Positions 1-64,000 are shown, numbered from the stretch's first letter. The stretch is DNA of 64,000 bases from Lytechinus pictus (GCF_037042905.1 NC_087250.1:12650001-12714000), one strand, 5' to 3'. The notes: generated from the letters alone by a model not told the origin. Numbers and translations: made by a program.

Positions 1-237
1 AGTGGGGATGTGACATCATCAGCCTACCTAATGAATATTCATGACGACTATTTTCACAAAATATTGCTGAATTTTAAACTTCAATAACTTTATTATTTGT
101 TATCCGATTTTGATGAAATTTTCGGCATTTTGCTTAGTAAATTCTACTCTATTTAATAGGCTATAAATACTTTCAGCCCGGACCATCCCTTTAAGGATGG
201 GGAGGGGGGGGGGGATTTATGCATCCTGAAAGACCAG

Positions 238-516
238 GGCCCCGTCTTACAAAGAGTTACGATTTATCCGATTGACCACTATGGAAAGCCAGTAATGTTA
301 ACATCTGTTATGCGTGACATTTTCGTTCTAAATATTTTCTAGAAATGATGTACATTTACACATTCATTCTTTTCCGGAGAATTTAGTGTGCTTCTCTTTG
401 TTCACAATGCAGGCCTACATTGTGCAAATTTTCTGAAGAAAAAACATATGAAATTGATGGATTTGAATATACTTGACATTGATTGGATCAATCGTAACTC
501 TTTGTATGACGGGGCT
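238..516. mobile_element. Harbinger-like MITE with CWG TSD; second copy at 22055-22324
   Basis: cag-GGCCCCGTCTTACAAAGAGTTACGAT...ATCGTAACTCTTTGTATGACGGGGCT-cag; the second copy is flanked by ctg. Confidence 0.8.
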
Positions 517-1011
517 CAGTAATACATTCAGGGCCTTGGGGTCCTGGTTTCAATTCGACAAGCCCCCCCCCAAAAAAAAAGGGGGAGGGTCGCTACAAAA
601 TGACGGTGATTTTGGTCTAGGACAAGCCCCCCCCCCCCCCCCCAGGGGGAAAAAAAAAATATATATATATATACAGCATTATTTCAAAAAAAAATAAAAA
701 GGTTTCACTACAAACTGTAGGTCATTTTCGTTACAAATCTGCTATTTAGCATAGGCCTATCTACCATATTTCCAGGGGTGCTGCCTAATGGAGAATAACA
801 CACGCAGCATGCACCCCCCCCCCCCCTCCCGCCACCGGTAGCAAAATCCGTTTCCCATGCAAGGCAATGAATCCATAATGATTGGAATACAACGTTTTAT
901 TTGTTTCTTTTAACAAAAAATCGACTTCATGGCAATTACCAATGAAAATTACATGTGAAGTAAATTAAATGACAATGTTAACCAATATATATACATTATA
1001 TATATATAATA

Positions 1012-2460
1012 AGACCGTCTTATTCTACTGCCACTTGTCTAACTGAGATACAGACTTTTTGTATGATAAAATGGACCGAAAACATGTTACTGGTGGTATT
1101 TTCTTGGACTTACGCAAAGCTTTTGATGTTATTCCTCACAATTTTATACTTGCAAAACTTAAGTACTATGGTATTACTGGCAATGAATACAACTGGATGG
1201 AATCGTATTTAACAGACAGAAGGCAATTTGTAATGATTAACAGTTGTCGCAGTGAATTTTTGAAGATAAAATCAGGTGTCCCACAAGGATCTATACTGGG
1301 TCCATTGATATTTCGTATTTTTATTAGTGACATGTGTAATTTGAAATTGCATGTACATTCTAAAATGTCTCTTTATGCTGATGATACCACCATTTTTAAT
1401 CACGGTGAATCAATTAAGGAGGTACAAAAGTATTTGCAAGATGATTTTGATTCAATAAGTAAATGGCTAGACTTAAATATTATGCATTTACACCCGCAAA
1501 AAACAAAAGCCATGGTATTTGGTCAAAAGAAAAAGTTGAGGGGTGCTCATTTGTCAGTGAAATTCAGGAACATACAATTAGAAAATGTAAAAAAGATTAA
1601 ATACTTAGGTGTCATGCTCGATCCGGGCTTGACTTGGTGCGAACATATTACTAATATCGTTTGTAAAATATCTCGGGCAATAGGTTGTGTAAGGCGGATT
1701 AAGCACTTACTGGCCTTTGGTATTATGAAGAAGCTGTACTTTTCTATTATTTTACCTTACATTGATTACTGTATTACATCTTGGGGAAGCAGTGCAAAAA
1801 TACATTTAGATAAGATACAAAAACTTCAAAATAAATATGCCAGAATGCTTTTGAAAAAAGATTATAATACATCACAAATTTCTTTGTTGCAGTCACTGAA
1901 GTGGCAATCAGTAGATCAGCGTATAAAATATCAGTATTGTGTTCTTGTATATAAAATAATGAATGATTTAGTTCCAAATTATTTAAAACCTTTAGTATGT
2001 AAACGGCCCGTGAAATACAGGACACGGTATTCTTTACGATGCCCCCTTCAGCTTCCCAAAGCTAGAATTGATCATAAAAGAAAATCTTTCGCATATGTCG
2101 GACCCAAATTATTTAATGCACTTCCTTCAAATTTACAAGTTTGTACCTCATTGTTAGTTTTAAAAAAAATATGCAAAGCCTTTCATACGAATTGATAAAG
2201 AGCGAAATGATATTCCATTGATTTACAATGCTATGTATGTTTAAATTGTCACTTCCCACTCTATATTTTGGTGTTAATTGTTTCTGATGTTAGATATTTT
2301 GTATTTTGTATTTTTGATGTTGTTTGTTGTTGTTGTTCATAGTTATCTTGACATGTATTTTAAACTGCAGGGCGCCTTTGTAAAGCAGTTTTAAGAACTG
2401 AACAGGCCTACCCTGCAGTATAAAATAAATAAAACAAAATAAATAAATAAATAAATAAAT
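1012..2460 (+). mobile_element. 5'-truncated CR1/L2-group LINE (RT and C-terminal domain, 3' UTR, (AAAT)n tail)
   Basis: ORF 1059..2195 has FLDLRKAFD, GVPQGSILGP, YADD and KYLGV. A 3' stem-loop lies near 2368-2415, then an (AAAT)n tail; flanked by (TA)n. Confidence 0.93.
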
Positions 2461-2494
2461 ATATATATTGATTGATTGATTGATTGATTGATAA

Positions 2495-2530
<36 letters not shown>

Positions 2531-2629
2531 GGCATTTACTAAAACCATTTGTGATTATTTATTCCATATGCCGAAGCAGACTATTTAAGTAATAAACGCA
2601 CCTAGCTCGTACCTGATTATTCACTTGAC

Positions 2630-2748
2630 GAATGAATGAATCAATAAATTCAATCAATCAATCAAATCAAATCAGATCAAATCAATCAATCAATCAATCA
2701 ATCATCAATCAACCAACCAACCAATCAATCAACCAATCAATCAAATCA

Positions 2749-2785
<37 letters not shown>

Positions 2786-2810
2786 TCAATCAATCATCAA
2801 TGAAACAATC
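2630..2810. repeat. Degenerate (ATCA)n microsatellite
   Basis: Visible tetranucleotide repeat; it explains the NQSI pseudo-ORFs. Confidence 0.92.
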
Positions 2811-3154
2811 ATTTGGCTGATGCCAAATTCTTAAATTTCTCTTGTCATGTTTCTACTGTATTTGCCATTTTTTATATGCCATGTTTGTTATTATCTTGCC
2901 TGGAAATAAAATAAATGAATAAAAATAAACAAAAGAAATTATTGGAAACGCCATAAAACCCAAAACAATGAACATAGTATGACGGTGCCGATAAGGCAAA
3001 ATGTCAATGAGCTATCAAAAATAGAAACAGGGCCTCTTGGTAATCTATATCAAGCCAAAAATTACATAAGGAACAGTAAACTTTCGTAAATTTGCACAGA
3101 CTCTACCAAACTATCAAAATATGCTATCACGAGCTATCAAATTAACGGTCACAT

Positions 3155-3457
3155 TCATAGAAAATAATACAATGCTAAACATAATATAATAATACTAAGG
3201 ACCAAGAACAATAGAAAATATAAAAGCCTAATAAATACATTATACATGAATTGTAAAAGGATGCTAAGAAATATTACCACTAAGCTTATCAATATCATCA
3301 ATTCATACTTCTGCTTGTTACAAAAATCACCGGAGCAGCAGATACTTAGATTCAAAGATTTCCCCTTGATTGCGAAATACTTTTGACAATCTGATGTAGT
3401 TGCACAACCCCGGTGAATGGTAGCTTCCATCTTCTGGGCGTCAAATGTTCTTGTTAC
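3155..3457 (-). CDS. Ly6/uPAR gene B, coding exon 3: VTRTFDAQKMEATIHRGCATTSDCQKYFAIKGKSLNLSICCSGDFCN plus a long hydrophobic tail
   Basis: Acceptor tgtgtatacag|GTA in frame with ORF 3155..3523. Has the RGC and CCSGDFCN motifs; TGA at 3155-3157. Confidence 0.88.
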   Translation of the reverse strand, partial: VTRTFDAQKMEATIHRGCATTSDCQKYFAIKGKSLNLSICCSGDFCNKQKYELMILISLVVIFLSILLQFMYNVFIRLLYFLLFLVLSIIILCLALYYFL

Positions 3458-4649
3458 CTGTATACACAACAATAAATTATACAAAGTAGTCAAGTACTCT
3501 AAGGGAGGGGGGGGGGGTGTCAATTTATTTTTGTTTCTTTATTCTCGAGACCGAACACTTTACTTTTGAGTAATGCATGATTATTATCAATATTATCATT
3601 GTCATTGTTATTATTGTTATCTATTGTTATAATTATCAGGATGTTGAATAAGTACTTACAAAAAACACAATTCATATTATATTAAAACACTATTTTCATT
3701 GACCGTAAATGAACTTTGACCTTGATCATGTGGCCTGAGACTCGTGCAAAACAATAAGTGAGACTTGTTTACCCTTATGTCCTCGTGTCATGAACTAGAT
3801 CCATAAACTTTCAAAGTTACGATGGCAATTCAACAATATATACCCCCAACATTTTCAAAGTTTATTGACGTTGCAAAGTTCATTGACCTTGAATTACCTC
3901 TGACCTTGGTCATGTGACCTGAAACTCATGCAAGATATTCAATGATACCTATGTATCATACTTAAGTATCATATTCAATGCTACTTACTCTTATTATGTC
4001 TACTTTTCATGAACTCGTTCAATAAACTTGCAGGGTTATGATAGCAATTCAACAAATACTCCCAACATGACCAAAGTTCGTTGACCCTAAATGACCTTTA
4101 ACCTTGGTCATGTGACCCGAAACTCAGCCAGGATGTTCAGTGATACACCATTATCCTTATTATGTCCAGGTTTACTGAACTAGATCCATAAACTTTCAAC
4201 GTTATATATGATAACATTAAAAAAACTTAACCTTGGTTATATAAGATTTCGATGTTGATTGCCCCAACATGGTCTAAGTCCATTGACGCTAAACGACCTT
4301 TGACATTAGTCATGTGACCTGAAACTCAGGCAAGATGTTTAATTAGCAATACTTAATTATCCTTTTGTCCAAGATTCATAATCTAGGTCAATGATGACAT
4401 TTCAAAAATTTAACCTTCGTTAAGATTTGATGTTGACGACGCCGACGCCGCCGCCGCCGTCGGAAGCGGCACCTATATAGTCTCGCTCTGCTATCAGGTG
4501 AGACAATTATACCAAATGGTAAGAAACGACAAAAGGTGTGGAACTTTGTGTGCGCTTGATATTGGGGTACTTTTAAGTGTTTCCGGTGGCCTAAAAAAAA
4601 AGTGTGTTATTGCTCTATCCATTCTTTTTTCAATATCGATAGAGATCCA

Positions 4650-6490
4650 AGGACTTGTTTTTTTTTTCAAACCAATCACTTGTACCGAGATAATCGATAT
4701 TGTGGCAAACATAAAAAGTGATTGCAGTCCTGGGTATGATGATATAAGTATCAAGGTTATAAAGAAATCAATACATATTTTATGTCAACCCCTTTGTGCA
4801 ATATTCAATCAATGTTTAGAGCTCGGTATATTTCCTGATGAATTAAAGATTGCTCGTGTTGTTCCTGTATATAAAAACGGTCCGAGTGAAAATGTTTCAA
4901 ATTACAGACCAATATCAGTCTTGCCAATTTTTTCAAAGATTTTAGAAAAGTGTATATATAATAGATTATTTGATTTTATTAACAAGTGCAATATATTATC
5001 TCTACATCAATACAGTTTTCGTGCTGGTCATTCAACTTCTTCGGCTCTTATTGATTTTGTCCATACTGTTACCAACGCTCTTGATAATAAGAAATATTTG
5101 ATAGCAATGTTTTTAGATTTGAAGAAGGCTTTCGATACAGTTGATCACGCTATTTTATTGAACAAACTAGAATTGTATGGCATAAGAGGTAATGTACTTA
5201 AATTATTTAAAAGTTATCTATCCAACAGAAAACAATATGTTGAAATATCCAAATGCAAATCAAAGCTTAAGATTATCTCATGTGGGGTTCCTCAGAGTTC
5301 TATTATAGGACCGCTGTTGTTTCTCCTTTTTATTAATGATCTTAGTAAAGTATCCAACTTGTTACATTGTATTATGTTTGTTGACGACACTAGTCTGTTT
5401 TTATCTCACACAAACAATTCAATTATTCAATTTCTGAACTTGAATTAATATCTGAGTGGTTTTATGCAAACAAAATGATAATTAATCTTGCCAAAACCAA
5501 TTATATGATTTTTAGTAATTTATTTTTTATAGATAGATAGATAGTCTTTTAATTAGAATGTGCAATACAGATATTAAGTGTGTATCGTCAGTAAATTTTT
5601 TAGGAATAACAATAGATAATAAGTTTACATAGAAAAATCATATTGATAATCTGTACAATAAGCTTGCCAAAAATATAGGAATAATGTATAGATTAAGATC
5701 ATTTCCCAAGGAGATTTTAAAACTGATGTATTATGCCATTGTATATCCATACCTCAATTATGGTATTCTAGCCTGGGGAAGTGCAAGTAGCATTCACATT
5801 TATAGATTATATATTTTACAAAAACGTGCAATAAGAATTATGTTTCATGCTCCTTACCTTGCCCATACGAATCCTCTATTTGTTGAATTGAATGTATTAA
5901 AATCTTATGATATTCATGCATTTCAAATTCTTATATTTATGTATTTATGTAACAATAACCTCTTGCCAGATTATATCAAAACATTCTTTAAGTTCAATAG
6001 TGATTTCCATGGATACAACACAAGAAATGCAAAGGATTTTCATCTACCTAAGCCAAGACTCTCATCTTTTAAAAACTCAATTTCATTTCAAGGACCACAA
6101 CTCTGGAATTATGTTTCTGTAGATATCAAGCAATCAGTTTCGTTAAATGTTGTTATGTCAAAATCAAGGCAATTTATTTTAAATAGTTATTCATAAAGTT
6201 TGTTTGTATAAATTTTATTCAGGCATTATAGGCACCCCCCCCCCCTTTACGTTGTAGTTTAGTGACTTTGTTTTTCTATCTTTGTTATTGAAGTCTTTGT
6301 ATAATTATTATGTTATAGGGTCAGCTAATCACAAGGCTTGTTCCTTTCTTGCTGCCCCTCTCATATTCAATCCAATGTGTATTTCTATTTGTTGTTGTTG
6401 TTTTTCTATTTTGTTAATACGATGCTTTGTATATGTAGTGTTTTTTGTATTGATTTTTATAACCAAATAAATTGAAATTGAATTGAATGA
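4650..6490 (+). mobile_element. Degenerate 5'-truncated CR1/L2-group LINE in gene B intron
   Basis: NYRPISVLP, FLDLKKAFDTVDH, GVPQSSIIGP and FVDD (catalytic motif altered). Frameshifts and stops lie between ORFs 4498..5448 and 5684..6196; (ATTGA)n-like tail at ~6470-6490. Confidence 0.93.
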
Positions 6491-6496
6491 ACTCAC

Positions 6497-6624
6497 CCGA
6501 CAGCCAAACGCACAATGCACATGTACCCCTGTCTCGGAGCAGACCTCATCCATACTGGTCATCACTTCATGTGTAATGGAATGAGTGCAATGGTAGCAGT
6601 AGTCAGCTTTTACAAGTGCTCCAG
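6497..6624 (-). CDS. Ly6/uPAR gene B, coding exon 2: (A)GALVKADYCYHCTHSITHEVMTSMDEVCSETGVHVHCAFGCR
   Basis: Acceptor ttttgtttag|CT and donor CGG|GTGAGT; 128 nt, phase 1 to 0. Has CYxC and five Cys, with the same layout as gene A exon 2. Confidence 0.9.
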
Positions 6625-6992
6625 CTAAACAAAATATATTTCGAAAAAGAGGAAATAAATGATGATTTAACATCATTAATATAATGACAACAGTTTACAC
6701 AAAATATGTGGTCAAGAGACATCATTTTTGTTGGTTAATTGGGTAAACCGACACCACTTAAATGATGTGTAAATTTTACACCATGTTGTGTACATTATTT
6801 ATTGATAACATGTCTTCTCTCCTATGTTTTACTGAACAAAATGATTTGCCTGATAAATTAAAGACAAATATTCATGCGTGCATGCTCTAACTAATTATAG
6901 TGGGTCAATTTCCCCTTATCGCTCTTAAGATTGAGAGTCCGTAGAGGTTCATGTATTGCGAGTTTCAATTCATAAATCATCAGTAATTATGC

Positions 6993-7266
6993 GGGCGCGT
7001 CGTGGTCTAGTGGTTCTGACTTTCGCCTTTCAAACCAAGGGTCGTGGGTTCGAATCCTGGCCATGGCGTGTTTTCCTTCAGCAAGAAATTTATCCGTACT
7101 GTGCTGCACTCGACCCAGGTGAGGTAAATGGGTACCCAGCAGGATTAATACCTTGCATGCACTGAGCGCCGGTGATGGTAGCTCGAGCTAAAGCCGGGGT
7201 AATATGATAAAGCAGCGCTTTGTATCCTCGGGAAAAAAACGCTTTATGAATCCAGCTATTATTAAT
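6993..7266 (+). mobile_element. tRNA-derived SINE; family copies at 26899-27198, 58914-59221 and a related one at 45819-46160
   Basis: Pol III A box (TGGTCTAGTGG) and B box (GGTTCGAATCC), conserved core gcaagaaatttat...cactcgacccaggtgag..aatgggtacc, and a (TAT)n tail. Confidence 0.9.
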
Positions 7267-7502
7267 ATTGAGTAAATTAGAGTGTAGCCATTGCCTGTAC
7301 ATGCGGGTCTGTACAGTGAAAAAAAAACCCAAAATAATAAAATGCATATTAAACAGGTGTGCACCTGTAATCCAAAAGGTGCATTGGGAGAAGTTACAAA
7401 TTGATGCAGAGGTTTCGAGCCCTGCATGATCGAGGAGTGTTTCATAAAAGGAATGTCGGATGGTTTATCCGACAAGTCCCGTTTAGCCTGCCCTACAGTT
7501 AA

Positions 7503-8111
7503 AGGATGGTCCGGGCTGAAAATGTTTATATCTAAATAAATAGAGTAAAATTTCGTCTAAATCGAATAAATTATTGATAAACTTAAAAATTTCATTCGAT
7601 TTAGATGAAATTTTCAGCATTTTGCTCCGTGAATTTTACTCTATTTATTTAGATATAAACATTTTCAGCCCGGACCATCCTCCGGGCTGAATGGTCCGGG
7701 CCTTTTTCTTATGTTATTACATGACATCATAAGTGTTTCATTTTTTCATACATGTGTAAATGATGTGTCTCCGTTATTATGAAATAAGTTGCGGCAGTAA
7801 ATAACCAATTCACTTAATCAATTGTCAATCCAATTGTTTTAGTTCTTGGAAGAAAATTTTTAATAAACATAATTTCATATACTAGTACATGTAATAAAAT
7901 ACAAAAGAACAAGTGGGGATATGACATCATCAGCCCATCTAATGAATATTCATAACGACATGCCTAGAACTGTTTCACCGGAATAATGCAAATCTTTAAA
8001 ATTAAATAACTTCGTTATTTGTTATCCGATTTTGATCAAATTTTCAGCATTTTGCTTTGTGAATTTACTATATTTATTGAGATATAAATATCTTCAGCCT
8101 GGACCACCCCT
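7503..8111. mobile_element. TTAA-flanked AGG...CCT MITE (Kolobok/CryptonA-like); relatives at 1-190, 36990-37851, 46750-47252, 55072-58225 and split across 25440-35110
   Basis: TTAA-AGGATGGTCCGGGCTGAA...TTCAGCCTGGACCACCCCT-TTAA; shared motif agtggggatgtgacatcatcagcc. Confidence 0.82.
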
Positions 8112-8114
8112 TTA

Positions 8115-8346
8115 AGCCAGGGTTACACCAAAACTGAATTCTCCCGAATAAAAGACTGATTCTAGCCGAATTCGGATTGTTTCGGTGGATTCGAATGTTC
8201 CCGACTCCTTCCTGAATTTTCTCGCATTCGCGGAGGGAGAACAGAATACTCCCGAAAGTACCCAAATACGTGTATTCGGGTGGATTCGCAGCTGATTCGG
8301 TTCCGGTTTAACCAAGGGGATATCTCCCTGGTTTAACTCGGGCTTT
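8115..8346. mobile_element. Short Harbinger-like MITE
   Basis: AGCCAGGGTTACACCA...TGGTTTAACTCGGGCT imperfect TIR with internal cgaat/attcg repeats. Confidence 0.6.
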
Positions 8347-9219
8347 AGCAAAGTAAAAGTGCTTCTCAGCCCGAGGAGAGATGTAAGATCTGAGGAGAGA
8401 TGTCAGATCTGACAACTTTTCAGACGAAAATGTTGGTCTTGTCTCTCTCGATGGTTGCATTGAATTTACCCTATAGAGTAAATGGTCACGATTGATAATA
8501 ATACACGTCAGAAAAAAATCAATTACGCACGCACAAAGTTCATGTTCTCAGCGATGTTCATAATTGGGATAACTATACAAAATATGGATTAATTTTAATC
8601 CTCGTTCTAATCTCTCACAAAAATTAGTGACATTTTCACATTCCACTCCACTGAGTAAGCTAAATATTCCGACAAACGTTCCTCTCAATTGAACATTTTT
8701 GAAAAATTCATTCCCATTCAAAATGAGGTCACAGCTGGAAGTGTTTTGGGTTTTTCCAAGACTAAAAAAAATCATCACCTTCACACATGTTGATTCTTTT
8801 TTCTAATGTTTGTCAAAACAAATGAAGCATTAGTTTTTGACCCGCGGCAATAAATTCTTTCTACAGAGCTTACTAAATTTTATCAATATTTTGATTATTT
8901 CCATTTGTTTATGATTTTTTTCTTGCATACATTACTTTATAGTAGATTTAATATAGAGTCCATGTAGAAACTATTCAACAAAAGCATGCGGTATATACAA
9001 ACTCCTGAGTAAAAAAATTATCTCAATTAATAAATAAATGGAAAATATAGAATATGAATATTAAGAAAACATATAAAATATAAATATTGAAAATATACTG
9101 TATATAAAAAATCCGGATAACCAACAAATTTCCTATTCTCGTTATTTTAATTAAACCACTTAACAAATATTTTTGTTTTCATATTCAATTTTCATAATAA
9201 GCCGATAGCTACAATTTAA

Positions 9220-9814
9220 AGGGGAATCCAACCCAAATAAAAACTTGTTTTTATAAGAAAGAGAAAAATCAGACAAGTTGTTAGGTGAAAGTTTGAACAA
9301 TATTGGACAAACAACAAGAAAGTTATGAATTTTTAAAAGTTGTAAATATTGGTGATCACTATACCCATGGAGACTTCAAATTGGCCGCATATGGGATGTC
9401 ATAGTGATGTAAGGCAAGGACTACTCTTCTATGTACTCCAATACATATTATGGCTAAAATGTCATTTTTCCCAAAAGTTTTATTTCAAATTGTATTTTTC
9501 TTTCATGAGGACATAAAACAATATACTACCTGGGTTATATTTAGATTACTGCCCCAGGGGAATGGGTACTTAGGAGAAAACCACAAATCCCTGATAATAA
9601 AGTACATGGCCTATGGGAAAGTTGTCCTTGCCCCTTGTCATAATTTACTTACCCAGTTGCCAATTTGAAATCTACATACTATTAGTGATCTCAATTTTAA
9701 AGCAGCTATAACTTTCTTATTGCTTGTCCGATTTCTTTCAAACTTTCACCATTCTGTTTAATTTATTTTTTTCCTTCCCAACACAACATTTTATGGCCAA
9801 GGCTGGATTCCCCT
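9220..9814. mobile_element. TTAA-flanked MITE (AGGGGAATCCA family)
   Basis: TTAA-AGGGGAATCCAACC...GGCTGGATTCCCCT-TTAA. Confidence 0.85.
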
Positions 9815-9923
9815 TTAAGGAATAAAATGTTTAGACGGATACTTAAGATTTTCAGCAGGGTATTTGAACATTAAAGGCCCTGACTAATCCAATATTTTTA
9901 ATAGACATAATTATAGGTCTTAC

Positions 9924-9984
9924 CAAAAGTGAAAATCGCTGCACAAATATAACTCACAATCCGCATCATCGATGTGAACTCCAT
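9924..9984 (-). CDS. Ly6/uPAR gene B, coding exon 1: signal peptide MEFTSMMRIVSYICAAIFTF
   Basis: ATG GAG TTC ... ACT TTT G|GTAAGA, 61 nt, phase-1 donor compatible with the exon at 6497-6624. A candidate upstream acceptor tttcag lies at 10033-10038. Confidence 0.8.
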
Positions 9985-10411
9985 TGCTGAATTTAAGAGA
10001 TTAGGCAGTCAGAATCATCTATAGGCTTCAATCTGAAATTTAATATTATAATTACAAACATTTATTTGTGAAAAAAAATAGTAAGCTATATTGTATAAAT
10101 GGTACAAGTCCTGTGGTATACTCTCCGACCTATAGATCCCAATTTTTGTAAAGCAGATTTTAAAAAAATTATTATATACATCACTGCCCCCTTTAAAAAT
10201 CCTTGATACGCCCCTGGTAGTAATAGGGAGAGTTGTAGTAGGAGAGTAGAAGTAGTTAGTTAGAAGTAGTAGTAGTAGTAGTAGTAGTCTTAGTAGTAGT
10301 AGTGTATAGCAGTAGGAATAGTAGTAGTAGATCTACTAGTAGAAGTAGTAATGTAGTAACAGCAGTAGTAGTAGTAGTATTAATATAAGTAGTAGCAGTA
10401 GTAGTAGTAGT

Positions 10412-11595
10412 CAGTGGCGTACCGTGGGTCACGGCATTGGGGGGGCACCAGCAAAAAAATCGAGTCACTTAGGGAGCGCGCGAAGCGCGCTCAGTTGCCA
10501 GGTATACTGACCTAATAGAGACATTTTAAGGACAAGCAGTGCCATTAAACAGATATGTATCTCACTGATTAGACAATGCGAGCGCGAAGCACGAGCTGAA
10601 AATTTTTGATATTCAGACCTAAAAAAGGACATTATAAGCAAGTTTTTTGTAATCATGATCCGTCTCGCTAAACAAAAAAATGCGATTCGCGAAGCGCGAG
10701 CTGAAATTTTTGTATACATTGACCCAAACAGGGACATTTTAAGGACTATATTTTAGGAATCCATTTAGAGTATAAATATCTCAGCATAGTCATCTAATGC
10801 TAGTGCAATCCTTTGCTGATTTTGTTAGAATTACATCTAAACACATGAAGCACTTTTTGTAGTCATTGGAATCATGATTATCATACGCATCTCACTAATC
10901 AAATACTGCGAGCGCGAAGCGCGAGCTGAAATTTTTTTGTAATTCACACCTGAAGAGGGGCATTCTAAGGCTTGTTTGTAGGAATTCACAAAGACCTTAC
11001 GTATTTCACTAACCAAATGATGCGAGTGCGAAGCGCGAGCTGAAAATTTTTGATATTCAGATCAGAAAAATTGACATTTTAAGGACAGATTTTATGAATT
11101 TATGAAGAGCAGACATCTCACCAATCAACTAATGCGAACGTTAGCACGGACAGGAAATGTTTTAAATTAAACCTTAAAATAGGGCAATCACTTTAATTAG
11201 TCATGAAAAAGAAGCAAATGTCACTACATAAAACAATAATAACTCGAATTGCGAGGAAATATATTTGGTGTATATTGTTTTGAAAACGGGAGGTTTTAGT
11301 ACAACAGGATCATATATCCCGTTAAACAGTCTATGCGAGCACCAGGAACAATGAAGACATAGGCCCTTAGCAAATAATGTTTCATAACGTTATGAAAAAA
11401 TGCTTCTCATGTAATATAACATAACATAATATAATATAACATTTCAATGAACAAGTACATGTATTTCTTCTTTCCCCACTACTTTTCTCTTCCTTTCTCC
11501 CTCTTTTTCTCCTTTTCCCCGTTTTTTTGTTGTTTTTTTGGCCAGCCGATTGGGGGGGCACGTGCCCCCCATGCCCCCCCGTAGTTACGCCACTG
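10412..11595 (+). mobile_element. hAT-like MITE (CAGTGGCGTA family), copy 1
   Basis: TIR CAGTGGCGTA...TACGCCACTG, flanked by gtagtagt; internal GCGAGCGCGAAGCGCGAG repeats. Confidence 0.88.
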
Positions 11596-11821
11596 GTAGT
11601 AGTATTAGTAGTAATAAGAGTAATGGTAGTAGTAGTAGTAGTAGTAGTAGTAGAAGAGGAAGAGGAAGTAGTAGCATATTAGTAGTGGTAGCACGAGTAG
11701 TGGTAAAGTAGAAGTAGTAGCATCGCAGTATATATGCTCTCGTCGTATTAGCAGTCTGGGCCTAGCAGTATAACATACATAGTCATGATAGTTACTACTA
11801 ATACTAGTACTTGTACAACTA

Positions 11822-11890
<69 letters not shown>

Positions 11891-11902
11891 CACTACTACT
11901 AC

Positions 11903-12237
11903 CAGTGGCGTACCTAGGATTTTCCACAGGGGGGGCAAAATCGTCCGCCAAAAATTTGACAAGCAAAAAAAAAAAAAAAAGGTCTTCAAGTTCAATCACA
12001 AAACAAAGGATTTCGTATTAAAAAAAATTGACAAGCAAAAAAAAAAAGAAAAAAAAAAGGTCTTCAAGCTCGTCAGGGGGGCAATAAAGGTCTTCAAGCT
12101 CGTCAGGGGGGGGCAAAAAAGGTCTTTCAAGCTCGTCAGGGGGGCAGGGATACGTCCTTTGCATTGGTTGTGGCTCGTCAGGCCAGGGGGGGCAGACTGC
12201 CCCCCTGCCCCCCCCCCCCCCCGTAGGTACGCTACTA
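11903..12237. mobile_element. Short CAGTGGCGTA-type MITE within (TAC)n
   Basis: CAGTGGCGTACCTA...TAGGTACGCTACTA with internal aaggtcttcaagctcgtcagggggg repeats. Confidence 0.75.
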
Positions 12238-12632
12238 CTATCACTACTACCACTACTACTTCCACTACTATACTACCACTATACTACTACTACTACTAGA
12301 TCTACATATACTATACTTCTACTACTATACTACTAATACTACTACTACTACTATACTTCTACGTACTACTACACTACTACTACTACTACTACTACTACTA
12401 GTACTACTACTACTATACTACTACTACTACTTCTACTGCTACTAGCTACTACTACTTGCTCTACTTGTACTACTACTACAACTATAGTGTCGCGATTTTA
12501 TACCTTCTGTAATATACCATGCATTAACAATGACCCAGTCAAAGTATGATAATCAGACCAGTTGCGTTTGGCAAATGTACAGCTCAGTTTTAACACTAAC
12601 AGCATAAAATGAAAAACATGATGTATACTTGC

Positions 12633-12790
12633 CTTGCACTGCCTGTGCACATAATCCGGAATCCAAATTTATAGAACATATCCTAGTAAGTGAAAAAGCT
12701 GGAGATTTCGTGCCAGATCAGAATGATATGCAGTGGTATTTGTTATATTGGTGCAACGCGATTTGGTGTACTTTGATCCGTTGCGAGTTT
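12633..12790 (-). other. Candidate 5'-UTR exon of gene B ending in a GC donor
   Basis: Non-repetitive stretch ending in AAG|GCAAGT, a consensus GC-AG donor, which could pair with the acceptor at 10033 upstream of the gene B ATG. The 5' boundary is a guess. Confidence 0.35.
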
Positions 12791-13777
12791 GCATAGGTAC
12801 GTACGTAGACTACATGTAGCTATGCTATGATGAGCAAGATCCCATTTTGGTACATGTACATGGGGTTTCCCCGATAATCGCTGATACCGAGTGAGGGCAG
12901 GCTCCCATTATTAAATCCATTCTGTCAGATATTCATCGTCTGTTTTTAAAACTGTCTTTGAATATTGTAAGAATTCACTTTGCAGATTTCTCCTAACTAC
13001 CTTCCTTTTTATTTTGCTAGTTTATTGACAAATATATACGTACGTTGATTATTTCCAAATTAAGTCAGCCCGGCAAATTAGGGCCCTCGGTTCAATAAAT
13101 CGAGTGACAGTATAAATATATTATTACATGGTGACGGTAGTAATGATAATAATAAAAGCACGGTGTATTAAAATAATGATGATGATGATGAAGGTAATGA
13201 TAATAATCATAATAATGATAGTAATAGTAATAATAATGATAATAATAATAATGATAGTATAGTATCTATATTAAACCTAAAAATCGATAAGCGGCTGGTT
13301 TGTTATTATCATTAGATTATTTTAGTGCTTGATGTGTTTTCCGTTTGGCCCTGCTTTTATTGTAATTTTCAAATATGGACTTAAATTGATTTATATTGAG
13401 GGCCGTAGTCTTTCTTGAGGGGCGTCCTTTTTCAAGCCTTTGTGCTTATGACTGTCCCCTCCCATGCAATGATTGTTTGTTATTTTACCGTAAAAATATT
13501 GTCAATATATTTTATGTTGTATGGTCAATTTTTGGAATGTAAATAAAGAATCAATCAATCAATCAACAATAATGATAATGATAGTAATAATAAAAATTAT
13601 GCCATTGACGATTCAAATTATAATAATTTTGATAGTAATTATGGGTACATGGGTGTCGTTCCGTGGCGCTCATGAGAAAGGAATAGTCAAGACAAATAAT
13701 AATAAAAAAAAAAACATGTGGACCGAACGAGCAATTTAATCTACTTTTTAATTGAGGTATTGAAACTCTTAAAAATA

Positions 13778-14290
13778 AACAAGTGGAGCGCCTCTAGCAT
13801 GCAGTCTCGCCTGCATTACGCGATTCAATATACCAGCAATGCTGACTTTGAAAACAACTGTAGAATAATCATTCACAAAAACACCATTCATATGATGACA
13901 AAATACATGCATGTACTATGTTCATTGACCCTTGATTACTCTTATGTCTAAGTTTTGTGAACGAGGTTCATATACTTTCTAAGTCATGATGACGTTTTAA
14001 AAAACTTAACCTTCGATTACGATTTGATGTTGATTCGCCCAACATGGTCTAAATTCATTGAACCTAAATGATCTTTGTCCTTGATCATGTGACCTCAACC
14101 CCTAGCAGGAAGTTCAGTAATAATAATCATTATGTCGAATTTTCATGAACTAGGCACATATACTTTTTAAGTTGACATTTCAAAAACTTAACCTTTGGTT
14201 AAGATTTGATGTTGACGACGCCGCCGCCGCCGTCGTCGTCAAAAAAGCGGCGCCTATAATAGTCTCGCTCTGCTATGCAGGCGAGACAAT
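13778..14290 (+). mobile_element. Helentron/HINE-like element; relatives at 3640-4506 (+), 23797-24526 (-) and 46310-46400
   Basis: Begins aacaagtggagcgcc; subterminal IR gtctcgcctgcat/atgcaggcgagac, a 3' hairpin and internal tgacct-rich tandem repeats. Confidence 0.65.
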
Positions 14291-14327
14291 AATGGCTAAG
14301 ATGATAGTAGTAAACGTATGGCCCCTT

Positions 14328-17300
14328 CAGGGGCGGATCCAGCCTTCGCCAATAGGGGGGGGGCCGGATTTTTTTTCAGCCATACTTTCCCGCCGGGCGG
14401 GCATATTTTCCCCGATCGGCCGCTCGAAGATGATTTTTGGTTTCTTTGAAGGGGTAGTTCTAATAGTCACTTTTTAGCTTTATTCTTATGAATCAACATA
14501 AATATGTAATATCATAATCCTTATCTATATAATGCGAGCGCAAAGCACGAGCTAAATTTTTGGAAATCATATGTATTTTTTCCTAAAATTCGAACATTCT
14601 GGGCAATGTTTGTTATCCTGAAAAAGATGTGTATGCAACTACATAATTACTACGAACGCAAAGCGCGAGCAGAAATGAACTGATTGAAAGGTACCTGTTA
14701 AAGACTGCATGCAGTTAGCCATGAAGACGTTACATATTTTAAAAATCAAATAATGCGAGCGCGAAGCGCGAGTAAAATTTTGTGGGAATCTTATGTATTT
14801 TTCCTAAAAATTTGAACATTCTGGACAATGTTTGTTAACCTGAAAAAGATGTGTATGCAATTAAATAATTACTACGAACGCGAAGCGCGAGCAGAAATCA
14901 ACTGATGGAAAAAATACCTGTTAAAAACTGCATTACATTTAGCTATGAAGACGTTACATATTTTAAAAATCAAATAATGCGAGCGCGGAGCGCGAATAAA
15001 ATTTTTTGGGAATCTTATGTATTTTTCCTAAAAATTTGAACATTCTGGACAATGTTTGTTAACCTGAAAAAGATGTGTATGCAACTAAATAATTACTACG
15101 AACGCGAAGCGCGAGCAGAAATGAACTGATTGAAAAGGTACCTGTTAAAGACTGCATGCAGTTAGCCATGAAGACGTTACATATTTTAAAAATCAAATAA
15201 TGCGAGCGCGAAGCGCGAGTAAAATTTTGTGGGAATCTTATGTATTTTTCCTAAAAATTTGAACATTCTGGACAATGTTTGTTAACCTGAAAAAGATGTG
15301 TATGCAATTAAATAATTACTACGAACGCGAAGCGCGAGCAGAAATCAACTGATGGAAAAAATACCTGTTAAAAACTGCATTACATTTAGCTATGAAGACG
15401 TTACATATTTTAAAAATCAAATAATGCGAGCACGGAGCGCGAGTAAAATTTTTTGGGAATCTTATGTATTTTTCCTAAAAATTTGAACATTCTGGACAAT
15501 GTTTGTTAACCTGAAAAAGATGTGTATGCAACTAAATAATTACTACGAACGCGAAGCGCGAGCAGAAATGAACTGCTTGAAAAGGTACCTGTTAAAGACT
15601 GCATGCAGTTAGCCATGAAGACGTTACATATTTTAAAAATCAAATAATGCGAGCGCGAAGCGCGAGTAAAATTTTTTGGGAATCTTATGTATTTTTCCTA
15701 AAAATTTGAACATTCTGGACAATGTTTGTTAACCTGAAAAAGATGTGTATGCAATTAAATATTTACTACGAACGCGAAGCGCGAGCAGAAAACAACTGAT
15801 CGAAAAAATACTTGTTAAAAACTGCATTACATTTAGCTTTGAAGACGTTACATATTTTAAAAATCAAATAATGCGAGCGTGAAGCGCGAGCTGAAATTTG
15901 TTGACATTTTTACCCAAAGAATGGAAATTCTAAGCACTTTTTGCAACTTAAACAGAATAGGTATATAACTAAACAATTGATGCGAGCGGAAAATTTCGAG
16001 ATTTAGACCTACTGAACGAGACACTCTATTCATGTTTTGTAAATCATGAAAAAGATGAGTAATTGGGGCTCTTTTTTACATTGATAATGCGAGCGAAAAG
16101 CGCGAGCAGAAAATTTTCATATGCGTTTTGAACTGATCGAAAAGGTACCAGTTAAGGACTGCCACTTAGCCATGAAGACGTTACATATTTCAACAATCAT
16201 ATAATGCGAACGCGAAGCGCGAGCTGAACATTTTTTACATTTCTACATAAAGAATGAAACATTTTAATCAATTTTTATAATCGTGAACAAGATAGCTATA
16301 TGATAACTAAACAATTGATGCGAGCGCGAAGCGCGAGCTGAAAAAATGGGACACTCTATCCATGTTTTGTAAATCATGAAAAGAATTAGTAATAGGGGAT
16401 CTTTTTACATTTATAATGCGAGCACACAGCGCGAGCAGAAAAGTTTTGATATTGTGATCTGAATCTGGATAATGATTTAAATAGAGAACAAGTCGAGTAT
16501 CGAATAAACATGCGCGTGCGTGTTTCATGTTTAGACCTAGAATAAGGCATTCTAAATACATCTTTAATTGTGAAAATCAAATCGAGCGCGAAGCGCGAGC
16601 TTAAACTATTTTATATTCCGATCTGAAAAATGAGTCAATTTCAGCTCTATATTTCAAGCACTTTGTAGAAAAATTGTGAGGTGGATATACATGTAGATCG
16701 CACTTAATAAAGAGCTGATATTTTTCAGCATTATTACTTTGAGTTTAGACATTGGACCGGCACATCCTTAGGACATGTCATCATATAAAAATGAAGAGTT
16801 TGAAGACTGTCTTCCTATTCCTCTTGCTAAGCGCGAAATGAAACAAAAGGGACAATTCAATTATTAAATTAATATCTTATTCATTAATACCTAGTGAGGG
16901 CGCGAAATCTGGTGATATGATAGCCTGAAAACTTGACATTTCAAGCACTTTTTGTAATTATAACTAGGATGCATCAGTTAATATATTATTAACCATTAAT
17001 GCGAGCGCAAATTGCGAGCCTAAATTTTTATACACTGTCATGAAAAGGGGATTTTAAGTAGTTTATTTTATAATCAATATTGAGACATACATAACTCGCC
17101 AATCAAAATGCTAGCGTGCAGCGCTAGCTGATAGTTTTGACAATCAGACCTGAAAAGGGATATTTTGAAAACTTTATGGAATACACGAAAATAATAAGTA
17201 CCTGATAAATCAAAATTTGCGAGCGCGCAGCGCGAGCAGAAAATGTCAATATTCAGACCATAAAACTGACATTTTTACAGAGCACTTTTTATAAATCAAT

Positions 17301-17675
17301 TTGTAAATCACACAAAATAATGAAAGTTCGATTTCCGAAATGAAATATGTTTTTTTGTATATTGACTTCCAAACTTGATATTTAAACTCCATATTGAACA
17401 AGATATGTAAATCACCTAAAAGGCAATGCGAGCGCGAAGCGCGAGCGAAAATTTTATATAGTGACATGAAAGATTTTCTTAATTATTTTCCAAGTCTTCC
17501 CCTCATCTTATTTTATTTACTCGTCTTCTTCCTCTTTTGTTTCCCCTTCTTTTTTTTCCTCTCTCTTCCCTTCTTTTTCTTTCTTTCCCCTTTTTTTCTT
17601 TTTCTTGCTCCGCCAATAGGGGGGGGGGGGGGGGGGCTCGGGCCCCTCAGGCCCCCCCCCCTGGATCCGCCTATG
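14328..17675. mobile_element. 3.3-kb hAT-like non-autonomous element (CAGGGGCGGATCCAG termini)
   Basis: CAGGGGCGGATCCAG...CTGGATCCGCCTATG with many GCGAGCGCGAAGCGCGAG motifs; no clear TSD. Confidence 0.75.
14530..15900. repeat. Tandem array of ~224-bp units with alternating A/B variants (~447-bp higher-order unit)
   Basis: taatgcgagc...gggaatcttatgtatttttcctaaaaatttgaacattctgg recurs at ~14751, 14975, 15198, 15422 and 15645. Confidence 0.92.
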
Positions 17676-18530
17676 CTTTTATTCTGAAATTCAGTTTAAA
17701 ATCAATTTTAACCGAAAAATTTGTATACTCCCGCAATGTAAATTTTCTAAATAAATATATTTTATCGAAGGTTCAATTTGGTTTCAGAAAGAAACATTCA
17801 ACTACCCATGTATTATTAATGTTTATAGATAAAAATAGCTACATCTATTGACGCTTTTTCTCTTACTGTTGGTTTATTTCTGGACTTCTCCAAGGTTTTG
17901 GATACAATTAATCATGACATTCTTATTTTCAAATTATCACATTATGGAATACGTGGAAAGGCCTTGAAGTGGTTCAGAAGTTATCTATATAACCGTCAGC
18001 AGTTTGTATGTATTAACAATCAAGAATCTCATAACAAACGTGTTACATGCGGAGTGCCACAGGGTCTTTACTAGGCCCTTTATTATTTCTCATTTACATT
18101 TAATGACTTTCAATATTGTTCTAATATTCTTTCATTCCTTCTGTTTGCAGATGACTCCAATATATTTATCTCTCACAAAAATCCTCAAACTCTCTTATAT
18201 ACACTAAATCATGAACAGATTTTTGTTCTTAATTGGATACATTCTAATAAATTGCCTCTTAATATTAATCAATCAAATTATATCTTATTCAGTAATACGA
18301 TCGCTAACTTACCCGGACCTGTATTTTTAAACAACACACCTCTTGTAAAGGTTGACACGACAACTGATTTCTTGGCGTATATATCGACAGTAAATTAACT
18401 TGGAAAGCCCACATTAATCACATTAGTAAAATTATATCCAGAAATACTGGTGTCATCTGCAAACTTAAGTCATCCTTTCCCACCCGTGTCTTGTTATGTT
18501 TATGGTCCACTCTAATTTTGCCGTATTTAA

Positions 18531-19139
18531 AGATCAAGTCCACCCCAGAAAAATGTTGATTTGAATCAATTGAGAAAAATCCAACTAGCATAACACTGAA
18601 AATTTCATCAAAATCGGATGTAAAATAAGAAAGTTATGGCGTTTTAAAGTTTCGCAAATTTTTCACAAAATAGTTATATGCACAAGTCAGCAACATGCAA
18701 ATGAGAGAGTCGATGATGTCCCTCACTCACTATTTATTTTGTTTTTTATTGTTTGAATTACACAACATTTCAATTTTAACAAATTTGACAATAGGGACCA
18801 ACTTGATTGAACCATAAAATGTTACAAACAATGGTAATACCAAATGTTCAGAAAGAAACAAAACTTTCTTTCACATGACAAAAAGGGGAAAATTAGAATA
18901 ATTCATATTTCATATAATAAAATACAAAATAAATAGTAAGTGGATGATATCATCAGTTCCCTCATTTGCATACAGACCAGGATGTGCATATAACAGTTTT
19001 CTAAAATTAAGCTAAAATTTAAAAATGTCATAACTTTCTAATTTTACATCCGATTTTAATGAAATTTTCAGCGTGGTGCTTGTTGGATTTTTCTCGATTT
19101 TTTATTCAAAACAACTTTTTTTTAGGATGGACTTGTCCT
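18531..19139. mobile_element. TTAA-flanked MITE (AGGxCAAGTCCACCCC family); further copies at 37860-38154 and 59575-60176
   Basis: The TTAA duplication interrupts the LINE coding sequence (ccgtat-TTAA-attacggt); matching TIRs. Confidence 0.88.
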
Positions 19140-19411
19140 TTAAATTACGGTATCCTTTCTTTTGGGAACAGTTCAAAACTTCATATCAATAAAATTCTTC
19201 TTATCAAAAATGACTAATAAGAATTATTAATAAAACAAGTTACCGGGCTCATTTAAGCAACTCTTTTATTCATGTAATGATCTATAAATCTGATCCTTAT
19301 GCATTTAACTTTGGAATATTTATGTTTCAATTCTCGAGAAAAGAATTACCCACTACTGTATCTTCTCTATTAAATGGTGAGATTCACAGCTATCCTACTC
19401 GTCAGAGGCAT

Positions 19412-19800
19412 TATTATACAAATAATGCACGTAAGCGCGGGCATGCAGGGCCAAATAATGAGCGATGTGCGAGAAGAGCCAATGGATACACCGCACCGAG
19501 GTCCGCAGGACCGAGTGCGGTATATCCATTTGGCGAGTCGAGCTCATTATATAGGTCCTCTATATGCACAAGAATGCGTGCGTTGTTTGTTTTATACACC
19601 CACCCCTCCCCCATGTTACTGAGTTGCCCCGAATGCTATATTTTTATCTAAATTCTAGATAATTCTAGATAATTCCAGACCTCGCACTATCCCGCACTCT
19701 GACGTCAGAGTGCAGGATAGTGCATTTTGGATGCAATGGTGCAATTCGCTGAATATCATGTGATCCGATTTGGACCAATCTTCTTGGGAGTTGTATAATA
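19412..19800. mobile_element. Crypton-like non-autonomous element
   Basis: TATTA-TACA...TGTA-TAATA ends with an internal long imperfect hairpin. The empty site cattattatcatcttcc is present in the paralogous LINE near 27750. Confidence 0.65.
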
Positions 19801-20934
19801 TCATCTTCCACATACTCGTACAGCTTTTTCACATACAACAACTATTGTCACAGGTCCATTTTGGAATGATCTACTACCCGACTCTAAAGATTGCAATTCT
19901 ATAATACTTTTAAGCGTAAATTAAAACTTTTATTTTAAACAAATATCTTAATGACAATTCCTCGGCTCCCTAGTGTTCCTCTTAACTATTGTCAGACCAC
20001 CCTCCTGTGTGTTTTTCCCTTCTTCTTTCTCTCGTTTTTTGGAAATATTTCTCTCTTTCTCTTTCTTTTCTTGTAACATATTAATATTAAAACAAAGTGA
20101 CAATTACCTATAATTTTATTAGGCCTAATAGGAAAACTATAAATTACAAGCTCTGCTTTTTTTTTGAGGGGCCCACATTGTACAAGCATTAGTGGGTCCC
20201 TCCATTTTCATTTCCATCTTTATTTAATTTCTATTGAAAAAATAGTATACATATTTGAAAACCTACAATGTGTTGCCCAAATTGTCTAGGTGTTTTTTTT
20301 CACAACATATGTATTATTAATTTTTTTTTTGCAACGGATACAAATATTTATGTTTATATATTATGGTATACAATTTGTTTTTGTTTGATGGAAGTGAAGT
20401 AAATAAATTTGAATTTGAAATTTGAATTTGAATAGTTTGCCCTTCATACCCTCATCTTGATCTCTCTCTAATCTGAACGTTCAATTGTATAACATTTGTC
20501 TTAATCATTATGAATAATGGTGATGTATTGTATTATTTTATTAATTATTGATAATTTAATGTTTTTCGATGGACGTTACATTGTATTTGATATTTTGTGA
20601 GATGTGATAAACAAAACCAAACCGTGGTGTTACTTAAATCCTAGAATTGCAGTCATTATTCCATTAAGGCTGTGTGTGATTTGTATCAAATGATTTGATA
20701 GATGGAATCTGTGTTGGTCGGGTCTTGATGTCACACCAGGCTATACACATTCAAACCAAAACTTGAGACCAGAGTTTATATCAAAATTGAATATAGAATT
20801 AGGGTAATAGAGGGTAAATTTGTTGCACCTAAAGCGACAACGGATAGATTAGTCATGCATAAATTATCCATCATCACTTTAATCCGACCTGAAACAAATT
20901 CAAGGTCTTAATTACATTCTAATAAGAAATATTA

Positions 20935-21249
20935 TATTGACCCACCTCTCACTAATTCTCTTGTTATTCATCATTTCCTCACACCCCCTATCACTGTTTT
21001 GTTCCAGATCCTGTTTGATATCCTGTTTGATTACTTACACTGACTTCCCTTTGTGTCTACCTACTCTTTTGCTTTCATCCCCTTCTCTAACCTGATTGGT
21101 CATCGCAACTCTCTAATGGCCTTTTTGTCCCCTTGTATCTAGTGTTGTTGTTGCATGTTTATGGTCTATATTATGTTTGTTATATTTGTAATTTTGCCTC
21201 CGACGAAGATTCTGCTAGGATCGAAAGCTTAGGCCCCTTTTTGACTCTC
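20935..21249 (+). mobile_element. Penelope-like element fragment (pLTR-type) with 12-bp target-site duplication
   Basis: Flanked by taagaaatatta at 20923-20934 and 21250-21261; ends with a hammerhead-like motif typical of Penelope pLTRs. Confidence 0.7.
21196..21234 (+). ncRNA. Degenerate minimal type I hammerhead ribozyme
   Basis: GCCT-CCGACGA-A-GATTC(TGCTA)GGATC-GAAA-GC-TT-AGGC: stem I GCCT/AGGC, stem II, and palindromic AGCT stem III. The CUGANGA core carries a U->C change. Confidence 0.6.
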
Positions 21250-21349
21250 TAAGAAATATTACAGTAAGAATTAAAAAAAATATGTTCTACGATGATTGAT
21301 AAGCTTGTGACCCATGATCGTTAAGTGGGTCTTTTGTCCTGTTGGTCCA

Positions 21350-21571
21350 TCAGTTATAAACAGCAACAGCTACGAAGGTTGCACACAACATGGCCAGCAG
21401 CTTCGCGGGGTAGACAGTGCCGACACCGTTACAGAAATCACCGTCACAACAGTGGATACAGGCTGTAATCCCCTCGTCGCTCGCGCAAGTGTTAAGACAG
21501 TCCACGGTCGCATCAACGCAACCCCGAGCCCAGGTTTGACCTAGTACATCACCTAGATCCGTCGAACCTTT
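21350..21571 (-). CDS. Ly6/uPAR gene A, coding exon 3: KGSTDLGDVLGQTWARGCVDATVDCLNTCASDEGITACIHCCDGDFCNGVGTVYPAKLLAMLCATFVAVAVYN*
   Basis: Acceptor ctcttacag|AAA, phase 0. Has the RGC and CCxxDxCN LU signatures, then small residues and a hydrophobic GPI-type tail, ending at TGA (21350-21352). Not in the ORF track on this strand. Confidence 0.92.
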   Translation of the reverse strand, partial: KGSTDLGDVLGQTWARGCVDATVDCLNTCASDEGITACIHCCDGDFCNGVGTVYPAKLLAMLCATFVAVAVYN

Positions 21572-22466
21572 CTGTAAGAGATCAAATTACACAAGTGATC
21601 ATCATAAAAGAAAATAAATGTACACAAAGAGGACATTAAAGTGTTGACCTTCCATTGATTAAAACCAAAGTCATAAGGGTAAAAGACCTGCTTCCGATGA
21701 TAGGTTAACATTTTGTTCGATGTAAAAAAAAAAAAAAAAAAAAAAAAAAGTGGTATAGAGGTTAAAAACGGCAGATGTATAATTACCAGAAGCAGATACG
21801 TAAACTGTCACCCCCAAACCAACTATAAGTCTCCCAAAATGAATCTTGAGATTTGCTTGTAGCTTGAAAAAGTATATCCCGGGCTTTAAATATAACATAA
21901 CACTTGTTAAAATTTATTAAAACTGATGCTGACACGCAGTATTTCATTGAATCAAGTAAGTGAAAATTCGGGATATAAAAAGCACGAGGTGTGCACTTGG
22001 TCAAATTTCACTCAGTCAGGAAAAAATTGTTTAAAAAAGAAAGAAAAGTATCTGCGCCGCGGCTTACAAAGAGTTGCGATTGATCCAATCAACCACAACT
22101 ATGGAAAGCCAGTAACCTCAACATAATTTTATAAAACAGACGTTTGTTCAAAATATTTAATTTGTAGATAATATATTCATACATTCACTATTTTCTTGAC
22201 AAGTCAGTTTGCTCTTTTTTCCTTCAAACGACATTGTGCAAATTTCCTAAAGAAAATGACATTGATGGATTTCCATATACTTGAGGTTAGTCGGATCAAT
22301 TGTAACTCTTTGTAAGACTGGGCCCTGCTATTTCGTCTTTTACAACTTCAAATTTTCCAGTATGCAGAGGGAAAATTATTCATTCAGAAAAGTTCATTTT
22401 ATGAATTTTACTTTTTGAAGACCAAATATTATTCTGGTTATTTAATGTCCGGCTAGCCAGGAGAAA

Positions 22467-23063
22467 CCGGAGGGGGGGGGGGCACTCAGTATATAATGCA
22501 TAGTGGGTATGTGCCGCGGAGGGGACCCCCATTTTTACACTCAAATTTCCGTTCCAAGGCATAGCATTTTTGTCTCATTGAGAAAAAGAACAAAGAAAGC
22601 CGCTCCAAAGCATATATATAGCATTTTCTTCTTATCGTGAAAAAAAAAGAAGAAAGAAGTCCGCTCCAAAGCTTCGCATGTTTTCCGTTACGCCGTTCCA
22701 GCCGCATTGATCTGCTACAATGAGCCGCAATTTTGGTGAAAAGCGGCCGCAGAGCGCTGTCCGGCTATCGCCTCTGCGCTAGCGCACCCGCGGCGGCCGT
22801 GCCGCCGGGCTAGCTGCATGCACGTATGCCCGTTCCATAGGGATGCATACGCACTCACACGCAGGCGACCCGTTCCAAGGACCCCCGTTTTCACAAACAT
22901 TTGTAGTTTCGAAGCCCGTTCCGAGGAACCTCCTTTTTACAATAAGCCCGCTCCAAGGCCCACATTTTCGCCTCGCCCGCGGCACGTACATACCATGGAC
23001 CTATTACGAATAGGTCCATGTACATACATACTACGTTTTTGGTCGAGTACCCCTCCCCCGGGG
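22467..23063 (+). mobile_element. CCGG(G)n-terminated MITE, copy 1 (gene A intron 2)
   Basis: CCGGaGGGG..GCACTC...GAGTACCCCTCCCCCGG with ggagaaa duplicated on the flanks; homologous to 62317-62854. Confidence 0.8.
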
Positions 23064-23446
23064 GGAGAAACAAACTTTACACATGTTGATTTTTATAACT
23101 ACACTCTATAATAAACTATATTGAAGATAGCAGACCTTGGGCACTTTAAGTTCATTTTCTGGTGGGGTTCACTATAAGTTTGTATAAATATATTATATAG
23201 TTCGTCCAAACAGTAATGCAATATATAAGGTTTATATTATCCTATATGATTAGACTCATACTCACATTGGTACTTAACTATATATTCATGAAATGAGTTA
23301 GGAAAGATTTCTGGAATGAAAAAAAAAATATTTCGTTGGGGGAAAAAATACACAGCAAAAAACGGACTAATCACATCAACAACTGCAAATCAAAATAGAA
23401 AAAACACCCATCCCAAGCACTTATAGGCCTAAAATAAAACACTTAC

Positions 23447-23589
23447 AGCACAGCCATTTGGGCAATCAACGTCAGTGACATTGGAATCCTTTGGAAACGG
23501 ATCTTGACATCTTGGGTCACTTCCGGGAATATCCGGCGATGCGCTGACGTAGGCACAAGAGTAACATTTGTCTGCTTCGCCAACACGAG
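23447..23589 (-). CDS. Ly6/uPAR gene A, coding exon 2: (A)RVGEADKCYSCAYVSASPDIPGSDPRCQDPFPKDSNVTDVDCPNGCA
   Basis: Acceptor ccacag|CT and donor GCT|GTAAGT; 143 nt, phase 1 to 0. Contains CYxC, Cys1-5 of an LU domain and an NVT sequon. Confidence 0.92.
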
Positions 23590-25845
23590 CTGTGGATGAT
23601 AAAGATTGCATTTTTACTTTCATATCCGAAGTAAACTAAATAAAGATGACTGTGCGTTTGCGATCGACGGCGAAGCAGGCGACGCTAGTTCGCACCTATG
23701 TCATCTGTCATGTATGTTGGCCCAAATTAACAAATTATAATGACAATGTTCGCTGTCAACACCCATTTTGCTAAGATGTCCATGCTGCTGATTACATTGT
23801 CCTGCATAGCAGATCGATCGAGACTATAGGGCCTATCTTAGACACCGCTTTTCCGGCGGCGGCGCGGCGTCGTCAACATTGGAACCAAGGTTAAGTTTTT
23901 TGAAATGTCATCATAACTTAGAAAGTATAAAAACCTAGTTCATGAGACTTGAACATAGGAGTAATCAAGTATTACTGAACATCCTAGCTGAGTTTCAGGT
24001 AACATGACCAAGGTCAAAGGTCATTTAGGGTCAATAAACTTAGACCAAGTTGGGGGAATCAATATCGAAATCTTAACCAAGGTTAAGTTTTTGAAATGTC
24101 GTCATAACTTATAAAGTATATTGACCTAGTTCATGAAACTTAAACTGATGGGTAATAGTGAATCACTAAATATCCTGTGCGCGTTTCATGTCACATGACC
24201 ACGATCAAAGGTCATTTAGGGTCAATGAACTTTGGCCATGTTGGGGGTATTTTGTTGAATAGGCATCATAACTTAGAAAGTTCATGGATCTACTTGTACC
24301 GACACGTTGTTTATGAAACATAGACATAAGGGTAATCAATTATGTTTTGCGCACATCTTGGTCACATGATCATGGTCAATTGTCATGTTGGGTCATTGGA
24401 CATACTATTTTATTATCATGTGTTTTATTTTGTGATGAATTATTGAACAGCTGTTTTCAAAGTCAGTACTGCTGCTATATTGAATCGCGCAACGCAGGCG
24501 AGACTACCAGAGGCTTTCCACTTGTTTGGTTGAGTCCTGCTTCATAAATCCTGCTATGGCGATGTTTTCATATGGCTCTAGTAGACTTAACTCTTTAATA
24601 AGGCACTGAGCATGCTCAGTACTGCTTTATTACACTGAGCATGCTCGTTACAGTGTTATAATAGAGCGCAAGCTTCAGTCATCGATTCGACCCACGGGCC
24701 AAGTAAGCATATTTAGCCGTCGATTTGGCCCATGGGCCAAATTGGCATAAAGTTAGCCCGTGCGGGCTAAATTTAGCCCGTGGGCTAACACGTTTGTGAA
24801 ATGCTCGGTGGGCTAACCTAGCCCAAAGGGGATAGTTCGCCCATGGACATGGGCCAAATTTAACCCGGGCTAAGTTAGCCAACATTTGAGAATGCGGGCC
24901 CATGTGCCCGAGTGTTTGAACGGGTGATCGTAAAAGTAGTGGCTCTGCTATAGTCCGCACAATTAACACAATAATAAATGCGTTCAGTAGCTATAGCAGA
25001 GCCACGCTACTGAACGCATTTATTATTGTGTTAATTGTGCGGACTATTTTAGTTCGGGCCTGGTGCGGACCAAAAAATCATGAATTTCTGAAAGGGGTAT
25101 TAGACTTGTATTTTTTCAGAGTATTACCTCAATATTTGATTAAAAAACAGAGAGCTCTGAAAATCTTTCAAGGCGAGACTCGAAACTGCGTTAATGATTT
25201 TAGCTGGGTACACTTACAGTAACGCATCATTTTACTGATCGCGCCACAACAGTCTAGCTGATCGATGCGTTTAAAATTACCTTATATTCTTTCCATGAAT
25301 ATTCATAACGCGTAGTCTGACCAGATAAACCCTACTGGATACCATGCAGGTCCGTAACCAGGATTTCTTACGAAGTTGAAAAATTTGAGCGCGAAGCGCG
25401 AGCCGAATTTCTTGAAGCGGTACTCCAGGCCGATAATAAAATGATTTGAATAAAGAAAAACAAACCACTAAAAATTTCATCAAAATTGGACAAGGAATAA
25501 GGAAAGTATGACATTTTAAAGATTCTCATTATTTTGGTGAAACAGTTGATCTACAGATCTATGCATGTCTTCATGCATTTTCAATTAGAAAACTGATGAC
25601 GACATATCCCCACTTGTTCTTTTGTATTTTATTATATGAAATAATTTTTAATCAAATTTTCGATTTACATTAGAGATAATCATTGCTGCAATTGAATTTT
25701 TTTCATTAGGGAGACATGTCATATACACATTATTGAAATATGGAATAATTACGATTTCTTATAATTAGTCCGGGAACAAAAACTCATAGGGGCCCTTTTT
25801 AAAGAGTTTGTACAACCCACACCAAAGAAAAGGTTTGACACCGTA

Positions 25846-26162
25846 GGCCCGTATTCTGAAGTCAGGTTTAACCTACATCATGGTCTATAACTCTGTGCTA
25901 AAATTATTATGGGAAGCCAAATATTCAAAAATTCTGTTTCTATTGTATATTTCTTATGTTCAATAGTTTGCTTTCATAATGAAGAAAAATACTTCAAAAT
26001 ACTTTATTTATCATTCCTAAACAGTTATGAACAATTTGAGTGTCATATGAGCTAATAAATTGGATGTGTACTGTTAAGGATTTGTGCCCCAATTGGCTCT
26101 CCATAGTTAAACCACAACTTTATATCAGGGTTTGATTTAAACCCGAATTCAGAATACGGGCC
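25846..26162. mobile_element. PIF/Harbinger-like MITE nested in the left long TIR
   Basis: TIR GGCCCGTATTCTGAA...TTCAGAATACGGGCC; absent from the matching position of the right TIR. Confidence 0.85.
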
Positions 26163-27489
26163 ATAGGGTTGTAGTATGGACCCTCTTGATTACTGCTAGG
26201 TAGGTAGTAGTCTCAAATTGTGGTATCACTTTTTTTTTCTACAGTCGAATTTAAAGAGCGATGTAAAATAGCAACAAATTGAAAAAATCAAGAACCTTCA
26301 AGGGTAAGGTGAAATGTAAGTAGCCTTATCTCCGCTTGTATATTCCATAAATACGTCATTCATGTATCAAAATGTTGCTGGGAACAGCTCTAACGTTACA
26401 CTAACATTTATAAATCAAATTTAGATATCAAACCTTCAAAATAGGAATACACCCATGACCAATGTCCACTTCCATCTCAAGTAGATATGAAAAAATTGAT
26501 ACGATAAAGTGATTTTGTGTTGTTAAAAATGAGGCGATCTGTATAACTACAATGGGACTAAATATGAGTTATTCATAACAAAATGAAATTTTTTGCAATA
26601 TCATTAACATTTCATATATGTTTTAAATACTATTTTTCACAATTTTGTAGTGCCGTTAGCTTGAGATCCAACGCTGCATGAATCAATTAGCATTTCTTGT
26701 TCACTGGGGATATAATCAGTTCCCAACCATATTCCATTTTCTTTCTTCAAACTCAATTTTATTTTTATTTCTTTAAATTGTAAATTCTTTTATAGGGTTC
26801 ATTGACCGAAATGCCTCCCCCAGGGGGTGGGAGGGGGGCTGCCAAAGTCACCCCATCCTTTTCCTAAAGTTTGTCTATTTCTTGGAAATTTGCCATGTGG
26901 AGCGTTGTGGCCCAGTGGATTAGTCTCCGGACTTTGAAACAGAGGGTTGTGGGTTCGAATCCCAGACATGGCATAATTTCCATCGGCAAGAAATTTATGC
27001 ACATTGTGCCGCACTCGACCCAGGTGAGGTGAATGGGTACCCGGGGCCGGTAGGAAGAAATTCCTCAAATGCTCGAGCGCCCGATAAAGGTAGCCGTGCT
27101 AAAGCCGGGGTAATAATAATAGCAGGGCCCGCTGGGAGAACAGTTTTCGGAACTGAAGTGGGTACCCTGGGTAAATATGCCGTTATTGTTATATTATTTT
27201 GACATGTTTGAAGTTCCTTTTGAGGCGGGTAGCATTTCTAATATGTAGTCAACCCTCTTTTATTCATTTGAAACCACTTTAAGAAAAAGGAGTAACCTAT
27301 TATCCATCTTTTATAAATAAAGAGGTACTGGCAACCTTCTCGCTCAGGGGGGGGGGGGTGCCAAAGTCACCCAGCCACTTTTAGTATTTTGTCTATTTAT
27401 GTAAAAAATCTGCCATTTTGAGGCCCCGTTGAGGCAAAAAGAACATTTCTTCAATGTAGTAAAGCCACTTTTATTGTCATGAAATCATT

Positions 27490-28320
27490 TGGGCGAACAG
27501 TTCAAAACTTCATTTTAATCAAATTTTACTTATCCAAAAAAGACTAATAAGAATTATTAATGATACAAGTTACCGGGCTCATTCTAAGCCACTCTTTTAT
27601 TCATGTAATGTTCTACAAATCCATGATCTTTATGCATTTAACCTTGGAATATTTATGTTTCAACTCTCAAGAAAAGAATTACCCACTATCGTATCTTCTC
27701 TATTTAGAAGGAATGACGAGATTCACAGCTATCCTACTCGTCAAAGTCATTATTATCATCTTCCACGTACTCGTACAGCTTTTTAACATAAAACAATTAT
27801 TGTCACAGGTCCATTACTTTGGAATGATCTACTAACCGACTTTAAAGATTGCAATTCTATATATACTTTTAAACGTAAATTGAAAACTTATATTTTAAAC
27901 AAATATCTAAATGGCAATTCCTCGGCTCCCTAGTGTTTCTCTTAATTATTTTTAGTCCACCTCCCTCTTTTTTTTTTCACTCCTTCTTCTTTCGTTTTTT
28001 TTGGGGGAAATATTTTTTTCTCTTTCTCTTTCTTTTCTTGTAACATATTGATATTAAAACAAGTTGACAACTACTTATAATTTCATTAATAGGGAAACTA
28101 TAAATTACAAGCTCTGCTTTTTAATAGTTTGCCCTTCATATCTTCATCTTATTGATATATCTGTCTCCAATCTGAACGTTCAATTGTATACATTTGTCTT
28201 ATTTATTATGAATAATGTTGATGTATTGTATTTTTTTATTATTAATGATTTACTGTCTTTTGATGGACGTTACATTGTATTTGATATTTTATGAAATATG
28301 AAAATAAACCAAACTGAACT
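27490..28320 (+). mobile_element. Short 3' copy of the same LINE family as 19160-20622
   Basis: Colinear, high similarity to 19160-20622 (for example aacagttcaaaacttca...ggacgttacattgtatttgatatttt) but lacking the two inserts present in that copy. Confidence 0.88.
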
Positions 28321-29239
28321 GGAATTGCCTATTTATGGGAAAATATGTAATTTCGAAGCCCTATTGAGGTAAAAAGCTGCTTCCGCTGTTTCCGATACAG
28401 CAAAAATGCCATTTTGCTCCAAAGGGGATGCCAAAATACGATATTTCCAAATACATGTCAAGGTCGAAAAAGGGTGAGGTAACTTTTAACAGGTTCCTGT
28501 AACCAGGATAATATTTTGAGCAAACATGTCCTCAATAATTTGCAGGAGATCAATAAAAAAAAATCTGCTTCACTGAAATATGCGTTAAATCTACTCCTAG
28601 GTCATTTGCATCCTAAGTTCATGCCTTTTCTTATTCTCCTTGCTTGCTTGCCCATCTATGCTCTTTTCTTCTCCTCTCTTCTCTTCTCTTCTCTACCTTT
28701 CCCTTTCTTTTTTAATTGTTGTTTACTCATGGTTTTAAAGTTATCCATATTTCCGACAAAGGCACCTGCTTTCTGGGTTCTTACGCATTCTTCCATGTAA
28801 AATTTATTACTGTATTTTACATTCATTGTTTTCTCTACTATATTAATGATATTATTGATGTGTAAACATTAAAATTGATTAAATGTCAATTGTGTTATAT
28901 ATAAGTAGAATTGTAGAGCAATTACATTCATTTATTTAGTTATTTCCTGTTTAAGGATATTCATAGCATATAATGATTAAGAATATTCCAGAATGTCTCA
29001 TTAAAGCTTTCTTAGGCATGCCTATTTAATGAGATGGTATAATTTTTGTTATTTCTGGAATGTCCAAAGGTAGACAATAGAACCTGCCTGCAGTGAAAAG
29101 AACGATAGGATTAGCTATGTTATTTACGTTGTTAATTTTACTGAGGTCATTCAAGAGATCTAGAAGTGGACTATTGTAGAAAGAAGGATAATGTTCTTTT
29201 TAAAGATAATACTAGAAGCTTCCAGAATAGTGTAAATTT

Positions 29240-29670
29240 AAACCAAAACAGACTTAATCCCAGATATGTGCATATTTTGGAAACGGGATAAGAAACTTGC
29301 AATTATTGAACTCACGGTTCCTTTCGAAACAAATCTGATCAGGGCAAATGAACGAAAATCAAATAAATATGCACCTATGATTTCGGACATAGATGCCAAT
29401 GGTTTCGATGTGGTTTTCCTTCCTATAGAAATAGGTTCCAGGGGCTATATCAGTAGCGACAATTCACAAAAGCTGAAGAAATTTCTCTCGTTATGTGGGA
29501 AACCAGTGCCTTTCAAGACCTTTCGGGATAAACTTGCGTCACTTGCCATCACTTCTTCATTTGTAATATATTCGGCCAAGGAGGAACCCGTATGGGAATG
29601 TCATAACCCACTAATGTAATATGAAATAATGTAATAATAACCAAATACCGTAAGACAAAAAAAATAATAA
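29240..29670 (+). mobile_element. 3' fragment of a restriction-like-endonuclease non-LTR retrotransposon (HERO/NeSL/R4 group)
   Basis: PD...IIELTVPFE...ANERKSNKY...PIEIGSRG motif (PD-(D/E)xK-type RLE), a stop at 29619, then a (TAA)-rich tail. Confidence 0.85.
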
Positions 29671-32306
29671 AATAAAAAAAAATATTACGACTTATTGTGA
29701 GGATTTCCAAAATGTGACCCCCCCCCCCCATCACATACACTCTCAGAAATATTTTGCTCAACATAGTGCCGTTGGCATAGTTGGTAGGCGTATGGGCCTT
29801 CCGACTGTTGATTGATGAAATGCATTCGTTTCGTGTGCAATTTTCTTTGTCCAGCGGTTGGTTGGGTTCATGTGTTGACCAGCCCAATACTTTTTTTTTT
29901 GAGAGTGTATGATGTGTTGAAGGAAATAAATATCCATTTATATGTATCCTAAAAAGGAAGAAAAGTTGAAATCTGGTCACTTGCCTGTGTCGGGGTATAT
30001 GTGCAATCATTTGAATTTATTTAATGCCCTGGAAGTCACATGTTGTTTTCTCTCTCTTTCTCTCTCACACCCCCCTTTCTCTTTCTCCCACCAGCCCCCA
30101 CCCTCTCTCTCCCCTCTTTCTCATTCCTTCTCTCACTTCTATTTTTATTTCACCTTTGTATGTACCATCTCTCCCTTCTTTTATTTCCACCTCTCTTTTC
30201 TTAACTGCTTTAGTTCTCGTTTTTTTTTCTACATACTGTACTTCATGCTTGTTTTAATATTTTGACTCGGGGTAATTATAGTAATGTATTGTATATGCTA
30301 TTATGTTAATATAATCTATGTTATTCATGTATGCCCTGCTTGTTCTGTTACTCAGATATGTCCTGGGCGTTCCTTTCTTCTATGTTTGCATATATTTTAT
30401 TCCTTTGTTTGAACGATTTGAATGTTAATAAAGTGATGAATTACTACTATAAGCTGGCAGTTTCTTCAGTTTAACACCAGACTTTATGTCGGAGCATAGT
30501 TTATTTCCAACTGGAATACAATATTCATCTTCTGTGGAATTATTTAAACGCCATGCGCAGATCCAGGGGGGGGGGGACAGGGGGCACGTGCCCCCCCCCC
30601 CCTTGAAAAGCAAAATTAAAATTTGTAGTGTGGTTGAAAACCTTTTTTTGTGGCTTGTAAAAATTTTCCTCCGACAAATTTGCCCCCCCCCCCCCATTTT
30701 GGAAAATCCTGGATCCGCCCCTGCCATCAATGAACTGTTTGCAGTTACTTTGAGAGAGGAATTCTCAGTTCTCATCGAGATCATCAACCTGCTTTAATGA
30801 ACGCTTTTCAACCCATGGATTTCTGAAATTGACTGTTAATCACCATTAACATCGTCTTCGCAGACATTTCAACTCGTTACAGTGACTCTTATTTTTCATC
30901 GTGTTTCAACATCAATTTCATCATCGCCAGCATTGTGGATATTAATTTAAGGAGCCTTCGCCAGCAAACTTGGACATAATCATTTGGAATATTTATGGAC
31001 TTATCAGAACTGACAATTCAAGAGATGTAAGAATATTATTTATATTTTGTTTAGTGTATGATTGATCTATTTCCTGTAATAAAAGAAAAGGAAATCAAAT
31101 TTAAAACTAAATTTTCATTGCTATTTGTTGCAGTATCGTAACAATTGGAATAAAATAGATGTTTAATTGAATTGAATGAAGTTAAATAATACAACAACAC
31201 AACCTGAGACATTCCTTCAATTACTTTATTCATTTTCAAATGATTGGGAGTACTGAGTATAGTAACATTCATCTGATAATTGAACTTGATCATCATATAA
31301 ACTTCGTTTGAAAATTATCACGAAATACAGATTTTCACTTCGAAATGTTTGTCGTATCACTGGGCCTATCATTTAATATCAGTTTGATACTTGTTATTTA
31401 GGTGGCGGAGATCATTATACCTATGGGGAAAACGACTTGGAAATATCAACATTTATATGATGTTCAGTAATTAATACTGCAAAAATGGAGGGCTTGGGGC
31501 CGTTGACCCCTAAACGAATTTTGCGATTAAAAAAATGAAGTTAGAAGAAAGAAAAGGAAAGGAAAGAAATATTATATTTTCTGGATAATATGTCATAATT
31601 TGTAAAAAAAAAACCAGATGGTGTATTAAAAACGTAATTTTTGTCTCAATAGCTTCGGTCTCGCACAGTTCCTTAGACATTTTGCCCCATACTCCATGTC
31701 TGGCCCCATCATTTTAATTTTTGAGGGCGGGGTCCTACGCCAGTGGTAATGAATTTGGCTTGGATCAGATTATATTGCCAGTAAAAAGTAAATCTAATTC
31801 TAATTGATATAAGCAGCGTTGGATCCCAAACTAACGGCACTACAAGATTGTAAATATAGTAGCCCGTAGGCTAGTTAGAACATATCTGGAAATGTTTTGA
31901 AATCTTCATTTTGTTATGAATAACGCATATTTAATCCAAGTACAGTTTGATAGAGCGCCACATATTTAAACACAAAAATCAAGTTATCGTGTCATTTTTT
32001 TCATATCTACTTGAGATGGAAATGGACACTAACCATTAGTTTATTCCTATTTTGAAGGTTCGATATCTCAATTTTACTTTTAAATGTTGCTGTAACATTA
32101 GAGCTGTCACCCAGCAACATTTTGCTACATGAATGACGTATTTATTACATAATACAAGAGGAAATATAGCAAGTTACATTTCACCTTCTCCTTAAAAGTT
32201 GTTGATTTTTTTTCATTATTTGCTATTTTACATTTTTCTTTAAATTCAACGGTAGTAGAAAAGTGATACCACAATTTGAGACTACTACCTACCTAGCAGT
32301 GATCTA

Positions 32307-34064
32307 CAGTGCGTCCCCAAAAAACTATACACTTTTAAAATGGCTGCCAAATAAAAAATATAGCACTTTTGGGAAAAACACTTATATATCATGGAAGCCA
32401 ATAAAGTCAACTTTCAAATGACACCAAAGAATTGGTAAACGATTCATGCTTGAGCGAGCACTGCCCACTGTAACAAAGGGTATGAAAATTAGGCTGGGCT
32501 GGAATTAGCCTTCCAAATTCTGTCAGTTTTTGAAAGGCAAATCCGTTGGAACTTGCAAAGTTTAAGGGTGTTGCGATAAATTGATGACCAACGGTGACCA
32601 ATTTTGGTTGTTTAAGCAAATTTCATGAATTATCAAATTGAATTTTAATGCATGAGTGAACACAAATTACACTTTTTTGGGCAGCATTTCAACTTTATCA
32701 TGTTAATCTCAGCAATGTGTTCATGGGTGTCAGGAGAATAGGGGTGACATAGGACTGAAGTGGGAGAAGGAGGTTGATGGAATAAGGGTCAACAGAACAT
32801 GTAGCCCCCCCCCCCCCTCCGTCTCTCCCGCCCTCCCCTCTTGTTGAGAGACTGATTGCTATTGTCATGTACACATGAAGTCCAGAGCAGAATGTTGATT
32901 TAATGATAAATTCTGAATTGGGCATCAATGTATTCCTATCAATCATTTAATCAACAATTTATCAATAAATAAACTCATTCAATGTGCGATGTGACCAATC
33001 AATCATTCATTTTTTCAATTAATTATTTCATAAATCATCATAATCAGTCAATTTCTTGGTAATCATTCAATGAAAAAAAAACTGACCATCAGCCCCCGGT
33101 CACTTGGCAGTTAAGTTTTGAATAGGGTACAATCCAGGAAGTGAGACAGAGAGAGAGAGAAGAAGCCGGGGAAATGGAGGGGGAGGGGGTACATAATTAT
33201 GACCTTTAATTTGTAAAAGGACGCAAAGAAGAGGGATGCCCTTTTGACCAAGTCTTACCATACCTCTTGCTTGTATCGGGTACCATCACATTACTCTGAC
33301 TCTCACGAACACACTGGTGAGGTCCACAAGATGAATATGCTACACTAAAGTTACAATTCCTGTTCACTTATGCATTAAATTTCAATTTAGTAACTCGTGG
33401 AATTTGCCTAAGAAACCATAACTTATCTCACTCATTAATTTAGCATAACACCCATAGCTTTGCAAGTTCCAAAGGACTAACCTCTCAAAAAACTGTAAGG
33501 CTAATTCCTGCCCAACCTAGCCAAGCTTAGTCTCTCAGGAGGAGAGAAGTGGGGGAGGTGGTAGAGATGGAGGGAGTGGTTGCTAAATGTTCTGTTGACC
33601 TTTATCCCATCAACGTACTTCACCTACTTAAGTCCTATCTGATCCCCTATTCTCACGACTCTCATGCTGAACACATTGCTGAGATCATCAATGTTAATTA
33701 AAAATGCTTCACTAAAAATTGCAATTCATGATCACTCATGCATCAAACTTCAATTTAATAACTCATGAAAGTTTCTCAAACAACAAACTGATCACAATTC
33801 ATCATTAATTCATCACAAAACCCTCAACTTTGAAAGCAAAAAAAAATGAAAGAAATTGGAAGGCTAATTCCGGCCCAACCTAATTTTCATACCTTTTGTT
33901 TCAGTGGGCAGTGCTCGCTCAAGCATGAATAGTTTTCTAACTTTTTGTTGTCATTTGAAAGTTTATTTTATTGGCTTTCCATATATATAAGTCTTTTCCC
34001 CCAAAGTGATATATTTTTTATTTGGCAGCCATTTCAAAAGTGTATAGTTTTTTGGGACGCACTG
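32307..34064. mobile_element. Tc1/mariner-like non-autonomous element nested in the right long TIR
   Basis: TA-CAGTGCGTCCC...GGGACGCACTG-TA with TIRs over 200 bp; absent from the left TIR. Confidence 0.9.
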
Positions 34065-34275
34065 TAGAGGGTCCATACTGACTACCTATGGTATCAAACC
34101 TTTTGTGTGGTGTGGGTCGTACGAACTAATTTTTCACAGGTCCTTGCTCCCGGACTTAACATAAAAAAGGAAAGTGGGGATGTGGCATCATCAGCCTACA
34201 AAATGAATATTCATGACGACGTGCATGTTTTCATAAGACATTGCTAAGTTTGAAAATTCAATAACTTCTTTATTT

Positions 34276-35031
34276 GAAGAGTTTGGTTCCAAAGGGGTTA
34301 GGTCCACTTTCGACCATTCAGAGAAAAACCTTTTTTTATTCTAACTTATTGCCAAATTCTTATGAGAAACTAAATTGTCATCATGTACTACCCTATCATG
34401 TGAACATAAAATTGGGTATAAAGAAATCTACCTGTCTTCATTTTTTCTATATATTCTTTAAAAAATTATTACTGTGGACCTAATCTCTTTTGTAAGCAAA
34501 GTGAAATGCATCCAATCTCTTTTGATTAAAAAAGTGATTTTTCTTGGCCACTTTTATTCACGTTTTCATGTTTGGTATCATCAGAGCGACTAAAAATTCA
34601 AAGGTTTTGAGACAGAAAACCAAATTTATGAAAAATGGACCTAACCCCTTTTGAAAAATGAGCTCTTCAGAAGAGTTAGGTTGCAAAAGGGGTTAGGTCC
34701 ACTCCAAGAAAATCTTTTTTTTTTAATTCTCCCATATTGCAATGTTCTTATGCGAAACTAAATTTTTATACCCTACCATGAGAGCATAAAATTGGGTATA
34801 AGAGAAAAACTACCTGTCGTTATATTTTTTTTAATATTCTTTTCCAAAAAGATCTATGTGGACCTAACCCCTTTTGAAAAAAAGTGATTTTTCTTTGCCA
34901 TTTTAGTTCACTTTTTAATGTGAATTTCAACTGTTCTTTGGTTTCATTTTATAGAGCTACTAAAAATCTATACATTGAGGAAAAAAAATTGATGAATATT
35001 GGACCTAACCCCTTTTGCAAGTGAGCTCTTC
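34276..35031. mobile_element. Tandem dimer of a GAAGAG...CTCTTC MITE with ATTT TSD (Sola-like)
   Basis: Units 34276-34668 and 34670-35031, each with ggggttaggtcc/ggacctaacccc subterminal repeats; ATTT on both outer flanks. Confidence 0.75.
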
Positions 35032-35922
35032 ATTTGTAATCACATTTTTTGAGGAAATAATCAGCATTTTGCTTGGAGATGATTACTTTCAGCCCGGAGT
35101 ACCCATTTAATATACTGACCGAAATAGGGACACCTTGACTCGTGAAGATGATACGCCATCTTACCAACCAGATGATGGGAGCGCAAAAAGCAAGCTGAAA
35201 ATTATTAATATTCGAATCTGACTTGAAAAGTCGACATCCTAAGCACTCATTTTGTAACCATGATCAAGATGCTGTTGCAAGGAGTTGAACACGTTAAGCA
35301 CTGTTTAAAAGTGTTTGTCTTAACACAAATACCAGTTGTGGTTCAAAAATATAATTATGAATCTCTCAAAATGACCACCAAAGTGCTTATATGTACGAAG
35401 AAAGAACATGTACCAAATTGAACATTGTTAATCTCTATTTGTATTTGATAGATATTAATCCGTTATATTTTTTAGGGGACTCACATAAACAAGCGATGCT
35501 TTCCAGTGAGTTCCCCTTTTCATTTCTGTTATTCATATTCTGATTTTTTCCTACTTACTTTGTAATTTTGTTTGAAATGAAGAAGAATAAAGTCAATCAA
35601 TCAATCAAATTATACCGATAGAAAATTTTTCATTGCTTTAAAAAAATAAAAAAAACCAACCATGGGAAAGATGTCGGGAGATTTTCCATGCAATAATAAT
35701 GCACTGTTCCACATGACATGTGCTTATGTGTTTGTGATCTTCGGTGTCACGGTCATTTTATTTCAGTTTCATCATTTATCTTTGATCCCGAAGGAATTCC
35801 AGACAACCCCATTTATGAATTAAAACTTTGCCGCAGCACGTAGGTCACATAGGTTTCAGATTATACACTAATTCAAGTGCGCCCGTCACCCCTCCCCCGG
35901 CTAAGACTTAAATAAGACTTAC

Positions 35923-35971
35923 CGAACGCAAGGAGTAACATCAGCAAAAAGATCGAAGAAAACTTGTCCAT
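35923..35971 (-). CDS. Ly6/uPAR (three-finger) gene A, coding exon 1: signal peptide MDKFSSIFLLMLLLAF
   Basis: Minus strand reads ATG GAC AAG TTT TCT TCG ATC TTT TTG CTG ATG TTA CTC CTT GCG TTC G|GTAAGT: hydrophobic N-terminus and a perfect phase-1 donor that matches the phase of the exon at 23447-23589. Confidence 0.8.
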
Positions 35972-38255
35972 TCTTGTACTTCTGTATCTTTATCTAACAC
36001 TTTAGTTCAGACAGCAAGGCTTGTGATATTTCAACGAAAAGAGAAAATATAGCAAATATTTCTGCAAAATTATTGTGTCAAGTTGTGGAACGCAATAGTC
36101 ATTAATCGGATAAGATTACTTTCAAAATTAATGATCTTCATTCGGAAGGGGAAAAGGGAGGGGAGTGGGAAGACTACCCCATCCCCACACAAAGAGTTTT
36201 AATGGTACAAAACAAGGGTGTAGGCTGGTCTGAGCATGGGTGAGGAGGGGGACCTAAAGTGGTATGATGATGATGATGATGCACAGCATTTGTATAGCGC
36301 CATATATCTGTCAAAGACATTAAAGGCGCATTGGAGGAGCCAGCCAATCCATATATAGAAGGGCGCGCACACAGAACTGTGACCCACAGGTCTCTCCTCC
36401 CGATAACCATGATAACTGGTTGGGGGAATGCAGGTGGACCACTACACTATGGGGGTGCACATCTTAGGGAGGTGGAACTAACATTTGGAAAATCAGCTGT
36501 TGAAAGCAGAAGAAGAGGTACAAATTTCGTTTTGCTTGCCAGTGTCGGAACTACTTTGTCTCAGCAGGAGAGTGCACCCCCTGCAGCTTAGTAATTGTTG
36601 GGTATATACAATTTAAATCGAGTCAGTATCCCGCACTTTGGGGCCCCTCTCAAGAAAATTAGAAAAGAACTTTGATGTTTTACTGTAGCATAATAAAGTT
36701 GTTCAGTCTGAAGGTTAATTTGCTAAACGCTTTCATAAGATATATATTGTCAATTACCACCGGATTCAGGAAACATAAGTACAGAGCAATAGAAGATAGC
36801 ATTAATGAAATGAAACTGAATGTTTGCAATCATAAAAAAAATCGCGATAACATAATGGGCCGGGAGATTTAATGTAACTTACAAGTGATCAATCAATGAT
36901 TAACAAAGAGTATGTTTAAATATCGCACGTATAGGCCAAATGTAAATATACTCAACAGAAACACGGTTATTATCCTAACAAATCGTCGGCAATAACGGAG
37001 TACACCAGCATGAAAATAATTATATCATACATAATACAGTAATATTCACAGAGCAAAACGCTGAAAATGTCATCATAATATGATGAAAAAACGAAGTTAT
37101 TAAATTGTGAAATTTTGTAATATTTTATGAAGACAGTAATGTGTACACCGTGAGTTGTTGATGCCATGTCCCCACTTCTTTTTTCATGAAATCATAATTA
37201 TTATTTTTTTGTTTATACATTTGTGTATAATATGCATTATACCCATAACAGATTAAGTTGCAGAAACGATGAAATCAGTTATTTATCAAATTCTTTTTCA
37301 TGATTGCTAGGAAAAAATTGAATGAACATGATTTCATGACATAAAAAATATTTATTTGGAATATGACATCAGCTTGCTTACTGCATATTCATATAGAATT
37401 GTTTGGCCGAAAAAAAAGCAAAGTCAATGAGCTAGCTGATTATGTCAGATGCCAACTTATTATTTTTTATTATATGAAATTATATTTCTTCAAAGTTTTC
37501 CCAGCTAGAATAAAACAAAAAATTGATTGACAACTAGTTCAATGCAGTGGATATTTATTGCTGCAAATAATTTTGTTATAAGGATGACATACACACATAA
37601 TTATATGGAAGATTGAAATAATCATGATTCCTTGTAATAACATAAGAAAAGGGGAAGTGGGTAATAAACATCATCTGTTCTCCTAAATGAATGTTCATGG
37701 AGGCATGCATATCACTGTCTTAACATGACTCTTTAATATTCAATATCTCCGCTATATATTTTACCCGATTCTGATGAAATTTCCAGCATTTTCCTGGGTG
37801 CATTTTACTCTATTTATTTAGATATAATTATTTCCTGCACGGAATACCTCTTTAATTAAAGGTCAAGTCCACCCCAGAAAAAATGTTGATTTGAATCAAT
37901 AGAGAAAAATTTTACAAGCATAATGTTGAAAATTTCATGAAAATCGGATGTAGTATAAGAAAGTTGTGACATCATCAGTCCCCTCATTATACCGACCAGG
38001 ATGTGCAGATAACTGTTTTGTGAAATTAAGCGAAACTTTAAACAGCCATAACTTTCTTAATTTACATCCGATTTTGATGAAATTTTCAGTTTTATGCTTG
38101 TTTGGTTTTTCTCTTTAAATTCAAATCAACATTTTGTTGGGGTGGACTTGTCCTTTAAAGTATTAGCCCGGGCCCTTAGGTTTCCGGTCCTTGACTGGCG
38201 GTAAGGGCAGGCTTAACACTGGTTTAGGCCTATATGATTTTACTATAATCACCAA

Positions 38256-39446
38256 CAGTGGCGTACCGTGGGTCGCAGCATTGGGGGGGGGGGGGGGCAC
38301 CAGCAAAAAAAAATAGTCACTTATAGTGAGCGCACGAAGCGCGCTGTTGCCAGGTATACTGACCTTATAGAAACATTTAAAGGACAGTGCCATTAAACGA
38401 ATATGTATCATCAAATAATGCGAGTGCGAAGCGCGGTCTGAATTTTTTTAATATTCAGACCTAAAAAGGGACATTATAATAATTTTTTTGTAATCACGAT
38501 ACGTACCTGTCTCGCTAAACAAACAATGCGAGCGCGAAGCGCGAGCTGAAATTTTTGTATATATTGACCCCAAACAGGGATATTTTAAGGACTTTTTTTT
38601 AAAGAAATCCATTAAGAGTATACATATCTCACCGTAGCCGTATAATGCGAGTGCCAAGTGCTTGCTGATTTTGTTAGAATTACATCTAAACACATGAAGC
38701 ACTTTTTGTAGTCATTGTAATCATGATTATCATACGCATCTCACTAATCAAATATTGCGAGCGCGAAGCGCGAGCTAAAAATTTAGACGTGAAGAGGGCA
38801 TTCTAAGGCTTGTTTGTAGGAATGCACCAAGACCATATCCGTATTTCACTAAATAAATGATGCGAGCGCGAAGCGCGAGCTGAAAAGTTTTTTTATTCAG
38901 ATCAGAAAAATGTACATTTTAAGGACTGATTTTAGGAATTCATGAAGAGCAGACATATCTCACAATCCACTAATGCGAACGTAAGCACGGAGAGGATTTT
39001 TTATACTAAGACCTTAACATGTGGCAATCACTTTAAGTAATCATGAAAAAGAAGCATATGTCACTAATTAAAACAATTATAACTCGAAGTGCGAGGCCAA
39101 GGAAATATATTTGGTGTATATTGACTTGAAAGCGGTAGGTTTTAGTACAACAGGATTATATATCTCGTTAAACAGACGATGCGAGCACCAGGAACAATGA
39201 AGACATAGGCCCTGAGCAAATCATGTTTCAAAAAGTTGTGAAAAAATATTTCTTATGTAATATAACATAACATAATTATAATATAATATAAAGTTATAAT
39301 GAACAATAATATCTTTTTTCCCACTACGTTTCTCTTACTTTCTCCCTCTTTTTCTTTTTTTCTCCCGTTTTTTTTTTTTTTTTTTGGCCAGCCGATTGGG
39401 GGGGGGGGGCACGTGCCCCCCATGCCCCCCCGTAGTTACGCCACTG
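38256..39446 (+). mobile_element. hAT-like MITE, copy 2
   Basis: Same TIRs and body as copy 1; perfect 8-bp TSD atcaccaa. Confidence 0.92.
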
Positions 39447-41777
39447 ATCACCAATTTGACAAAAAATTCAAGCCTCAAGTAAATGTACAGTGAAAAAGAT
39501 GGATTGTTGAAATTCTTATAAACGTAAAATTAACATTTAAAAGGTTGGGAGAAGGGACTACCTTTCCCACGTGTTGCAATTACCCTTTTTATGGTTCGAT
39601 TCAGCGTTTTAAATGTTGGATTAAGCTTTAGGCAAGGTTGGATATAACATATTGAAAAAAATCACTTCTACTACATTTCAAGTATTAACATTTCATTTTA
39701 GAGTGTATATGAATTCAATATAACAAGCAAAAAAGTTTTTGCAGTAACTTACAATTTGTGTCAGTTTTAACGAAAGAGCGGAAGTACACGCGTAGATTTT
39801 CCCCCTTGATAAATTGATTACCATCGGCCTTCACAAGAAATTGAATAATGAGGTTGGGGGAGATTGGTTTACTTATTTGAACATTAAGATATTTATAGAC
39901 ATGACATGCACGTATGATGTCAGATAACATGAGATTACGGAGAAGCCATAAGTGGATACTGCTACAAAATGATTGGCGGATAAAAGATCGGTCCGCCAAT
40001 GTTATTATCTTTTTTTTTGTTATTTTTTTTAAAGCAATAAATATATTACGTGCATTACTGTTCGTGATTCGCTGCCCAGTTTATGGACGTGTTAAGAAAG
40101 AGGCGTGTACTAGTGCGCGTGTGGGTGTGTGTTTTGGGAAAATTCTCATTCTTCTTCTTCTCCTTCCTCTTCGAGCACTTGCCGGCATTTGATAAAACGA
40201 TTTGAGCTTGACTTTGGTTTATTTCTTACTTTGGAAATTAACTTGGTATTCCTGAAATGCCCCGCAAAATCTGTTATTTTATTTTCATTTTCAGTAATAA
40301 CTGATTTGAACCAAAGTTAAAGATATTTACAAAAGATTGCCTTTCCGAAAAAAATTACAAGAAAAAAAATAAAAGAAGGTCTTCACTTTCAAGGGGGGGG
40401 GGAAACACTTCAGTTTTAATGGCATTTTTCATTAATTTTGCTTCTCAAGGGGAGGGAGGCACGGGCCGGCTGTGCCCCCACCCCCCCCCCCCCCCGATCC
40501 GCCAGTGTTTACATGCAGTGACTGATATAAGTAACGTTAGTCTATAAGGTTAGGTACAGTGAATGAGCTTTTTTAAATCAAAATCAAATTTGTTTAGGCA
40601 TAGATATAAGTTAGAGTTCAGTCCAGGTCCAGGGCAGACCAAGAATGCATGTTGAGCCATGATGGTGCAGATAATCTGAACTTATTTGGGGATGAGATAA
40701 AACATGATGACTAAATCTAGATCGACAGTCTAGATCTATGTCAGACTAAGTTAGGTTGCGGCTGTGCTGTGGTGGTGGTCCTGATCTCTCTGTTGTCGAA
40801 CCAGGTCCAGGACCAAATCTTACTATGTTTTGTTAGCACTTTACATTAAACTTACGTTGTCGTTAGCAAGATTAAACGTTTGATTTCTCTAATTTTTAGA
40901 TTCTAGCCTAACGTTAGATCTAACTTTAGTCTACACGTTAAAATGTTAAACCTAATTTATAGATCTAGGCCTAAATCTAGATCTACTTACCCAATTTCCT
41001 CGTCCAAAAGCTGATCTTACTCCTCATTGCTCATCAGACACCACCATAGATCTTTGACGTTAGACCAAATCCAAAACTAAAACAGTTTTAAAACTAAGCT
41101 TCATGCTCTATTATGAGCCATGTGATATGCTTGGCATTAAGTCCCATTTTGTCATTTTTTTATTGAAACCTGCTGCGACAGGATGAGCATGATTTTCATG
41201 ACATTACTAAAGTTATAAGAAAGTAAGACTTTGTTCAATTTAACGGGAAACTTTTTCTTTTAGTTGGATAATCTGAAGGTCATCATTTTACATCATATTA
41301 AAACAAAAACTTCAAATATAGGTTGCGGGAAAATAAAAAAAGGGTCAAATTTGTAGTGCCGGACAAAGTGTAATGCGACTGACCGGGGTTACTCTATCCA
41401 CAAGAGAAACTTGAAGTTACTTCCCAAATACAAATGTCTTATATTAAACCTCTATTTGTAAGTAATGTCTTGCAGGTATTGAAATTGGCAAAAGTGTTTT
41501 GATTTAAAAGAATTATTAAACAGTAATCAGCCGTATTTTTTCCATGTCCTTTTTGTGTAATGCGACTGACCGATTTTTGGACGTCACGGTGTCGACAATA
41601 TACATAGCTACAATCATTCTGTATTGTATTGTTCTAAAGCCTTAGATGTCAAGATAAATTGACAGTATAAACTTGACAGAAAGACTGACCCCTGTAAAGC
41701 TGACAGAGCCAAGTATAAAAAAGACACGTAAAAGTGTAATGCGACTTACCGAGGAATCGCCCATATACATATATATA

Positions 41778-42597
41778 CAGTGCGTCCCAGAAAAAACGAA
41801 ACCGAGATTTAGCAATGATTTATCATAACTTAATCACAAATACAATAGACAAATGACCTACCAATGTAAAGCTGAGAATCTCCTCTTTCATCTGAAGTTA
41901 CTTAGATTATTTCTCATTCACGCATGAGTGAGCAAAAACAATTTGAAGAGGGGATACCAAAAAGTCATTTAGCGGGCTGTATCTGGGTTTCAAAAAGAAA
42001 ACCACGTTATTAAAAAGTTCAATATCTGCTCTTTAATTTGATATCTAGCTCAATTACAGAAAAGGGGAAAAAAACAAAGTTATGGTTATTTGAAATAAGG
42101 CTTGAATTTCAATAATTTCATAAAATTAAGAGGTTCTACCGGCTAGCGTTCAAACTCACTTGACACTCAGTCTTGTTGACGATCAGCCATGCATTAAGTC
42201 TTGTTAACCATGCGATAGCTTCTGTGGGAAACCGGTGAAAACACGTTTATTTAATGAAATTATGAAAATACAAGCATTGTTTCGAGGGAACATAACTTTT
42301 TTACTTCTTGACCATTTTTTGTGATTAAGGTTTCAAATAAAAGAGCAGATATTGAACATTTTAGGCATGTGATTTTCTTTTTGAAATTCAGATACCCCCC
42401 GCCAAATGAGTTTTTGGTATCCTTTCTTCAAATTGTTTTTGCTCACTCATGCGTGAATGGGGAATAATCTAAGTAATATCAGATGAAAGAGGAGATTCTA
42501 AGCTTTACATTGGTAGGTCATTTGTTTGTTGTATTTTGTGATTAAGTTATGATAAATCATTGCTTAATCTCGGTTTCGTTTTTTCTGGGACGCACTG
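41778..42597. mobile_element. Tc1/mariner-like MITE with long TIRs, inserted in (TA)n
   Basis: TA-CAGTGCGTCCCAGAAAAAACGAAACCGAG...CTCGGTTTCGTTTTTTCTGGGACGCACTG-TA; near-palindromic over most of its length. Confidence 0.92.
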
Positions 42598-42844
42598 TAT
42601 ATATATAATATAATATATTGTAACAAAGTGAAAGTTTATTTAATGGTTTTGGAACGGAGTAGCATAGAGAAATTCAGTAATCGTTTGTAATCGATTATTT
42701 AAGGATTTTCTTTTAAAATATAATCACTACTTGTAGAGAAATAACGATGTTACAACTGTATGATTATGTTAGACATGTACCTTATTTATTTTTTACTGTT
42801 CGAGATCGAGAGGGGAGGGAGAAAGAATGCCCTCTACTGAGTGT

Positions 42845-45210
42845 ATATCAAACATTTAAACAATAATTTTTACATAAGTATTTGAATCTAGTTAAAGTTA
42901 AAGAATTTTTCACAACGTAAGGTAACGAATTCCAATCATGAACACCTTGAAATCTTATTGTATGTTGGGTTAAGGAGGTACGTGCAAAAGGAAGAAGAAA
43001 TTTGTATTTGTTTCTGGTCTCATAAGAATGATAACAAGAATTTGTTTTAAACATATATCATTAAATATTGCTGGGAGCTCTTGTTTATGAAAATTGAACA
43101 TAAATATTAATTTGTTTACTGTAACAAGATAAAAAACTGGCAAAAATTTTAGGTCACAAAACAAAGGAGTACTTGGTGTCATGTGGTTAGAATAAGTAAT
43201 AATACGGACAGCACGTTTTAGAAGAATACGCATTTTATATAAGTGTGTATTGTAAGAGTTGCCGCATATCATATTACAATAATTGATATGTGGTAATATA
43301 ATACTGTTGTAAATAACTAATAGAATATGTTATGGCAGTGTGTTTCTAAAGTGTGTTATGATACCAACACCCCTAGAGATCTTAGAACAAACATGAGAAA
43401 TGTGGTTGGACCAATCAAGTGATTCATGAAGTTTGATGCCTAAAAATTATACAATATGATCAGATTTCTTAAGAACGTCATTTTTGATATACACAGGGGA
43501 AAATTGACAAGAATGTTTTTTCCGTGTGGAATGAAATATTATGTAATGTGTTTTATCAACATTTAAAAAGAGTTTGTTACAAATATACCATTCACTTAGT
43601 TTCTCTAATTCGACATTAATATTACATATCAGAATATTTATATCTTTGTGAGATGAAATGACAGCAGTATTGCCAGCAAATAATGAAAATTTGAGAATAT
43701 TTGAAGTATGTATAATGTCATATATGTATAACAAAAATATAAGTGGCCCAAGCACAGATCCCTGTGGAACACCAGTATCTACATGTATGTATGAAAAATT
43801 GGATGCTACACCATCGACCATCACATACTGTTTCCTTTCAAATAAATAACTACTAAACCATTCAAGAGATACACCTCTTATACCATAATAATACAATTTT
43901 TCAAGCAGATGGTCGATGGTGTCAAATGCTTTGGAAAGATCTATAAAAAGCCCAGAGAAAAATTTACCTTCATCAAATTTACGTGATAAATAATCTGTAA
44001 TATTCAATATGCTTAAATAAGTTGAATGTTTTTCCCGGAAGCCAAATTGCTCTGAAACTAGAAGATTATGTTTGGATAAAAATGTATAAAGTCTTTTATA
44101 CATATTTTTTTATGTAGATAAAAGTGCAATAGGCCTATAATTTTCTATACAATCAACTTGACCTTTCTTATATAAAGAAATAACTTTGGCAATCTTAAGT
44201 TTTTGGGGGGAATACTCCTGATACAAGAGATTTATTATAAATACAACACAAAGGTTCAACAAAAAAGTGTATACATTTTTTTCAAAACAGAAGTTAATAC
44301 ATCAACTGGGCCTGTCGCTTTTAGATGATTTAAGTTCATGACAAAGATTAATGATTTCATATGGAGAGGTTGGATTCAGAAACAAAGAGGAAATGGAGGA
44401 TGTAGTCAAAAAGTCTTTAAATGACTTAGTTGAATTAGGAATTGATGCTGAAATATTTTTAGCCATATTGAGAAAAAGAGAGTTGAAAGCTTGTGCTTTA
44501 TCTTTGGATGAATAGAAAGATGAATTTCCATGAAAATTTTTTTGTGGTAGTGAAACTTTGTTTATTTTGTCCAAGTAAATTATAATTTTCTCGCCACGTT
44601 TTAACCATGTCTCCCTTGACTAATAAAAATAACATAGAGTGATATTTTGCCTTTGTAGCTCTAATTATGGAAGTTAATCTATTCTTATAATCATAATATT
44701 TCCTTTTTTCCTTCTATTCAATATATTAATCGTACCTTTATACATTCTGTGTTTATGCTTCATTGACCTCAATATACTATTTGTAATCCAGGGTTTCTTA
44801 AAATGTATTTTACTACTGCGTGGGTTTGCAATACAGACAGTAAAATATTCATCATAAAGTAACATAAAAAAATAGGAAATAAAAAAAGTCTTAACAAATA
44901 TTCACATCATCGTTACTATAAACTGTCTGCCAATCATTTACTAATCTATTTTTATGATTCTTATTATTAATCGGTAAGACAACATTTTCTCTATCTTTAC
45001 ATACACAGAATATTAGGAAATGCTCAGAGAGCTCTGAATAAATGAGTCCTTGGTATCTACTTTTTTAAATTGAATTAGTAAAAATGCTGTCTATTAAAGA
45101 AGCTTTAGAAGATGTAATACGTGTGGGTTTAGTAATCAAGAGATACATATCAAAAGAAAACATTAAATCTAGAAAATCAGTTGTTTTGGAATGTGTATCA
45201 TAATTCAGTA
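42845..45210 (-). mobile_element. Degenerate CR1/L2-group LINE ORF2 (endonuclease remnant plus RT)
   Basis: Fragmented ORFs with KPWITNSI, QFGFREKHST, IDLSKAFDTID, GVPQGSVLGP and FAGN (dead catalytic motif). An ITKPTRIT...IDSIFTN endonuclease C-terminus lies near 45070-45140. Confidence 0.9.
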
Positions 45211-47264
45211 CACGCTCACACACAAAGAATCACACACAGAGAATCACACACAAAGAATCACACGCAGAAGATAAAATGATCCAATTGTACACATCAAACT
45301 TATATTTAATTATAAAGAAGCTATTTGATGAAAGCATGAAGTAGCCAAACATACTAAACAGTCAAGTTCCATCAGCAACATGATCATGTGTAAAGATACA
45401 AGTCTATTTACAAGCGTTTTAACAGCATCATGAACATGTCTACTGATATAAGTCTATGTACAGGAGTTCCATATAGTTCCATCAACATTCCATAAAAGAA
45501 GGTATGATAAACATAAATTGGACATGGCAGAAATTAAAAAATTTATATCATTTTACTGAAAATTGTCATAAAAATTCACCAAAAGTTCGCACGCAATCCA
45601 TTAATTACTCTTTCGAAAATGTAAAAGCACACTCATGAAGCTCGGTCGCTTGGCTCCCTCGCTTTTGGGTTTCTTGGACTTGGGCTGATACATAAATGAA
45701 ATTGAACGAATGGGTAGGGGCTTCCAAAGAAAAGACCACGATTGCATTCGAGGCAAGCCCCGGACCTTAGTTTCAGGGTTTCAGTATGTATAAGGAATTT
45801 CTCCAGCGTTCTACCATCAAGCGCCGTGGTGTAAAGGTTCTGACTCTCGCCTTGTAATCAGAGGGTCGTGTGTTCGAATCCCACCATGGCCTAGCGTCCT
45901 TTGGCAAGGCATCAATCCACAATTTGCCACTCTCCACCCATGTGTTAAATGGATACCCGGTAGGATGCGAAAGCCTATGTAGTATGCCTAGCAATTGAGT
46001 TTTGGAACTCTTGTTGGAATGCTCCCCAGGGAGTGGAGAAAGTGCATACATTGTATGCGGGCATGCAAGGATCCGATGACCGTGAAAATAATATATCTGT
46101 AAAGTGCTTAGAGACGTCGTTCCGATGTGTTAAGCGTAAATGCGGATCATTATTATTATAATTACCAACAACAAAAATCAGGACCAGGGACCGCGGAACG
46201 CTCTCGACAGTTTAGGGAGGGGGAGGGGAGGGTGCTTAACATGCAAAACAAAAATCACAATCAGACGTTTTTTTGTACATGTTTTGGAAAAAGTTTTTTA
46301 AAAAAATGACAGGATTTCGATGTCGATTCCCCCAACATGGTCTAATTTCACTGACCGCGAATGACCTTTGACCTTGGTCACGTCAACTGAATCTCGGGCA
46401 GGATGATAGGTAGGCTAATGCTCACCCTTATGGAGGGGCCACGGAAGCGAAGGGGGGGGGGGGGCTGGGCTTCAGCTCCCCCCCCCCACTTTTTTTCCGA
46501 AACCGTTATGATTAACATTGCCCGACCCCCAGCCCAACCCACCGCTCTCCAGTTGCGCGGCCTCTGAGAAGCCTCTTCTGCACTTAGGATAAACCTGTTT
46601 TTCATATCAATTTCGGACAAATGAAACATGATGATACGAAGCGATTAACAGTTGACTTCCCACTTGAGATAATATTTGATCTTCAGGTCAATGCTGCAGA
46701 TCGTGTTATTAATCTGAACGGTCATACACACAGGCCCGCTGTGAATTTTGGTCCAGGCTGGAGATATTTATATTTTAAGTAATATACTCACAGAGCAAAA
46801 TGCTGAAAATTTGATAAAATCGGATAACAAATGACGAAGTTATTGAATTTTAAAGATTTGCATTATTCTACCAAGAACTAAAAACAATTGGATTATAAAC
46901 TGATTAAGTGCATCAGTTATTCATTGCCGCAACTTATTTCATCATAATGAAATAATCAATTAAGAGACACACCATTTACACAGGTATGAAAATATGAAAC
47001 ATTTATGATTTCATGTAGGTTATATACCGGGTAATGACATAAGAAAAAGGAAAGTGGGGATGTGACATCATCAGCCCTCCTAATAAATATTCATGACGAT
47101 GTGCATATAACTGTTTTCACAAAATATTGATAAAGTTTAAAATTCAATAAATTCGTTATTTGTTATCCGATTTTGATGAATTTTCAGCATTTTGCTTTGT
47201 GAATTTCATTCTATTTATTGAGATAGAAATATCTCCAGCCTGGACCATCCCTTTAATTGTCAAT

Positions 47265-47640
47265 TCATCTACTGACCACTGGTCCACTCACCACATGGTG
47301 TACCTTCATATAGTCTAATGCCATTCCGTCTAACAACCATTTGGTCCAATAAACATTTGGTCCAATCCTCACTTCGTCTAATCCCCAGTTCGCCTGCGAC
47401 AATTTCGTCTCATAACCAGTTGGTCTAATATCCATTTTATTTTCATTCATTTCGCTCAATTAACACTTAGTCTAATTAGACCAAATGGTCATACGGACTA
47501 AATGTCTATTGGACCAACTGGAAAGTGAACGAAATGGCAATTAGACCATGTAGATAGTGAACGAACTGTTGGTAGACCAAAATTAGTAGACGTGTTGGTA
47601 ATTGGACCAAATGGCATTGGACCAAGTGAAAATAAACCAT
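47265..47640. repeat. Foldback element of short (~17-19 bp) subrepeats
   Basis: The left arm repeats ttggtcyaat-like units and the right arm repeats attrgaccaa-like units, centred on gtctaattagac (~47470-47481). Confidence 0.75.
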
Positions 47641-48414
47641 ACTTTTTAATACAAGACAGTGATGAGGACATATCACACAAAATATGCCGAGTCTGATTGA
47701 ACACCAAGGTTAGCCTGTCGGTCTCACATCTCGTTCCTAGTTAAAAAGAGAGAGAGAGAGATAAAGAAACAAACAAACAATGAGTAAATACATAAATAAA
47801 TGAATAAAGAATGAATGTCTTAATAAATCAACAATAATATAAATAAAATAATTGCTCGTTGAAAAGTCAGATCCAACGGATTTGGAATTTACTTATCTTA
47901 ACCCCGAACGAGGTAATATCAGACCTGATTTTTCGGCTCAATCTGACCTGGGATGTTTTCGGGTAAAGTGTAGGCCTATAAAGTAAGGCTGCAGAATTTG
48001 GGGTCGGGGGACGGGGGGGGGGGGGGGGGGCACGCGCACCAATCATGAACTTAAACATTTAGAAATTTGAGGGAACGGGGAAAAGTGGAAATTGAAGGTC
48101 GGGTTGTAGAACTGACATAATTTGTCATTTTAATAGAAAAAAAAATTATAATGCAATATTTATAAACCAATCGACCTACCTCGCACCCCGGGGTCACTCA
48201 CCAATAACCGTGTCCATTACCCTTGGAAGTGGACTCTATAAGAGGTGTGGCTTAACCTATATACATGTGGGGCCCTTAATATGGTACGAACTGGAAAACC
48301 ATTAAAAATCCGATTGGTTTTAAAAACAGAATACTAGTACTCAACTTCAGTGGCGGATCAACGGTCTGGCTGTGCCCCCCCCCCCCCCCCCCCCTTGAGA
48401 GCCACAAACAAAAT

Positions 48415-49088
48415 GGGTGATTACAAGTACGGTGTTGAAATCTGGTGTTGGTGTTGTGACAACACCAACACCAGCCACAACACCGTACTTGAAATCAGGT
48501 TGGTGTTGGAATTGACCTCGGAAAGTATGACGTATTTCCGGCAGTTCGTGTTGAATGCTGCTGTTGAATGTCGTCTGCTGAACCCAGCACTGTGGCTGGT
48601 GTTGACGATCTACGTGCAATTTCCCCATTCACCAACACCAACCCCAAGGGATTGGGAAAATCATGATTTCAAGTTCGGTGTTGGTGTTGGTGTTGGCAAT
48701 CTCAAGCTCGTGAACAGGCGGCGAACACGATGAAACATCCCCGTAAAATTAGCTTTTACAGTTAAGATGAGTACAAATCATTTGAGCTGTATATATTTTG
48801 ATGAAGAATAATGTTCACTCTTTCGAATTCTCGAATTAATTAAAACATTGATATTCTGTACGATGAGAATATAATGCATTTCTCTCCGATTTCATTTTCG
48901 TCGTCGAGACTTCTCGCGTGAAGTTGAGATGATTTAGCAGCGCAGCGCAGAGGCGTGACGTCATGTGCTATCGATAACGCAATCGGTATCATTCCGCTGA
49001 ACCCAGCTCGGTGTTGGAGGACGGTTCAGCGGCCTTTTTACGCTCTCAACACCAACACCAACACCGAACACCGAACTTGAAATCACTC
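48415..49088. mobile_element. MITE with (GGTGTT)n subrepeats (PIF/ISL2EU-like)
   Basis: at-GGGTGATTACAAGTACGGTGTT...AACACCGAACTTGAAATCACTC-at. Confidence 0.75.
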
Positions 49089-49099
49089 ATTGTGTAATG

Positions 49100-52000
49100 T
49101 AACGAGAGCGGGGCGAGTTGGCCCTCGGGGCGAGTCCGCCCATCACGTGATTTGCCCCTTTGCTGTGATTGGATATAAGTTTTGCTTATATGTAATGACA
49201 GCCTATCCATAAGTAACAATACACGTTAACGAGAGCTCACATGCTTGGAATCTGAGAAACTTACAACGAATCAAACATTTCGAGGCCACGTAAGTAAAAA
49301 AAAATCAGATTTTTTTCCCTATGGGCACTTATGAATGCAGTTTTAGTAAGTTTTGTTGTTCGAAAGGTGTGATATTTAGCTACTGAAATATGCCGTTGAT
49401 ACATTAAAATACGTTGTACATTTTGCGTAGAACAAGAGAAAAGAAAATGGCTGCCCTTGGGGCGAGTTCGCCTACTTTGCGACGGGGCAGGTTCGCCCGG
49501 GGGCGGACTTGCCACAGGGGGGCGAACTCGCCCCACTCAGTATGGCTATTTCTACCCATATGCATTTGTTTTTGGAAATTTGACGTTCATCCTTCAGATG
49601 TTGGTTAATAATGTTAAAATACGTTTGAAACACACGGAATCTCATGTGAAAACCACAATTTATAACAGAATTTCAGTTTTTCATCTCATTTTTAAGTGAA
49701 CAGGCAATTTTTTTAGGGCTCATCAGAGTTCACGATGAAAAATTGTCCATGGATTTTTTAAATTTAATCTTTTTTATTTGGTGCCTAGCGATTTACTGAA
49801 TTTTTGTGTATTCTATCTGGACGACAAATATGAATTTGAGTTTATTTCTTTACATAATCATTAACATTGGTAAAAACGAATTCATACGTTTGTTGCTAGT
49901 TTATTAAATGTTATTGAAAGAATAATATCATATATTGTCTGTATCAGAAAAGATGGTAGATTTCAGGTTTGTCTATCCAATTTTAGTAAGTTCTTTTGTT
50001 TAAATAAAAACCCATTACTGAAAATGCCTGTTTCTTTTCCTATGTTTGCAGAATGATACGAAATTGCCAACGGAAAACTGACCGCACCACGCACGTTCCG
50101 CAACATGTAATGAGTCTAGCAGTAGATCATTATCTGTCAACAGAGGATGGCACCAGAAAGATATCCGATATATTTCAAATACCTCGAACAACATTGAGGA
50201 ACAATATCAAGAAAGTTAAACGCTTGCCGGAGAGCGAACGGTCATCTGAGAAAGTCAATTTTGGTTTATGATCAAATATTTCTGCAGGCATACTCATGAA
50301 GTTTAAATTTAGCACATACAAACGATCTATATGCTTTTTAAAAGTACCTCAAACTTTATAAATAGAATTCAGTATATAAATAACTTTTTTGGGGTGGAAA
50401 AACAATGCTACTACGTTAAGGTTGGTAGGATCATTTAATATTTAGTGCTAATCTTAAGTACAGTGTTGTTTTTACTTTCATAATTATGATTAAAGAAGCT
50501 ACAAAATGCTCTCAGATATATTTTAACAGATCCACCTGCCAAACAAAATAGCTTTATTTTTACATAACATCTGATTTTTTAAAATCTTATGTTCACGCTA
50601 GTGTTACTAATAATTTAAAGTGAAATTGCTTTCGAAGGCAATTAAATATAATTATTTGACTGGCAAAAATCAGTTTTTGTTTTGTGCTGTCTTTAGTGTT
50701 ATCAGATCAATCAGGACACAGATGATATTCATTTTAGTCAAGATAAATTTTCAGAGTTACAAATGATCAGGATTTGGAATGGAAGGTTTCGTAAAAGAAC
50801 TTAAAGAAAAGAAACTCAGTTGAATTGTATAGTGTATAAACAAGAATGTTTTCAAGTTGCTTGTTTCACATGATCTTTCCACTTCAGTGAATTTAATCAA
50901 ATCGTTGAAAATGTGGTTGGAAGGAAATGACACTTTGTAATGGCAAAAGTAGGTTGTCTGTTGTCATTAGGATTTCTCATGAGACCATTTGGATACTTTT
51001 TACCCTGGGACATTTACCCAGTTTACGTTTTGACAGTTACGATTGTTTTTAATAAAATGCCCCAGAGAGCATTTCTTTTATTTTTAATCTAATCGTGTTA
51101 TTAAAGAGTAGGCCTATTGTGCTCACAATGATTTCTAATTGAAAGAAATGTTCGAATAATTATGATCTAAAGGTATTGTACTAGTTTCGTTGGCAGTTTT
51201 GTCTACTACAATATTTTGTAAATTGGCGCCATGTTAATTTAAACTAGTTGCAACATATAGGCCTATTTTCCTTTTTTCATGTTTTTCTTCTCTTCGAGTT
51301 ACTCGAAACCTTAATCACTGATATGACTGAATAAGGAAGCAGATATCTTCGTTTTCTCTCAATATGTACTTTGTAGATAATCATTAGACTAAATCACATA
51401 ATTTCATACACAGTGAAGACATTAGACAGAGAAAAAAAATAGCATTAATACACAAGCAGAGAAATTATCAGGCAGTGCACAAAGTAGCACTGAAATCAAA
51501 CTATATAGGGCCTAGATGCTTTCACTGCGTTGATGGGTAAAAAGCTTCTTCTACCTCCGGAAAAAATCTTGTTGAAGATAAAATTACAAGTAGGCGTATT
51601 AGGGCCTACTCTTCTACGCCCTGCAACTTATCTGAGTTCATTCATTTGTTCCCATAATATACATGTGTGTTATAACTTTATCTTGTTTCTTGTTGGCTGC
51701 TATTAAATAAATGTTTGTTACCTTTATATACATCATTTTAATCGTTTTATATATCACTGTTTTGTTATGGGCGAACTCGCCCCGCCCATCTGGCCAACTT
51801 GCCCCGGGGTGGGGCAGGTTCGCCCTGTAGCGAAGATTTTCTTTACGGCCTTTTTTTTCAAAACCGTGTGTATGTCCTCGATGAAAATAGGATAAATATA
51901 TGTAGACATTACCTAGGCCTTTTATAACTGATAAGACCCGACCTTCCTGCTAAAGTAAGGACGGCCCTTTTGTACATAAATGTGTCCCTCTTCTCTCCCT

Positions 52001-52400
52001 GCCTCTCTCTTTAGTTATCATATTATATTATATTGCCATTTCTTTGTTGTTTATCCAATGTTCTTTGAATTCGTAATGAGGAACCTTAATTTACAAGCAT
52101 TGCTTCACTTATGTCTCCTCGTCTTCCTTTAAAATTATTTATTTTCTGTCTTAAGCTGTATAATGTATTTAAAAACAATGTTTTCTGCATACTCTGTTTT
52201 ATATATACCTGTATGTTTTATCATGTACTCTGCTTATTGTTTTATACACACTTGTATGTTTGTCATGTATTCAAACTCAAAGTTGGAAGACAAATAAAAT
52301 GAACTGAACTGATTTTGAGGAGTTAAAATTATAAAATGAGAATAAAATGAGAAATGAGAAGAGCGGGAAAAAATGGGGCTGACTCGCCCCGCTTTCCCCC
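49100..52400 (+). mobile_element. Internally deleted pogo/Fot1-like (Tc1/mariner superfamily) transposon
   Basis: Termini and subtermini built of GCGGGGCGAGTTGGCCC repeats, with inverted copies at 51770-51830 and 52375-52400; internal psq-like ORF. Confidence 0.78.
50053..50271 (+). pseudogene. Truncated transposase N-terminus (pipsqueak-type HTH)
   Basis: MIRNCQRKTDR...MSLAV...RKISDIFQIPRTTLRNNI matches the HTH_psq pattern and is preceded by a strong acceptor (tttcttttcctatgtttgcag). No DDE domain is visible. Confidence 0.75.
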
Positions 52401-52492
52401 TTTACCGTTTTTACTCAACTGTGCCCCTCTCCCTTTTAAAAGTGGGGACCCTTTTTTTTGCTTGTAATTTTTTTCCGCGGATGAGATGAGTT

Positions 52493-52530
<38 letters not shown>

Positions 52531-53377
52531 TGTCAATTTTTCATCGGGAAAAATGTGCCCCCCCCCCTTTTTGAAAATCCTGGATCCGCAACTGCTAATT
52601 ACTTCACAATATTCTTTGTTGAAGTACATTTGACTGGCACAAGACGAATTACCAAAAATGTATTCTAATTTACAAAATTTGGAATAATTCTGCACCAAAG
52701 TACTTTAAACCATTATTTTCATACGACCCATTGTAACAAGACCAGACATTCCGCCCCGAATCCGATCGTCCACTGAACCTTACCCTAAATCTGAATACAA
52801 AAAGCGATTATCATTCACTGCAAAATTATGTTTTCAATAACTATTGTCTGTACCAAACTCTTAACTCCTAAAAACTTTTCAAAACATTCTCTAACATGGC
52901 CCGGTTTGGAGGGGGAGGGGTAGTCCTTTACTACATGTAACTGCACTTACTTATAGTTTACGTTTTCAGCTTTGATTTATGTTCTGTTATTTATTCCAAT
53001 CATGTTAATGTTCTCTATTTATTTATTTATCTATTTCCCTTCCATCATGTTTATGTTCTGTTATTTATTTATTCTATCACGTTAATCTTGTTTTATTGGT
53101 GGGGGGCTCCGTTGTAAAGTAGTTTTTCAAATGAAATCGGACTACCCTCTACTTTTTTTCCCGATTAATTGTGTTAAATAAAACATGAATAAATAAATAT
53201 GACAATCATGAAGAAAAATATCACGAAACTTGGTTCTGGTTATTGAAGATTGCTTTGTTTACGTGAAAATAGGGAGTAATTTTGCTTGCAAGACGCAGTA
53301 CGGTCGACGTATTCAAGAACACAGTAATATATTAAAAATACCCGTCAAATTACAAATAATGGACGGTAGGGATGTAA

Positions 53378-53834
53378 GAGGGGATTCACACGCTCGCATT
53401 TTGCGTCACTCGAATGATCAGCCGAAGGATGCAGTTTGAGCGTGTGAATGCATAATAGCTAGCGTAATTTGAAATGCGCATCAAGTGATGGTATCGAGGT
53501 GTTTTCCAGTGACGATATTCCAAAATGACGGAGCAAAACAGCCGTGTGAATGCTTTGACCTCCAAAACGTCATTGTGGGGGAGAAGCTAGCTTACGGTGA
53601 CATTTCAACCACTTCCGCAGAAAAAAAACCCCAGCTATTTTCTGCTCTGCTGGAAAATTTTACCATTGCACGAGTGATTGACGGGGTACCAAAAAGAAGC
53701 CACACCTCTTCTTGGTGCAACGTAAAGCCGCAGAATTTCCGAATCCTCCTAGCTGAGCCGTGTGAACGTCATTACAATTCGGCATTGCAATTAAGCATTC
53801 AAATCACGCGAAATGCGAGCGTGTGAAACCCCTC
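53378..53834. mobile_element. Harbinger-like MITE
   Basis: GAGGGGATTCACACGCTCGCATTT...AAATGCGAGCGTGTGAAACCCCTC. Confidence 0.82.
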
Positions 53835-55355
53835 TAGGAAGTTTCGGAGCTGGGGAAAAAAAAACATTTTTTATGTTCTGAATACGTAGCGCGCCGTGGA
53901 AGCTAAAACTCCCTATTGTCAATTTAAAAAAATGTTTTAAGAAAGCCATTCGGCTGAGCTCGTAAAGAAGCTTTTATCATAAGTACAGTTGATTTAAGAC
54001 AATCGAGCATTGCTAATTTTTACCCATACGGGTATTGTATACGGACAAGTGCACAAAGCGTGTACTTCGTAGGAGTCAGGTTCAATAAGTCATGTCAGAA
54101 TAACCGAAGACTGAAAAAACCAACAACTATGGGACCACAAAGAGTTGCGCTCCATAAACACGTTCGTGTATAGCGCGTTAATTGGCTGTTGCTTCCACGA
54201 CTCTTACTGCTGAAATTTTATAGGACGGACGTGAATAAAATATGGCCTATACGCTGTTACTATATGGTAGCACCTTGAATTCTGCACACGAACCTCAAAT
54301 TGACCGTCCGCGCCACATTGAGGTTGCGAAAACATCGTATGACAGTTAGGATTCATGTACAGCTAGGAACGAGGATCAACTTCAAGTTTGCCTGAGGATC
54401 ACAATGTTGTCTTTCAGATGGTGACGTAATAATAGGTGCACCTTCGAGGTAAATATTTTTATCTAGTAGATACCCAATCTCCACATAACGGCTGCAGCTC
54501 GCGTTTAAGTTCGATATACCTATAAGATTCGAATACTCCTAATAGTTGATATTCCGAAAACGAAATAATTATATTTGTTATTCCGAAATAACCGCTCCCC
54601 GAAAATGTAGGAAGGTTCTATTATTTAAAAATATCAGCCTACCTCCTTCACTCTAAACAGGGGCCGCGGAACGGTTTTCAAAGTGGGAGGGAGGGGGGCT
54701 GCACCATGCAAATAATCAGAATCATATGGTCATTTTTATGTTTTTGTAAATGGTTTTGGAAAAAAAGTGGGGGGCTGAAGCCCCCTCACCCATTTGTTTG
54801 AATAAAAGAGGCCGTCAGTATGGTGTCGAAAATTAACCTGACTTAAAATTCGCATAACCCTAAACCACAAATAAGTCGCCAAGGAAGGTTTTTGTAATAG
54901 CCAAAATAGTAAATTTGTCTTCAAAAAGTCTAAATCTAAAAATCAATTTATCTGAAGAAGACTTTCGTCTTCTTTATACTGTAAAAAATGAAGATGTAAT
55001 GTTGATAAGAAAAATAGATACAAGAGATTGTTTGGCGCAAGTTTTCGTCTCCTGCTTGGAAGTTCCATTAAAGGGATGATCCGGGCTGAAAGTATTTATA
55101 GCTTAATAAATAGAGTAGATTTTACTGAGCAAAATGCCGAAAATTTCGGATAATAAATAACAAAGTTATTGAATTTCAAAGTTTAGCAATATTTTGTTAA
55201 AACAGTTGTCATGAATATTCATTAGGTGGGCTGATGATGTCACATCCCCACTTGTTCTTTTGTATTTTATTATATGAAATTAGGTTTCTTCATATTTTTT
55301 CTTCCAAGAACTCGAAAATTGGATCGACAACCGATTTAGTGCATTAGATATGTAT

Positions 55356-57946
55356 AAGCCAGCTCGTAGTTCCACTCTGCGCATGATCAGAATATTCTGC
55401 GCATGATCAGAGGAAGGTCATTTGTACCAAAGTGATATGGTGGTTTAAAATTTAATGCGATAAGCACCAACTTTGATGTCTTGATTATTCATATATTCTT
55501 TTGAATCGTGTTTTTCATTCACATCCACAAAAAACAATGCGTCCACGAATGACTGGTATATTTCACAGTTTGCCAAGTACATTGTACAACATCGTCAAAT
55601 ATGCATTCGAAGTAGAAATGCAACAAATACCTTCATAGAGTGTTCATTGATGTGCTATTCTAGTCACCTGGGGAGTGTTTCATCAACATTTTCATCCGAC
55701 AAGTCGTCAGATCTGACATCTTTCTCTGATGTTGATTGGCTGAGAGGTACTGTTACTATGGTAACTGTCGGATAAAATGGGACTTGTCGGATAAAACGTC
55801 CGACAAGTCCTTTCATGAAACGCTCCCCAGGTCTATTCAATTTCTTCATTTATTTATTTATTTATTTCCGTTCAAACAAAAGATATAATCCAAGTACAGT
55901 GTAAATACATGTTCAAAATAATACATACTCAAAATAATACATACAGCTGTATAACATTTCATAACAGATATTGAAGATAAAATTATCTGAACGGAGGGAC
56001 TTGCCAAGAAAAGCAGAGCTTGTAAAGAAGGCAAGTCCCTAAACATAGTTTCAATACTAATTAACATAACCTATATACAAGAGACGGGTGGAAAACGAAA
56101 TTAAAATACATAATCTACAAAATACCAAAATAGAGCGTATAAGCGACAACAAAAAGTGGAAAGTAATTTGAATAATAGGAATGATAACGAAAATAATGAT
56201 AAAATTTTTAATATAAATTATAAGAGTGGAAAAGGGAGGCAAAGGAAAGAGAGAGAAGAAAAGGGTGGTGCAAGTAAAACTGAAAATGAAAAGAGGAACA
56301 TGACAGGTGCACAGGTCATAGAACACTGTAGTGACATTATTTAGAATATATAATATTAGACAAATTTGTTGATAATTAAATGCTAGTTGTAAATACGTTT
56401 AGTTACAATTATATATTAGCTAGACTTGTTGGTGTGGAGTATTGACAAATTAGCATCTTTTTAAGTTTGCGCTTGAAAATATTGATGCTTGGTGATCCTT
56501 TAAAGTCATTGGGCAGTGAATTCCAATACACTGGTCCAAAAAAGACGAAAGAGTTTTTTGCTAAAAGAGTACGGGTTGGGGGTAGATGATAACAATTACG
56601 TTGTCTCGTTGGGTAATCATGTATGGAGGAGTTTTTACAAAACATATTTGAAAATATTGTGGGGAGATCATTTTTACTTAGTTTATACATAAATTGGGCG
56701 AGTTGGAAAAGATATAAATCATTCACTTTAAGAATATTATTTTGGAAAAAAAGGACATCAGTGTGTGATCTGAAATGAGTTTGAAAAATTACTCTAAGGG
56801 CCTTCTTCTGCAACAACAGTATCCTTTGTAATTGTGTTTGAATTGCACAACCCCATGCCAAAATGCCATAATTAATGTATGGTAATATTAATGTATGATA
56901 TAATGTAAGTAAAATGTGAGATGGAAGAAAATATTTGAGTTTGTTAATAATTCCGATGTTTCTTGAAATTGTTTTGCATATATTATCAATGTGTGGTTTC
57001 CATGATAGCTTATTGTCAATAGTAACACCCAAGAATCTGGTTTGTGATACATTTTCAAGAACGGTGTTATCAAAAATGAGATTGTAAGGTAATGTATGTG
57101 TTTTGTTACTAAAAAGCATATAATTTGTCTTTTGTAGGTTAAGTGATAGTTTATTCGCCTTAATCCAGTCAGTTACATGTATGAGTTCAGAGTTTACAAT
57201 TCTTACAAGTTGATTCGCGTTATCATGAGAAAAGAAAATATTCGAGTCGTCTGCAAACAGTATGAATGTTAGTAAATTTGAACTTTTTTTGATGTCATTG
57301 ATGTAAGTAATAAAAAGAAGAGGGCCAAGTAAGCTACCCTGAGGTACTCCGCAAGTGATAGGAAGAGTAGAAGAAGTAGCGTTGTTAACTGATACGAATT
57401 GAGACCTATCTGTTAGGTAACTCCTGAACCACTCCAAGGCCTTCCCCCTAATACCATAAAAAGAAAGTTTATAACGAAGTATTTCATGGTTAATGGTATC
57501 GAAGGCCTTGGAGAAGTCCAGGAAAATACCAACAGTATGAAAACCTTTATCTATGGAAGTAGTGATTTTATCAATAAAAGACAGAATTGCATGTGAAGTG
57601 CTATGATTTTCGCGAAACCCAAATTGTGAGTTAGAAAAGATATTATGCTTATCAAAAAAAGGACTTGTACGTGTATGTATAAGTTTTTCGAGAATTTTAG
57701 ATAATGAGGTGAGTAATGAAATAGGGCGGTAGTTAGAAACAAGTTGATTGTCGCCTTTTTTGTAAAGAGGGATGACTTTGGCTATTTTCATGAGATTAGG
57801 TACTTTCCCTGTGTTCATAGAAATATTTCATCACGCTATGTAAGGCATGCATACGTAATATCTTGCTTTGAAATCTGCCTATCTTAATGAAAGAAATGAG
57901 AGGTCATTTGTCCAAAATTGTCCATGAAGTAACTACGAACTGGTCT
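55356..57946. mobile_element. TIR element with AT duplication containing a MITE (55667-55831) and a LINE
   Basis: AAGCCAGCTCGTAGTT...AACTACGAACTGGTCT. The host MITE sequence (gatatgtat/attgctgcaactta) resumes after it. Confidence 0.7.
55845..57820 (-). mobile_element. Young 5'-truncated CR1/L2-group LINE with an uninterrupted 469-aa RT ORF
   Basis: ORF 56409..57818: AKVIPLYKKG, NYRPISLL, FLDFSKAFDTINH, GVPQGSLLGP, FADD, FLGV. The 3' UTR has a stem-loop (~55995-56040) and an (AAAT)n tail. Confidence 0.95.
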
Positions 57947-60821
57947 ATTGCTGCAACTTATTTCATTATAAGGGATACATATTATTCACACAAGTATGAA
58001 ATAATTAAAAAATATGATTTTATGTAATAACAGAAGAAAACGGAAAGTGGGGATGTGACATCATCAGCCCACCTAATGAATATTCATGACGACGGTTTTC
58101 ACAAAATATTGCTAAACTTTAAACTTCGATAACTTTATTATTTGTTATCCGATTTTGATGAAATTTTCGGCATTTTGCTCAGTGAATTCTACCCTATGTA
58201 TATATTTTCAGCCCGGAACATTCCCTTAAAGTTGCAAAAAGTGCACATCTCATGCTTGAATGAACCTGAAACCTAACTTCAAACCTTTTTTTCTGCTTTT
58301 TTTTTCTTGCGTTGTGTCTTCTGCATTCAATCAAGTGTTTCTCTAGGCTAACTAATGACTCATACTGCAATGAATGGTTTTACACCTCATTTCCATAGCA
58401 AAAACACATTGAAAAACATTGATTGATTGATTGCATTATTCTTTTTCATTCCAAAATTTAACAAAAGTTGCAATGTAAAGCAAAACACAAAAATATAATA
58501 TACAGAAATGAACATTCATGACCTCCTCGCGTTCTGTCCTATTTCATCATCCGTTGTCTTGTCACAGTGTACAAAAAGCAATACAACATCCTGCAACCCA
58601 CTTCCCTTATTGCTGTAAAACTATTTGTGAATCACGCCTATCAGGTTTGAACAATGAAAACACGAAGGAATGTCAACTGCAATTACACCCCCGGCCCCTC
58701 CTACCAAAAATCAAAGCAAAGAAATACATCGAAATCGACGCATCATAAAACCACGAGACATTCAAAGACTGCTAGACATTTGAATCAAGTATAAGTACAT
58801 GAGAATATAAAATAAAAAGCCTGTATACATTTACAATAAAAACTTATGACTCCTCAAACGAAAAGCAGCCAAACTCTCTTCTGTCAATTATAGCGCATGA
58901 CTTATCATTCGTTGGAGCGTTGTGGCCCAGTGGATTAGTCTCCGGACTTTGAAACAGAGGGTCGCTGGTTCGAATCCCAGCCATGGCGTAATTTCCTTCG
59001 GCAATAAATTTATCCACATTATGCTGCACTCAACCCAGGTGAGGTGAATGGGTACCTGACAGGAATCTATTCCTTGAAATGCGTGTGCGCAATAATTTCA
59101 GTAATTACGGTTGCCAAGCTACAGCTGGGGTAATAATATCCAAGTCCTTTGGAAGCGCATAGAGACATTATTCATAATTGTGATATGCGCTATACAAGAA
59201 CTGTGTATTATTATTATTATTCCCCTATGGCGAGTAAAAAACAACCGTTTTAACAAGTTTTTGGACCAGCTACATCTTGTGGATTGAATGGTGGACCTAT
59301 AGTAGGTCCATGTTTGAATAATAACAATAAAACGGATGCCGAATAGCCGTACGGGCGCCATAGGGGAAATGTAACTGCAGCATTAGCAGTGGACGAAGCT
59401 AGTATGACAAGGAAGATGATCATGAAAGTTTATAGAATATGTCTCAATCACAATCAATTTCAAAATGGATGCAGGCAAGCTTCCCAATGTCTGAAAATTC
59501 ATAATCAAACCCCTAAAACCAAATTGAGAAAAGACTGGGCAAAATAATGAAATGTGCCGCATCAGCTCTATTAAAGGACAAGTCCAACCCAACAAAAAGT
59601 TGATTTGAATAAAAAGAGGAAAATCCAACAAGCATAACACTGAACATTTCATCAAAATCGGAAATAAAATAAGAAAGTTGTGACATTTTAAAGTTTTGCT
59701 TAATTTCACAAAACAGTTATATGCACATCCTGGTCGGTATGCAAATGACGAGACTGATGACCTCATCGACTCACTATTTATTTTGTATTTTATTACATGA
59801 AACAAGAAATATTCTAATTTTCTCCTCAATGTCAAGGGAAACAACGATTAATTCCTCCCTGAACATGTGGAATTAGCATTGCTTAACACTATAGGTTCAG
59901 TCAAGTTGGTCCTAATTATCGAAAATGTAAAAAATGAAATATTGAATAATTCAAACAATAACAAACAAAGAAATAGTGAGTGATGGACATCATCGATTAA
60001 CCCATTTGCATCCGATTTGCATGTCACTGAGTTGTGCATGTTTGGTGAAAAATAGGAGAAACTTCAAAATGCCATCCGATTTCGGATGAAATTTTCAACG
60101 TTACGTACGTTTGTTTGATTTTTCACTATTTATCAAACATGTTAAAATCAACCCTTTTCTGGGGTGGACTTGACCTTTAAATGCAACATTTTTTGGAATT
60201 TTTTCTCTCAATAGGCCCTATAGCAGTTTTGCTGTTCCGAGGTATTAGGGTTAACTTATGAAGTTGGGTTAAACTTGAATCGCCCTTTAACCAAAAGTAT
60301 CAAATGAACTTCAGTAATTAGTTATCCATCGACCCCAAAGTTCGCCGACTCGCTCATCATCCCGGGTCATCATCGTCATCGGCGTGGCAGTGACTGGCGT
60401 AAATCCCGGGGGGATGGTGGTATTTACCCCCCCCCCACACTTTTCGAGGAGGGGGGATGGCCTGTACAGACATCCCCCCACTTTTTACGAAAGAAATGAA
60501 GAAAAAAAATCACAAGAGATAATTGTTTTATTGGTGAAAATTCTTCCTAAAATACCGCTTAACAAATAAAACAATATTATTGAATCATAAAACGCAAATA
60601 AAGAGCCAGTTCACCATTTCCAAACGAAATACTTATGTCCTTATTATAACATTGAAGAGAAACCCCCGTTTCTTCCAATTCATCAATGTTGGGGTCTTTG
60701 GGAAGGGATTCAGATGGAATGTCAAAAAAATTTGAATGTAATCTCTAATAAAACCATTAAACCATCATGGGGTAAAAAAGATAATAATATTGGAGGGGTA
60801 TTTGCCATATATATGGACATA

Positions 60822-62030
60822 CAGTGACGTAACTACGGGGGGCATGGGGGGCACATCCCCCCATCGGCTGACAAAAAAACCGGGGAAAGGGGGGGGGGGG
60901 AGGAGAAAAGAGGGAGAAAGGAAGAGAAACGTAGTGGGAAAGAAAAAAATATTTTTCATTATAATGTTATATTATATTATAATTATGTTATGTTACATTA
61001 CATAAGAAACATTTTTATCATAACTTTATGAAACATAATTTGCCCAGGGCCTACGTCTTCATTGTTCCTGGTGCTCGCATTGTCTGTTTAACGAGATATA
61101 TAATCCTGTTGTACCAAAACATCACGTTTTCAAGTCAATATGAAACAAATATATTTCCTAGCACTTGAGTTATTTGAATAAATTGAATTGAAATTGAAAA
61201 TTGAATTTTTGATATTCAGATCAGAAGAAGGGACATTTTAAGGACTGATTTTAGGAATTCATGAAGAGCAGACATATTAAATTGAATTTAAATTAAATAG
61301 TTATCATTGTTTTATGTAGTGACATATGCTTCTTTTTCATGACTCAAAAAGTGATTGCCCCATGTTAAGGTCTTCGTATATATGAAACATTTCCTGTCCG
61401 TGATTACGTTCGCATTAGTGGATTTGTGAGATATGTCTGCTCTTCATGAATTCCTAAAATCAGTCCTTAAAATGTCCCTTCTTCTGATCTGAATATCAAA
61501 AATTTTAAGCTCGCGCTTCGCGCTCGCATTCATTTGGTTAATGAAATACGTATTGTTCTAGTTAATTCCTACAAAGAAACCTTAGAATACCCCACTTCAG
61601 GTTTGAATTATCTAAATTTTCAGCTCGCGCTTCGCGCTCGCATTCATTTGGTTAATGAAATACGTATTGTTCTAGTTGATTCCTACAAAGAAACTTTAGA
61701 ATGCCCCACTTCAGGTCTGAATTATCTAAATTTTCAGCTCGCGCTTCGCGCTCGCATTGTTTAGCGAGACAGGTACCTATCATGATTACACAAATTTGAT
61801 TATGATGTCCCTTTTTAGGTGTGAATAAAAAAAAATTTCAGCTCGCGCTTCTCGCTCGCATTATTTGTTCAGTGAGATACATATCCGTTTAATGACATTG
61901 TCCTTAAAATGTCTCTATTAGGTCAGTATAACTGGCAACTGAGCGCGCGATCACTAGCGCATGCACTCACTCAGTGATTCAAACATTTTGCTGGAGCCCC
62001 CCCAATGCCGTGACCCACGGTACGCCACTG
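60822..62030 (-). mobile_element. hAT-like MITE, copy 3, nested in a second TIR element (60392-62137)
   Basis: Reverse-oriented copy with perfect 8-bp TSD tggacata. The outer element has TIR ACTGGCGTAAATCC/GGATTTACGCCAGT. Confidence 0.88.
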
Positions 62031-62316
62031 TGGACATATCAATGACAATTCCTTGCATATCTAAAAACATGATTGCAAAAACAATGCCAACATATTTCAG
62101 TCATCCCCCCACCCATCAACACGGATTTACGCCAGTGCGTGGCACACTTCAGCTTCCCGCAGAGAAAAGTGCTGGTAGCATTCCGTAAAATTGTTGTTTT
62201 ATTGCTTATTAGCTGAGGAACAAGCTACCAAAGGACCACTTCATTCTGTGGATCTAGATCAACATACTCTCGATGGCCCTCTTGATCAAATTTGGCCGTT
62301 TCAGTAGACCAGTTCC

Positions 62317-62854
62317 CGGGGGGGGGGGGGCACTCGACCAAAAAAGTAGTGGGTATGTGCCGCGGGCGAGACAAAAAACGGGGGCCTTGGAGCAGGCTTA
62401 TTGTAAAAAGGAGGGTCCTCGGAACGGGCTTCGGAACTACAAATGTTTGTGAAAACGGGGGTCCTAATTGGAACGAGTCGCCTGAGTGCGTATTCATCCC
62501 TATGGAACGGGCATACGCAACTAGCCCGGCGGCAAGGGCTTTGGGTGCGCCAGCGCAGATGCGATGGTCGACGTACAGCGCTCTGCGGCTGCTTTTCACT
62601 AAAATTGCGGCTCATTGTAGCAGATCAATACGACTGGAACGGCGTAACGGAAATATGCGATCGAGGCTTTGGAGCAGATTTCTTTCTTCTTTTTTCTCGA
62701 TAAGAAAATGCTATGCTTTGGAGCGGCTTTCTTTGTTCTTTTTCTCAATAAGACAAAATGCTATGCCTTAGAACGGAAATTTGAGTGTAAAAATGGGGGT
62801 CCCCTCCGCGGCACATACCCACTAGGCATTATATACTGAGTGCCCCCCCCCCGG
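62317..62854 (-). mobile_element. CCGG(G)n-terminated MITE, copy 2
   Basis: Reverse-complement homolog of 22467-23063; flanks accagttc/accatttc suggest an 8-bp TSD. Confidence 0.8.
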
Positions 62855-62884
62855 ACCATTTCATAGACAAGCTTGTTCCAGTTG

Positions 62885-63218
62885 TTTTTCTTTCATTTCA
62901 TTAGGATAGGCGAATTTCAGAGCATGGTATACTGTAAGCCATTCTGCAGAATTTGCATAGATTAGGTGACAAGAAACGCAATCAATGAACACTTTACGAA
63001 AGTATTTGTTGGTGGTGATTTTTTTTAACCTGATTTCTAAGAAAGCATGAATGCTTGTAAGCAAGCAACCAGAGGACCGACGGCTTAAGGTCCCCTCCGA
63101 AGGACCTGGTACTGAGGATTAATGCATTACCAAAGGGCACTAGCGCACCAAGTGGGAATCGAACCCGGGTCACCGGAATACGAGTCCCCCGCTCTACCGA
63201 CTGAGCTATCGCGCCTCC
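62885..63218 (-). mobile_element. tRNA-derived SINE of a second family
   Basis: GGAGGCGCGATAGCTCAGTCGGTAGAGC...GGTTCGATTCCC head followed by a non-tRNA body (ccttcggaggggaccttaagccgtcggtcc) and a gaaatgaaa tail. Confidence 0.8.
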
Positions 63219-64000
63219 ATTTATTATTTATGTATTTGTTGCATGTCTTCTAGGAACGCATATATACACAACAAAAAAAGTAAGTCCCCCCTAAATCAAA
63301 TTGCTGTAACTTTTGAACGGAATTATTTTGAGATATGATATTTCGTAGGTAGTTTTCTACACTCATTAAGCAACCTCTGGGGAAAAATGAGATTGATCGG
63401 TCGAGTCATGCATGAGTAATTAAAGATTGAATTAAAAATGACCATTTTTGAAAGTCACAAGAGTCGTTTTTCAGATTGTGCAAATACAAAGCTGGGCAAA
63501 AATTGTTTTAGGTGAATTTTATGGTGTTAATGCTGTTTTACTATCCACCATTTAGCCACTCCACACACAATTTTGATATCGTATGTTCATGGTTGAGTGA
63601 GCACAATAATGCAGGGGCCGCGGGGGGCTCAGCCCCCCACTTTTTTCCAAAAGCATGTACAAAAATGTAAAAATGACCATACGATTGTGATGTTTTGCAT
63701 GGTCAGCCCCCCCCCCCCACTTTGAAAACCGTTCCGCGGCCCCTGTATAGTGACGTATCATCAAAGGGGTTTATGGTAGTATCCTCTACAACTTGTTAGA
63801 TCATGTTAAAATTTGGAAATGTTGGTGGCTCTCCCGATTATAGGCCCCTCCCCCATTTTAAAGTTCTGGATCCACCACTGATTTGTCCATAAATTAAACT
63901 GATCATGAGAATTTGTAAGAAAAAATACATTTATGCAGTATAAAGAGTATTCATTCCTAAGTTTTCGAATGTGCTCGCTCAACCATGAAAATTTTAAAAC

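Follow-up and report, generated by a model that had tools for sequence, protein, structure and literature searches.

Two neighbouring genes of three exons each lie in the 64-kb stretch of Lytechinus pictus DNA analysed here (the window), and we confirmed them as real. These genes, g1 and g2, are located on the same strand and very probably encode single-domain, membrane-tethered proteins of the Ly6/uPAR (LU) family that are old paralogues of each other. An earlier note on this DNA had claimed six minus-strand exons with canonical splice sites that join in frame into two proteins, and all six were found at the coordinates in Table 1, which results in proteins of 137 aa for g1 and 163 aa for g2. 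Every intron has GT..AG borders.

Table 1. Features of g1 and g2 in the window (a slash in the sequences marks an exon border).
Feature	Coordinates	Strand	Content
g1 exon 1, coding part	35923..35971	-	Start codon, signal-peptide core MDKFSSIFLLMLLLAF plus a single base of the codon that follows; donor G/GTAAGT, phase 1
g1 exon 2	23447..23589	-	End of signal peptide, Cys1-Cys5 (DKCYSC ... NGCA); donor G/GTAAGT, phase 0
g1 exon 3, coding and stop	21349..21571	-	Coding 21571-21352, stop 21351-21349; RGC, additional Cys pair, CCDGDFCN, short hydrophobic GPI-signal-like tail
g1 3' UTR, minimum extent	20574..21348	-	Minus-strand contigs, X20 and X2
g2 exon 1	9924..9984	-	Start codon, signal-peptide core MEFTSMMRIVSYICAAIFTF; donor G/GTAAGA, phase 1
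g2 exon 2	6497..6624	-	Cys1-Cys5 (DYCYHC ... FGCR); donor G/GTGAGT, phase 0
g2 exon 3 and stop	3155..3457	-	Coding 3457-3158, stop ends at 3155; RGC, Cys7, CCSGDFCN, KQKYE, ~48-residue hydrophobic tail
Retroelement reverse-transcriptase ORF remnants, not part of the gene	4414..6196	+	Within g2 intron 2, antisense to g2

The two genes are separated by ~11 kb and agree in the positions and phases of their introns, as had been proposed. Intron 1 is of phase 1 and falls within the predicted signal peptide, and intron 2 is of phase 0 and falls one residue past Cys5, before Cys6 (NGCA/K in g1, FGCR/V in g2). A split Phe-Ala codon (TTY G/CT) at the end of exon 1 is common to both genes, and both N-termini feature hydrophobic cores, as judged from sequence. 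Each motif listed in the earlier note was present: DKCYSC in g1 and DYCYHC in g2, RGC in both, and CCDGDFCN and CCSGDFCN, respectively. When all six frames of the 64 kb were scanned for CC-x(2-6)-C-[NDS], three matches were obtained, two of which are the last exons of g1 and g2. Neither this motif scan nor tblastn found a further LU exon within the 64 kb, and the larger LU cluster that had been suggested is therefore not seen here. Within g2 intron 2, positions 4414-5448 matched RVT_1 (E 1.9e-28), and the ORF at 5633-6196 had no family match.

The assignment of both genes to the Ly6/uPAR family, also proposed earlier, is supported by their cysteine scaffold, gene structure and homology, and by the fold models and Pfam matches of their relatives. 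According to PMC6600238, the LU consensus comprises ten cysteines in 60-90 residues with an asparagine directly after the tenth, and LU genes consist of a signal-sequence exon, a phase-1 intron and two domain exons split in loop 2. The g2 protein has exactly the ten consensus cysteines (30, 33, 49, 58, 62, 81, 87, 103, 104 and 109) followed by N110. In the g1 protein, the ten consensus cysteines are joined by Cys93 and Cys102, for 12 in all, and C111 is followed by N112. The ten cysteines plus asparagine and the three-exon layout are thus present in g1 and g2, with the second intron here in phase 0. Echinoderm genomes hold ~42 LU genes each on average (PMC13719153), which, together with the textbook layout described in PMC6600238, makes g1 and g2 additions to a known family. 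We conclude that echinoderm LU genes form an ordinary, abundant family, of which g1 and g2 are two new members.

Pfam was run on single window exons and on relatives, and fold models were examined for the relatives P0001 and P0002 as proxies. Among the single exons, g2 exon 3 had the best match, to UPAR_LY6, with 15.5 bits where the cut-off is 24.8; this exon also had weak matches to Activin_recp and Toxin_TOLIP, and single g1 exons had no Pfam match. The g1 relative P0003 matched QVR (2.3e-31) and UPAR_LY6 (3e-17), and P0007, likewise a g1 relative, matched QVR at 27.4 bits (cut-off 27.3); P0002, P0004, P0005 and P0006 had no LU match in Pfam. The proteins of Pfam QVR (PF17064) and UPAR_LY6 (PF00021), which include Drosophila quiver/sleepless and mammalian Ly6, Lynx1, CD59 and GPIHBP1, have ten cysteines plus asparagine, a three-exon gene with a phase-1 intron in the signal sequence and a second intron in loop 2, and a membrane tether (PMC6600238), features seen or, for the tether, predicted in g1 and g2 too. 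It is their structures that the fold models of the relatives match best. In contrast to them, the exons and relatives here score mostly at or under the Pfam cut-offs, and g2 is without the usual GPI signal. Over 113 aa, the g1 and g2 proteins share 27% identity (E 3e-9), and hhalign aligned small profiles of their families over 95 columns with 94.1% probability (E 1.3e-7), which supports the earlier view that the two are diverged paralogues.

Among the relatives of g1, P0002 is the Lytechinus variegatus protein LOC121416457, an 'uncharacterized protein' that is 76% identical to g1 over 128 aa. By tblastn on the window, P0002 matched g1 exon 3 (E 3e-35) and exon 2 (E 7e-32), with 77-78% and 83% identity, respectively. 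All 12 cysteines of g1, CCDGDFCN and a near-identical tail (23/25 residues) are present in P0002, and from this resemblance LOC121416457 is likely the orthologue of g1. The two differ at the N-terminus: P0002 begins with MNLKMHSLSST, compared with MKVKMQSLSST in the window intron before exon 2, and its gene model begins inside the intron preceding exon 2. P0002 consequently has an intron read-through in place of a signal peptide, whereas g1 as spliced has a predicted one. The automated model of the orthologue probably leaves out the signal-peptide exon. The proteins returned by our searches included none identical to g1 or g2. Together with the intronic start of the LOC121416457 model, this result hints that annotation may have missed these genes, as the earlier note had suggested.

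Relatives of g1 were also found in starfish and a feather star. Three Acanthaster planci proteins (LOC110982422/429/331) are all encoded on one contig, and Patiria miniata LOC119725642, which has the UniRef name 'Protein sleepless', scored narrowly above the Pfam QVR cut-off. The starfish and feather-star relatives share with g1 a predicted signal peptide, a 12-Cys LU domain and a short hydrophobic tail, and are 28-34% identical to P0002. Unlike g1 with its single domain, Anneissia japonica LOC117115570 (1103 aa) has nine repeats of the 12-Cys LU domain in one chain. We know of no study of these Acanthaster, Patiria and Anneissia proteins.

For g2, the search found one relative among 12 candidates. 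This relative, P0001, is a 169-aa protein encoded by a 1255-nt contig of a further public run that covers all three g2 exons. Because the contig is only 1255 nt compared with the 6.8-kb g2 gene, P0001 most likely represents a spliced transcript. P0001 and g2 are 55% identical over 148 aa, which include the whole tail, and their stops are at equal positions. By tblastn on the window, P0001 matched g2 exons 3, 2 and 1 with E values of 9e-35, 3e-10 and 0.004; residues 1-24 correspond to exon 1, where both share VSYIC.AI.TFA, and residues 17-72 to exon 2. The only Pfam match of P0001 was to QVR, below cut-off (E 0.061, 14.8 bits), and an Atlas search with the whole protein placed 25 of its 30 nearest clusters in the QVR set (top score 0.93).

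The fold models of these relatives are of low confidence, with mean AlphaFold pLDDT of 53.5 for P0002 and 68.0 for P0001. Using the P0002 model, a VIA search of 48,161 chains gave 89 at Z>=2, of which the best 35 are all three-finger proteins by title. The top matches were GPIHBP1, TEX101 and CD177 (Z 7.0) and Lypd6b (Z 6.7), although the tool rates Z 6-7 as a common range. Residues 28-115 of the P0001 model matched GPIHBP1 (Z 5.9) and uPAR (Z 5.0). Foldseek returned nothing for either model at E<=0.001. A sequence search of solved structures had as its best match an unrelated protein (E 0.18); at E<=10, 7 of 11 matches were LU proteins and none was a starfish chain. Taken together, the models appear to match almost only Ly6/uPAR three-finger structures, which is a clear direction from weak models. 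The LU domains of human LYPD6 and LYPD6B contain an additional non-consensus disulfide in loop 3 (PMC6600238). LYPD6B ranks high among the structures that the g1-type model matches, and its likeness and that of LYPD6 to g1 lies in the presence of an additional pair; identity in the structural alignment is 18%.

The tails that follow the Cys-Asn comprise 25 mostly hydrophobic residues in g1 and 53 in g2. In a GPI signal, a small residue at the omega site precedes a short polar spacer, which leads into a terminal stretch of ~15-20 hydrophobic residues. By eye, the g1 tail is GPI-signal-like, with N-G-V-G, a TVYPAK spacer and 15 hydrophobic residues, whereas the g2 tail passes directly from KQKYE into ~48 hydrophobic residues and is without the usual signal. 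Mean Kyte-Doolittle hydropathy in 19-residue windows of g2 exceeds 1.6 at every start from 112 to 145 except 126. The g2 tail is identical to that of P0001 at 29 of 53 residues, with NKQKYEL.ILISLVVI nearly invariant, and AlphaFold modelled the P0001 tail as a single long helix (119-168), not a hairpin. We tentatively suggest that g2 and P0001 could represent a sea urchin LU subfamily missing from annotated proteomes, in which the GPI signal would be replaced by a conserved tail of double length, with two ~21-residue stretches on either side of a conserved basic residue, that may form a hairpin or another unusual integral anchor, and in which P0001 would have lost the 7-8 disulfide. P0001 would then be a single-domain protein that has lost a disulfide supposedly essential to LU domains.

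To evaluate transcripts, assembled contigs from four public runs were mapped to g1. Of the g1 junctions that the earlier note had proposed, the one between exons 2 and 3 (23447/21571) was recovered in spliced contigs from two of the four runs, whereas 35923/23589 was without a spliced contig piece at 35923-35971. In X2 record 11 (483 nt) and X20 record 20 (506 nt), 23447 is joined directly to 21571, with 0-1 differing letters per aligned piece. Both contigs cover g1 exon 2 exactly and depart from the genome at its acceptor, with 10 (X2) and 127 (X20) letters that extend 5' beyond it. Contigs also covered the g1 3' UTR (X20 records 16-18 and 20; X2 records 10 and 11) at the depth of the spliced contigs, and X2 record 9 extends to 20500, the end of the mapped stretch.

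No read, contig piece or relative placed g1 exon 1, and we considered whether g1 is real but has its exon 2 joined to another upstream first exon, in or beyond the window. Such an exon would fit the missing contig piece, the near-zero depth in bin 35525-36125 (0.39 in X1, 0.82 in X2), the length of the proposed intron (12.3 kb), and the different N-terminus of P0002, the sole annotated orthologue. However, that N-terminus results from intron read-through and lacks the signal peptide that a Cys-rich surface protein needs. Furthermore, 35971-35923 ranked first by hydrophobicity among 378 ATG..phase-1-GT candidates in 23590-64000 and has a consensus donor, its split codon matches that of g2 exon 1, which is itself backed by P0001, and its final G fits the one extra base that X2 record 11 matches at 23590, a match with a 1-in-4 chance of arising at random. 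We therefore regard a different first exon as unlikely. We consider it quite improbable that g2 is silent or decaying here, with its frame intact through recent inactivation or with use only in the source of P0001. The retroelement within intron 2 and the single relative among 12 candidates point toward a silent copy, but the 163-codon frame is open over three exons, four canonical splice sites and all ten consensus cysteines are retained, and the AT-rich tail stays open for ~50 codons up to the stop position of P0001.

The genes could also derive from different old LU subfamilies that a larger cluster brought or kept together, rather than from a tandem duplication that produced both. Their identity of just 27%, their 12 and 10 cysteines, their different kinds of anchor, the descent of the g1 type from an ancestor shared by crinoids, starfish and urchins, and the mere 11 bits that a profile of g1 relatives gives g2 all favour this history, which we view as possible but doubtful. 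In contrast, g1 and g2 lie on one strand, have equal numbers of exons and introns of identical position and phase, and split the codon at intron 1 alike, and PMC6600238 states that LU genes grow in number by local duplication. The common structure is, however, expected in any case because the layout is LU-wide. Three-finger folds are common to snake toxins, and the weak similarity to Toxin_TOLIP raises the idea that g1 and g2 encode secreted toxin-like or defence peptides rather than membrane-tethered modulators. This idea is highly improbable: secreted LU members stop directly past the last Cys-Asn (PMC6600238), whereas g1 and g2 continue beyond it, and their long hydrophobic tails are kept in relatives (23/25 residues identical for g1, 29/53 for g2).

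Returning to two old paralogues that encode membrane-tethered LU proteins, which would be typical of a clustered LU family, we propose that both proteins enter the secretory pathway via their predicted signal peptides and fold into a disulfide-locked three-finger domain. In the g2 domain, all five consensus disulfides (1-5, 2-3, 4-6, 7-8 and 9-10) would form, and g1 would add a sixth from its additional Cys pair between Cys7 and Cys8, which corresponds to loop 3. Both proteins would remain at the cell surface, on the outer side of the membrane. The short g1 tail would be exchanged for a GPI anchor, and the hydrophobic stretches of ~21 and ~22 residues in g2, with N-x-x-x-R between them, would most likely serve as an integral membrane anchor, possibly as a helical hairpin. 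On the model of Lynx1, QVR/sleepless, CD59 and starfish Lystar5, the exposed fingers would probably bind a receptor or an ion channel at its ectodomain and tune it, and we infer that both proteins may function as membrane-tethered receptor or channel modulators.

To our knowledge, bench studies of echinoderm three-finger proteins have dealt with the starfish Lystars alone. The Lystar proteins of Asterias rubens are single-LU proteins, like g1 and g2, a likeness drawn from their description. Interactions of Lystar5 with nicotinic receptors and with an integrin have been reported (PMC11595613 and PMC12843386). These findings do not bear on any long-standing open question. The g2 tail is the sole departure from the textbook LU plan and, if it is indeed an integral hairpin anchor, would be a new tethering mode for a three-finger domain. 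The two genes indicate that raw sequence can be enough to recover small LU genes of sea urchins with several exons and long introns, and they provide two more members of a family that has been little studied in echinoderms.

Two neighboring minus-strand genes, g1 and g2, encode proteins with a Ly6/uPAR (LU, three-finger) domain. The earlier note had assembled six exons into two complete in-frame proteins of 137 and 163 aa, which we reproduced by joining and translating the exons, and the g2 frame is open from its ATG at 9984. All four introns are of the GT..AG type with good donors. Intron phases and positions are identical between the genes, as had been claimed: intron 1 is in phase 1, with an Ala codon split as G|CT directly after Phe, and intron 2 is in phase 0, one residue past the fifth Cys. 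The motifs that had been named, D-x-C-Y-x-C, RGC and CCxGDFCN, were likewise found in both genes. The mature part contains twelve Cys in g1 and ten in g2, with Cys-Asn at the end of each, and the two proteins share 27% identity over 113 aa.

Coordinates of the two LU genes and of other open frames and repeats in the window
Feature	Position	Strand	Remarks
g1 coding exons	35971-35923, 23589-23447, 21571-21352 + stop	minus	137 aa, joined and translated
g2 coding exons	9984-9924, 6624-6497, 3457-3158 + stop ending at 3155	minus	163 aa, joined and translated
RVT_1 frame	1047-2195	plus	E 4e-25
RVT_1 frame	4414-5448	plus	E 2e-28; inside g2 intron 2, antisense to g2
RVT_1 frame	43447-44109	minus	E 5e-17
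RVT_1 frame	56409-57827	minus	E 2e-39
ORF without family match	5633-6196		inside g2 intron 2 with 4414-5448, antisense to g2
HTH_psq frame	50008-50268	plus	87 aa; E 3.3e-4, 20.7 bits (Pfam cut-off 20.4)
Chromosome_seg match	61471-61761		below cut-off
EAF match	11808-12299		below cut-off
Repeat in g1 intron 1	23505-24706		includes a 191-nt tandem repeat at 23883-24247

A six-frame motif scan and tblastn with seven related proteins found no third LU gene within the 64-kb window. The pattern CC-x(2-6)-C-[NDS] matched three times, two of the matches being the g1 and g2 exons, and at E below 0.01 only the six exons were matched by the related proteins. The third motif match, CCPKKCNLCS (32657-32686, minus strand), belongs to an open segment of 47 residues and 5 Cys, which lacks the LU pattern and was not matched by any of the seven proteins. 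Among 71 further stop-to-stop ORFs of at least 85 aa in the window, no other genes were found; four had significant RVT_1 matches and one an HTH_psq match, possibly the remains of a DNA-transposon transposase. Separately, the repeat in g1 intron 1 reached a summed contig depth of about 20,000-50,000 in three public sequencing runs (X1, X2 and X20), and in the stranded RNA run X21 its read direction was strongly one-sided (47.9 and 67.6 versus 0.74 and 0.31). Such values suggest that the repeat belongs to a family that is abundant and transcribed.

For g1, we examined contigs and reads of four runs (X1, X2, X20 and X21) aligned to 20500-38500. The junction 23447/21571 predicted in the earlier note is present in transcript-like contigs of two of these four runs: X2 record 11 (483 nt) and X20 record 20 (506 nt) both cover 23447-23589/90 and then pass straight to 21571, with 0-1 other letters per piece. 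The junction was read off the contig pieces rather than from the joint table, which is dominated by repeat-derived joints and has at least 145 joints beyond those listed. The match of both contigs to the genome ends precisely at the acceptor of exon 2, beyond which they carry 10 and 127 extra 5' letters; exon 2 is therefore spliced to something upstream. The g1 3' UTR reaches to at least 20574, as traced by minus-strand contigs with matching depth. When runs were searched with g1 exons 2-3 and the UTR, none of the matching runs listed was recorded as RNA, and the labels of X1-X19 are 'RNA?' guesses, so that this search is uninformative on expression. We rejected X1 as evidence of splicing, as the contigs shown cross 21571 and 23447 unspliced, and this run therefore contains DNA or precursor RNA. 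We also set aside the raw RNA reads of X21 as evidence for g1, because 94% of the aligned reads continue into unlike sequence and therefore derive from repeats.

The first exon of g1 was not placed by any read, contig piece or relative shown. The exon proposed in the earlier note (35971-35923) nevertheless ranks first by hydrophobicity when the window upstream of exon 2 is searched for ATG-to-phase-1-GT candidates (378 in all), has the donor G|GTAAGT, and shares with g2 exon 1 the same ending of Phe plus a split Ala codon; we consider it a likely choice, with fair confidence that it is correct. The sole annotated g1 orthologue, P0002 (Lytechinus variegatus LOC121416457), begins differently. 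Its model has no signal peptide and starts with MNLKMHSLSST, and the window reads MKVKMQSLSST in frame at 23590-23623 (minus strand), right before the acceptor of exon 2. By this comparison, the RefSeq model LOC121416457 probably reads into the intron and misses the true signal-peptide exon.

P0002 (131 aa) was the one protein, out of 35 candidates, returned when g1 exon 3 was queried against 5.8 billion proteins (77% identity), and spliced g1 aligns to it with 76% identity over 128 aa, which points to a sea urchin as the source of the window. An exhaustive HMMER search over 1.84 billion representatives at E<=0.001 returned three proteins, namely P0002, P0003 (Anneissia japonica LOC117115570) and a further relative, P0004. 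The corresponding query with g2 exon 3 returned one protein out of 12 candidates, P0001 (169 aa), which is encoded by a 1255-nt assembled contig of a public run. P0001 aligns to all three g2 exons (E 9e-35, 3e-10 and 0.004) and to spliced g2 with 55% identity over 148 aa, and the match takes in the N-terminal VSYIC.AI.TFA and the entire tail to the same stop position. Given that g2 spans 6.8 kb in the window and the P0001 frame is uninterrupted within 1255 nt, the simplest reading of the contig is a spliced mRNA from a related species, and we infer from it that both g2 junctions (9924/6624 and 6497/3457) are backed by P0001. When compared with 3158-3457 (minus strand), P0001 lacks Cys7 as well as the leading Cys of the CC pair, so that the consensus 7-8 disulfide is lost although this is a single-LU protein; the review PMC6600238 describes such loss in single-domain LU proteins as very rare and destabilizing.

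The LU domain, as described in the same review, is 60-90 residues long and holds ten Cys that pair 1-5, 2-3, 4-6, 7-8 and 9-10, with an Asn after the tenth; LU genes, which occur in small clusters, typically have a signal-sequence exon and two domain exons that meet at the tip of loop 2 (PMC6600238). Judged by sequence, g1 and g2 both match this consensus and gene layout. One additional Cys pair of g1 lies between Cys7 and Cys8, which corresponds to loop 3; an extra loop 3 disulfide is reported for LYPD6 (PMC6600238).

Matches to Pfam models, for which single exons of the window and the proteins of relatives were scanned, were mostly marginal. In g2 exon 3, UPAR_LY6 reached E 0.025 and 15.5 bits, under the cut-off of 24.8, and Activin_recp and Toxin_TOLIP were also sub-threshold; g1 exons scanned singly had no match. 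P0001 matched only QVR (E 0.061), and P0002, P0004 and two further relatives (P0005 and P0006) had no LU match. A profile search returned 5 proteins out of 254 candidates, including three from Acanthaster planci, all located on a single contig, and one from Patiria miniata (P0007), whose QVR score of 27.4 bits lies just above the cut-off of 27.3. The 'uncharacterized' naming of these proteins is attributable to their marginal position relative to the Pfam models. P0003 matched QVR at 2.3e-31 and UPAR_LY6 at 3e-17. This feather star protein has 1103 aa, with nine tandem 12-Cys LU domains separated by acidic, Pro-rich linkers, and occurs in several isoforms of differing length. In a protein-cluster similarity search with P0001, 25 of 30 matches fell in QVR clusters (top score 0.93), and a profile built from P0001 and the g2 exons matched the g1-family profile with 94.1% probability (E 1.3e-7, 95 columns). 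Against the sequences of solved structures, the g1-family profile found nothing better than E 0.18. The presence of the g1 type in urchins, starfish and a crinoid shows that it is old within echinoderms.

Structural models of the relatives pointed in the same direction. The models of P0002 and P0001 had mean pLDDT values of 53.5 (7 alignment rows) and 68.0 (9 rows), and Foldseek against the PDB returned nothing at E<=0.001 for either, although the proteins listed were almost wholly three-finger proteins. In VIA, a fold search independent of Foldseek, the P0002 model matched 89 of 48,161 chains at Z>=2, and by entry title the best 35 of the 89 were all LU proteins, three-finger toxins or TGF-beta-family receptor ectodomains (GPIHBP1, TEX101 and CD177, Z 7.0; Lypd6b, 6.7; Lynx1, 5.2; CD59, 3.8). 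A wide VIA search with the P0001 model was discarded, as its coiled-coil matches (Z about 6) came from a long C-terminal helix and are meaningless for the LU part. Residues 28-115 of this model, re-aligned to structures listed by Foldseek, matched GPIHBP1 (Z 5.9), TEX101, C4.4A and uPAR (Z 5.0). These models are weak and of relatives, yet their direction is consistent with a three-finger fold for g1 and g2.

The two proteins differ in their C-terminal tails. The g1 tail consists of N-G-V-G, TVYPAK and 15 hydrophobic residues, which has the shape of a putative GPI signal. A cleaved signal is usually less conserved than the mature domain, and the g1 tail shows the reverse: between g1 and L. variegatus, 23 of 25 residues are identical in the tail (residues 113-137, window 21352-21426) and 66 of 89 in the LU domain (residues 24-112). 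Faster change of the exposed domain might be the reason. The g2 tail has no GPI-type site. After CN-KQKYE, 19-residue windows with a mean Kyte-Doolittle value >1.6 begin at nearly all residues 112-145 (all but 126), forming two stretches, about 21 and 22 residues long, on either side of N-V-F-I-R, for which P0001 has S-I-F-L-K. The g2 and P0001 tails are identical at 29 of 53 positions, NKQKYEL.ILISLVVI being the best-conserved part of the protein, and AlphaFold predicts the P0001 tail as a single helix (119-168) with a pLDDT of 90 or more in the last 30 residues. These features suggest that the tail anchors g2 integrally in the membrane, perhaps as a hairpin. A similarity search of protein clusters with the g2-type tail alone gave no convincing look-alike (best score 0.81). 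LU proteins with a C-terminal transmembrane helix are already recorded (PMC13719153), and only the double length of the g2 tail is unusual.

Taken together, the call of two LU genes in the earlier note is real and correctly read: the structures of both genes, the 23447/21571 junction of g1 and the relationship to LU proteins are shown. The proteins would be secreted and their domains would fold as three fingers, with g1 tethered by GPI and g2 held by its integral anchor. By analogy with QVR/sleepless, Lynx1, CD59 and the starfish (Asterias rubens) protein Lystar5, they may act as surface ligands or modulators of a receptor or channel, with nicotinic receptors, K+ channels and integrins as candidate partners. 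A 2026 survey counted 291 three-finger proteins across 7 echinoderm genomes, or about 42 per genome (PMC13719153); in the literature library that we searched, no paper dealt with an LU gene of a sea urchin, and the supplements of that survey may list urchin genes. The two genes are ordinary in that they are new members of a known, abundant family, while some interest attaches to the tail of g2, to the g1 orthologue, whose model is probably wrong, and to the missing 7-8 Cys pair of P0001.
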